From contig MU053684.1 in the NCBI GenBank assembly GCA_013239625.1, positions 52,611 through 116,610 of the forward strand: 64,000 nt of DNA, read 5' to 3'. Every line of letters starts with the position of its first letter. Position 1 is the first letter of the stretch. Positions 1 through 64,000 of this stretch are shown here, one piece after another. Source of the stretch: Lama guanicoe. Taxonomy: Eukaryota. The position numbers were made by a program, and so were the translations under genes. The notes under the pieces were generated by a model. The model saw only the letters and a program-made list of their open reading frames with translations. It was not told where the DNA came from and did no database searches.

Positions 1-350
1 TTTTCCAAATAAGATATACAAATGGCCAATAGGTACGTGAAGTCTCTCAACTCACTAACCATTAGGGAAATGTAAATCAAAACTACAATAAGACATAATC
101 TCACACCTGTTAGAATGATTATTATCAAAAAGACAGCAAGTGTTGGTGAGGCTGTGGAGAAAAGAGAATCCTTGTGCACTGTTGGTGGGAATGTAAATTA
201 ATACAGCCATTATAGAAAACAGAATTGAGGTTCTTCAAAAAATTAAAAACAGAACTAATATATGATCCAACAATCCCACTTCAGAGTATATATCCAAAAG
301 AAACAAAATCACTATCTTAAAATTACTATCTGCACCCCATGTTTATTTTA
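1..350 (+). mobile_element. LINE-1 ORF2 3' fragment
   Basis: Typical L1 motifs (actgttggtgggaatgtaaat, tatgatccaacaatcccact). Confidence 0.8.
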
Positions 351-1254
351 GAATTACTTAGAAATAAATAATAAAATTTATGAATTCATAATAGTGATTG
401 CCTTCAAAGAGCAGAGGGAAGAAAATAAACCTGGGATTGGTGATTCGAAGGAATTTTAGCCATGTCAGTACTATTTTTTCTAAGAAGAAAAATTGGGAAC
501 AAATGTGACAAATGTTACATTACAGGTAGTGTGACTATTGATTCCTGAGATACTGTGATTTTTAGCATTTTTAAAATAACTGAAAATGAAAAGAAAGCAT
601 ATAAAACAAATATACTATAAAGTCATGAGGAAGCAGGTAATCATGACAAATATATCTGTAGATTACCAGTGTGTCCACCTGCAAAAGATTCAGCCCTTTT
701 TGCAGTGCAACCTATCCCTTCAAGTTCTTGGACTCTCTAAAGAAATAACTACACATTTTCACTGAAATCTTCTATCAGAATAAACCTCTTCTGGTTTCCT
801 TTATGTTATCGACTGCCCATGAGGCTATTTGAAGAAGCTGCCCTTAATAGTGAAGAGAACATAGAGCTTGCTCTCAGAGAAGGGAGCGACAACCTGGGCA
901 AATCCAGTGGGGAACAGTGGTGAGGACTACAGAGATTAAGAATGTGGGTGGAGATTGGGAGAGAAAAATGGCAAAGACCAAGAAAGCAGCTCAACTGAAA
1001 CAGGTGGGGATGTGACACATTTCCTGATTTCACACAATCAGAGACCTAGATGGGAAAGGAAAGAGTGAGCTCCATCTCTAGCTGTGGCCATTCCTTCCAT
1101 AACATTCTCAAGGCAAGGTGGTCCTTTCTTAATCTCTCTTCTTTTCACTACTATTCAGTCTGTGATGCTCATCTTAATAATGACATCAGTGATAATGTGT
1201 TTTTGTTTCATCAGACAACTACACTAATTTGTTCATTTGCCTTTTTTATTAAAG

Positions 1255-1275
1255 CAAGACCTGAGAAACCTAAAA
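1255..1275 (+). CDS. TSBP1: TSBP1 internal micro-exon (21 nt, x-RPEKPK)
   Basis: ttgccttttttattaaag|CAAGACCTGAGAAACCTAAAA|gtaagt; phase 1-1, open. Confidence 0.65.
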
Positions 1276-2266
1276 GTAAGTCCCATGTTTCTCTCAATTC
1301 AGTTGTTATCATTGGTTTTTTAGAGTATCTAGAAGCCCTTTTGTGCCCGTTTTTAGCATGAATGTGCCAAGGTTTAAGTTTTATATTTCTGACTATGCTT
1401 TACTTAATTTTTTCAGCATTTCTCACCTTCTATCTTCTTGTTTCCCTATTTCTATTTTCAGTATCTTGCTCCATTTTCAACTATCAATTTCCATTAGGAG
1501 GCTATAATTGGAACTAATTGGTACTTAATGTGGTACTACAATAATAAATAATATGTATTAAGTACTTATAATATGCCAGGCACTGTACTTAGAGCTTTAT
1601 ATATACACATACATTATATCAGATAAGTATTGCTATTCCTATTATAAAAAAAGAAGGAAATAGATTAGGTAACTTGCCTATGATTCCATAATTATGAGCA
1701 GCAGAACCTGGGATTCAAATTCAGGTTTGTATACAGTTAAGCAGTGCCTCCATCTCATTCAAATGAGAAATACGGTCACAGGCCCTAAAATACTTATGCT
1801 TATGGGGAAAATAAAAATTTTCTAAAATTAATCTAAAAAATAATAATTAGCACAGAAGAATCATGGTAACCATGATAAATCCATAGAATAATTCTAAAGA
1901 AGTGATGGAAAAGAGAGGAATAAAAAGAAGAAGAGGCAATAAAGGGTAAATTATATAAAAATCTTACCAGTTGATGATTTTTGAAAGTTTGAATTAGCAG
2001 AGAGAAATCAGAAGGAAGAAAATAGCCTTTCTGAATGATTCCACTCTTGCCTTTCTTTCCAAAAAGGCTCTCAAATTAAAAGGGACCTGAGCAAAATAAT
2101 CTGAAGATACTTATCCTCCCACTATATTTAACTGACTCTAAAAAGAGGGTTTGGTGGTCTCTTAAAGTCCTGTTTCTAAAATTCCAGCATAAAATATTTG
2201 AGAAGTAACTCTGTTCTTTACCCAGAAACCTCCCATTCATTTAATTATTTGATTTCCTTTTCACAG

Positions 2267-2284
2267 TAAGGCAAGAAGAACCAG
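2267..2284 (+). CDS. TSBP1: TSBP1 micro-exon (18 nt, x-RQEEP)
   Basis: tttccttttcacag|TAAGGCAAGAAGAACCAG|gtaagt; phase 1-1, open. Confidence 0.7.
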
Positions 2285-3855
2285 GTAAGTTCTACACCTA
2301 TTCATTAATTCTAGGGTTGGTTCCTGTATCGATTACACCCTTTTCTGAACATGTAAGGCCCTGACATTCAACTTTTCCAATTTCTCTTGTTTTTACATTG
2401 GATAAATTCCTTTAAAGTTACTGATGAATATTTTGAAAGTAAAAAACCACAGATAGCAAATCAAATATTCAGCTGGTTAAAGATGACCTGAAACAAGAAA
2501 TAATGCTTATGAACATTTTTTGCAAATTGTCACCTATGGAAAAAAGCTAGCTACTAATATTTTTATTATTAGAGTTTATAAATACTTTTGGTAGGAAATT
2601 TTAAAAGTAGGTGACAGAAATAAAATTGAACCGGCAAAGTTAAATTCACTGAGATCTTATTCACTCAGAAATATATAATTATTGAAGGCCTACCGTGTGC
2701 CAGGCTCTGGGAATACAGTAAGGACCAAAATAGAAGATACAATCCTTCCAGAGTTTATATATAAATCTGAACATTCTTGACATTTTTCTCATCCACAGAA
2801 GTTGAGGAAAATTGGAAGAAAAAGTAATTTATTTCTCTCACTTCTTCTAGAAATTGAGTTATTGCATCTGACCAATATGTTTTAGTAGTATTAAGAAGTA
2901 AAGTATATTTCTGTCTTCATTCACTGAACAGTATCAATGAGAGAGCCATGGTCTCTATATCTAGATTGATGACACCTGCAATTCTAAGAAATTCCCTTTC
3001 CTTTTGATATTTGTTATGTACCCATTGTGGGCTTTTTCCTAAACATGGTTGTTTACATTTCAAGGGAAAGATTGACATTTATATCTCTCTTCAGAATCCT
3101 GCTAGAATATTTATGACTTTATACAAAGCATAGATTACAAAGATAGATGAAAAAAATAAACATGATTGATTTTTTTCCTAGTAAGTTAAAATGTCCCACT
3201 AAAAACAAACCATTTTTGTATACTTAAAAAGACTTATGATATGGATATAATAAAGATCATATATTATTGCCTGAGGAGGGAGTCAGAAAAAGTGAACTCT
3301 GTCTTCATTTCTGACAGCTAGAACTGCTCATGGTCATTTATCTTTGCATACACATAGACCAACTTCTTTCCACCTGGATTACTGAATAATACCTGGAAAA
3401 TGAAACTGATAAACAGGAATAATTGAGAATGTGATGAAAATCTTGGGATTAGCACTACTGACTTTTCAAGAAAATATATTTTCAACTAACTATAAGAGAG
3501 AAATGACAGAGAAAAGTGGGAAAACTCATGAAAGAGTGAGCAATGAGAGAAGGGAATAGAATGAAAATGGAAGCAAAATTGAAAGGAAATAAGGCTTTTC
3601 CGGCTCTGTGGTATTTCAATTTCCAAGCAAAACTGGCTGATAAAAGGAAGATAACTCACCCCTTCTCCACCTGTCAAAACTACTATGTAGCTGTAAAAGG
3701 GACACTAAAGTAACTCGTGTAAAAGGCTTGACGCTTGCTCATCCTTTCCATTCCAGAAATTCCTGTATGGAAACAGTATCAGTAAGAATTCTATTATCAG
3801 TGTCAATTCTGTTATCAGTGTCAACTCATACTAATAATTTCTGTTTGGATTTTAG

Positions 3856-3876
3856 CACATGTAGCAGTACCTATCA
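3856..3876 (+). CDS. TSBP1: TSBP1 micro-exon (21 nt, x-HVAVPI)
   Basis: tttggattttag|CACATGTAGCAGTACCTATCA|gtaagt; phase 1-1, open. Confidence 0.7.
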
Positions 3877-4577
3877 GTAAGTTCCTTTTCTTTTTATAAA
3901 TCTGGTACAAATTGGGATCCCAAAATGAGAACTTTCTTCCAATTCTGAATAGCTGCATTTAATGCTTCTATTTATAAATAATCTCCTTCTCCTTCTTACT
4001 TGGCAACCTGCTGTGTTATCAATTTCTCAGTGAAAAGAGTATTTGACTAAGAGGCCAAATATAAAAGAAACATTTTGTTTTCTAAAAAAATTCAAATAGC
4101 TTTCAGTAACTTTTCATACTGCAAAAAACTTTTCATACTGCAAAAAGGAAAGACACATAGGGTGGGATACAGTCAATATGGAGTTACCAATAAGGAACAG
4201 AGGAGAAAAATCACTATGTTAGGTGTCGGAAAAGGAAAGAGAATAACTGCAATTAGCATTCAAATTTTTTGAAAGTTCCTGCACAATTTAAATCCTCCAT
4301 ACTAGAGAAGAAAAAGAATGATGTAAGCATATATGTACTAGCCCACTCTGCCTTTTTACTCCATCATAATACACTGAAACCAGTCGTATCAGACTAGGAC
4401 TATTCCTTTACCACAAGAGAAATGCTAATTCCTCTTATTCCATTATGGGCATCTTTCTGGGGGAGGTTTGATGTCTTACAAATATCTCTCTGTTGCCCTG
4501 GAAAGAGCAAAGAAGGAAATTATATTCTTGATCCAAAAATTCTGCTAATATATTTTTGTTTCATGTTGCTCTGCCAG

Positions 4578-4595
4578 TTACTCCAATATCTATTG
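4578..4595 (+). CDS. TSBP1: TSBP1 micro-exon (18 nt, x-TPISI)
   Basis: ttgctctgccag|TTACTCCAATATCTATTG|gtaagt; phase 1-1, open. Confidence 0.7.
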
Positions 4596-7505
4596 GTAAG
4601 TTATTATTCATCTGTTTTTAATTCCAATGTCTTTTAGAAAAGTTTCCCTGAAATGAATTCACATTTTACAACCCCCTTTGCTGTCCCATTATCTAGTACC
4701 CTTAAATTACTGGTGAATTTAGAGTCCATAGTGTGCCCAATGACTGGTAAAATTTTAAAAAAGGATAGAAAATTAAGACCCTGAGGTAGTACTTTTTACC
4801 CAATGAAGAGAAAAATTTAAATATAATAAAAATATCACTAATGCTTTGATAAAAATTATACATTGATACATCACTGATTCCATTTAAATTAATATAACCA
4901 TTTTAGAAAGCAAATGTGCAGTATGTTGCAAGATCTACAGATGATAGTACCCTTTAAACTCATAATTCCACATATATATATATATATATATTCTCAAGAA
5001 TGATTCTAAATATGGAATAAAACCATTTGCATGATTTTAAGTGGTAAAAGAAAATGGAAAGGTAATATATTGCAGTGATTAAGAAAAGAATCATACAGAC
5101 CTAAGTTCAAAACTCAGCTAAAACACTTACCAGACATGTGGCTGTGGGTAAATTACTTAATTTCTCTTAAAATTTAATGTGTATTATCTTTATTTGGTAT
5201 TATCTTTAATTATTTACTGCAAATCTGATGTTCTCATTTCCTTAATCCACATTACTGAAACAACTGATTTATTTATTTATAAATTAGAGGAGAGCATAAA
5301 CCCCTACTGAAGGGGAAAAAAAAGACAGGGGGAAATAAGTGCTGGGGACAGTTTAAACATTTTATCATCACAGATCAAGCCATGAGGGAAATCTGATGAT
5401 GAAGAGAGAAGGAGAGCAGAGAAATCAGGTCTTTCAGCCAAAACAGAGAAGGCAGAAAAATTGTGAGAGCTAAATTCAAATGTAGCAACATCTAATTCCT
5501 TTCTCCTACTATGTTTCAAGGGTCTACTTTGTCATACTTTTCAGTGGAGGACTTTCAAGAGAAACAGTTTTTCAAAAATTACACATGAATGTGAAATTCT
5601 TTTTTCCTAATTTCCTAAGAAATATGTGTATATATACATACTTTTCCCATCCTTGCCCATGTCTCCTAAAGTAAACTTAAATTTTTCATGTCCATTTATA
5701 TAGGATGATAACCTTACTAACTCTGTAAGTCAGGGAAACCATGTTAGTTATTCTTTCAAAATAAACACCCGTAGAGAGATCTATTTTTATGGTTTTGACA
5801 CAAGATTCCGAAGTACCTGTAGTAGTATAGTTCTTTATTTGGCAGTCATAAAGAGCTTCTTCCAGGTTGACATTAGCTAAGTGCTAAGTGTTGTGAAAAG
5901 GCTTCGTATTTTAATCAGATGATAAAATGTCCCTTTTTACTATATTTAGAAGCAATAGCATTAAGACATATTCTGTTCAGGACACTAGGTGGAGGTATGA
6001 CTGACTTGGATGAGATATTATGTATAATTTCACCAGCTGCCTATTTCTCAGCAGCTTATTGTATTCCCTCCACATACAAAGCCAGCCATTTTTATCTAAC
6101 AACCATATTTCAACTCTTTTCTAAATGACCTATGAGCAAAGAATAAATCTTTAACTTATTATAATAATAGTCTTTACAGTCACTGTTGGTTTTTAAGTCA
6201 TAAATAATGCTTATCTATAATAATTGTGTGAAATCAATACATTATACTAACTGGAAACTAGTATCTGACTATCAATAACTTCTATACCAGAACAGTAATC
6301 ATTACTGCATGCCATCTCCCAGCACTCCTATTACCTGCAATTTATATGAAGTTGTGGGTATATTAATGCCTCCACTTTTGCCCTTCAGCCCTAGATTACA
6401 GGACAAAAACAACAGAGAGGTTAATTAATGATGTTTCATTGCAGCTTCCTTCTTAGGAGAAGAGTGGTTTTAGGAATTCTTTTCCTCTTCCACCATAGAG
6501 AATATGATTAGTAACTTAATTTTAAGAAGCTTGAATTTTGTGTTAGGTTAGGTACAGTTCTTTTCCAAACCCATCAACATACTGTCTGGTTGTCAATCCT
6601 AGTGTCCTTTGGCCTTCCACAGGGTTCCAGTCCCATGCTTTGATTCTCTATAATCATGCCTGTTAATGCAAAATCTAAGTGGCATGTTTCCCCATCTCTT
6701 TTACTGTTAAATTTTTCTGCATTTCTCAAAATTATTGATGATAAGTGAAAAATCTATTGATGCAAGGAATAAAAAGAACAGACATAATGTGGCCTTATTT
6801 TTAATAGAACAAATGTCCTAAAGTAATAAAGACTTTAGCTCAGATATTTTTTAAGTAAGACAAAGAACAGTAAAGTGATGGACCTAGAAGAATTACATAA
6901 GGGAAGGTAAAGAATAAAACAGACACATTCTGAGATTAGAGACTGAAATAGAAAGAAAAATAAAAGGAGCAAAATTTAAATAAACATAGCTAGCTCTTGA
7001 AGAGTTTTAAATCTTCAAAAAAAATTGAGAAGAAAAGGAAGAAAGACTAAACTCCATTTTTCCCACTCTGAAGATATGAAAGATTGAGGACTATAAAAGA
7101 TCAGGAAATTGAAGCTCTTGGAATTTCTCACTTGTCATTATAACTGATCCTGGCTCTGCCCTATCCTATACCTCTGAAGATGTGCAAGAAAGAATGCTTG
7201 TCTTACATGGTTATAAGTTTTACATGCTATTTCTTAAACTAGATTTAAAATTCTGATTAAACTCCAGAAATTATCAAAAAGAAAAAAACATTGAAAAATT
7301 ATCATTACAAAAGCTTTAAAAGTGATAATTATAAATAAACTTTGTGTACTACAAAAGGAATATGATGAGTGCTGAGATGGTGGTAGAGCTTTGAAAGGGA
7401 GAGAGAATGCTGAAAGACAGAAAAACTGAAAAGATCCTATATGACTGAAGTATTGAAAATTGACACAACATTGTAACTGACTATATTTCAATTAAAAAAA
7501 AAATA

Positions 7506-7720
7506 GGGGGAGGGTATAGCTCAGGTGGTAGAGCGCATGCTTAGCATGCATGAGGTCCTGGGTTCAATCCCTAGTACCCTCTCTAAAAATGAATAAACCT
7601 AATTACCTCCCCCACTCCCACCAAAATAAAATAATAAATAAGTAAAATATTTTAAATAAATAAATAAAATTAAATTAAAAATAAAAATAAAGAAGACATT
7701 AAAATAAAAATTTTTTTAAA
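7506..7720 (+). mobile_element. tRNA-Ala-derived SINE, camelid Vic-1 type
   Basis: GGGGGAGGGTATAGCTCAGGTGGTAGAGCGCATGCTTAGCATGCATGAGGTCCTGGGTTCAATCCC (A and B boxes), then aattacctccccc and an A-rich tail. Confidence 0.8.
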
Positions 7721-8056
7721 AAAAGGAATTAGGAAAAGGGAATTTAAATTAGTAATCTTGAACTGGTAACCAGTCTCCTGAAAGGTTGTGACCTTTGCCC
7801 TAGTTAACAATCTTAAAAATTATTTCATTAGAAAAGTGAGTCTCACTCATATAACCTATCAAACAGGCCTTCCAAAATGGCCTGGATGTTTAGGTTATTT
7901 AAATGGAGTTCATATTGAATTAATAAGAGATAGCACATTCATACAAGATGCAATGTTTCCCAAAAGTCCCTTTTCTGATGTTCCAACTGGATTTTCAAGG
8001 GTGGGAATTGAATACATAATTTTTTAAATAATAATTTGTTTTATTTTCTTTTTTAG

Positions 8057-8077
8057 TAATTGGTCCAGTAGCAGCTG
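8057..8077 (+). CDS. TSBP1: TSBP1 micro-exon (21 nt, x-IGPVAA)
   Basis: ttttcttttttag|TAATTGGTCCAGTAGCAGCTG|gtaagt; phase 1-1, open. Confidence 0.75.
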
Positions 8078-9169
8078 GTAAGTTCCAATTGTCTTTCTCT
8101 CTTTCCTCTGGTCATCTGTAACATCTGGGGTCCTTTAATGCACTGATACTTTTGACATCTGACCAGTCTGAACCCTGAAAATCAGACTATTTTCCACCTC
8201 TTTTCTTCCACATTTTTAAGTATTACTTTAATTATAAACAGTCTTGGGATTTGGAGTTTTGGGGGGTTTTCCCGTAAATTAAAGGCCCACAGAAACAGGA
8301 AACCACATGTCAAGGACCAAAAAAATACAAAGTTGTTCATTTGGTTAGAGAATTAAGTTACAGAAGAGAAACAGGAAAACAATGCTGGCAAAATATATTT
8401 GGGGTCAGATCACTGGAAAGGCTATGGAAATAACACACTAAGAAATTTATATTTTAATCTGAAGCTATAGGTGCTGAAGAGGGTGTGAAGAAAAGGGAAC
8501 CCTCCTACACTGCTGGTAGGAATGTAGTTTGGTGCAGTCATTATGGAAAACAGTATGGAGATTCCTCAAAAGACTGAAAATAGACTTACCATATGATCCA
8601 GCAATCTCATTCCTGGGCATATATCCAGAGGGAACCTTAATTCAAAAAGATACATGCACCCCAGTGTTCATAGCAGCACTATATACAATAGCCAAGACAT
8701 GGAAAAAACCTAAATGTCCATTGACAGATGACTGGATAAAGAAGTTGTGGTATATTCATACAATGGAATACTACTCAGCCATAAAAAAGAATAAAATAAT
8801 GCCATTTACAGCAATATGGATACACCTGGAGATTGTCATTCTAAGTGAAATAAGCCAGAAAGAGAAAGAAAACTACTATATGATATCATTTATATATGGA
8901 ATCTAAAAAAAAAAAAAGACTCACAGACATAGAAAACAAACATGATTATTAGTGGGGAAGAGGGTGGGAAGGGATAAATTGGGAGTTCAAGATTTGCAGA
9001 TAGTAACATATACATATATAAAATAGATAAACAACAAGTTCATACTGTATAGCACAAGGAATTATATTTCATACAGAACATGAAAATGAATATATATATG
9101 TTCATGTATGACTGAAGCATTATGCTATACACCAGAAATTGACAAAATGATGTAAACTGACTATATCTA

Positions 9170-9170
9170 A

Positions 9171-9211
<41 letters not shown>

Positions 9212-9217
9212 TATATA
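9170..9217. repeat. (TA)n microsatellite
   Basis: Direct reading, one G interruption. Confidence 0.95.
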
Positions 9218-9525
9218 AAGAATGTGAGATAATAAGTGTTGGCAAGGATGTGGAGAAGAGGGAACCCTTGTGGACTGTTGATGGGAGTGTAAATTGGTCC
9301 AACCACTATGGAAAACAATAAGGAGATTCCTCAAAAAATTAGAAATAGGTCTACCATATGATCCGGCAATTCCTCTTCCAGGTATATACCCCAAAGACAA
9401 TGAGACAAGGTATCAAAGAGATATATGTAATCCCATGTTTATTGTAGCATTATTCACAATAGTCAAGATACAGAAACAACCTAAGTGCCCATGAGCAGAT
9501 GAATGGATAAAGAAGATGTGGCATA

Positions 9526-9830
9526 CAGTCATCCCTCTGTATCGATGGGTTCAGCATCAATGAATTCAACCAACCATGGATAGAAAATATTCAGGAAAAA
9601 ATTCCAGAAACTTTCAAAAAGCAAAATTTGAATTTGTTGCATGCTAGCAAATATTTACATAGCACTTACATTGTATTAAGTACTCTAAGCAATCTAGAGA
9701 TGATTTAAAGTATACAGGAGGATGTTTGTAGTTTATATGCAAATACTATGCCATTTTATATAAGAAAGTTGAGCTCCATGGATTTGGGTGGGAAGGATAA
9801 AGTATTCCCGTAGATACTGAGGGATGACTT
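9526..9830. mobile_element. Tigger3-like non-autonomous DNA transposon inserted in L1
   Basis: Terminal inverted repeats CAGTCATCCCTCTGTATC / GATACTGAGGGATGACT, preceded by TA; internal ttcaaccaacc...gaaaatatt motif. Confidence 0.75.
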
Positions 9831-10954
9831 ATGTATCCAATGAAATATGATTCACAGCCATAAGAAAGGAGGACATCTCACCATTCACAACAACACAGAT
9901 GGACCATGAACATGTTACGCTAAGTGGTTAAGTCAGACACAGAAAGGAAGTACTGCATGGTATCATACATATGTGGAATCTGAAAAAGCCAAATTAGTAA
10001 CAACAGAAGTAAAATGGTGGTTACTAGAGAATTAGAGGAGTGCAGGTATAGGACATGTTTAAGATTACAAGCTTGCAACAAGTAGTCAATAAGCCTTTGA
10101 GATTTAATGGACAATATAGTAAATATAGATAACAATATTATAATTGTCAGACTTGCTGAGAGACTAAAATATAAGGATTCTAACCACTAAAACAAAAGAA
10201 TCATTATGTGATAGAGGTGCTAATTATCACTACAATGACAGACATATTATAATACATAAATGTATCAAATTATGTTGTGTTAAGTGAAGTAACTCAGAGA
10301 AAAGACAAATATCATATGATATCTCCTGTATGTGGAATCTAAAAAAAAAATGACCCAAATGAACATATTTACAAACCAGAAATAGAATCACAGATGTAGA
10401 AAAAAATGGTTACCAAAGGGGAAAGAGGTGGGGTGGAGAATAAATTAGAGGAGTTTGGGATTAACATATACACACTACTATATATAAAACAGATAAACAA
10501 CAAGGACCTACTGTATAGCACAGGGAACTATATTAACTATCTTGTGATAATAATTACATTATAGGAATTCCTTCTTATAATGGAAAAGAATCTGAAAAAG
10601 AATATATATACATGTATATGTATAACTGAATCACTTTGCTATACACCCAAAACTAACACAGTGTTGTAAATCAATTATACTTCAATAAAAAAAGAAAATA
10701 AAAAAATTAACATTTGTTATACCTTAAATTTATGTTATGTTATATGTCAATTATAGTTCAGTTTAAAAATTTTTTAATAAAGTAACTAATCACAACAGAC
10801 CAAGATAAGAGGGAAGGGAAATGGAGGTTCTCCATATTTAAATAAATGGAACTTAATTGTTCTTGACACAGATTCCAACCAGTACAGAGGCTTGAGGGTT
10901 GGGGAAGAAGGGAAAACCCAATATCTACTGTTGGTTTTTTTTTGTCTCTTTCAG

Positions 10955-10975
10955 TGGACAGTTCTGGAAAAATCA
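10955..10975 (+). CDS. TSBP1: TSBP1 micro-exon (21 nt, V-DSSGKI)
   Basis: tgtctctttcag|TGGACAGTTCTGGAAAAATCA|gtaagt; matches the DSSGKI segment I recall from human TSBP1 (...MDSSGKITLTPVVILTGYMDEELAKKS...). Confidence 0.88.
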
Positions 10976-11682
10976 GTAAGTTTGGATCATTTCATTTCAT
11001 TGCTTTACCCATTTCTGTATCTCGGTCCTTTGAGTTTTCCCCCAAATTTTTGTATTCCAAGTTCTTCTGCCTTAGAATAGTCACTATGTCTTAAATAACT
11101 GATTTTCTCATATTTTTATTTCCTTTTCTCTAATTTCTGTTTGAAACAAAATATAATGGTCTTATATTTGGTTCTGGTTATTTTCTATCAAACATTATCG
11201 GCAGCATATATTCCCAGCTAGTCCATCAAAAAAGAGCCTATTTTCCTTGTGCTATAATCTGGCAATAGATAATTTTCACTACAAAGGAAAATCCCCTAAG
11301 ACTGACAAAGAATAGGACTAGATGGTGATTTTGATAACTGACCAACAATACACATTTTTCAAACTTAAATGAAGCAAAGTGGGTAACAAACTGACTTGTG
11401 AGAGAACAATGAAAAGTGGGAAATGCAATAGTTTGAATTTTGGTGGAATAAATATCACTTACCCAAGGATTCAATCCCATACACTAATGGTTTCCGAGAG
11501 ATAACCTCCCCTGTGGAGTAGGATGTGGGGGTTTGGCCAGCAGCTTCCCGGAGGATGAAACAGGGTTTTATATTCGCTAGAGATCCTACTCCTGCATTCA
11601 CCAACAAAGGGTATCATTGGGAATTGGGTTCTCCTTGAGTTAGAAAATTCCCACTGATCTTTCTTTTGTGTTTTATTTTTAG

Positions 11683-11697
11683 CCCTATCTCCTATGG
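11683..11697 (+). CDS. TSBP1: TSBP1 penultimate micro-exon (15 nt, T-LSPM)
   Basis: ttttatttttag|CCCTATCTCCTATGG|gtaagt; corresponds to recalled human TLTPV; splices in frame to the terminal exon. Confidence 0.85.
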
Positions 11698-14600
11698 GTA
11701 AGTTCATTATCTATTCTCAACTCTGATATTTTACATGGTTTATGGTTATTTTCTCAACTGGTTGTTTCTACTCACAAAATAGTCTTGTGCTTGTAAGGTC
11801 ATTTTAAATGTCCCTATTCTCCAGAATCTTCCAATATTTTAAATAACTATTTTTGGAGAGATTGCAAAAGGGTGCCATAGTCTCTGGCCATCTCCTAGGC
11901 TCTGAAAAAGAATCTCCTTACTGACTCAGCAAAATGTAATAAAAGAAAGATTGGTTTCTGAATTCTGTTAGTTCTTTGCTGGTAATTAAGAACTCTTTTT
12001 TTAGTTATAAGTGAAGGCCTGCTAAATCATATTAATAGGAAAAAGAACTATTTAAGAACAAAATCTTACCTGCTTCCTGTTGCCTTGTAAATAACTTTAC
12101 CTTTGAGGGATAGTAGGTATTGAGCACCTACTATATACTGTGCACTGTGCTGGGCATTTTCAAAAACAGTATCTCTTATTCTTTACTACAGCCCTGCCTG
12201 GTAGCTATTATTATCCCCTTCTTTACAGATCAGGAAACTGGTTCAGACATGCCCAAGTTTAAAGAATTAGTAAACAGAACTGTCAGGATTTAAACCAAGG
12301 ACTTCCTGCCTCTGAAGTACCTACTCTTTCCAAATCAACACACTGCCTCCTATACTGAATCACAAATGATTTTTTTTTTTAGACCTGAAATCTTATCTAT
12401 AAATCAAATGTTTGTAAATACAAATATACATCTACTAGAAAAGCCGTAAAATTAAATACACATAAATCATCCTTTTAAAATAGAAGATGTCTCATTTAAA
12501 TCAGTTTGGCTTTTAACTTTAAAGTTCAGACTTCTCTATATCAGGATTATTTAATTAATGGCTCAGTTCTTCATGGAAATCATATAAAAATAGAATAATA
12601 ATGTTTAAAACTCTGTAAATATTTAATCATAAGAAGCAATACTTATATGTAGTGAGATACATTTCAAGTATCTCAAACATTCACTGACAAACATGAAATA
12701 TGTCTTTATAATCGTATTTAAGCCTCACTGTTTGTTCTCAGTTCACACTTAGGAGTGTGGGTTTGTGAGTGGGGAGAAAACACAAAGTTGAAAGCGAAAA
12801 TTATTTTCTTTTGATTCACAAAATAACAAACAATATGCATTCAGAGCATTCATGATGTGTCTGCGTCCCTCAAATGCCCTCCTCACATGGGGAAGGTGAT
12901 AAGACTGTGTGTGTTTCCTAACCAAAAGGAAGGGGGAGATGGAAAGGGATCGTTTTTAATAAATATATTTTTAATTACCAGAAAAAAACAGTTCAATCTT
13001 TTAAATTTTCTTCTTGTGAAAGATATGTTCTTATTGACAATATTTCAAACATATTGTTTCGTGTTGGTATTTTCAGTAAAAGGAGGTCTAGTTTTAATTT
13101 ATTGTTCAAAGAAAGATTTAAGACAGATCTGCCCATCAAACTTCATCATCCTCTCGAGTTGAGTTTCTTATTTTCTTACCTCCACATTCAGCTAATAAGT
13201 ATATGATCTGTTAAATTAACTCAAAACCTGAGAACTAGAAGGATTCACCTCTAATGCTTAACAGATCTTTTAGAGTCTACATCTGATTGTGCTCTGACAA
13301 GTCACTAGATTAAGAATCTAACAAGATTAATATCCTAATAAAGCACATGGTCTATATTCTACATGATTTTAAGTATCACATGATTAGAATTATTAATGTG
13401 ATAGTCATTTCATGATATCTTTCAACTTTAGTAAAAATTAATCCAATTTAAAAATTTTAATCAGCCTTAAATTTTTAATTTAATACATTACAATGATCAC
13501 CAAGGTCTTTATTAAAACTTTTGACTCTATTATAATTTTGTTGTATAGGCTACTGCCTGTAATAAACAAACTTTCAACCAGGGCTTAAAATTTTTATATT
13601 ATGGAAATTATAAGGCTCAAGGAAAGAAAAGATTTATGTATTATCTAGAAATATGGAAGAATGGAGAGAGGAGCTTAGAATTTGGTGGAATAATACTTGT
13701 GGCTTACTTCTACAATGCAAAGTTGAAATAAGAGTGGATCTCACTTTATGGGATAACTAGTTTTCTAAAAAATAAATCCTAGAAAATCTAATTTGTGTTA
13801 ATTAAGTTTAAAATATAAAATATACAACAAAGATTAAACCAATCAATGGTATGAAGATACTATTAGAAGTGACTAGACTGATTAGTGGTATTTTAGATTA
13901 GAAGCTTCTGTGAAAAAACATGCTCTTTACCATACCACACCCCCAAACAAAATAAGTGTCCACTGATAGTGCTATCAAACATCAAAATATTCTGGACTGT
14001 CTTTCTCAATATAGAAGTGCTTGAGATATGTTACTATTGATTTTTCCAATTAAAAAATTGGAAATGAGTTTATCTAAAATAAAATATAAGTACTCATTTC
14101 TTGTCGAACTGCACTATGGAGGAAAATATACAAAAGGGCTCAGAAAGTACTATTGCAAGGTTCCTAATGTTATTTTTATTTTGGTGTCAAAAGTTTAAAA
14201 TACCAAACAGAAAACACTGAACTACAACATCCCTTTTGATTTATAGTTACCTTCTTACCTAATACAAATGTGTTTCACTTTAACAATTAGTAAATGTCAA
14301 TTTTTCAAACATCAAACTCAAAATGTACCAGAAATCTTTCTCTGTTAAAAAAAAAAAAAGTTAAATTTTAAGCAATGTATCTTTCTCTGATACAATTAAA
14401 CATTTTTCTAAATTATTTGGTTGGAACTAAAAATGCTTTGTTAGATCAGAGACAGTTTTTATCTGTACTATCTCATTTGATAGTAATAATAGTCAATATT
14501 TACTGACTACATACTATATTCCATGCACTGTACTGAGTGCTTTACTTAGATATTATTTAATCTTCCTTATACCTCTATGAAGTAGCTACTACTATTGCTC

Positions 14601-14986
14601 CCATTTTACAGGTAAGAAAGTGAAGTTTGCCCAAGATCAGCCAGCTAGCTAGCTAGGTATGGACCTGGATTTAAACCAGTCTGTCTCTAAAGGCCAGGCT
14701 CCTTAAACATTGTCTAGAATCCTTAAATAACCCTACAAAGTGGGCAGAGCATACTAAATATGAAGAAAATAAGTCTCTGGGGGTTAACTGATTTACCCAA
14801 ATAAACCCAGTTAACAGGGATACTAAACCCAGGTGTTCTGATTTAGCTCTTAAATTCAGTATTCTTTATACTACATTAAATGTTAGGTTTTCTCAAAGAA
14901 AGATATGACTGCTTCGTAGCAAGAATCCACACAATTCTCCTTGGCAACACAAATACTGTTTTTTCTTAATTCAGGGAACTAAATCA

Positions 14987-14988
<2 letters not shown>

Positions 14989-15030
<42 letters not shown>
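14989..15030. repeat. Poly(A) run, 42 nt
   Basis: Direct reading. Confidence 0.95.
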
Positions 15031-15031
<1 letters not shown>

Positions 15032-15149
15032 CAGCAAACAAATTCAAGTTTATTCGATCACATAGAAATTGAGACATAGCAGAGTTAATTTACCTATACA
15101 TGACAAAAGGGACCTGAAATTTTTGCAAAGTGTGTTAACAGGTATCACA

Positions 15150-15410
15150 AGAAGCAGTCTAGGGTATTGGTTAAAACTGAAATGTGGAATCTGACTACTC
15201 AGGTTCAAGTCCCAGCCCCACCACCTACTAACTTCACTAACTTCATGAACATTCATTTAAACATTTTGTGTCTCAATTTTTTCATCTGTAAAATGGGGAT
15301 AATAATAGTACCTACCTATGGTTGTTGTGAGAATTATATGAGGTAATACATATAATGTGCTCAGAACAGTTAAATGCCTGGTGTATGGTAAGCATTTAGT
15401 AACTGCCAGC
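15150..15410 (+). mobile_element. MIR SINE (other MIR remnants near 1550-1750, 12110-12350, 14490-14710, 48040-48200)
   Basis: MIR core catctgtaaaatggggataataatagtacctacc...ttgtgagaatta. Confidence 0.75.
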
Positions 15411-15867
15411 TAGTACTAGTACTACTTTTGCATAATGAGATATGCTTTTATTCAATATGGAAAGCACATTTTGAGTTTTCTTTTTCTATTTTAAAAAACA
15501 ATTACTGCTTCTTTCCATAATTTTTCTAAAATTAAATTCTGTTTCCTTTCAGAGTATACCCTCCTTTAGCTATTAAGCATTATTCACTAGCCATAATATA
15601 CTGAACAAATATCAGTTCATTTATAGCATATTTTACCTTTTATTTTATTAATCTTCCAATTTATTGAAAAGAGTCTGGAATGTTATCAGTACTTATATAA
15701 TTTTATGTGTATAGTTCCACCACTTTGTATTTTCAGGAATATTTCAAGTTATCTCCCATTTGTCAGTTTTAAGACAAAAAGAAAGAGAGAAACCAATATC
15801 AGGAAAAAAGTAGGAATAAAGAGAAAATACTTGATATCTGAATCGTGCACTTTTGTTGTGTGCTCAG

Positions 15868-16838
15868 TTATATTTCCAGGTTACATGGATGGAGAACTTG
15901 CAAAAAAATCAGATTCCAAAGACCAGATTCTAAAAAGTAGAGGCACTACAAAGTTTCAGAGTAGCCAAGAAAACAAGGGAGCACTAAAGAAGGAAATTTT
16001 ATTCACAAATTCTGATAAAAGCTTGACATCAATGCACAAAAGAGAGTCAAAAAGGAAAGCAAAAGACATTGAGTTGGAGAAAGGTGAAATAGGAATGGAG
16101 GTCAAGGTAAAGGACAGTGATGCCACAATAATGAAAAGACAAGAATCCCAAGTAAAAGTGAGTGACATGAGAATGACAAAAGAACTGGAAGCCCAAGAAG
16201 AGAAAAGTGAGGCTGAAATACCACAAGGGCAGGAACCCCAAGCAGAGAAGAGTGAGACTGAAATACCACAAGGGCAGGAAGCCCAAGCAGAGAAGAGTGA
16301 GGCTGAAATACCACAAGGGCAGGAACCCCAAGCAGAGAAGAGTGAGGCTGAAATACCACAAGGGCAGGAAGCCCAAGTAGAGAAGAGTGAGACTGGAATA
16401 CCAAAAGAACAGGGATCCCAAGTAGAGAAGAGTGAGACTAGAATACCAAAAGGACAGGGATCCAAAGTAAAGAAGAGTGAGACTAGAATACCAAAAGGAC
16501 AGGGATCCAAAGTAAAGAAGAGTGAGACTAGAATACCAAAAGGACAGGGATCCAAAGTAAAGAAGAGTGAGACTAGAATACCAAAAGGACAGGGATCCAA
16601 AGTAAAGAAGAGTGAGACTGGAATACCAAAAGGACAGGAAACCCAAGAAAAGAGGGAGAGTTCTGAGGATAAAGAAGAGCAGGACAATAAAAAGAGAGAT
16701 GCAGGAAAGAATAAAGATACAGAAGAAAATGATGTTGAAAACAAGAAAGATGATGGAGGAAAGAACAAAGTTAAAGGAAAGAATGAATCAAAAAAGGGTA
16801 AAAAAGCAGAAGTTTCACTAAGGCGCAAGGGCAAGTAA
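15868..16838 (+). CDS. TSBP1: TSBP1 (C6orf10, testis-expressed basic protein 1) terminal coding exon
   Basis: Acceptor tgtgtgctcag| then (G)TT ATA TTT CCA GGT TAC ATG GAT = VIFPGYMDGELAKKS...KQILKSRGT...LEKGEIGMEVKV, KSE-x-x-IP-x-GQ repeats and a K/E/D-rich tail, as recalled for human TSBP1. Part of ORF 15705-16838, whose 5' portion is intronic. Confidence 0.92.
16200..16649 (+). repeat. Coding 45-bp (15-aa) tandem repeat, 10 core units plus 2 degenerate units upstream
   Basis: EKSEAEIPQGQEPQA-type units grade into KKSETRIPKGQGSKV-type units. Confidence 0.95.
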
Positions 16839-16884
16839 AACCTCCCTTACTTGTAAAGTATAACAAAAAGGAAGAGTAAGGATA

Positions 16885-16890
16885 AATAAA
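16885..16890 (+). terminator. Candidate polyadenylation signal of TSBP1 (second AATAAA at 17133-17138)
   Basis: AATAAA 47 nt after the stop codon; which signal is used cannot be told from sequence. Confidence 0.5.
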
Positions 16891-19800
16891 AGGAAGGCGC
16901 ATAAGACAACTGATTATTGTGATTTCCATCTTCCAAATATAAGTTATATCCTAGTCACCACCTAACTGGACCATAATTGTAGAATCCCTTTAATCTATGC
17001 ATCTGCAGAGATTTCTACTCTTTGGAAGTTTCACCATTTTTAGACCTCTCAGCCACCACAAACCTCAGCTTTCAATTGTTTTATAAGTTGATACTTATAT
17101 TATTTAGTCAAGAAAGACTGCATACTTTCTGAAATAAAACATTTTGATTAAAAAATTCTAATAATTTCCTTTGAGAAGTATTTTATCTTTATAATAGTCC
17201 AACCAATCAACCGACCAATAACTCCTCCTGATGGGCCTAATATTTGCAAGGCACTGTCCTAGCAATAAGGGGTACACAGAGAAGTATGAGTCCCTATAAT
17301 CAATAGCTTACAACACATATAGTGATATAATATGTATATATATGACAATTTTTTAAGTAAAATCTAAGCATCAAGATGTAGTCTAGATGAACAATAAAAT
17401 ACAAGTTAGCAACCTCTTGGGATGAGAAGGTAAAGAGGATACGTTCATGGGGAAGGGACTGGTGGTATATGATGTGTCTCAAAAGATAGATAAGATGTCA
17501 ATGTTCTGAGTGAAGTGGAAGAGTAGGGAAAAAACAAAGGGATTAAAGACTGCCATGTCATTTTCTAGCAGAAGTAGGTAATATTGTTGCAGTAGACTCG
17601 TGAGAAGCATTTGGTGATATAATTTTGAAAAGGAGCGTGAGAAGGAGATGCTAAAGGGATGTTAAAAACAAACCAGGAATTTATATTTTACTCATCAGGC
17701 AACTGGAAGACTTCTTGGGTGTTTGAGGAGAATGAAGTGAATAAGGTTGCTTTTTTTTTTTAAGTTAATCTTGTGGTTGTGCCAAATAAATTGAAGAAGA
17801 GAAATATCATAAGTCGTAAATCTAGTTAAGAGGTACTTGGGATAGTAAGTGATGGAAAGAGAATAAATAAAAGAGACAGATATTATTATTTTTTTCAAAA
17901 AAGAATCACTATTTCCTAATGATCGACTACATATGAGAAAGGAAAAGGAAAAATAAAATAATTGACTCCATAACTATTGAAACGTGGTGACAATAACAAA
18001 CTGGGAGCTAATCTGTGGGACAGAAAGAGAATAACAAACTAATGAGTTTAAAGGGACAAACAATAACACTTGTCATTTGAGGGGTCTGGAGTCAGTCCAA
18101 TAGAGGTCACAACTGAAGCTGTAAGAGTAAATGACCTCCCAAGAAGAGAAAGCACAGAGCTAGCAAAAGCAGAGGCCTAAGAACTGAGCCTGCTACATGA
18201 AACAGATTAAAGAAGAAAATAAAGCTGTGGGAAGATATAAGGAGAATCTGTATAATATTATGATAATTAAGGAAGATGAGAATTTCAAAAAGAAAGGATG
18301 ATTATCGCTAAGTCAGCCACCCATTTGTGACACGCATCATGGGTGTGACACACATTTTGGTCCCATATGTGTTCTGCACTACATGTACAGAGAAAAGGCA
18401 AGGTTATTCAACAGGTCATGTGAAAATGACAGCAACTGACCAGGTCCTGTTCCTAAACAGAACAAAAATGTGTTGGCTCCAGGTATCTACCTTCCCTGAG
18501 CCCTTTTGTTCAATGTAACTTTTAACCACATCTTTAATTAGAAAGTCTGATGTAGCAGAGAGAGAGGCTATCAGGTCAATTTATATGTCAGGATTCAGAT
18601 CTGGTGGTCCTTTCACACCTCTTGTAATCTATCCCAAGTATGTTAACCTATCCCCAACTCTTTCCCCTTTCTTCTTGCTGTGTGTTTTCCTTTGGTTCAG
18701 TAAATCATTTGGTTCAAGCACCTTAAGAAAAAGAATGATTAAAGGATAGCTGAGACTTCAAGGAGAATAAGAACTGAAAGAAACCATTGTAGTTGCTGTT
18801 TTGGAGATGGCTGATGCACTTGTAAAAAAGCCCTTTCCAAAAAGAGGCAGCTAGGAGAAGAAATTTAAGCAGGCAAAATATAGAGACACAAATAAGTAGC
18901 TGCAATGTATGGCTTATAATAAAATCAATTTTAGTCTAATTTAAAAGCATAGTTTTTAAGAACTTTATTTTCATACTGCTATATTCTGTGCTAGTTAGCT
19001 CATACTTTGAATATTACATTCAGTTCTGTTACGGGATATGGATAAACTAGAATGCCTTCAGAAGAGAAAGACTATGATGGTAAGGGGACTCAATTTCAAG
19101 TGAGCAGAAAATTCCTCAGTTTCACCTGGGGGTGGTGGGAGGGACACAAAGGAGACAATGAGAATTATTTTCAAATATATGAAGGTTCATCATGGATTAG
19201 AATATTTTGTATAGCCCCAAGGAAATAAGACCAGTGAATAGAGGTTCAAAGTAACAGATGTTTATATCAGCTATAAAAGGAAGTGGGATGCCTTAAAAAT
19301 TTTGAGCAAGAGTTGAAGCGTGCATGATCATTCAGTGGGAATGCTGCAGAGGAGATTCTAAGGAACCAGCTGAGTAGCTGGAATAGATTTTTTTATGGCT
19401 TCTTCCAAATATGAGTCTGTAATTCTAAATGTAAAATCCTTCTGGATTAACTGGATGTCTTCCAAGGAACCTTTTCAAACTAATCTAATATGCTAGGATT
19501 CTTTAAAGAGGTTTGACTGAAAAGAGAGAGACAGAGAAACTATACTTTAGTCCTTGCCCGAAGTATAAAATGTTTCACAAATGATTGATGTGATTAACCA
19601 CAAGCTGAAGACAGCAGCTCCACAGCTTCTAGTACAATTTAAAGCACTGCGTGGATCCCTATCGTGTGCTCAGAGCCCTGCAACTGCTGTAGAAACCTAA
19701 ATTACTTTTAGAAATCACAGAATTCTAAGATCTTTGATAAACCACATGGATTTATTAGCAAGCCTGAATTGAAAACAGAAGGAGAGAAGGTGGAAGGACA

Positions 19801-20267
19801 AATATGGAACATGAAATTTTTATATTGTAAGTTAAATATATGTCTCTGGAATATACACATTTAGAGATTTTTACCAGTTTTAGTTGACATCACTTGCATA
19901 TATTATGCTTATTATCAGGGAAAAATATGACCAGAAGGCTTTTCATATAGTTTAAAATATTTAGGTTTTCATGATCCTTATGTCATTTTTCTATAGTTCT
20001 CTCTCATCCATCTGGCAGCTAGCTGGTAGGACTTAGAAGGCTCTGACTAATGCATCTTCTCTAGGACTTCTGCTAAGAAACACGGACCCTGCCAGGGAAA
20101 CTACTGGAAAAACAGTAGACAGACTTTAGCAATCCATTGAACTGGCTCCATATCTAAGAGTATATCTCTCCAAACCAAGGAATTCAGAAAGGATGGATCC
20201 ATAAAAACTTCCCTGTATCTTCTCCATAACTTCTAACTTGCAGTCAAAATATCTTCATTTCCACTAG

Positions 20268-20282
20268 GTTTCTTTGAAGCAA
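20268..20282 (+). CDS. Candidate 15-nt micro-exon (x-FFEA) downstream of the TSBP1 stop
   Basis: atcttcatttccactag|GTTTCTTTGAAGCAA|gtaagt; phase 1-1, open. Confidence 0.4.
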
Positions 20283-21240
20283 GTAAGTCATATAATAAAT
20301 AGGAAACTCTAACTATGAAAACTTTGTAAACTATTCTCTAAAGGCCACCAAAAAGCAGGCCAGTTAAAAACAATTGTTAATCCTCCCTTAAGTATACAGG
20401 AATGGAAATCTTAAAGGACCTCAGAAAAACGAAGGGGAAAAGGATGAGCTATCAAAATGCCACCATGCTTAGCAAAATGATGCAAATATTAGTAAAATGA
20501 ACATATGTACTCTCAAGACAGTTTAGATATAAAGGTAGAAATGTAGGGCTTAACAGAAAATCAGTAGTGGTAAATTTTATTTTACAAATAAGCTAACACA
20601 AATGTCAAGTACCCAGTTCACAAGAACAAGCAGAAACATACATCCAAACTTCAAGCTGGCTGCTAACAGTAGATCTTAAAAGTTCTCATCAAAGGAAATA
20701 AGAAAATTTGAAACTATGTGAGGTGATAGCAATCAATTCATTATGTGTGTGTATATATATATATACACACACACATACACACACATATATAGTAAATCTT
20801 AACATACACAATGTTATACATCAATTATATCTCAGTAAAACTGGGAGTGAAATCAAGTATCACACCTTAAATATATATAATTTTTATCTGTCAATTATAC
20901 CTCAGTAAAGATGGGAAGAAAAAAATAAGTGGAAGGCTTACCACTAGACATTTTATGTTTAGGAGGAAAGCATAAGTAAAGAAAAGCAGGAAAGTGACTT
21001 TTGAAATAACAAAGCTGAATAAGAAATGCAAAGATACTTGGAAATAAATGATTTATGTAAAATTAGTGTGATTCTTATCTCAATTAAAGATTTCCTGGGT
21101 TGGAACTGCATTAAAAATATAATTTCCCATTATTTCCAAATATCTCTCACCCCAGATAATAACTGACATATCTAGGAAGTAAATATAGGGAGCTAGTGAA
21201 AGGGGAAAAATATAGAATTTTAAAACAGGATTGAAGGGAT

Positions 21241-24200
21241 AAAAGGATAAACTGAAAAATTGATCTGAATATTTAGTTTTATATTTGATTAAATTCTGTT
21301 ACTCTCCCCTTTTAAAGCAATTAAGAACAGGAAAAACAACCACTGTCCTCCTCTACCTGGGAGGTTCCAATTAGATTTTAAAGAAATAGAAGCATATTTT
21401 TCTAGTGTTTAAGGAATAAAGATACCCTTATCCATCATCATCCAGAAGCCTGAGCATCTGCCATGACTGAGAAATCAAACCACACTCCAGATTATACACA
21501 TTGTAATCCAAGTCTCAAAAATATTTTATTTAAATTTTTATTAAATTTATCTTTAAAAATTAAAAACTCATAATGTTATCAGTGTTAACTTCCTATGAAT
21601 CTCTCCATATCTTAATTCATGCTCATATAAAATATGCAAATAAAGTCAAACTATATGCATTCTTCTGCAACTTGATTAATCTTCACCTAAAATTGTCATG
21701 TACATCACTCCAGGTAAATATATATCTCTCTAAACAATTATTGTCATAGTGTAGCATCCAACACTGTGGATGAATTACTGCTTATTCATTTCCTTAAATC
21801 TGGACATTTGACTTGTTTCTAGCTTTTTGCCATTGGCCAAATGGTGCTGCAATTGACAAATGGTGCTGTAATAAACATTTTGGACATGATGAGGATTTTA
21901 CTTCTCTAGGCTAGATTTCCAAACGTGGAGTTGCCAGGTCAAAGAAAACACGTATTTTTTATGTTAATAGATATTACCTGACCATTTTCCCCACAATTTG
22001 TAATAATTCAGGAATGTGTAAGAGTTCTGTTTTCCCCAAACTCTCTCGCTGGTGCTGCAAACAGTAGCTATCTTTCAATTTTGTCTATCTAATGAGAAAA
22101 GTGGTATCCAATTGTTGCTTTAATGCATTTTCCAGACCGCTAGTGATACTAAGCATTTTTCACAGGCTTAGTGATCTTTTGTACTTCCTCCTTTGCAAAT
22201 TACTCATTTTTCAAATTGGTGGTTTGTTCTTTTCTTATTCAATTTATAGGTATTTATTGTCAGTTAATGTCTTATCTTCCATTTGTGTTGAAAAAATATT
22301 TTCCCAATCTACTTGTTCTTTCTCTATTCATTCAAACTGTCCCTTAAAATTGTATCCCAAATCTGACTAGTTCTCACTTCTTTCAACAAGTAATCCAAGC
22401 CTTCACCATATCTCACTTGTACTGCTGTGACAGCCTCCAAATTGAGTTTCTTGAGCACACTCCCCACTCCCAGCGTATTTGCTTTACTGTGGTCAGATTT
22501 ATACTTTTTTTTTTTTTACCTATATTCCTAGGAGGAAAATTCAACTTTGCCTTATATTGACTTCAGTAAGCATATGCCTTAGCACTGACATATATTTAAT
22601 TTTAAATCTACTTAAAAACCAATAGTTCACACATGTCTGTGATTGCTTTTTACTTTCTCATTTTTCTTTGTTTTTGAAATGTGCACATAGCTAGCATTAT
22701 TTTCCTATTGATAAATTATTTTCCTCCATCTTTTTTATCTTCCTCAACCCCTTTTCACTTTGTTACATGTAATGTCAGCTTGGAATCAGTAGATATCAAC
22801 ATGAAAAACAGTAGAACAAAATAATAAAAAGAAAATCTCATGAATGTTCAACTGCTATGAGGGCAAAATCAATGATACAATTAACTTTATCTTTATTGTT
22901 ATAGACTGGAATTACAATGTTCTGTGGTAAACTGCAAATAATATGAGAATTTCAGTGTAAAAGGGAGACTACCACAAACAGTTCTTTCATAAATCCTAAT
23001 CTGCCTATGGGTAACTTCTTTTAGAAGCTTAATTTTGCCATTCCAGGAGTAATTTTTTGTATAATGCATGTGTTCTTTATAGCCATTACTGTTGTTACAT
23101 AACACACACACACATATTTNNNNNNNNNNNNNNNNNNNNNNNNNNNNNNNNNNNNNNNNNNNNNNNNNNNNNNNNNNNNNNNNNNNNNNNNNNNNNNNNN
23201 NNNNNNNNNNNNNNNNNNNNNNNNNNNNNNNNNNNNNNNNNNNNNNNNNNNNNNNNNNNNNNNNNNNNNNNAAAGGATAAACTGAAAAATTGATCTGAAT
23301 ATTTTGTTTTATATTTGATTAAATTCTGTTACTCTCCCCTTTTAAAGCAATTAAGAGCAGGAAAAACAACCACTGTCCTCCTCTACCTGGGAGGTTCCAA
23401 TTAGATTTTAAAGAAATAGAAGCATATTTTTCTAGTGTTTAAGGAATAAAGATACCCTTATCCATCATCATCCAGAAGCCTGAGCATCTGCCATGACTGA
23501 GAAATCAAACCACACTCCAGATTATACACATTGTAATCCAAGTCTCAAAAATATTTTATTTAATTTTTATTAAATTTATCTTTAAAAATTAAAAACTCAT
23601 AATGTTATCAGTGTTAACTTCCTATGAATCTCTCCATATCTTAATTCATGCTCATATAAAATATGCAAATAAAGTCAAACTATATGCATTCTTCTGCAAC
23701 TTGATTAATCTTCACCTAAAATTGTCATGTACATCACTCCAGGTAAATATATATCTCTCTAAACAATTATTGTCATAGTGTAGCATCCAACATTGTGGAT
23801 GAATTACTGCTTATTCATTTCCTTAAATCTGGACATTTGACTTGTTTCTAGCTTTTTGCCATTGGCCAAATGGTGCTGCAATTGCCAAATGGTGCTGTAA
23901 TAAACATTTTGGACATGATGAGGATTTTACTTCTCTAGGCTAGATTTCCAAACGTGGAGTTGCCAGGTCAAAGAAAACACGTATTTTTTATGTTAATAGA
24001 TATTACCTGACCATTTTCCCCACAATTTGTAATAATTCAGGAATGTGTAAGAGTTCTGTTTTCCCCAAACTCTCTCGCTGGTGCTGCAAACAGTAGCTAT
24101 CTTTCAATTTTGTCTATCTAATGAGAAAAGTGGTATCCAATTGTTGCTTTAATGCATTTTCCAGACCACTAGTGATACTAAGCATTTTTCACAGGCTTAG

Positions 24201-25138
24201 TGATCTTTTGTACTTCCTCCTTTGCAAATTACTCATTTTTCAAATTGGTGGTTTGTTCTTTTCTTATTCAATTTATAGGTATTTATTGTCAATTAATGTC
24301 TTATCTTCCATTTGTGTTGAAAAAATGTTTTCCCAATCTACTTGTTCTTTCTCTATTCATTCAAATTGTCCCTTAACTTAANNNNNNNNNNNNNNNNNNN
24401 NNNNNNNNNNNNNNNAACAAGTAATCCTTCACCATATCTCACTTGTACTGCTGTGACAGCCTCCAAATTGAGTTTCTTGAGCACACTCCCCACTCCCAGC
24501 GTATTTGCTTTACTGTGGTCAGATTTATACTTTTTTTTTTTTTACCTATATTCCTAGGAGGAAAATTCAACTTTGCCTTATATTGACTTCAGTAAGCATA
24601 TGCCTTAGCACTGACATATATTTAATTTTAAATCTACTTAAAAACCAATAGTTCACACATGTCTGTGATTGCTTTTTACTTTCTCATTTTTCTTTGTTTT
24701 TGAAATGTGCACATAGCTAGCATTATTTTCCTATTGATAAATTATTTTCCTCCATCTTTTTTATCTTCCTCAACCCCTTTTCACTTTGTTACATGTAATG
24801 TCAGCTTGGAGTCAGTAGATATCAACATGAAAAACAGTAGAACAAAATAATAAAAAGAAAATCTCATGAATGTTCAACTGCTATGAGGGCAAAATCAATG
24901 ATACAATTAACTTTATCTTTATTGTTATAGACTGGAATTACAATGTTCTGTGGTAAACTGCAAATAATATGAGAATTTCAGTGTAAAAGGGAGACTACCA
25001 CAAACAGTTCTTTCATAAATCCTAATCTGCCTATGGGTAACTTCTTTTAGAAGCTTAATTTTGCCATTCCAGGAGTAATTTTTTGTATAATGCATGTGTT
25101 CTTTATAGCCATTACTGTTGTTACATAACACACACACA
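21241..25138. repeat. ~1.9-kb near-identical duplication flanking an N gap (21241-23119 and 23272-25138); probable assembly artefact
   Basis: About ten differences between copies; N runs at 23120-23271 and 24382-24415. Confidence 0.85.
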
Positions 25139-25199
25139 ATTATGATGTGAAATAAACTTTGTTTTCCATCTTTGCTTCATTCAGTTTTAATAACTTGTC

Positions 25200-28100
25200 T
25201 TTCAAGGAATATGTCCATTTTGCTTTAGTTATCCAGTTAGCTGGCCTAAAGTTGTTCATAATACCTCCCTCCAATCTGTAGGATCTGTAGCAATTACCCC
25301 TTCCTCATTCCTGATATTCTTGTGTCCTCTTCTCTTTCCTTAATAATCTAATTCTACAGATTTATCAATTTAATTAATATTTTAAAATAGCACAGTATTT
25401 AAAAACTGCACATCACAAATTTTGGTATGTTGTATTTTCATTTCTATTTAGTTTTAAATGTTTTCTAATTTCTCTGTGATTTCTTCCTTAATTTATGGGT
25501 TCCTAATATTTGGGGGTTTTTTCAGATAGATTTCTGTTATTGATTACTAATTTAACTCTGTTATTACAGAACATTCATATAATTTCAATCTTTTTTAATT
25601 TACTGCTACTTGTCTTGTGGCCAAGGATATAGTCAATCTTAGTGAATATTCCAAATATACTTGAAATGCTGAGTGAAGTAGAAAAAGTAAAAGAAAGGCA
25701 AAGGGATTAAAGACTGCCATGCCATGCTCTAGGGGAAGTAGCAATTTTATTGTTGCAGCAGTTTCATGGGGAGCATTCTAGGGTACTTGAAATGCACTTG
25801 AAAAGAATATACATTTTTCTGTTATGTTAGGTGGATTTTCTACAAGTGTCAACTAGGTTGATTGATAGTATTGTTCTTATCTTCTATGAATTACTGATAT
25901 TGTTGAGTTTACACCTATCATTTTACTATTTGCTTTCTATTTATTCCAATTGCTCTGCAGGGTTTTTCTTCTCTTTCCCTCCTTCCTTTCAGATTAATTG
26001 GATACTTTTTAAGTTTCCAATTTGCCTCGAATATTGGCTTACTAGTTATCTCTGTTTCTCCTGGTGTTTGCTATAGATGATCATACTAAGTGATATAAAT
26101 CAGACAGAGAAAGACAAATATCATGATATCACTTATATGTGGAATCTAAAAAATAATGCAAATGAATCTATATAAAAAACAGAAGCAGACTCACAAACAT
26201 AGAAAACAAATTTATGATTACCAAAGAGGAAAGGGAAGGGGAGAGATAAATTAGGATTATGAGATTAACAGATACAAACTACTGTATACAAAATATACAA
26301 GCAATAAGAATTCACTTTATAGCACAGGGGACTATATTCAATATCCTGTATAACCTATAATGGAAAATAACCTGAAAAAATATATATATATAACTGAATC
26401 ACTTTGCCGTACACATGAAACTAACAAAATTTTGTAAATCAACTACACTTCAATTTTACACCACTTCATATATAATGTAAGAAACTTAAAATATATTTTC
26501 ATTTCCCATTCCTGTCCTTGCGACATTTTCATTATATATTTTACTTCTACATGCATTTTAAATCCCACAATACATTACTGTTTTGTGTTAGTCAATTATC
26601 TTTCCAAAAAATTTTAATAAGAAAACAAGATAATTTTATATATGCCCATATATTTACTATTTCTGGAGCTTCTCTTTCTTCTGTGTGGATCCAATTTACA
26701 TCTGGTGTAATTTTTTTTCTGGCTTTAGAACTTCCTTTAATATTTCCTATATGAAAATCTGCTGGAGATAAATTCTCTCAGCTTTTATCTGTCAGAAAAA
26801 AAATCTATTTAACTTTAAGTGTTGAAAGATATTGCTTCTGAGTATAGAATTCTAGGTTGACTTTTTTCTCAGCACTTTAAAGATGCTGTTTCATTGTCTT
26901 CTGGCTTTAAAATTCACTAGGAGGCCACCTGGGTGTGGAGTATTTTGATAAGAATTTAAGATTCAATTGCTCTAAATCTTATAGGTTTATTCAGATTTTG
27001 CATTTCTTCTTATGTTTTGTATCTTCCTTTTCATCTTCCTTATTGTATATTTATTTTCTATTTAATTAATTTCTGCTCTCATCTTTGCTACTACTTTCCT
27101 GCTATTTTCTTTGGCTTAATTTGCTATTTTTCTAATTTCTTGAGTTAAATAACAATATTATTGATTTTCAACCAATTTTCCTTTCTAATATTTGCATTTA
27201 AAGTTCTAAATTTACTTCTAATTAAGGCTTAAACTAGATCACACAAGTATGAAATACAGATTTTCATTATCCTTTATTAAAAACATATATATTTCTATTC
27301 CAGTTTCTTATTTAACCTATGGTTTATTTTTAAGATGTAACTCTTAATTTCCAGATGTATAGAGATCTTCTAATTGTCTTTCTTTTTTTTTTATTAAATT
27401 CCAATCTAATTCCATAGTGGGCAAAACACACTCATTTTAATCTTTGAATTTTATGGTGAGTTGCTTCCTAGCCCATTATATTTTGTGTATTTGGTAAAAA
27501 TATGTATTCTCCTCTTGCTGGGTGTAATACTTTTTGCTTATCAAATAAGTCAAGACTTTTAATTATATTATTCATGTTGTCTATATCAAACTCATTTTTT
27601 TTCTGCTTCTTCTGTTACTGGGATTTAATCATCTATTCTGTATGTACATTGATTGTCAGTCAATTTATGCTTTACATATTTTTAGACAACTTAACTTGAT
27701 GCATATTAACTTAGAACTGTTATATAATCTTTGTGAACTGATTATCATTATGAAAGGATCCTCTTTATATCTAGTAATGCTTTTTGCCTGAAAGTATACT
27801 TTGTATGAAATTAATGTAGTTACTCTAGCTCACTTTTGAATAATGTTTGCATTATGTTTCCTTTTGGTTCTTTCACTTTCAACTTTTCTGTATCTTTGTT
27901 TTAGATGTGTCCCTTATGATAAAAGTGTCTTTAATTTAATAATCTTTATATTTGTAATGAAATAGTTCATATATTTAAATTCAGTGTCATCACAGATATA
28001 TTTGGACTTAAACATATCCTACTACTTGCTTTCTATTCCTGCCATACATATCTTTTTCAACCTTCTTTGGATGGACAATTTTAATTATTCTGTTTTCTCC

Positions 28101-29420
28101 TCTATTAGATTGTTATTTATACATTACTTTACCATTCTTCTAATGATCACATTAAAGATATATGATTCATCCTTGACTTCAAGTCTTTAAATGTTTGGTA
28201 AAATTCACCAGTGAAGCCTTCTTGTCCTGGGATTTTTCTTCATTGGGAGAGCTCTGATTTCTGATTCAACCACCTTACTAGTAGTTGGTCTGTTCAGATT
28301 TTCTATTTCTTCTTGATTCAGTCTTAGTAAATTACATATTTCTAAAAATTTTCCCATTTTTTCTAGATTGTCTAGTTTCTTGGCATACAGTTGTTCATAG
28401 TAGCTTCTTATGATCCTTTGTGTTTCTATGGTATCAGATGTAATGTTTCCTCTTTCATTTATAAGTTTGTTGATTTGGATCCTCTCTCTTTTTTAGTTAG
28501 ATTTTAGTTAGATTAGGTAAAGGTTTATCAATTTTGCTTATGTTTTCAAAGAATCAGCTCTTAGTTTTGTTAATCTTTTCTATCATCTTTTGTTCTATAT
28601 TTCACTTATTTCTGCTCTAATCTTTATTTCCTTTCTTCTGCTAACTTTGGGCTCAGTTTGTTCTTCTTTTTACCCATTAGAGGTTTGAGGTCATAGCACA
28701 TATCTTTTTAGTGCTGAATAATACTCCATTATCTGAATGTACCACAGTTTATTTATCCATTCACCTACTGAAGGACATCCTGGTTGCTTCAAAGTTTTGG
28801 CAATTATGAATAAAGCTGTGATAAACATCCATGTGCATATTCTTGTGTGGACACAAGGTTTTTTAGCCCTTTTGGGTAAATACCAAGGAGCATGACTGCT
28901 GGATCATATGGTAAAGGTATGTTTAGCTTTGTAAGAAACCTCTGTTCTGTCTTCCAAAGTGGCTGTTTACATTCCTATCAGCAATGAATGAGACTTCCTT
29001 TTGCTCCACATCCTTACCAGCATTGGATGATGTCAGCATTTGGGACCACTCTAATAGGTATGTTGTGGTAGCTCATTGTTAATTTTATTTGAATCTCCCT
29101 GATGACATGTGGTGTGGGAGCATCTATTCATATACTTGTTTGCCATTTGTTATCTTCTTTGGTGAGGCATCATTTCAGTTCTTTTACCCATTTTCTAATT
29201 GGGTTGTTTATTGTTGACTTTCAAGAGTTCTTTGTATATTTTGGATAACACATCTTTATCAGATATGTTTTTGCAAATGTTTCCTCTGAGTCAGTGGATT
29301 GTCTCTCACTTTCTTGATAGTGTCTTTCACGGAACAGAGTTTTTTATTTTAATGAAGTCCAACTTATCAATTATTTTTTCATAGTTTGTGCCTTTGGCAA
29401 GTTGAACCAAAAAGTCATCA
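25200..29420 (-). mobile_element. Old LINE-1 fragments (antisense) with a nested + strand L1 3' end at ~26075-26455
   Basis: T-rich L1 ORF2 antisense motifs (ggtaaaattcaccagtgaagcc, gctttgtaagaaac...ttccaaagtggctg). Confidence 0.7.
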
Positions 29421-31685
29421 TCAAACCCATGTTAAATCCAGATATCTTTTTTTGTTAGGTTTATTTTGATTCCTCTATTTTTTTTCTTGATATTCTTATC
29501 TGAGTTTTTATCAGTTCTACTTCCCTGGGAGACACGCTCTAGATATTTAATTTGGTTTTCCTACCACTGGTTTTGAGTGAAATATCTCTTTGCTTATTCA
29601 GGATAATTTGCCCTAAGCCATCAGATTAACTATCAGACTCAGGATTTCTCATTATTGACAATCATTATGCCATTGAAGTCATGACAGGGCCTGCTCATGT
29701 GTCTGTGTACAAAGTGAAAAATCCTTGCTCTTATATTTGACACAGGAGGGAAGGATCCTTGCTTCCATGTCTCTCCCTAACCAGATCTTTCCTAACTACA
29801 AGAATTGGGAGCAATTTGGCCCAGCAAGATGGGCAGGATCAAGGATACTCTCCTAAGAGCACAAAAGAGTATAAAAGAACAGCCTTTTCCAATGGGCTTC
29901 ACAAGTTTTCACATGTTAAGCTCCCTCAAAGAATCATAAACTCCTGATATTTTCCCCAGGCCTCAAGGAGAGAAAAGTCCTCACCTCTAGAACTAATAAC
30001 TCAGGCTGTATCATAGGAAAATGCTGTTCCTACCCTTTCTCCCTAAAGATCTCTATAGAACCAGCATCCTCAAAGATGAGGACAGAGAGTCACAATGTAC
30101 TCACATCACTATATGTCACTATCTTTTATACTTAAAAACAATAAACATTTGCTAAACATTGTTGAAGAGCAGTAGAAAAGAGGCCACTAAGTAAAATCCA
30201 ACACATGGAATCCCTTAGCACTAAACAGGTATCATGCCTAGGAAACAATGACCATACTAAGACTACCTCTCAGGATTACTTATACTGCCTTTTCAACAAC
30301 AAATATTCAGTCTGGGTAGGGTGAAGGTGGGGATGGTGTGAGGAAGCAGTGAGAACACGAGAGACAAAATAAGACAGAACAGAGAGAAGAAGACAGAAGT
30401 GGAAATACAATAAACTGTAGTGTCTGAATGTCTCAGAGCCTGGATTCAAATCTCAGTTCACTCTTAAAGAGAATTATGGGCTTGAAAAAAGCAAAGGTGA
30501 GGAGAAAAAAAAAAAACTCCTTACCAAAGGCAAACCATATTTATTTATTCCAGTATGTGTTTTAGAGAGAGGGAAAGAAACATGCATGAACTATTAGCAA
30601 TTCTTTATCTACTTCACATCTCTAGTTTTCTTTATCCATCATAGGGACAGAGGTAGTACTAATAACTATGGATATTACCAAAATCTTGATGTTCCTATAA
30701 TTCATTCCCTCTTTCCCTTGTCCAGTAGTCAGCATGCACTAACTTACTAACAATGGGAAGGAGTATTTAAGTACAATGGTTTAAAAATCTGTTTTTCTAC
30801 AATCCATATGTGGTTGAGAAGTTCTGATTTGGGCTGCCTAACAAATAGAGGACAGGTAAGAATACGATGAAAATGTGAATACAGCAGGGTTTGCATGTTC
30901 TAATGCCTTATAACTATCATGAAAAGTTTCAATCAAAGGTACAGAAAAATATTTATGGATGTTATTGTCTTCAATCTAACAAACTTAAGAAATCTTAAAA
31001 CCATCAGATTAGCACTGTTCTTAAATCACAATAGGGGTTGCACAAACTGGTTAATTCCAATGAAGTTGACTTTTCTGATACAATACTATAGGTTCATTTT
31101 TCTGATGTTCCACATTAAAAAGTGTAAATAGAAGCCTTGTTCTTAATTAAAAACATAAGCAGATAAAAAAAACTTTCGCACTTTTGTGGCAAACCTTTCT
31201 GATCAAAACTAGAAGTTACTTTCTTATTTCTCAGCAAATTTATGGAAATCTCAACAGTCCTTGAAGTGAAAGAGATGAAAGGGAATACAGAATGGCTGCA
31301 CAGATTTCCCAGACCTATGACATTTCTACTATGAAGACTAAGAACAAAATAAAGATGACTTAGGGCCCCAAAATTGTCTAACTTTAAAATTAATTCCCCC
31401 AAAAGAAGTATTAGAGGAAAACGTGACATTGGGCTCCTTCTATGAGGGAAACCACAGTTGTATATTGAAGTTTGTATTCTATGAAAGACTCAGAATCTTC
31501 AGCAAGTTCCCAAACTGTTCCTTAACTCTAATTGACTTCAGTTTATTAATTCTTTAAAAGCTTTTGATCTTTCTAGTTACTAATATTTTCAGTCCTACAT
31601 GGCATACAATAAAGTAATATTAAAGAAAACTAGGGTCTCCTTCCCTTAAGCAAATGATACTTACATGTTTACATTTATATTTCAG

Positions 31686-31706
31686 AAAAGATATCAGACC
31701 CCAGCA
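31686..31706 (+). CDS. Downstream array micro-exon 1 (21 nt, x-KISDPS)
   Basis: tttatatttcag|AAAAGATATCAGACCCCAGCA|gtaagt. Confidence 0.7.
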
Positions 31707-32509
31707 GTAAGTTTCTTTCTTGTTTGTTTCTTATTTGTGATTGATTTAGTATTAATGGTGTGGAAGTTTTTTTACCTCACTGATTGTTACCAGTTCCATG
31801 TCTATCATGTTTAAATATGAGCCCCAAAATGTGTTCAGCGTGGGCAGAAGTGGGTGAGTTCCAGTTTACAAGGCATTTATCTCAACTCCCTGCTAAAATC
31901 TCACTGGAATGAAAATAAAGAGACAGAAAAAGCATACACACAGATGATAAAGAACAGGAGGAAAGGAAAGGAGAGCAAGTTTTAAGTGTTGAGAAAATTT
32001 TGAAAACAGGTGACTAACTAACTTAGCAGGCAGAAGAAGCCTGAGTCCAAACAGCAGAGAAAGGCAAGAATATCAGTTCAAATGGAGAATTCTAGAGAGG
32101 CTCAAGAAGAAGGCAGATGTGCAGGGTGGGACTAAAATCAGGATGACCAATTAAAAATCTTTATCAGAACCTTGAACACCCTGCTCCACCGTTCACAGCC
32201 AGGCAAACACCCCACCTTAAAAGAACCTTAATGGTTTAATGGCTAGAGAGGTTCTACATAGTTCTTGGTACAACCGCAACAAGGCATATCTTTGCTTACC
32301 AGGAAAAAATTTAGAGAATTTTTTATGGGAAAAAACAAACTCCCCGAAGAAAAGGCCTATCTAAATATATACCTTTAGATAGTCTTATTTTTAAACATTT
32401 TTTATTTTTTAAATATTTTAAATGGAGACCTCAAGCAAAACAAAAAAACTTGGACACCAATTTGCCTTATGATAAAAAGCCACCAACAATGCCCATTCCT
32501 CCCCATTTC

Positions 32510-33980
32510 CGCTTGTAATGTCTTCCATTTGTTCTGCTGGACCTCAGATGCTCTCTACTGCTTTTTTATTTCATTCATTGAGTTCTTTAGCTTCAGATTT
32601 TCTGATTGGTTCTTTTCATGATTTCTCTTTGTTAAATATCTCATTTTGAAACTTTTTTTCATTATTTCATTGAATTATCTTTCTGTGTTTTCTTGTAGCT
32701 TATTGTATTTCTTCAACACAGCTATTTTGAATTCTTTATCAGCTAGATTGCAAAATTCCATGCCTTTGCATTTGGTTATTGGAGAATTATTATCCTTTGG
32801 GGATGATGTTTCCTTGATTTTTCATATTCCTTGTAGTTCTGCAATGTTGCTTTCACATTTGAAGTAGCAGGCATCTACCTAAATATTTGCTATTTACTTT
32901 CAGATAGAGTATTCTATTCCTTGGTGGTGTTATTAACTGGGGTTTTCTTTGCCTTATACAGGTACACCTGTTTTCACTCTTCTCATTTCTTCATGTGGCA
33001 AAATTCTTAAGCTTTAATATCTTTTTTAATTCTTACAACTACTTGGATGACCACTGGAAATCACTCTTTTGTTTTCCAGAAGGTAGTATTATATCTCAAG
33101 TTTATTTCTCCCTTGTCTGCAGACCCTGGCCTATTTTCTGAGTACACTCCCTGACTACTGAAATTTGCTCTTGCCACTGTACTCAGGAGTAAGTATAAGG
33201 AGCCAGCCACAGGGTAGAGACAGGTGTGAGTTTAGCACTCAGTGTACTGGTGTAGAAAGATCCCCAGATGTGGTCCTCCTAGAGGCTTGCGAATGGACTT
33301 CTTGCTAAGCACAGTCAGTAGAAACCACATCCCTTTAATGCTCTTTGATATACTTATCTGCCCTTTTATCAATCTTCCTCCTTCTCCCACCTCAGTACTC
33401 ACAGTGCTGCTAGAGAGAAATGGGTTTCCCCAGCTGCATTCCACACCACAAGGGTAGCCACCCATTCCCTCACCACTCTTTCTCTTGTAGGAGAGTTCTG
33501 CCACTGCCTGATAGTATGGTTCCTTGCAGTGTTGCTTTGGGGGATTTGCGGGGGTGGCAGGTTGGGGACAACACTGGTAAATTCTTCTTACCATCTCCAT
33601 TGTGACCAAATCAAGCTTGGGGCGGCGGGGGGGGGAAGCATGCTAAAATCTCCCCTAAGGAAGGCTGGACTTCTGCAATTTCTCTCTTTTCTATGAGTAT
33701 CTTCCCAGGACAGCACTCTACAGGTTTTTTCCAAATGCAGCAAGAGGGGCTGGGGCAGTTTCAAGGCTTCACTGATTCCACAGTCTGAACTGAGGTCTGT
33801 CTTTCTATTAACAGATGCACATATGGGCGAGACTCCTCCCAGGTCCCTTGGCCTAAGGTGCTAGATTCCACAGCTCCCACAAAGGTGCTTTTGTTCATGA
33901 ATGGATATCTAATTCTTTGTTGAAAGAGGAGGGGAGAGGAGGAATGTCTTACATCACCATGATGCTGATATCACCCCCCA
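32510..33980 (-). mobile_element. Probable old LINE-1 5'UTR/ORF1 remnant
   Basis: T-rich ORF1-like antisense sequence grading into a GC-richer segment. Confidence 0.45.
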
Positions 33981-36673
33981 CTTAAACTCTTTCTACATTA
34001 TTATGTTTAATGTGTCTCTTGCAAGATAGACATACGTATATAGATATAGATAGATATGAATTTTTTACTCCAGTCTGAAATCTTTTTTAGTTGGAGTATT
34101 TATCAATTTAATGTAATTCATTATTTATATATTGGGGTTAAAATATCTTATTATATGTTTCTAATTGTCTCACCGATCCTATATCCTATTCCTTTCTCTC
34201 TATTCCAATTTCTTAGATTAATTTGTTTTTTATAATTCCCTTGTCTCCTTCCTTTCCATGTCAGTTATACATTCTTTTGCTATGCTTTTAGTAGCTTTCA
34301 TGAAGATGAAAGCATGCATACTAATGTTATTTAATATAAATTACTACTTTTAACATTTCATAGATAATTTAAAAGATTTAGAACACTTAAACTCTACCTC
34401 TGCCTTTTCACCCCACAAAACATTATTATTACTTTATATAGTCAATATTTGCTTCTACTTACCTACAAACTTGCTTTTCTATTGTAATTGTTTTCAAGCA
34501 ACTACATGTTTCCATCAGAAAATTTTTCTGTTTCTTGTAACATCTTTTCATGTTCTGCCTCATTCTATCTCTCCTTTACTTCTACAGCTACTATCATGTT
34601 TGTTAGACTTTTCCCCATATTCCATATGTTTCTATACTCTTTTATGATGTGTATGATTTCTTGCTAGTTGTCTGTCAACTGGAGAAAGCTCTCAGCTGCA
34701 GAGACCCTTGCAGTTCCTCACCACAAGGACCTCTCACAACATTGCAGCTTACTTATTCAAAGCCAGGAGCAAAATCTCTTGTTCTAGTCTGCTAAGACTA
34801 TGTCTTACATAACGTAGCATTACCATGGGAATGACTATCCTTTCACTTTGGCTATATATTATTGGCTGGAAGCAAGTCACAGATTCCACACACACTTTGT
34901 GGAAGGGATTACACAAAGATGTGACTCCTTTAACATTCCCTTTCGTGCATGCCCCTTCTCTCTCCATCCCATTTTTTTTGTAAATATATATTTTTCTTAA
35001 TTGAAATACAGTCAGTTTACAATGTTGTGTCAAGTTCTGGTGTACAGCATAATGCTTCAGTCATACATGAACATACATATTTTTAATATTTACATACATT
35101 TCTAGGAGAAAGGGCCTACATTTAAATACTCCATGTTTATCATTTGAGAAAATATGATTATAAATGGATAAGGTAGGAAACTAATGTGTTTTGCTATAAG
35201 CCTACTGAATTAACTTTTTAATATTAGATTAAATGTAACTTTCATGAAAACAAGTAAACTTTAATTTACATTTGAATATGCCAATTGTGTATCATGTTCC
35301 AAATCAAAAAAGCTATTTAGAGAAAACTAGTTTTCTTTTCACAGATAAATAACAATTTTGTGTTTGTTTTGTTTGTGTTTCAGTTGAGACTCCAGAGTCT
35401 ATCCAAAGTATACTTTCAATTTCTCAAATCTGCTTTGGTCTCCTAGTTGCACAAAAATTTTTGTATTCTCAGGCTATTATAACTTCAAGTTTATTAATCA
35501 GTCTAAAATAGATGAGGGAGACAAAACATTAATCTCCTCTCAGGCAAATCAAACTGATGGACTTACTTGTATGAAAGATCTTAGAATGAATCAGTACCCT
35601 CCCATCCAGTTTCTAAAATGTAGATGATTTGATCTGCTAATGGTGAAGGAGATTTTTAGATATTGCCATGTCTGCTTGTAAAACCATCCAGGTAAAAAGT
35701 GTCAGAGGCCATAATAGGTAAATTGAAGAGGGACACTTTCTTCTCTTCCCTTCAGAAACCAACTAAAGTTTTCAAATTCTTTTTCACCATAAGTTACTAC
35801 AAGATATTGAATATAGTTCCCTGTGCTATACAGTATAAACTTGTTTTCTATCCCACTTCTATAACTGAAATTTCATGTTTGTTAGGCTATTTTGTAATAT
35901 CCTATATGTCTCTTTTCTGAGATGTTCACTTTCTCACTAGTTGTCAGCTGAGGCCACTGTCAGATCCTAGAGACTTCTAAAGTTTCTTGTCACATTACCC
36001 TCTCAAAGGCACTCTCACAACATGTAAGCTTACATCTTCAAAGCTAGCAGAATTTCTCAATCTAATCACCTAGAACCAAGCCATAGATTATGTAACATTA
36101 ACATGGAAGTGACTATCCTATTACCTTAGCCAAATGCTATTGACCAAACACAAGTCACATGTTCTATTCTCACTGAAGTGGAGTGTGTTATATAAGGGTC
36201 TATATATAAACCATTGGATTTATCTTAAAATATGGCTATTACAGAAAGATAAAAGAGGCAATACATTAGGTGGAGGAACAAGAAAGCCTAATCTTGAGAG
36301 TAAGAAGTCAGTAGATGACATTTTAAACTAAAAATATAAGAAATTGCATTTTGATAAAGCAGTTTTTAAATTTTTCTATAAATTCCAGAAGAAGAGATTA
36401 CACATAAATATTGAATAATTGTGGGGAGAAAATTTTGTGAATATATTCAGTAGGGAACTAATGACTTTACTATACACCTACAACATGAGTTGACTTTAAA
36501 ATTAGAAAATATATGACTTTCATAAACAAGTATATTTTAATAGTACACCTGAGTATGTCCATTTTACATTGTGACTTAATCAAAAAGATTGTAAGAAAAA
36601 TTGTAGGAAAAAGATTAAAAGAAAAAAGTTTTCTTAGGCAAATAATTTTCTGTTTGTTTTGTTTGTGTTTTAG

Positions 36674-36694
36674 TTGAGACTGCAGAATCCATCC
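36674..36694 (+). pseudogene. Decayed micro-exon (donor GT>AT)
   Basis: tgtgttttag|TTGAGACTGCAGAATCCATCC|ataagtt; paralogue at 35384 has a weak donor. Confidence 0.55.
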
Positions 36695-37243
36695 ATAAGT
36701 TAATTTTGAATTTTTCATATCTACACATTCTACTTGTTGGAAGGAAGACTTTTGAGTTCTTGAAGTTATAACTTCAATTTTTAAAGTCATTCTAACCTAA
36801 ATTAGAAAAAGAAATATTCATTAAACTTGTATTTTTTTTTTATCCTTTTCACTAAATAATCTTGGGATGATTTGGAGAAGGGTAGAAAAAGAGGCTAAGC
36901 CCAGTTGTCCATAGTAGGAAGTCTATATACATTATCCATATTTTTAAGTTATAAAATAAACACTCTATAAGCAAATAGTAGTTAAATTGCCAGTCCAAAA
37001 ATATGTAAATGTAAAGGAAATTGGGGGCAGGAAGGGATTGTTCAGAGAACTGCTGTTTTTACCTACATAATATAATCTTACTTTTAAAATAGATATATGA
37101 ACTTTGATATAAGAAAAGCTCAATTTAAATAACTTATATAACTTTGGTATTCTATCAAGTGATTTTAGAAAAATAATAAGGAAAACTAATTTCCTTCTAA
37201 TGGTCAACCAACGTCTATATTTTTATCTTTCTTCTTATTTCAG

Positions 37244-37264
37244 TTGTGACTTCAAAACCTGTCA
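37244..37264 (+). CDS. Downstream array micro-exon 2 (21 nt, x-VTSKPV)
   Basis: cttcttatttcag|TTGTGACTTCAAAACCTGTCA|gtaagt. Confidence 0.75.
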
Positions 37265-37439
37265 GTAAGTTCCTCTTTTGAATCTCGAATATTGTATGTG
37301 TATGTATCAATTAACATTGGATCTCTGTATTCTTTAGCTATCATCATTTCTATATTTGTATCTGCTGTTTAAAAATTAGAAATAATTGTTACTACATCTT
37401 CCAGTTAGCTTGTATGTTTATTTGTATTTATTTCTGTAG

Positions 37440-37460
37440 GAACAATCTCAACACAAACCG
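37440..37460 (+). CDS. Downstream array micro-exon 3 (21 nt, x-TISTQT)
   Basis: tttatttctgtag|GAACAATCTCAACACAAACCG|gtaagt. Confidence 0.75.
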
Positions 37461-38518
37461 GTAAGTTCCTCTACATTGCTTATCACTACAATGATTTGCT
37501 CTCTTAGGAAAAAAAAAAATTTCCTTTCCTACAATTTTTATAAATCTCATTATTAAAAGAGTATCACTGATACACTGAAGTTGAAAATTAAAACTTTTAA
37601 AACTCCAGTTTCCTCAATGTACTCTTGAGAACACACTAAATTGAGAGAAAAGACATGTTTTAAAATACTAAACTATGATGTCTAAGAAATAACAGAAGAA
37701 TGCACCAGAAGAAAATCTGAAACAAAATTCTTAAAGCCAACAGCAATGAGTAATAACTAGCTAATCTGACCTATACATATGAATCCTAAGTAAACCCAAG
37801 AGGGCTAATCCTAAATGGCAGAATTAAAAATGCTCAGGATTATCAGGGCCCAAGTAACATTTTAATGAAGCATGTGAAGGTGGGGATGAAGACAAAATGA
37901 TTAGCTTAAAATTTGTTATGTAAGTCTATATAAATCATGTCTTCCACTACTTTCCATGTGGCTTCCACTCTGGTACCCACACTGTAACTGAATAGAGGAA
38001 AAGAAGTGAATGCTCAGGACAGGTTGACTCAAAGGAACTCTACGTATCAAAGGGATTCCACATACAGGTAAAATCAGAGTGACATCAGAACAATAGAGGA
38101 ACAAAATAAGAGTCTACAATCTACATTTTCCCCTCAATGTACTCAGAGCAACTTGACAGTCAGATTTACATTCTTCGTACAAGAAATGTATGGAATATAT
38201 CTTGGAATAAAATAAACTATACTAAGGGAAAGACCTAGAGATTCTGAAATGGTATAATGAGGTTCATCCAGTAAAGCTAATAGGCTCAGGTGACAATTGA
38301 TACTTAATGATACTTAATATCACCTACTTAGAGCTTTATTTTTCAATATAAATGGACTTCCAAGGATCACAATACACTGCAGGACAATACTCTACCTTGA
38401 AAGATGAAGGACCAAACTATCATGCAGAAAGTAAGAAATTAGAGAAAACCAAGAAATTTGGAGGGAGAAATGAAAGCTTAAATAAGACACATAAGAGATG
38501 AAATCTTATACTCATAAA

Positions 38519-39020
38519 ACGGATAAAGAAGTGGGGTGTGTGTGTATGTGTGTGTGTGTGTGTATGTAGTGGAATATTACTCAGCCATTAAATGAAATCT
38601 TGCCATATGCAACATGAATGGATCTAGAGAGTATTATGCTAAGTGATATAAGTCAGAGAAAAACAAATACCACATGATCTCACTTATATGTAGGATCTAA
38701 AAGATAAAACAAACAAAAAACAAAACAAAACCAGACTCATAGATACAGAGAACAAACAGGTGGTTGCCAGAGGGGAGGGAGGTGGGGGTTGAACAAAATA
38801 GGTAAAAGGGATCAAAAGGTACAAAGCTCCAGTTATAAAAATAAGGAAGTCATGGAGATGTAAAATAAAGCATAAGAGATGTGGTTATTAATGTTGTAAT
38901 AACTTTGGGGACAAATGATAATTAGACCATTTTGTAATGTATACAAATGTCAAATCACTATGTAGCACTTAAAACTAACATAATATTGTAAATCAACTAT
39001 ATTTCAAATAATTGTTTTTT
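38519..39020 (+). mobile_element. LINE-1 3' end
   Basis: ggaatattactcagcca...atctcacttatatg...aaatcaactatatttcaa. Confidence 0.8.
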
Positions 39021-39336
39021 AAAAAGGCAAAAAAATGACACCAGAAAACAAAAGAACACCTAAAAGTTTTTCGGAAGTGTTTGCCACTAAGGGAGGGAGT
39101 TGGGAGTATAGGGAGTAAGTCACAAGGCTAATTTTCATAAAAGGCCAATAAAACTTCATTTTTAAAACATATACATAAATATTATGAAAATTTGATTTTT
39201 TACTTTCATATAATTATACATTTTGCTGATAATGAAAGACTTTTAGGGGAGCCATATTCTTCTCCCCATACAATAACACTTATTCCTCTTATCTGTGTTT
39301 GTATTTTTTTAAACATTTTTTGTGTTTGCATTTTAG

Positions 39337-39360
39337 TTACAACTAAAGAACCACTCACAA
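39337..39360 (+). CDS. Downstream array micro-exon 4 (24 nt, x-TTKEPLT)
   Basis: tttgcattttag|TTACAACTAAAGAACCACTCACAA|gtaagt. Confidence 0.72.
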
Positions 39361-39569
39361 GTAAGTTCCTCTTATATTTCTTAGATCTAATTTGGTCCCC
39401 TAGTTATTTGGAAATCCTATTACTCTAATTATTATTTCTGATTTTAAAACTTACTCTGGAAGAGAATCTTTAGAAGAAAAGAACAATCTACTTTCAAACT
39501 ACATTGAGGCTTTTATTTATGTTGAAGCAAGACCCCACAACCTATTACCTGGTTCGTTTTTCTTTTCAT

Positions 39570-40490
39570 TTTTTTTTTTGCAGTATATTTGACATAGAAC
39601 ATTATATTAGTTTCAGGTGTACAACGTAATGTTTCAATATTTGTATATGTTGCAAAATTGTGACCACAATAAGTCTGGTTAACATCCCTCAGCACTTATA
39701 GTTACAGAATTTTTTTCTTGTGATGAAAAGTTTTAAGGTCTACTCTTTTAGCATCTTTTAAATATGCAATATAGTGTTATTAACTGTTGCCATGCTGTAC
39801 ATTATATCCTCATGACTCATTTATTTTATAACTAGAAACTTGCACCTTTGACTCCCTTCACCCATTTTGCCCGCTCTCCCATCCCCTGCCCTCCTCTTTT
39901 GGCAATCACCAATTGGCTCTCTGTATCTATGCTCTGTATATTGGGTTTTGAGTTTGTTTGTTTGTTTTTTCAATTCCAATTTAAGTGAGATCACACAGTA
40001 TTTATCTTTCTCCATCTAGCTTATTTCACTTGGCATAATGCTCTCAAGATCTATCCATCTTGTCACAAATGGCAAAATTTCATTCTTTTTTATGCTGATA
40101 ATATTCCATTGTATATTTAAACCACATCTTCTTTATCCATTCATCCATCAATGGACACTTAGGTTGTTTCTACATGTTGAGTGTTGTAAACAATGCTGCA
40201 ATGAACATGGGGGTGCATATATATTTTCAAGTTAGGTTTTTCATTTTCTTCAGATAAATACCCAGAAGTGGAATTGCTGAATCATACAGTAGTTCTATTT
40301 TTAACTTATTGAGGAAGCTCCATACAGTTTTCTATATTGGCTGCACCAATTTACATTCCCATCAGCAGTGCACAAGGGTTCCCTTTTCCCCACATCCTTG
40401 CCAACACTTATTATTATTTCTTGCCTTTTTTATAATAGCCATTCTAACAGGTGTGAGGTAATTGTTGTTTTGATTTGCATTTCCCTGTTT
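39570..40490 (-). mobile_element. LINE-1 3' end
   Basis: Antisense L1 ORF2 end and 3'UTR, with polyT at 39569-39579. Confidence 0.82.
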
Positions 40491-41910
40491 TGATTTCCTT
40501 TTCAACTTTCATCTCTCATGTACTTTAACCTAATAATGTGAAAGGCTTTTGCTTGCTCTGGCTTTTACCAGATCAACTTGTAAAACCATCTGGGAAAAGT
40601 ATTAAAGGAGACTTCAGAGGACATAACAGTTCAAACACACTCATTTTACCCACTCTAGTGAAATGAGTGCCTTCTAAATGCACAGAAGTGATAGTTAAGG
40701 CATTAAAATGGCATAAAACCCAAAGGACAATCTAGGCAACCTGTTTTAAAAAACAAAATGGAAAAAGTTAATTATAGGCAATACAAAGAATTGTACAGTA
40801 AGCAATATAACCATAGCGTAGTACATGCCTTAGCTGTGGAGATAGGTTGGTGTCATGATGATGTAATCACTGAATATATTAACTTAACCAAAAAATTGTG
40901 ACAAAATACACTGGGAGAATTGGAGAAGGAAAAGTGCATTGTGGGGGAAGGGAAAGAGAACATAAGAAATAAAGCCTGGTAAGAAGTCAAAAATTAAGAT
41001 GGAATTTTATAAATCAAGAAATAGCTCTTATAAATATGTTATTTAGAAAAACAGATGTAAAAACACAAGAAAAAAACAACATAAGAATGTTAAAAGTGGT
41101 TCCTTCCAAGGAAAGAAAATGGGAATAAAGGGAGTGGGTCAGGATATTGCTATTTTTTCTTACGTTTATAAAATTATTTGAAGTTTTTAAGAATATATAT
41201 GTATTACTTTCATAAAACTAAATCATAAATGTAAAAATCATATGAATTTTTAATCTACTGTATTTTAAAGGGTTTAAAGTCTAGTATACTCTTAGACCAA
41301 AAACATCTATATATGCATTATATTTCAGTAAAAACAACAGATAAGTTGCTGTCCAAGTATATTTTGATCTTCTACAGTGTCTTGGGGCCTTTATTTCTAA
41401 CCTTCCAAAAGTTTAATATTCATTCCTAGTGCCTCATTCTTCAGAATTCTGGTATATTATTAACATTTTCTTTAAAATATAATCACTTCTAATAAACAAA
41501 ATAACATGGAATAACAATAGTCTGGAAAAGGATTTCTAGAGGCTAACAATATCAACCAACACTTGCCATTCAGAAAACACATGTGTGTAAAAAGGGAAAA
41601 AAATCATAAAGGAGAAAGAAAATTAGGGATATGAAGCAGACTAACAGCAGATGAAGAAAGAAATAATTAGCTCCATCTATTTAATCCCCAACTGTTCTAC
41701 CAAGCTAATGACCATTGAATCCCACAAAGGGGTTATTCAGAATTACTGTGAAATGCCAGTCTCTTACAATGTCAAACATCATTCATTGACAATAAATAAA
41801 TAACCCTTTTTTACGCTTATATTGGAAGAATATTAGAGAAAATATTATTAATCTCAAAATGCAACAGTAATTTTTTAGGGCTAATTCATGTGTATTTTTT
41901 TCTCTTTTAG

Positions 41911-41931
41911 AAACCTGTTCACCTTACAGTA
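41911..41931 (+). CDS. Downstream array micro-exon 5 (21 nt, x-TCSPYS)
   Basis: tttctcttttag|AAACCTGTTCACCTTACAGTA|gtaagt. Confidence 0.72.
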
Positions 41932-43116
41932 GTAAGTTGCTCATTTCTTTCTCGATTTTGGTGTATTTCAGTCTTTCAAAACACAACAGAACCACTCCAC
42001 ACCCTAATCATTTTCTGTTCTGACTCTAAATGACCTGAGACACATGGTTCTCTATTTCCTTTGGTTTTGTAGTATGTAAAATCCTCTCCATTTGTTGAGA
42101 ACATTTAGAAGACAAAAATCCCAACAACCAGCCAAAAGAATAGAATTAATAGAAATGTCTCCAAAGATTGATTGTAATGGGTTACTAATTGAAACTTCCA
42201 AACTAATGAGGAGGGGAAAAAGGAGATGGAAAGCATACTTTAAAATAAGAGAAGAAAAAGAATGAAATAAGAAACCAGGGGCAGAAAATTTTTACATAAG
42301 GCCATTTTTAATAGTCAGTAACTGTCTTCAAAAGCTGAAGGAAAAGGATGGAAGTCTTTTTCCTGGTAGAGGCAAAAATGCCACAGAATCTGTTGTGAAG
42401 GATTTGGTGGCCCTATGAAATAATATAATCAACACATACTACTTCACCATGTTTACATGGGAGAGATTTTTAAATGTGTTTTATTTTAGAAATATCTGTA
42501 GTAACTCCCAATAACTTCCCTTTTTTTTATTGACTTCCTGCAGAATGCTCTGAAAACTGTATGATAGACAAGCATTGTCACACAAAAGATTTAGACCACA
42601 AGTCTCCTCTTTCTCCTGACAGGTTACTAATACATTTAGAAAGTAACAATAGCTCTGACATGAAAAGGGAAATGTTCTGATAAAGCTGAAAGTAGCTCCT
42701 AAACAACAAAAATTAGTATTTCACACATTTCTAAATTCAGTGACAAAGTAAGAATAGAGAGAGAATAAAGAGCTGATGATACAAAAAAATAGTGAGAAGT
42801 AGGGATACAGTAAATATTTTAAGTTTAATTCGCTATGTCTTTTAACTCTGGGCTAAAAATGATCTGAAAAACTGGAAGAGAAGCTACACCCACCCCAGCA
42901 TCCCGCAAGGTCTACCAAACTGAATGTTCATAGACACCAAAGAACTAGAGCTATTCTTAAAGTTAGAGATGCTGCACTCAGTACATTTTCTTACAATTGA
43001 GTAACTTTGAAGATGAGGCACCCCGAATGTGTATGTTTCCCATGCAAAGATTAGATAAGACATGGGTAACTGATCCAGACAATCTAACTTTATTTATTTT
43101 TTTGGCTTACTTTTAG

Positions 43117-43137
43117 GCATATCTTCAGCATCTTTTA
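43117..43137 (+). CDS. Downstream array micro-exon 6 (21 nt, x-ISSASF)
   Basis: ggcttacttttag|GCATATCTTCAGCATCTTTTA|gtaagt. Confidence 0.72.
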
Positions 43138-44011
43138 GTAAGTTTTTTCATTCTCAAATATGGTTTTCTCAGAGTCTTCCAGGGAATTTTTTTCAATTTT
43201 TCTATTTTCATTTCTGGATAGACTCAAATTTAGACTCAGGTATTTTCACCTCTTATATTTTTTCTTACGTTTATAAAATTATTTGAAGTTTTTAAGAATA
43301 TATATGTATTACTTTCATAAAACTAAATCATAAATGTAAAAATCATATGATTTTTAATCTACTGTATTTTAAAGGGTTTAAAGTCTAGTATACTCTTAGA
43401 CCAAAAACATCTATATATGCATTATATTTCAGTAAAAACAACAGATAAGCTGTCCAAGTATATTTTGATCTTCTACAGTGTCTTGGGGCCTTTATTTCTA
43501 ACCTTCCAAAAGTTTAATATTCATTCCTAGTGCCTCATTCTTCAGAATTCTGGTATATTATTAACATTTTCTTTAAAATATAATCACTTCTAATAAACAA
43601 AATAACATGGAATAACAATAGTCTGGAAAAGGATTTCTAGAGGTTAACAATATCAACCAACACTTGCCATTCAGAAAACACATGTGTGTAAAAAGGGAAA
43701 AAAATCATAAAGGAGAAAGAAAATTAGGGATATGAAGCAGACTAACAGCAGATGAAGAAAGAAATAATTAGCTCCATCTATTTAATCCCCAACTGTTCTA
43801 CCAAGCTAATGACCATTGAATCCCACAAAGGGGTTATTCAGAATTACTGTGAAATGCCAGTCTCTTACAATGTCAAACATCATTCATTGACAATAAATAA
43901 ATAACCCTTTTTTATGCTTATATTGGAAGAATATTAGAGAAAATATTATTAATCTCAAAATGCAACAGTAATTTTTTAGGGCTAATTCATGTGTATTTTT
44001 TTCTCTTTTAG

Positions 44012-44032
44012 AAACCTGTTCACCTTACAGTA
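44012..44032 (+). CDS. Downstream array micro-exon 7 (duplicate of exon 5)
   Basis: Identical exon and splice sites in the second 2.1-kb tandem unit. Confidence 0.65.
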
Positions 44033-45214
44033 GTAAGTTGCTCATTTCTTTCTCGATTTTGGTGTATTTCAGTCTTTCAAAACACAACAGAACCACTCCA
44101 CACCCTAATCATTTTCTGTTCTGACTCTAAATGACCTGAGACACATGGTTCTCTATTTCCTTTGGTTTTGTAGTATGTAAAATCCTCTCCATTTGTTGAG
44201 AACATTTAGAAGACAAAAATCCCAACAACCAGCCAAAAGAATAGAATTAATAGAAATGTCTCCAAAGATTGATTGTAATGGGTTACTAATTGAAACTTCC
44301 AAACTAATGAGGAGGGGAAAAAGGAGATGGAAAGCATACTTTAAAATAAGAGAAGAAAAAGAATGAAATAAGAAACCAGGGGCAGAAAATTTTTACATAA
44401 GGCCATTTTTAATAGTCAATAACTGTCTTCAAAAACTGAAGGAAAAGGATGGAAGTCTTTTTCCTGGTAGAGGCAAAAATGCCACAGAATCTGTTGTGAA
44501 GGATTTGGTGGCCCTATGAAATAATATAATCAACACATACTACTTCACCATGTTTACATGGGAGAGATTTTTAAATGTGTTTTATTTTAGAAATATCTGT
44601 AGTAACTCCCAATAACTTCCCTTTTTTTATTGACTTCCTGCAGAATGCTCTGAAAACTGTATGATAGACGAGCATTGTCACACAACACAAAAGATCCACA
44701 AGTCTCCTCTTTCTCCTGACAGGTTACTAATACATTTAGAAAGTAACAATAGCTCTGACATGAAAAGGGAAATGTTCTGATAAAGCTGAAAGTAGCTCCT
44801 AAACAACAAAAATTAGTATTTCACACATTTCTAAATTCAGTGACAAAGTAAGAATAGAGAGAGAATAAAGAGCTGATGATACAAAAAAATAGTGAGAAGT
44901 AGGGATACAGTAAATATTTTAAGTTTAATTCACTATGTCTTTTAACTCTGGGCTAAAAATGATCTGAAAAACTGGAAGAGAAGCTACACCCACCCCAGCA
45001 TCCCTCAAGGTCTACCAAACTGAATGTTCATAGACACCAAAGAACTAGAGCTATTAAAGTTAGAGATGCTGCACTCAGTACATTTTCTTACAATTGAGTA
45101 ACTTTGAAGATGAGGCACCCCTGAATGTGTATGTTTCCCATGCAAAGATTAGATAAGACATGGGTAACTGATCCAGACAATCTAACTTTATTTATTTTTT
45201 TGGCTTACTTTTAG

Positions 45215-45235
45215 GTATATCTTCAGCATCTTTTA
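45215..45235 (+). CDS. Downstream array micro-exon 8 (duplicate of exon 6, one silent C>T)
   Basis: cttttag|GTATATCTTCAGCATCTTTTA|gtaagt. Confidence 0.65.
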
Positions 45236-48200
45236 GTAAGTTTTTTCATTCTCAAATATGGTTTTCTCAGAGTCTTCCAGGGAATTTTTTTGAATTTTTC
45301 TATTTTCATTTCTGGATAGACTCAAATTTAGACTCAGGTATTTTCACCTCTTAATAGGTATTTTCACCTCTTTTAATTTTACATAATCAGAATGTCATTA
45401 GACTGCTTATAAATGTTGAGCAAATGAAGAGAACTTACTAATAAAAAGAATGGAAAGTAAATCAAGAAGGATTAAAACAAAATTCAGGACCCTGGTTAAT
45501 TCAAGAAAGCAAAAAAAAAAAGGAGAAGAAAAGAAAAAGAAATGAAGAGGAAAATACAATCAAGGAAAGCACACAGCTCAGGGCACCTGGATGTTGGGTA
45601 GATGGCTATTATTCTTTAAACTATACACAAACATATCTAAACTCTTATATATGCATGAAATATTTCATAGTGAGGTATTTTTTTAACTCCAGAGACAGGA
45701 AAAGATTAAATCAGCAATCTCATTGGAATGATTATAGTGGTTCATCATCAAAAACAATAAATGTATAAATATGTATGAGGGGCAGTGGGAGTGGAAAGAA
45801 AAACAGAATAAAACAGAGCAAGATGAGAAAGAACAGAAGATAAAGAAAGTAAGATTAAATAAAAGTTAATGTAGTGATGTTCGAATAACATCAGGTAAAC
45901 AGAAATGGTATCCCTAGAAAGACAGGGATGGAAAGAAAGAGATGAAAAGGAAAGGATATGAGTTGAGCACATAAGAGGACTTTACATATATTATTTTTCT
46001 TAAATTCAATATAATTCTATCATTTGCCTTATTTTAGAGGCAAGAAATCATGCATATTGAGTTAAATATGTATTCAAATCCATATAGTTCTTAAGCAAAT
46101 CCAAGGCTGAAATCAAATCAAAGTGGATTTAAAATTCAAACTCAGATAAACAAGTTCATACTGTTACAGCACAGGGAACTATATTCAATGCCTTTTAATA
46201 ACCTATAATGAAAAAGAATATGAAAAGGAAATATGTGTATGTATATGGATGACAGAAACATTATGCTGTACACAAGAAATTGACTCAACATTGTAAACTG
46301 ACTGTACTTCAATTTTTTTAAAAAAAAAAAGGGCAGCAAAGCAGTAAAAAAAAAATTCTAATTCTTCTGCTTTTTTAATATTTCACCTTCACTCACAGCT
46401 CTCAGTCCCATTCCTTTCACAAGTATATACAACTACTGTTTGTCCTTAAATATCCTCCAATACCTAAATAACCTGTAGCATTTATTTACATGTATGTATA
46501 CTTAATTTCATCAGTTAATCTCATTCTTCTCATTTTTTCCTGTTAATAACTCTAAAGATCTATCCATATTGCTGTATGTACATCCCATACTCTGTTTCTA
46601 GTTTTGTGAAGTATTACAGAAACTGTCTCTCATATTTCCATTTTCCTGGTGGTAGCCACATCACTAATGTAATGTAGTTATTGAGATGTATGAGTGGCAC
46701 CTGTAAATCAGTAAGAAAAAGACAAAAAATTCAATAGAGAAGTTTTGTATTATACTTTCAACACTCTAATGTCACAAACATACTGTAATTGGACATCCTG
46801 ATATGTGATCCCTTGAGGACTTGAGTTAGAATTCCTTGAGATATATTTTCAGCAAATAGATATCTGGCATACAGCATAGGCCAGGTAACTTGCATAATTG
46901 CTATACAATTTATATTCCCACCTATAATCCAGGACTGTTGAACCACTTTCCTACCAATATCTTGAATCATGTTGCTTGCAAATTTTGCCAGTCAGATGGA
47001 GGAAGAGTCTATCAATGTTGCTTTCATCTGTACTTCTGTGGTGTCAGTGGATTTGTGCACTTCAACACATACTTGTTAAGCATTGTTTCCTTTTTGTGAG
47101 CTTGAATGCATATCATTGCCACTTTTCTATTAGATTTTTTGTCTTTTTCTTATGGGTTTTCAGGTGCCATTCATACATATCAATTACTGTATTTCAGGTT
47201 TTAGATATTGAAGATATCTCAGTCTGTTGTTTATCTCTGAAATCTGTATATTGTGTGCTTCACTGAATAGAAATCCTAAAATTTTATGTACTCAAATAAC
47301 TCAGTTTTTCACATTATGGTTTGGCTTATGGTGGTTTGAATTTTTACCCAACTTAAACCTCAAAGAGATATTCTTCTACAATTTTTTCCATTACTTTTAT
47401 ATTATTATTTTATATTACTTTTACCTTTCATTTTTTTCTTTAAAGCATCTATCAGTGCCTTCCCATTGTACTCTATCCCTCCTTGTCTCCTATTAAAGAA
47501 ACATTTTTCCTTTACAATCAAGCCATAAAGGCAGAGTTCAACAATTCCCAAAATGTATCAACTCCTCAGAAGGGCTGAGAGAAAAGGGAGTAAGAGTGAT
47601 ACTTCCTCCTCTATGTTCCTAAAGTACCTTGTCCACATGTCTATTAGAGTACTCACTACCCTGATGGAATAATTTATTATGATGGCTGATTCCTTTGGTA
47701 GACTATTCAATTCTTCAAGGGTCAGCTCAGTGTTCCATCTTGAGTTCTATGTCCAGCACCTAACATAATGCCTAGAACATACATATATTCAATACACACC
47801 TGTGGAATAAATGAAAGTATACCATCTCTTCTGAAAAATTTGAAAAGGGGTTGAATTACATGAAAACTCTATAGAGTATAATAAACCTAGATTCCAGGTC
47901 CAGGTCTACCATTAAAGAAAATAAAGGAAATAAGAGCATGATATTATCCAAAAAAAGTTCACAGACTCAGACCAATACTGAGATTATGGTGTCAAATTGA
48001 CCAAAAAATAGTTTTTCAAAGCAAGACTAGATCCTGAGTGCTTGGAGTAGACTGTGGCTCCATTAATTACTAGCTGTGTGACCTTGATAATCTCTGTGCT
48101 CAGAATCTTCATCATGGGGTTGCTGAGGATTAAGTAATATCAATCACATAAAGCTCTTAGATAAGTGCTTGACACATGGTAATTTGCCAATAAAAATGAT

Positions 48201-48302
48201 CTGATATTATTTAGTACTCCAAGATAATCTAAGCCTAAACAATGTTTTTATCAAGCATTTTAGCAAATCACATCACACTTATTTGCTTATGTTTTGTTTT
48301 AG

Positions 48303-48323
48303 GAAGATATTCAGCAACCACAG
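48303..48323 (+). CDS. Downstream array micro-exon 9 (21 nt, x-RYSATT)
   Basis: gttttgttttag|GAAGATATTCAGCAACCACAG|gtaagt. Confidence 0.75.
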
Positions 48324-48675
48324 GTAAGTTTTGCATTCACTAACTAATGCCTTTTACCGTTTAGAATTAGCAGGAACTTTTGCAAACTCTAACTTAAATA
48401 AGTCTAATTTTTCAAATATAAGAGCTCATATTTTCTTTCATCTCCTCTCTTCCTTTCTCAGAAACTTGTTTAGTGTAAAATTTTAATTACATTCATGAAT
48501 GAAAAAGCATCAATATAATCTAACTGTAAAGATAAAGATTTTTTGCTCCTAGCTCATAGTATCAGATATTGGAAGGTTTGGATTTTAACGTTGATGGAGA
48601 TAAGCATGCTATGAAGATCCTTAATCTTCTACCAGTCAAACCACACTAACTTATTAATTTATATTTGCATTTTAG

Positions 48676-48696
48676 GAAATATCGAGGGCATCCTCA
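48676..48696 (+). CDS. Downstream array micro-exon 10 (21 nt, x-NIEGIL)
   Basis: tttgcattttag|GAAATATCGAGGGCATCCTCA|gtaagt. Confidence 0.75.
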
Positions 48697-49430
48697 GTAA
48701 GTTCCATTCCCATTTCTTAATTTGAATGGTTTCTGAACATCAAAGCTTGTGAAGGCTTTTTGCTTAAATCTGATCTTAGTATATCAAGCTTGGCAAATCT
48801 TATTTCTCAGTCCACTTTATTTCCCATTAGTCAGCATTTTGTAGATTACTGACAGTCTACAGGAAATTTTAATTGCATTGATTGATTAAGAGAGAACAAC
48901 AGAAAACTTACAAGTCATTTTTAAAAACATACATTGTAACTGGCATACATGAGGAGAAGAGAATCCAGTTTGGAAAAAGAGAGAGGAGTGATGAAAAAGA
49001 GCACAACATTCTACCACTTTCGCTAAATACTTCAACCTTATCTTTGCACTGGATAAGAATGCGAAAGTATGCTAAAGTCTGTATCTTCATAAGCAGAGAT
49101 CCACCAAAGAGGAAGCACAATGCAACCCACATAATAGGTCAACTCTTTAAATGATAAGAAGCTTTCATTTCTTTTAATTATCTTTCTTGAGCATAATGAT
49201 TTGTACTTTCAAAAATTCTCTAAAATTCTTTTTTGTGAGGTACCCCACTAAAGTGCATGACTGACAATTTTGTTATAACCCAGGAAACATATAAGTAATT
49301 CCTTTATTTTACATCTTTCCATGTCCTAAACATATTTCGATATTTCTTTCCTTTTTAGTTTTGGTTCTTAAAGGAAACTTGATAATCCAGTAGTTAATTG
49401 CCTTCTAAAGTTCATCAGATTTGAATTATC

Positions 49431-49899
49431 GTTTTCCCTACTTCTATTTACAGTTCCTACTGGTAAAAAAAAATTAATATTTATTACTTAACAATTTCTC
49501 CACGGCATACACATTAGACAATTTTGAGGGAAATTAAAATACACTAATTAATAGATGGTATCAATAAGAGAAATGCACTCCTGGCATTAGTTAATTCACA
49601 CAACAGAAAACAACAGAAATAGAAATAGTAACCTCGACTATTATTACAGAAATTAAAATTAAAGTTTTCCCTACTTCTATTTACAGTTCCTACTGGTAAA
49701 AAAAAAAAATTAATATTTATTACTTAACAATTTCTCCATGGCATACACATTAGACGATTTTGAGGGAAATTAAAATACACTAAATAATAGATGGTATCAA
49801 TAAGAGAAATGCACTCCTGGCATTAGTTAATTCACACAACAGAAAACAACAGAAATAGAAATAGTAACCTCGACTATTATTACAGAAATTAAAATTAAA
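49431..49899. repeat. ~233-bp direct tandem duplication
   Basis: gttttccctacttctatttacag...gaaattaaaattaaa occurs at 49431-49663 and 49664-49899. Confidence 0.9.
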
Positions 49900-50415
49900 C
49901 ATGCAATGCCTATCATATATTAGATTAACAAACACAAAACCCAAAGTTGGTATGTTTACAAAGAAATAGATACATTCATAATTCTAGGAGAAGGTGCTAT
50001 CTTATAACAAATCTAGCAAAGAGTACAAACACATAACTCTGAATAGGTGGGTAGAGTATAGCTGATTAACCCAACTTATTATAATTAGGAATGACAATTA
50101 TGAAGATAATTAAGTCTAGCTTCCACAATGTAATAAATGGTAGGAAAAAATTCAAGCTTACATGTACACCATAATCAAAATAGAAATGAATCATGTCTTA
50201 ATAAGCTCTGGAAAGCTTATAGTGTTTTTCCATATTGTGAATTCATAGCAAGAAATGTTTTAATTATTTAATATCAATTGATATTTGACCCTTTCCTTTG
50301 ATCTTTTATTATTGTTCAACCAATTAAATACACAATTCAAAAATTTTATTGAATTATAGTAAGGTAGATCAATTTCTACAGTGGCTGTTTGACACATTAG
50401 AATTGCTCCTTATGA

Positions 50416-52860
50416 AAAAGGAACCCTCCTACACTGTCGGTGGGAATGTAAATTGGTGCAGCCACTATGGAGAACAGTATGGAGGTTACTTAAAGAAACT
50501 AAAAGTAGTTAAAGTGGTCATACTGCCCAAGGCAATCTACAGATTTAATGCAATCCCTATCAAATTACCCAGGACATATTTCACTAGAACAAATCATAAT
50601 AAAATTTATATGGAACCACAAAAGACCTAGAATTGCCAAAGCATTACTGAAGAGAAAGAAAGAGGCTGGAGGAATAACTCTCCCAGACTTCAGACAATAC
50701 TATAGAGCTACAGTCATCAAGACAGCATGGTATTGGTACAAAAACAGACATATGGACTAATGGAATAGAAATGAATCCACAAAATTTTGGTCAACTAATC
50801 TTTGACAAAGGAGGCAAGAATATACAATGGAAGAAAGACAGTCTCTTCAGCAAACGGTGTTAGGAAAACTGGACAACAGCATTTAAATCAATGAAGCTAG
50901 AACACTCCCTTACACCACACACAAACATAAACTCAAAATGGATCAAAGACTTAGACATAAGACAAGATACAATAAACCTCCTAGAAGAAAACATAGACAA
51001 AACATTATCTCGCATACATGTCATAAATCTTTTCCTAGGGCAGTCTACCCAAGCAATAGAAATAAAAGCAAGAATAAACAAATGGGACCTCATTAACCTT
51101 ACAAGCTTCTGCACAGCAAAGGAAACCATAAATAAAACAAAAAGACAAACTACAGAATGGGAGAACATTTTTGCAAAAGATGAAACTGACAAAGGCTTGA
51201 TCTCCAGAATATATAAGCAGCTCATATGACTTCATAAGACAGACAACCCCATACAAAAATGAGCAAAAGACCTAAACAAGCAATTTTCCAAGGAAGAAAT
51301 ACAAATGATCAATAGGCACATGAAAAAATGCTCAGTATCACTAATTATCAGAGAAATGCAAAGCAAGACTACAATGAAGTATCACCTCACACCAGTCAGA
51401 ATCGCCATTATTCAAAAGTCCACAAGTGACAAATGCTGGAGAGGCTGTGGAGAAAACCTCCTACACTGCTGGTGGAAATGCAGTTTGGTGTAGCCACTGT
51501 GGAAAACAGTATGGAAATTACTCAAAAGACTAGGAATAGACTTACCTAGGACCCAGGAATCCCGCTCCTGGGCATATATTCAGAAGAAACTCTACTTCAA
51601 AATGACACCTGCACCCAAATGTTCATAGCAGCACTATTTACAATAGCCAAAACATGGAAACAGCCTAAATGTCCATCAACAGATGAGTGGATAAAGAAGC
51701 GGTGGTATATTTATACAATGGAATATTATTCAGCCATAAAAAACAACAACATAATGCCATTTGCAGCAACATGGATGCTCCTGGAGAATGTCATTCTAAG
51801 TGAAGTAAGCCAGAAAGAGAGAGAAAAATACCATATGAGATTGCTCATATGTGGAATCTAAAAAAAAAGGACATAAACACAAAACAGAAACAGACTCACA
51901 GACATAGAATACAAACTTGTGGTTGCCAAGGGGGCAGGGGTGGGAAGGGACAGATTGGGAGTTTGAAATTTGTAGATACTGACAGGCATATGTAGAATAG
52001 ATAAACAAGATTACTCTGTATAGCACAGTGAAATATATACAAGATCTTGTGGTAGCTCACAGCAAAAAAGAATCTGACAATGAATATATGTATGTTCATG
52101 TATAACTGAAAACTGTGCTCTATACTGGAAATTGACACAACATTGTAAACTGACTATAACTCAATAAAAAAAAGTTAAATAAATAAATAAATAAATAAAA
52201 ACTAAAAATAGAGTTGCCATATGATCCAGCAATCCCACTCCTGGGCATATATCCAGAGAAAAGTACATGTGCCCCAATATTTATAGCAGCACTATTTACA
52301 ATAGCCAAGACATGAAAGAAACCTAAATGTCCATATGAATGGATAAAGAAGATATGGTGTGTGTGTGTATATACATGAATATTATTCAGCCATAAAAAAG
52401 GAATGAAATAATGCCATTTGCAGCAACATAGATGGACCATACTAAGTGAAGAAAGTCAGACAAAGAAAGACAAATATCATATGCTACCATTTATATGTAG
52501 AATCTTTAAAAAATGACACAAATGAACTCATTTACAAAACAGAAATAGACTCACAGACATAGAAAACAAACTTATGGTTACCAAAGGGAAAGGGGTGGGA
52601 GGGAGGGATAAAATTAGGAGTTTGGGATTATATACACTACTATATAAAAAACAGATAACCAGCAAGGGCCTACTGTATAGCACAGAAAACTAAATTCAAT
52701 ATCTTGTAATAACCTATAATGGAAAAGAATCTGAAAAAAAAGATATCTATATACACACACATATATAGGTATGTATAACTGAATCACTTTGCTATACACC
52801 TGAAATGGACACACTGTAAATCAACTATACGTCAATAAAAAAATAAAATTTTAAAAAAGA
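50416..52860 (+). mobile_element. Younger 5'-truncated LINE-1 (~50509-52200) nested in an older L1 3' fragment
   Basis: ORFs 50548, 50891, 51305 and 51619 encode L1 ORF2 segments ([28 protein letters not shown]); target duplication aaactaaaa(g/a)tag at ~50497 and ~52199. Confidence 0.9.
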
Positions 52861-52904
52861 AAGATTTGCTCCTTCTTAGATTTCCATGTTCTACTATATC
52901 CTTT

Positions 52905-53885
52905 CCTTTTTTATTGATATGATTTCTTTGTAAGTATTTGCTTTTGTTTAATTTTTTACAAACAAAAAGCTATACATAATTAATGTATAACCTTGATGAG
53001 TTCAGAGATAAGTGTGCATCCATGAAACCATCACCACAATCTGTACTATAAACTTCCAAAAGTTTCATCTCTCTTGTTTTTTTGGTAATAAGAACACTTA
53101 ACATAAGACTTACCCTCTTAGCAAATTTTTAAGTATCAATACAATATTTGTTGATTATAGGCACTATGCTGCACAGACCACCAGAAGTTACTCATCCTGT
53201 ATAACTAAAACTTCATACCCTTTAACTAATAACTCTCCACCTCCCCATCGCCCAACCCCTGTCAATCACTTCTATGAGTCTATTTTAGATTCCATATCTA
53301 AGATCATGTAGTATTTGTCCTCGGTTTCTGATTTACTTCACTTAGCATAATGTCCTCCCAGTTCATCTGTCTTGTCACAAATGGAAGGATTCCTTTCTCC
53401 TAAAGACCAATATATATTCCATTGTATGTATATTCCACATTTTCTTTATCCATTCATCAATGGACATTTAGACTGCTTCCAAGTGTTGTGAGTAATGCTG
53501 CAAAGAACATGGGCGTAAAGATATCTCTTTCAGATCCTGATTTCAATTCCTTCTGATATATACCCAGAACTAAGATTGCTGGATCATATGGTGATTCTGT
53601 TTTTAGTTTCTTGATGAAACTCCATATCATTTTCCATAGTGGTTGCACCGATTTATATTCCTACCAACAATGTACAAAGTTCCCTTTTCTCCACATCCTC
53701 CTCAACATTTTTTGTCCTTTTAGGGTTTTTTGATAATAGCCATCCAACAAATATGAAGTGGTATCTCATTGTTGTTGTTTTGATGTGCATTTCCCTGAGC
53801 ATTAGTGATATTGAACACTTTTCATTATATCTATTGGCCATTTGTATGTCTTCTTTTGAGAAATGTCTACTCAGGTTCTTTGTCC
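52905..53885 (-). mobile_element. LINE-1 3' end
   Basis: Minus-strand ORFs 53457 and 53653 resemble the L1 ORF2 C-terminus. Confidence 0.82.
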
Positions 53886-54749
53886 ATGGAAACGTTTGGA
53901 GGTGTTGGATAAGTTCATGGCATTGACTGTGACAATGGTTTCATGGGTATATACTTACCTCCAGATACACAAAGTTGTATACATTAAATATAGCTTTTTG
54001 TTTACCAATCATACTTTAATTAAAAAATTTTTGAAGTATTAGGTTTAAGAATTTTGAACAAGGTCCATCACTGATTGTTCTAAATTATACTTGCATAAAA
54101 TATGGTTTTCAACTGCCTTTCATTCTAAATAATAGTCATCCTCTTAAGTAACTAATGAATTTTAGATGGGAAAAGAAAGAAATGAATTGATAAAAATAAT
54201 TAGGAGCTTGACAAAAAAATTTATACCAACTAAAAAAGAGGAAATTCTCAATCCAATAGAATATAGGTGGAATAGAAGAAGGCAGAGACACAAAATGAGA
54301 GAATATAAAAAATAAGAGGGAAAAAATTATAAGAGGCAGGCACAAAAAAGTTTTTTCCATAGAAATATGTCAAAGTCCAAGAAAACTGAAAAGAAAGTTT
54401 CAAATGCATATAAATGAATTTTATACCTCTCAGCTCTGTTTAAGGATAAAGTGAATGGCTAATGAGAAACATTAAGCTTTTATTTAGGTCAGAAGCACAG
54501 ACTTCTTACTTGATACAGATATTGCACAGGGGATACAACAACATTTGGGTTTCCCAGGATCCCTTCTAATCCTTAAACTATACTTTAGTACTGCATCAAG
54601 GAATTCTTTATCTGGGTCAACAGCTTTAAATAAATGATGCAAATATTATGGCGCCTTTTTTAAAAAGTGTCATTTTTCAAAGCCATCCTGAAAAAGATTA
54701 TTGAAAGAGATTATGATCAACTGAAAGTATGTTTTGTGTTGTATTTCAG

Positions 54750-54770
54750 AAAAACATAGACCATCTACTG
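54750..54770 (+). CDS. Downstream array micro-exon 11 (21 nt, x-KHRPST)
   Basis: gttgtatttcag|AAAAACATAGACCATCTACTG|gtaagt. Confidence 0.75.
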
Positions 54771-55087
54771 GTAAGTTACTTTACTATTTGGTAACTATAA
54801 TAGTGCACATGTGACAAAGGATTTTATTCACTCTGGCTATTTTCATTTATACCTGCACAGAAACTAAGCATTTTAATGAGTAATTGAAAGCATACCTGCT
54901 ATTTAGCCCCACTGGTTTAAGAAAGAATACATTGAGAATTCTGTCAACTGGTTTATCAATAATAAATTTGATGTTTTTACTAAGAAGAAATAGACACAAA
55001 ATATTCAGTGAAATAAAACAGAGTCAAAATCTAGACAGAGGAAAAGAGAAATAAAATTTGTTTACAAGGAAACTCTTTTCCTAATTT

Positions 55088-55312
55088 GCAGATAGCTGCC
55101 TTCTCACTCTGTCCTCACTTGGGAGAAAGAGGAGAGCAAGCAAGCTCTCTGGTGTCTCTTCTCATAAGGGTACTAATCTCATCATGAGGGCCCTACCATC
55201 AATACCTCATCTAACCTTAATTACCTCTCAAAAGGCCTCAACTCTAAATACCGTTACATTGACCATACGGCTTCAATATATGAATTGCAGGGACACAAAC
55301 ACTGAGTTCATA
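55088..55312. mobile_element. MaLR (MLT1-like) LTR fragment; similar remnants near 34680-34930 and 35940-36240
   Basis: ctctctggtgtctcttctcataagggtactaatctcatcatgagggccc...cttcaatatatgaatt. Confidence 0.7.
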
Positions 55313-55531
55313 GCACTTTCCAAAGGTCCAACAAGTTGAAGAACCATCAGATGAGACTGCTGAAAATTACATTTAATGCCCATCATCTACTGGAAGAAAC
55401 TGGCGCATTGTGAATGTAGTATGTTCCTTCCAGAACAATATCAGAAGAAATTGTTGTTAATCCAGAGAACCCAATACTAATGTGTGTGTGTGTGCGTGCG
55501 TACGCATACATGAAAATGTTTTCTTTTTCAG

Positions 55532-55552
55532 AAAGAGTTTCAGAATTTAAAA
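55532..55552 (+). CDS. Downstream array micro-exon 12 (21 nt, x-RVSEFK)
   Basis: ttttctttttcag|AAAGAGTTTCAGAATTTAAAA|gtaagt. Confidence 0.72.
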
Positions 55553-56643
55553 GTAAGTTTTTTTCTATTTTTTATTTTTGATATATTTCAGTCTTTCATA
55601 AAGTCTGGGGCTATGGCTCTACATGTTCAGAACTTCAGATTTCCTTCTATATAGAATTCTCCCATTTCACAATTTTTCAGAAAGTAAAATTCCAATGATT
55701 TAGCAGAAAGAAAGCAACAGGTATATGTCTCCAGAGGTGAATTTGAATAGGCATTCCAACTCTCTTAAATTAAATGCAAGGAAAGGGTTGGGGTGACTTC
55801 TTTCTCAGCCTTTCAAAAGTCTGCATTGACAAAGGCTGCAATATCATAGAATTTGTCATGAGGTAATTTGGTGGCTCTAGGACCTGATGTTCTAAGGAAA
55901 AAAAGATTATTAACAGGAGCTATAGTCACCAAATACCAGACACAGAAGATAATATATATGCATTTTATCTTAAAAATAACTGAAATTACTCCAAACAATT
56001 TCCTTTTCAATTGACTCCATGTAATGTGATTTGGTTTTGAACCTTGGATGAGAAGCTAACACAGTCATTTGCATAACAGATCAGAGCCACACTCCTCCCT
56101 CTCTATTACCAAATTAATGACGCCAATTTACAAAATATATACAACTTTCATGGATAGAAAGCATTAATACAGAGCGGGAAATATCCTGGAAATGCTGAAA
56201 ATATCTTGCAAACAACAAAAAAAATGGCATCTTATACTAAACTATTCAGCAACAGAAATATTCTAGAATAAGGATATAGCTGAGAAATGACAAAAGAAAG
56301 ATAAACAGAATAAATAGTAAGAAGAATGGATATATTAAATACTTGTGAGTCCCTTAAATAGAGATCAGAGCTCAGAGATAAATTAAAAAAAAAAGTGGAA
56401 TAGACTATCCTATCCCAACACCCTGAAGGAGTTTGTAATTGAATGTTCACAGAAACAAAAGAACTAGAGTTGTTCTCATAGCAAAGCAGAGAATACTGAA
56501 ACATTTGCCCAAAATCTGATTTGGGAGTTTGGGCTCTACCTTAAGAAATCATATATGACATTTCTCTAAAAATAAAATGAATAGGAGTTGAGTTACTAAT
56601 CTGGATGATTATTATCTAAATTGTTTCACTGTGTTATTTTTAG

Positions 56644-56664
56644 GCATGACTTCTCCATCCCCTG
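56644..56664 (+). CDS. Downstream array micro-exon 13 (21 nt, x-MTSPSP)
   Basis: gtgttatttttag|GCATGACTTCTCCATCCCCTG|gtaagt. Confidence 0.75.
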
Positions 56665-58395
56665 GTAAGTATTTTTAATCTAAATTCTAGTGTTCTCAGG
56701 TATGTCTAGGACCCTTTCTTGCACTAGCTCTTTTTAATTCCATTTATAAAACTTTGAGACTTGTGTGTTTCAATTTGAATTTTTAGAAAATAAAAGCCCA
56801 ATTGGGAAGGGCAGGGGTGGAGGAGCTCGAGGTGGTACACAGGAGGAATAATGAGTATCCTGGGAATGATTATTCTGGCTTATCAGCCAAAAATAGTACA
56901 TTTTGTGATTAGAGTCTGAGAGTAAAGGCAGAGAGAAACAATAAAAGAAATGAGGTTAAGTGAAAAATCCATGTAGCTGTGCTGAAATAATGTAAAGGTT
57001 GAACAGAAGTGATGTGGGGTCAGAAAGGGAAGATGAGAGGGAAAACAAAAACTTACATTAATTGAGCATGTTTAAATGCTAGATACTTCATATATATTTT
57101 TAATTAAGTCTCAGGACAATTCTACAAATCACATACTGCTTAGAATCATTTTATAGATGAAGAAGCTGAGACATAGTAGAGTTTAAAAAAAAATTATCAA
57201 CTGCAAGCAAACAGCTTGAAACTAAAGACAAAATGAATCAAAAGTGCATGCTCTCAGGCTCTGTTTTAATGTTATTTTTCTCCTTCACCCTTTCCTCCAC
57301 TCCCAATCCCCTTTCCACCATGGGCACGCACTCTAAAATGTGGGGAGTATGGGTATACTACACCCAACCAATTTTCTTGTAATGGATCCTTAGCTGCCCC
57401 CATCTCCCTAGCACCACAAACACTCTGATGAACGTACTAGTGTGTATCCTCTTCTCTTCCATTAGATTTATTATTTTACCTTTCCTATTTAGGACTTTCA
57501 TCCCCAAAACCTGGCTCTTCCCACTGTACAGTCTCCTATAAAGAGACATAGGTACAGTCTGTACTACATGTTCTTTTGTATGTTGAACTTACATCTATCA
57601 GTCTCGCATCTGTGCAGTTTTGGTTTAAACGACCAATTCCTTTCCTAAACTGTTCAGTCTTTCAAAGTCAGGCACAATGTTCTTATTATGCTTCTATCAC
57701 CAGCATCTTATGTATTAAGAAACATTTATTAAATAAATATCACCCTTTTCTATACACTCAGGGAAAAGGTAAACTGACACAAGAACTATAGTCAAACAAA
57801 CTTTGATTCCAGTCCCTGATTGGACACTTACAAACTTGGAGACTGTGACCAAATTAAAACCTTCTTGTGTCTCAGAGAAGAGCTGAAAAGATGAAAAAGA
57901 AAATAAAGGAAATGAGAGTAAAATAGTGTATAAAAAGCTGTGAAGGAAATTAAGTTTAAGAAGGAAACTTAGGTTAATGTCTGGGACACCAGTGCCAAAT
58001 AGTCCACATGGAATTCTGTGACACATGAGGTTAAGATGACCTCCAGTGCACCTCTGCCTAGCTCATATCACATCACTACCAATTAAAGCTGCTAGAAACT
58101 GGGAGAGAATAAAAGAGATAATGTTAGAGATTAAGCTACTTAATCTCTCTGTGACCAGTTTCTTGCTCTATAAAATTGGAATAAGAGTTCAGAACCCATA
58201 CGATTAAATCATTTAAATGACAAGAAATACTTCAAACAATATCTGCTATCTAATCACTTATGATTACCAAATGTTGGCTATTAGTATTGGATGTTTGGAT
58301 GCTCTAAGTGTGTCATAGCCCAAAGACATTATCAAGATCTTTACTCTCCCCAGTGACAAACCCTCTCATACTCACTTCCTTGTATTTTATTTTAG

Positions 58396-58416
58396 GAAAA
58401 GTTGTAAAATCCACAG
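58396..58416 (+). CDS. Downstream array micro-exon 14 (21 nt, x-KVVKST)
   Basis: tattttattttag|GAAAAGTTGTAAAATCCACAG|gtaagt. Confidence 0.75.
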
Positions 58417-58439
58417 GTAAGTTCATTTTTCTATTCTTT

Positions 58440-58700
58440 AATTCAAGGAAGAGATCCAGGCTGAAGATATAAACCTGGAATTTGTCAGCATATAAATGGC
58501 ATTTAAACCCTTGAATCCAAAATGAGAACATCTAGGAGGTTAGTGCAAATAGAGAAAAGAAAACGAGGCCCTGGGGCCTTCCAAAAGTTAGAAATTGAGA
58601 ACTCCGAGAGGAGATCAGAAGAAACATGAGGAGTGAGTGAGGAGAACAAACAGTCTCCAGAGAGAGTAGTGTCCCAGAAGCCAGGGGAGGAAATGCTAAG
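58440..58700. mobile_element. L2 LINE remnant
   Basis: gagatccaggctgaagatataaacctggaatttgtcagcatataaatggcatttaaa...gtgtcccagaagcca. Confidence 0.6.
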
Positions 58701-59642
58701 AAAGAAGGTTAAACTATCAAAAGCTGCCTAGGGGTAAAAGAAAGGGAGTAATGCCAGAAGCATAGGGACCACTCTTCACTCATTCTTTCTTCCATATTCA
58801 CAATCCTATTCATTAGTTGGAAATTTTTTAAATCACTGTCAAACAAAAAAAATAAATAAATACAGCCAAACATTGAAACCATGTTATCTCTTCTCTGCTT
58901 ATCCACAGTATTCGGTATCGAAACTTTCAGGATTTTAAAAAATTAGATATGAAACAACTCTTAGAACAGTAATTTGAGTCTTAATCTCCTACCAGTCAAA
59001 TCACACTGTTTATTTCATACTATTAGGTTTAAATGATTAGTATGTTACCTAACTGTAAAAGTTTTCCAAGTCCAAGTGAGAATGGGAAGAAATTCTAACA
59101 TGTATTCACAAACTTTGTGACAGAGAGTCTGGGCCCAAGAAGAAATGATGACCATGGAATGGGATGAAACTCCCTTTGATAAAGAGACACTGATACAGGC
59201 TTGTCACTTGGTGGAGAGACTTCAGAGGGATACAACTGTGGTTAGTGGCTGGACCATGAAGTCGTAAAACACTTTCCAGCTCCGAATTTAATACTTTACT
59301 CACAAAAGACTTCATTTTCTGAGGCTAAAACATCAAAGTAATTGATGTAGCACTTTTGATGTTTATTGGATATTATTTTTATTCTTTTTTTTTATTGAAG
59401 TATAGTTGATTTACAAAGTTGTGCTAGTTTGGGGTATGCAGCAAAGTGATTTAGTTACACACATATATATAAATCTATTCTTTTTCAGATTATTTTCCAT
59501 TATAGGCTGTTATAAGAAATTAAATATAATTCTCTGTTAATTATTGGGTATTACTGTAAAAGACCCTTGGGGAAAGATTAACAATGAGTAAATAAACACA
59601 CAAAAGACTGACAAAAATTATTTGCTTGTATTTATATTTCAG

Positions 59643-59663
59643 CAAAACCAGCTCCACCTTTAA
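59643..59663 (+). CDS. Downstream array micro-exon 15 (21 nt, x-KPAPPL)
   Basis: tttatatttcag|CAAAACCAGCTCCACCTTTAA|gtaagt. Confidence 0.75.
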   Translation, partial: QNQLHL

Positions 59664-60131
59664 GTAAGTTATCTTGCTTGTAATTTTCATATTACTGTAG
59701 TGATACATGATGTAGGACTTTTGTTAAATTGACAGTTTTCTTTTTCAATAGTGCAAAGCTAGCATTTTACCAAATTGTTGACAATGTCTCTGAAATTTAG
59801 TCTTACTGAATAAACTGAAAAGGACTTTGTTAGGTCAACTGACTTTCCAATATTAAAAAAGTTTCAGCCAAAGAAAAGGTATATACCAAGAAATTTGGGG
59901 TGAAATGAATTGGAGTCATGAAAAGGAAGCTAGCCAGAGAAATAAGGAGGCAAAAAGCAAAAAAAAAGAAAAAAAGGAGAGCTCATGAAAAGTGGAAAAG
60001 TGAACTTTTTTAACAAGATAACTGTAGGTTTGGTGTTTCTTGCATGTCGTTTCAAAAGATTCCCCAGGAGAACCTTAAGTCCAATAATAGGCGAATGAAA
60101 TGAGCTAACACTTACTTGTTTTGTATTTCAG

Positions 60132-60152
60132 GGAGAGTTATACCACCTACCA
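60132..60152 (+). CDS. Downstream array micro-exon 16 (21 nt, x-RVIPPT)
   Basis: tttgtatttcag|GGAGAGTTATACCACCTACCA|gtaagt. Confidence 0.75.
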
Positions 60153-60843
60153 GTAAGTTCATTACCCTATTTTTTTTCTTAAAAAAAATTTTTTATTGAA
60201 CTGTAGTTGATTTACAATGTTTCAGGTGTACAGCAAAGCGATTCAGTTATACATATACATGTATATATTTCAGATTCTTTTCTATTATATGTTATTACAA
60301 GAAATTGAATATTATCTTATTTATAACACTAGTATATACTGGACTACTATAGGTGAGATTTTATTAATAGATTTTTCATTTTCAGAAGATCAAAAGTTAG
60401 AGTTGTTGGTGATTAACTTATAATGAACCACAATGGTTTGTAGAAAGAATAAACTGATAAATATATTGTTATATCAAGAAAACTGATTTGTCTATTTTTA
60501 AAAGTTAACATATCCATACTAGGACAGAAAAAAACACCATTTTAAAATGAGATGCAATGGAAGCGAGAAGGAAACTTGTCACAGAATTAAAGGAGGAAGA
60601 AGGAACTAACTAAAGAGATAACTAAGCTTTATATGCATTACATTGTGTCACTAAAAAGACAGAAATTTGAGAAGAAGGTAAATACAAGAATGATTCATAT
60701 ACTTATGTTTCTGCTAAGATGTCCAAAATAAAAGATAACTGTAGCTAGTTTAAAAGCTAGGTATTAAAACAACATAAAGAAGTATTTTGGGTAGGCCTAA
60801 GATAGTAGGTCAAACATTCATTCTCCTTTACTTTTGTTTTTTG

Positions 60844-60864
60844 AAACTGTTGAGAAAATTTCCA
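60844..60864 (+). pseudogene. Decayed micro-exon (both splice sites lost)
   Basis: tttgttttttg|AAACTGTTGAGAAAATTTCCA|ctaagtt; 21 nt, still open in phase 1. Confidence 0.5.
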
Positions 60865-61515
60865 CTAAGTTACTTTTCTGTGACTAGTATCCGGAAAATA
60901 TGTGCACGAAGACATTTTCATAGATAAATCCAACTATGGCCATAATCAACTTTGCAAATTCCAATGTTATTATTTCACTTTCTATATTCACTTCACGTTA
61001 GTGAGCCTTCTTTATAGATCACTAACAATTTGCAGGAAAGCTTAAAAATACGTATTGTGAGACTACATACCACAAAACAAATAAAAATCCTTTTCAAAAC
61101 AAAATGTAAAAGGAATCTATATAGAAGACAAGAGTCCAGTTTTGAAAGAGAAGTAGAGTGATAGGTAAAACTTCAACTACTGCAACATCATACCACCTTC
61201 CTAAAAGATTTTAATATTTCTTTGCCCTCCATAAGAAAGGTAAAGTACACAGAAAATATCCTCTCAAGAGAGTCCCTTCAAATAGACCACCAAAATTCTG
61301 GGATTAATCAGATATTAAAATGATCTTCCATTAAACACAGATAATCTCAACTGTTTTGAAATTCCTTTGACTTTTGTATTTTGGAACACTTTTCTAGAAA
61401 TTGCATGAGTGACAATTTTGTTCTAACATCCACACACCTAGAGAAATTTCTTGATTGAATATATTTTCATATGCCACACATTACTTACATCTTTATTTTT
61501 CTTTCTGTTTTAAAG

Positions 61516-61533
61516 TACCTGCATCAACCATCA
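61516..61533 (+). CDS. Downstream array micro-exon 17 (18 nt, x-PASTI)
   Basis: ctttctgttttaaag|TACCTGCATCAACCATCA|gtaagt; weaker AAG acceptor. Confidence 0.6.
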
Positions 61534-62340
61534 GTAAGTTCCTTTTCAAATCCTAAAATCTGTAGAAGGTAAGCCAGTTTTACTCCCTATTGCTATTATA
61601 GTGTTAGTAGTCTAAAATCTCAGTGCTCATATTTCTATACACTTTCTCTGGGTGATACAGATAAATAACTGATGATACTGTAAAAGATGAAGATCTATTA
61701 ATCAACAATTAATAGATTATACCCATTATGAGAAATATTATTATCAAACCAGTTTTGATATTGCACCAATGTGATACTCATAAGCATAAAAAAAAAGAGA
61801 TAAGGAAAGTTAATAAAAGTACAAAAAGAAGAAGGGAGATTAAGTAGTATGACTTCTTGACAGGTCCAAAAATAGTATAAACCTATGACAATGGGCAAGA
61901 AAACAATAGCTAAATAGGCTCAAGGAAAACAATTTGCTTTGCCCTTCTACCAGAGAAAAGGAGCCCTCACCCCATCCATCAGGTCTTCTCTTAGAATACA
62001 GCAGAGGCACCAACAACATCAACTATATAATCAGATTTCTTCAAAGCAGCAGAGTGGAAATGATACCTTAGATGCTAGTGCAAGTTTGACCTACCAAAAC
62101 TGTTTGTGCCATTTTTATAGGTCAATAATTTTTCTGTTGACAATCGTTGAAGAACATGTACCATTAATTTGCCCAAAAGAAAATTCAAACAGTAAACATA
62201 TGGAGAAATATTAAGCACCAACAGTCACTAAATGAATTCTAATTTTAACTACTATAGTGTATTTCTTATATGTATTACATGATCATAAACAAAAATCAAG
62301 ATGTTATAGTGAAAAAAAAGTTTTTCAGGTGTGTTTCTAG

Positions 62341-62364
62341 ATTTAATTATCTTTAGATTTAAAG
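62341..62364 (+). CDS. Possible extra micro-exon (24 nt, x-LIIFRFK)
   Basis: gtgtgtttctag|ATTTAATTATCTTTAGATTTAAAG|gtaagt; open in phase 1, but an internal competing AG and atypical composition. Confidence 0.35.
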
Positions 62365-62607
62365 GTAAGTAACAAGTCTTCAAAATAATTCATTATTTGT
62401 GTGTTTTAGCCCATAGTTTCAATTTGGGCATTACTAAGGATATGAAACAAATGAAAAGAACATGATTTCTAGAAATATATTTACAAGTAAGTAAATATCA
62501 TGGCTAAAATCGAGAAGAGAGTCCAAATGCCATAGAAGAATTGGTGTTTAATATGATAACATATGACTTTATAACTAGAACTAACAATTTTTTTTTCTCT
62601 GAATCAG

Positions 62608-62625
62608 GATTTGCTGAACCAATTG
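62608..62625 (+). CDS. Downstream array micro-exon 18 (18 nt, x-FAEPI)
   Basis: ttttctctgaatcag|GATTTGCTGAACCAATTG|gtaagt. Confidence 0.68.
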
Positions 62626-62854
62626 GTAAGTTTTTTTTCTTTTCCTCACTATTATGTCTTTCAGTTTAAATAACACTCTGAAAGTTATTCCTACAGTTTT
62701 TTATTGAATATAATTAACATATAACTTTTATTAGTTTCAAGTGTACAACATAATTCAATATTCATTCATATTGTGAAATGATCATCACAGTAAGTCTAGT
62801 TAACATCCATCACCATACATAGTTACATTTTTTTCTTGTGTTGAAAAAGAAAAA

Positions 62855-63326
62855 AGAAGAAGTGGTACATACGTACAATGAAATATTACTCAGCAACAAA
62901 GAAAGAATGAAATTTTGCCATTTGCAACAACTTGGATGGACCTAGAAAGTATTATTCTTAGTGAAATAAGTCAGGCAGAGAAAGATAAATACTCTATATT
63001 ATCACTCATACGAGGAATCTAAAAAATAAAACAATTGAATGAATATAACAAAATATAAACAGGCTCACCAATACAGAGAACAAACTATAGGTTACCAGTG
63101 GGGAGAGGGAAGTGGGGAGGAGTGAGATAGGAATATGGAATTAAGAGACACAAACTATTATGTATAAAATAAATAAGCTACAAGGACATACTGTATGGCA
63201 CAGGGAAATATAGCCATTATTTTGCAATAATTTTAAATGGAGTATAATCTATAAAAATATTGAATCACTATGTTGTACACCTGAAATCAATATAATATTA
63301 TAAATCAACTATAGTTTAATAAAAAA
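62855..63326 (+). mobile_element. LINE-1 3' end
   Basis: acaatgaaatattactcagc...ttgccatttgcaacaac...aaatcaactatag plus A tail. Confidence 0.8.
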
Positions 63327-63464
63327 GATGTTGTGGTATAAAGGTAAAAAGAAGACCTAACAAGTAAGTTACTCTTCAGTCCTGAGAGTGTGAATTTTAT
63401 GTCTCATATAGGACCATCCATCCCACTAGAAATCAAATTAACTGATGCAAAAGTCTTTGTGCTT

Positions 63465-63626
63465 TATTTTTTTAATATTTTTTTAATTTATTTTATTTTA
63501 TTTTTTGAGGGGGGAGGTCATTAAGCTTACTTATTTATTTATTTTTAGAGGAGGTACTGGGGATTGAACCCAAGACCTCGTGCATGCTAAGCACACGCTC
63601 TACCAATTGAACTATACCCTCTCCCC
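63465..63626 (-). mobile_element. tRNA-Ala-derived SINE, camelid Vic-1 type
   Basis: Reverse complement matches the 7506 element; flanked by TTTGTGCTT direct repeat (63456-63464, 63630-63638). Confidence 0.82.
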
Positions 63627-63709
63627 ATGTTTGTGCTTCTTGAATATTATTTTATAAGACCCTCACCAGGAATATTTACAAGGGAAATGTGTTGTATACT
63701 TAATAGCTA

Positions 63710-63711
<2 letters not shown>

Positions 63712-63762
<51 letters not shown>
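63712..63762. repeat. (TAA)17 microsatellite
   Basis: Direct reading. Confidence 0.95.
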
Positions 63763-63763
<1 letters not shown>

Positions 63764-63779
63764 TGTGTTTTTATTTTAG

Positions 63780-63806
63780 CAAAAACCTCAACCTCACCAC
63801 TTCCTA
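63780..63806 (+). CDS. Downstream array micro-exon 19 (27 nt, x-KTSTSPLP)
   Basis: gtttttattttag|CAAAAACCTCAACCTCACCACTTCCTA|gtaagt. Confidence 0.72.
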
Positions 63807-64000
63807 GTAAGTACAATATTTTATAATTCTACTGATGTAGTCTATTGCTGCATGCACAGATCTGTTATTAAGCTCTATGGTTGTTATTTTCCAGTGGAGC
63901 AAAAGTCAAGAATTTTACTCTTTCTGACAATTATCTTGAAATTAAACCCAAATGATTTATAGAAAGAGTAAATACAGAAGTACACTATCATTTAGTCAAG

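Follow-up and report, generated by a model that had tools for sequence, protein, structure and literature searches.

A guanaco micro-exon array assigned to TSBP1, with in-frame droppable exons, two probable alternative ends and purine exon ends for which ordinary splice signals suffice

In chicken BG genes, the cytoplasmic tail is encoded by a long series of exons, mostly of 21 nt and occasionally of 18 or 24 nt, in which codons are split 1+2; according to excerpts of two accounts (PMC5938342, PMC4046983), hydrophobic residues stand at codon four and at the last codon of each heptad, a pattern interpreted as a coiled coil, and the variation reported is mainly intron read-through. Schistosome micro-exon genes (MEGs) are described in part of PMC4350168 as flatworm-restricted, all with a signal peptide, and acting at the host-parasite interface as secreted gland products. 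Mouse BC051142, named as the homologue of human TSBP1 in PMC10953240, appears in excerpts of that study as testis-specific and among the most splice-variant-rich genes, with 25 isoforms (103 with relaxed settings) counted from short reads and possibly inflated; it was reported as absent from somatic cells and spermatogonia, with onset at leptotene/zygotene. Here, we describe a micro-exon array in a 64-kb stretch of guanaco (Lama guanicoe) DNA (the window; 64,000 nt of contig MU053684.1) and its assignment to TSBP1 (testis-expressed basic protein 1).

Both strands of the window were scanned mechanically for AG, exon and GTAAGT in succession. At 21 nt, the scan showed a peak of 19 candidates on the + strand and a single one on the - strand; the background was 1 to 4 per length. 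The array comprised 26 micro-exons on the + strand, from 1255-1275 to 63780-63806, each preceded by a T-rich tract and an AG acceptor and followed by a perfect GTAAGT donor. By length, 19 are of 21 nt, 4 of 18 nt, and 1 each of 15, 24 and 27 nt, all multiples of three. In the phase-1 frame, which starts at exon base 3, none of the 26 contained an internal stop (7 and 5 of 26 in the other two frames). The shared divisibility by three, single phase and uniform donor are beyond chance, and the symmetric phase claimed by an earlier sequence-only reading was borne out for all 26 (phase 1-1), so that any one can be omitted without a frame shift and only the junction codon is remade.

Orthologues were surveyed in 44 RefSeq TSBP1 long-form models from cat (15), jaguar (13), tiger (9), lion and dog (5), of which 39 are felid (example accessions, XP_042841993.1 and XP_038409596.1). 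These carnivore proteins are computed models, and their isoform numbers may be inflated, as runs of 21-nt exons align poorly. The window micro-exons, with their peptides and counts among these models, are as follows.

1255..1275, + strand: micro-exon RPEKPK, 21 nt, ends in A; orthologue RPEKSK in 44/44 carnivore models
2267..2284, + strand: micro-exon RQEEP, 18 nt, ends in G; cat REEYP in 15/15 cat models
3856..3876, + strand: micro-exon HVAVPI, 21 nt, ends in A; identical peptide in 5/5 dog and 0/39 felid models
4578..4595, + strand: micro-exon TPISI, 18 nt, ends in G; cat TPIPI in 1/15 models, a cassette in cat
8057..8077, + strand: micro-exon IGPVAA, 21 nt, ends in G; IGPV in 44/44 models
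10955..10975, + strand: micro-exon DSSGKI, 21 nt, ends in A; in 39/39 felid and 0/5 dog models
11683..11697, + strand: micro-exon LSPM, 15 nt, ends in G; putative branch point, leading on either to the proximal terminal exon or to micro-exon 31686-31706
31686..31706, + strand: first distal micro-exon KISDPS, 21 nt, ends in A; cat KTTDSC in 15/15 cat models
37244..37264, + strand: micro-exon VTSKPV, 21 nt, ends in A; identical in sheep model P0003; felid KTPESS in 39/39
37440..37460, + strand: micro-exon TISTQT, 21 nt, ends in G; felid TISGQT in 39/39
39337..39360, + strand: micro-exon TTKEPLT, 24 nt, ends in A; orthologue skipped in 1/15 cat and 1/9 tiger models
41911..41931, + strand: micro-exon TCSPYS, 21 nt, ends in A; felid TCSTYS in 39/39
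43117..43137, + strand: micro-exon ISSASF, 21 nt, ends in A; no counterpart in 27 aligned carnivore models, possible sheep counterpart AASAPS
44012..44032, + strand: micro-exon, 21 nt, ends in A; recent copy of 41911-41931
45215..45235, + strand: micro-exon, 21 nt, ends in A; recent copy of 43117-43137, from which it differs by one base
48303..48323, + strand: micro-exon RYSATT, 21 nt, ends in G; orthologue skipped in 1/15 cat models
48676..48696, + strand: micro-exon NIEGIL, 21 nt, ends in A; felid NIESIL in 39/39
54750..54770, + strand: micro-exon KHRPST, 21 nt, ends in G; felid KNAPPT in 39/39
55532..55552, + strand: candidate micro-exon RVSEFK, 21 nt, ends in A; perfect splice signals, no counterpart in 27 aligned carnivore models, least certain member of the array
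56644..56664, + strand: micro-exon MTSPSP, 21 nt, ends in G; identical peptide in 39/39 felid models
58396..58416, + strand: micro-exon KVVKST, 21 nt, ends in G; identical peptide skipped in 3/15 cat and 1/9 tiger models
59643..59663, + strand: micro-exon KPAPPL, 21 nt, ends in A; felid KSAPLL in 39/39
60132..60152, + strand: micro-exon RVIPPT, 21 nt, ends in A
61516..61533, + strand: micro-exon PASTI, 18 nt, ends in A; orthologue skipped in 2/15 cat and 1/13 jaguar models
62608..62625, + strand: micro-exon FAEPI, 18 nt, ends in G; identical peptide skipped in 2/15 cat and 2/13 jaguar models
63780..63806, + strand: last window micro-exon KTSTSPLP, 27 nt, ends in A; Panthera form ending in PVPT in 10/13 jaguar models

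A 2.1-kb tandem duplication (41151-43255 versus 43256-45353, 98.9% identity) carries two micro-exons; exons 44012 and 45215 are thus recent copies of 41911 and 43117, which leaves 24 window micro-exons independent. A copy of exon 1255-1275, 99.5% identical, lies 5.2 kb upstream, beyond the window. A scan for 9 repeat-family motifs, meant to point to the host order, gave 0 hits. Two candidates with perfect signals (20268-20282 and 62341-62364) were left out, as in the sequence-only reading, having no counterpart in any model; exon 717-905, used by model P0006, was rejected because it carries a stop in this genome; and an alignment-based count for exon 2267 in jaguar was dropped when a direct motif count disagreed with it.

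By orthology, the 64-kb window can be assigned wholly to a single gene, TSBP1. The 148-kb contig contains a transmembrane-anchor exon (87-90% identity to the cat and dog N-termini) followed by at least 49 small exons of 15 to 39 nt, all 49 of them multiples of three in phase 1-1 (32 of 21 nt, 4 of 18 nt and 5 of 24 nt), with GTAAGT donors in 46 and GTAAAT in 3. Together they encode 363 residues. The all-inclusive translation is colinear with carnivore TSBP1 proteins; among 27 models, 22 of the 24 independent window exons and 22 of the 23 upstream exons find a counterpart. The membrane-anchor segment of the carnivore models lies at residues 5 to 25. A Pfam search with two full-length carnivore models and both terminal exons returned no family. 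We take TSBP1 to lie in the MHC, between BTNL2 and NOTCH4. That MHC stretch is, in partial accounts, one pointed to by many disease-association studies.

Two terminal exons, both entered in phase 1, were identified.

15868..16838, + strand: proximal terminal exon, phase-1 acceptor, 322 codons, TAA stop at 16836-16838
contig 123061-123983 (window 70451-71373, 6.6 kb beyond the window): distal terminal exon of 306 codons and a stop, with AATAAA some 30 nt downstream

The proximal exon contains a 45-nt tandem repeat (11.6 copies, 16134-16653) and is followed by AATAAA at 16885-16890. The terminal exons would add 322 (proximal) or 306 (distal) residues to the small-exon product, and both all-inclusive conceptual open reading frames, short and long, are open as far as their stop codons. 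In the short form, exon 11683-11697 would be joined to the proximal terminal exon (15868-16838); in the long form, it would skip that end and continue through the 19 distal micro-exons (31686-63806) to the distal terminal exon. This joining of exon 11683-11697 to the distal array is proposed for the guanaco from sequence. The proximal-exon motif was found in 0 of the 44 carnivore long-form models, which fits mutually exclusive ends.

Against RefSeq, the distal terminal exon matched 27 proteins named testis-expressed basic protein 1 (E 1e-52 to 1e-55, 47-54% identity), isoforms of cat, jaguar, tiger and dog. Genome-wide, each terminal exon occurs at its own locus only, as a single copy; retrocopies of either, which could preserve a spliced form, were absent from the genome. 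A metagenome contig scan for the contig behind P0002, in which a spliced transcript was sought, gave 173 pattern matches, none confirmed. The distal terminal exon was detected in RNA libraries: 7 RNA-seq runs (780-937 million letters, versus a 2.05-Gb genome) contained 0.40-0.64 of 94 sampled words, and the 4 labeled reproductive system contained 0.57-0.64. By arithmetic, carried-over DNA alone would yield at most about 0.3. We consider it probable that the locus is one TSBP1 gene with two alternative ends and in-frame droppable small exons, whose A/G endings are a by-product.

In the carnivore set, 7 of the 24 independent window exons have orthologues that some models of a species include and other models of that same species omit. 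The 15 models from cat are told apart by about 15 in-frame blocks, each of 5 to 28 residues and coinciding with exon units. Residues at the new junctions were those predicted by split-codon arithmetic on the window bases (G+AA giving E without exon 39337, G+CA giving A without exon 58396, and A+GT giving S without exon 62608). RefSeq isoform numbers run up to X121 in dog, X38 in tiger, X33 in cat, X26 in jaguar and X20 in lion. The majority of models carry most of the exons, with just 1 to 3 units missing from each, which points to many near-complete forms and not to free combination. Thus, of the combinatorial skipping anticipated from the layout, in-frame dropping is permitted and is seen in carnivore models, while the forms are near-complete and not freely combined. 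For the guanaco, we infer that skipping would occur as well; how far it goes and what role the variants might have are likewise presumptive. TSBP1 would most likely yield many variants in which a Ser/Pro/Thr-rich linker of variable length ties a membrane anchor to one of two charged tails, probably produced in male germ cells during and after meiosis.

It is unlikely that the micro-exons are nearly always included and that the reported isoforms are mostly splicing noise or alignment and assembly artifacts with no role in diversity. In favor of that view, every donor is perfect or near-perfect and every acceptor has a strong T-rich tract, as is typical of efficiently recognized exons; most exons are present in most carnivore models; and micro-exons are known, according to excerpts of PMC7821500 and PMC4317164, to be hard for aligners. 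However, the absent blocks match exon units exactly and the junction residues obey the split-codon rule, which misalignment would not produce, and KVVKST, TKEPLI, ASSI and FAEPI each vary in two species. In excerpts of the mouse study (PMC10953240), two unannotated isoforms are also reported as selected for confirmation, and agarose gels are shown.

A bolder reading, which we regard as similarly doubtful, makes TSBP1 a mammalian counterpart of flatworm MEGs, an MHC-encoded germ-cell membrane protein with about 50 symmetrical micro-exons and two tails, in which regulated, stage-specific combination would give hundreds of variants. The unusual donors, which combine A at -1 with a perfect intron side, would hold each exon at an intermediate, tunable inclusion level, and the anchor and 21-nt layout might derive from a neighboring butyrophilin-like gene. 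If some 50 tiny exons of one gene do give dozens to hundreds of in-frame variants, this would be extreme splicing diversity for a mammal, and an array so spliced would severely challenge both read alignment and gene annotation. A literature search under TSBP1 and its aliases (C6orf10, TSBP, BC051142, Tesb) returned no paper describing the micro-exon layout; a descriptive account of that layout from long reads would be new, if modest.

The sequence-only reading had divided the array into 7 TSBP1 exons and 19 downstream exons, a division that the RefSeq matches of the distal end and the colinearity with named isoforms overturn, as both sets belong to TSBP1. It is very unlikely that the 19 exons and the distal end constitute a separate gene under a promoter of its own (for example, an old TSBP1-like paralogue), with the joined models being read-through artifacts. 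Such a gene would fit the 20-kb gap and the complete proximal 3' end (stop, AATAAA) between the two parts, the lack of DNA similarity between the halves except for interspersed repeats (BLAST), the dissimilarity of the two terminal exons (E = 0.88), and the different and partly implausible ways in which sheep models P0003 and P0004 and model P0006 join the parts. Yet all 44 long-form models, from five carnivores, start at the TSBP1 anchor exon and are colinear through both exon sets, phase and exon style are the same on both sides of the gap, and between 16838 and 37244 no candidate first exon combining a start codon with a hydrophobic stretch emerged. That last search was a crude scan (ATG, hydrophobic stretch and phase-1 donor), which gave nothing convincing for a distal first exon and also missed the known upstream anchor exon. 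Recent paralogy of the halves was rejected on the same BLAST result and the unlike terminal exons. The practical lessons of one TSBP1 gene are that the "downstream" exons belong to it and that it has two alternative ends.

Of the 26 window micro-exons, 16 end in A and 10 in G, and none of the 325 ordered exon pairs in the window gives a junction stop. Both parts of the claim that every exon ends in A or G and that no junction can form a stop therefore hold within the window; neither extends to the whole gene, where 3 of the 23 further small exons beyond the window end in a pyrimidine.

contig 28832-28870: small exon of TSBP1 ending in T, beyond the window
contig 38931-38945: small exon of TSBP1 ending in T, beyond the window
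contig 31887-31907: small exon of TSBP1 ending in C, beyond the window

Gene-wide, 21 of 1176 ordered small-exon pairs form stops, one of them after skipping only two exons. A purine occupies position -1 in 88-91% of mammalian donors, taken as a general mammalian background. Under that bias, the probability of 26 purine ends out of 26 is 0.036-0.086, that of no T is 0.09-0.15, and that of the 46 purine ends among the 49 exons of the whole gene is 0.15-0.35. The A/G ending of the window micro-exons is thus not beyond chance, and ordinary splice signals suffice. A alone is in excess (16/26 versus about 10% expected, P about 1e-10 with exons treated as independent), which we lay, by argument, to coding constraint, common descent and a strong intron side. 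The A/G ending would be a by-product of the donor consensus, which prefers a purine at -1; the last exon base doubles as the first position of a Lys, Arg, Ile, Thr, Ser, Glu, Gly, Val or Ala codon, common ends may come partly from micro-exons arising by duplication of one another, and the weak exon side of the donors would be offset by the perfect intron side GTAAGT. The idea of the A/G ending as a device finds no support, since the ending is expected from the donor consensus, is broken by three TSBP1 exons, and matters for stops only where T is concerned. That the ending was itself selected so that every exon combination avoids junction stops is highly improbable: relative to the internal codons of the same exons, 57.5% of which open with a purine, 26 of 26 purine ends have P = 6e-7, and 10 of the 26 exons start with AA or GA, so that one T-ending exon would create stops, but donor bias alone predicts the pattern (P 0.04-0.09 in round terms), C is just as safe as A or G and yet equally rare, and upstream TSBP1 has its pyrimidine-ending exons and stop-forming pairs. 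TSBP1 is a real micro-exon gene and mechanistically ordinary; the design claim is unsupported, and no design feature is to be read from its exon ends.

Like schistosome MEGs, TSBP1 has most of its coding region in very small symmetrical exons. Variants of the kind that micro-exon skipping would make are seen in the computed carnivore models and reported in excerpts of the mouse study (PMC10953240); for the guanaco, they are predicted. Unlike MEGs, TSBP1 is a germ-cell gene of mammals whose product carries a membrane anchor at the N-terminus and whose terminal exons are large and charged, and there is no sequence relation. With chicken BG tails, so far as excerpts describe them, it shares 21-nt runs after a transmembrane exon, the same codon split and, presumably, the MHC location and alternative splicing in the run. 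In contrast to the BG coiled coil, position 4 is hydrophobic in only 7 of 32 TSBP1 heptads; Pro stands at position 4 in 6/32 and at position 5 in 11/32, and overall Ser makes up 18%, Pro 11% and Thr 10%. BG proteins are described, in the same partial sources, as having an Ig-V domain (B7/butyrophilin family), whereas Pfam found none in two full-length carnivore TSBP1 models or in either terminal exon. The proposed likeness to both families is therefore one of gene layout, as defining features of each are lacking here. The carnivore TSBP1 (C6orf10) long isoforms are the same gene, with colinear units, identical MTSPSP, KVVKST, FAEPI and DSSGKI, and the same distal charged terminal exon at 47-54% identity. 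Relative to them, the guanaco has two extra units (ISSASF and RVSEFK) and recent tandem copies of four exons, and it lacks the 28-residue unit of cats.

Both strands of the window were scanned for short exons preceded by a pyrimidine tract and AG and followed by a consensus donor. Candidates of 21 nt stood out sharply, and on the + strand alone (19 candidates versus 1 on the − strand; 1-4 candidates at other lengths). With a perfect GTAAGT donor demanded across the whole contig (148,476 bases, in an assembly of 2.05 Gb), 21-nt candidates numbered 35 on the + strand and 1 on the − strand. All 26 exons of the sequence-only reading were recovered exactly; they form two sets, listed here with two terminal exons.

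Window 1255-1275 to 11683-11697, + strand: upstream set, 7 micro-exons
Window 15868-16838: proximal terminal exon, with phase-1 entry, 322 codons, a stop and AATAAA 47 nt beyond
Window 31686-31706 to 63780-63806, + strand: downstream set, 19 micro-exons
Contig 123061-123983 (would be window 70451-71373), 3' of the window: distal terminal exon, with phase-1 acceptor, 306 codons and TGA stop

All 26 exons are preceded by a T-rich tract and AG acceptor, and their donors are uniformly perfect GTAAGT; lengths were 21 nt (19 exons), 18 nt (four exons) and 15, 24 and 27 nt (one exon each). Read from the third exon base, none contains a stop, against 7 and 5 exons with stops in the other two frames; A is the final base of 16 exons and G of the other 10, and no junction stop arises in any of the 325 ordered pairs. 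The claim that these exons share phase 1-1, end in A or G and form no stop at any junction was thus confirmed in the window, and the micro-exon array is real as anatomy. A membrane-anchor exon and 23 further small exons of the same style lie 5' of the window on the same contig.

Earlier, the 19 downstream exons had been treated as separate from the 7 assigned to TSBP1 (testis-expressed basic protein 1), a division that did not survive. The distal terminal exon, which is Lys/Glu/Asp-rich, lies 6.6 kb past the last window micro-exon and has AATAAA ~30 nt past its stop, matches 27 RefSeq testis-expressed basic protein 1 entries (cat, jaguar, tiger and dog; E values, 1e-52 to 1e-55). Joined in order and translated conceptually, all the exons give an open frame colinear with 27 RefSeq TSBP1 proteins. 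These proteins contain counterparts to 22 of the 24 non-redundant window exons, several with peptides identical in the relatives (MTSPSP, KVVKST, FAEPI and DSSGKI). The proximal exon motif was absent from all 44 long-form models compared, which are computed carnivore RefSeq proteins ending with the distal terminal exon (cat, 15; jaguar, 13; tiger, 9; lion, 2; dog, 5). Because of the distal exon match, the colinearity and the missing proximal motif, the 19 exons are assigned to TSBP1 as its distal module; the gene can end in either of two ways, the branch following exon 11683-11697. The terminal exons, each single copy in the genome, showed no similarity to one another (E = 0.88), and comparison of the two halves of the gene found only interspersed repeats in common. 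Inside the proximal terminal exon, a 45-nt tandem repeat (16134-16653; 11.6 copies, 90% identity) encodes 15-residue repeats; the distal one contains imperfect 36/108-nt repeats unrelated to it.

Four database protein models (sheep P0003 and P0004; UniParc P0001 and P0006) each connect the proximal and distal parts differently: one leaves the proximal terminal exon by a splice site midway through it, and another takes in an exon interrupted by a stop in Lama guanicoe. This discordance indicates that annotators handle the TSBP1 locus poorly. Past the distal end, G+C-rich stretches with long + strand open frames (contig 130000-131600 and 146400-148476) may mark where a following gene begins; in P0006, a portion of the former stretch is fused to TSBP1.

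The idea that the A/G endings go beyond the ordinary was not upheld. A purine occupies donor position −1 in 88-91% of mammalian donors, and given this background the probability of purine endings in 26 of 26 exons is 0.036-0.086, and that of no T in 26 is 0.09-0.15; since two of the 26 exons are recent copies, the count is weakened further. A junction stop is possible only with T at the exon end, which makes "A or G" stricter than the argument requires. Beyond the window, TSBP1 also has two exons with a terminal T and one with a terminal C. Over the whole gene, purine endings (46 of 49; P = 0.15-0.35 on the same background) are as expected under donor bias, and 21 of 1176 pairs are stop-forming, one after only two skipped exons. 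The A/G ending as a design feature is not supported.

The excess of A at the last exon base (16 of 26) is unusual, with P ~1e-10 if exons are taken as independent. The cause may be coding, which constrains the first codon position (Lys, Arg, Ile, Thr and Ser codons), and inheritance by exon duplication would add to the effect. On their exon side the donors are generally poor (CAG in 3 and AAG in 0 of 26); on the intron side, GTAAGT is exact in 46 of the 49 small exons of the contig, usually followed by T. Such uniformity within one gene, alongside a mostly non-consensus exon side, is unusual. A weak exon side could be offset by the perfect intron side, compensation between the two being a known dependence among donor positions.

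Duplicated segments and the runs of N beside them are as follows.

Window 41151-43255 versus 43256-45353: 2.1-kb tandem copy carrying two exons, 98.9% identical
Window 1-3012 versus contig 47442-50449: tandem duplication
Window 21242-23112 versus 23272-25138: tandem duplication
Window 23120-23271 and 24382-24415, and contig 51094-52610 just 5' of the window: runs of N, either gaps or withheld sequence

The 98.9% identity of the two-exon copy points to a process of exon duplication at work. All three tandem duplications (98.9-99.7% identity), two of which carry two micro-exons each and two of which adjoin runs of N, may be either real and recent or assembly artefacts.

Combinatorial skipping, as proposed from the exon layout, fared better in part. 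Seven window exons (4578, 39337, 48303, 58396, 61516, 62608 and 63780) have orthologues that are present in some and absent from other computed models of a single carnivore species. The 15 cat models differ by ~15 in-frame blocks of 5-28 residues matching exon units, and in three cases the residue at the new junction (E, A and S) was as predicted from the window's own last upstream base and first two downstream bases. Dog TSBP1 isoform numbers reach X121. For mouse BC051142, homologue of human TSBP1, one study of sorted germ cells reports short-read-based counts of 25 isoforms, rising to 103 under relaxed settings; somatic cells and spermatogonia had none, and expression began at leptotene/zygotene (PMC10953240). 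Most models include most exons, and the data show many near-complete forms, not free combination. Skipping in Lama guanicoe TSBP1 is plausible and is supported in relatives. Words from the distal terminal exon (94 sampled) were present at a share of 0.40-0.64 in seven RNA-seq runs, four labelled reproductive system; as pure genomic DNA at those run sizes would give at most ~0.3 (by arithmetic on a 2.05-Gb genome), expression of the distal end is very probable.

Carnivore RefSeq already contains the exons and many isoforms, and isoform richness in mouse is published; no description of the micro-exon layout, single phase or two ends was found in the literature under TSBP1, C6orf10, TSBP, BC051142 or Tesb.

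Likenesses to schistosome micro-exon genes and chicken BG tails concern gene layout by analogy and do not amount to membership. With the former, TSBP1 shares small symmetrical exons that would permit a pool of variants (PMC4350168), but not the signal peptide, tissue or taxon. With BG tails (PMC5938342 and PMC4046983) it has in common exons of 21 nt and, more rarely, of 18 or 24 nt, a codon split 1+2, location after a transmembrane exon and a place in the MHC, presumed for TSBP1. Unlike those of BG, TSBP1 heptads are Ser/Pro/Thr-rich (11 of 32 have Pro at position 5) and are not coiled-coil heptads; a Pfam search of two full-length carnivore models and both terminal exons found no Ig domain and no other family. 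The membrane-anchor exon (contig 11482-11578, 5' of the window) is followed directly by phase-1 21-nt exons, which is the butyrophilin/BG layout. BTNL2, a butyrophilin/BG relative, is presumably a neighbour of TSBP1, and by analogy of layout a common origin with butyrophilin/BG genes is possible.
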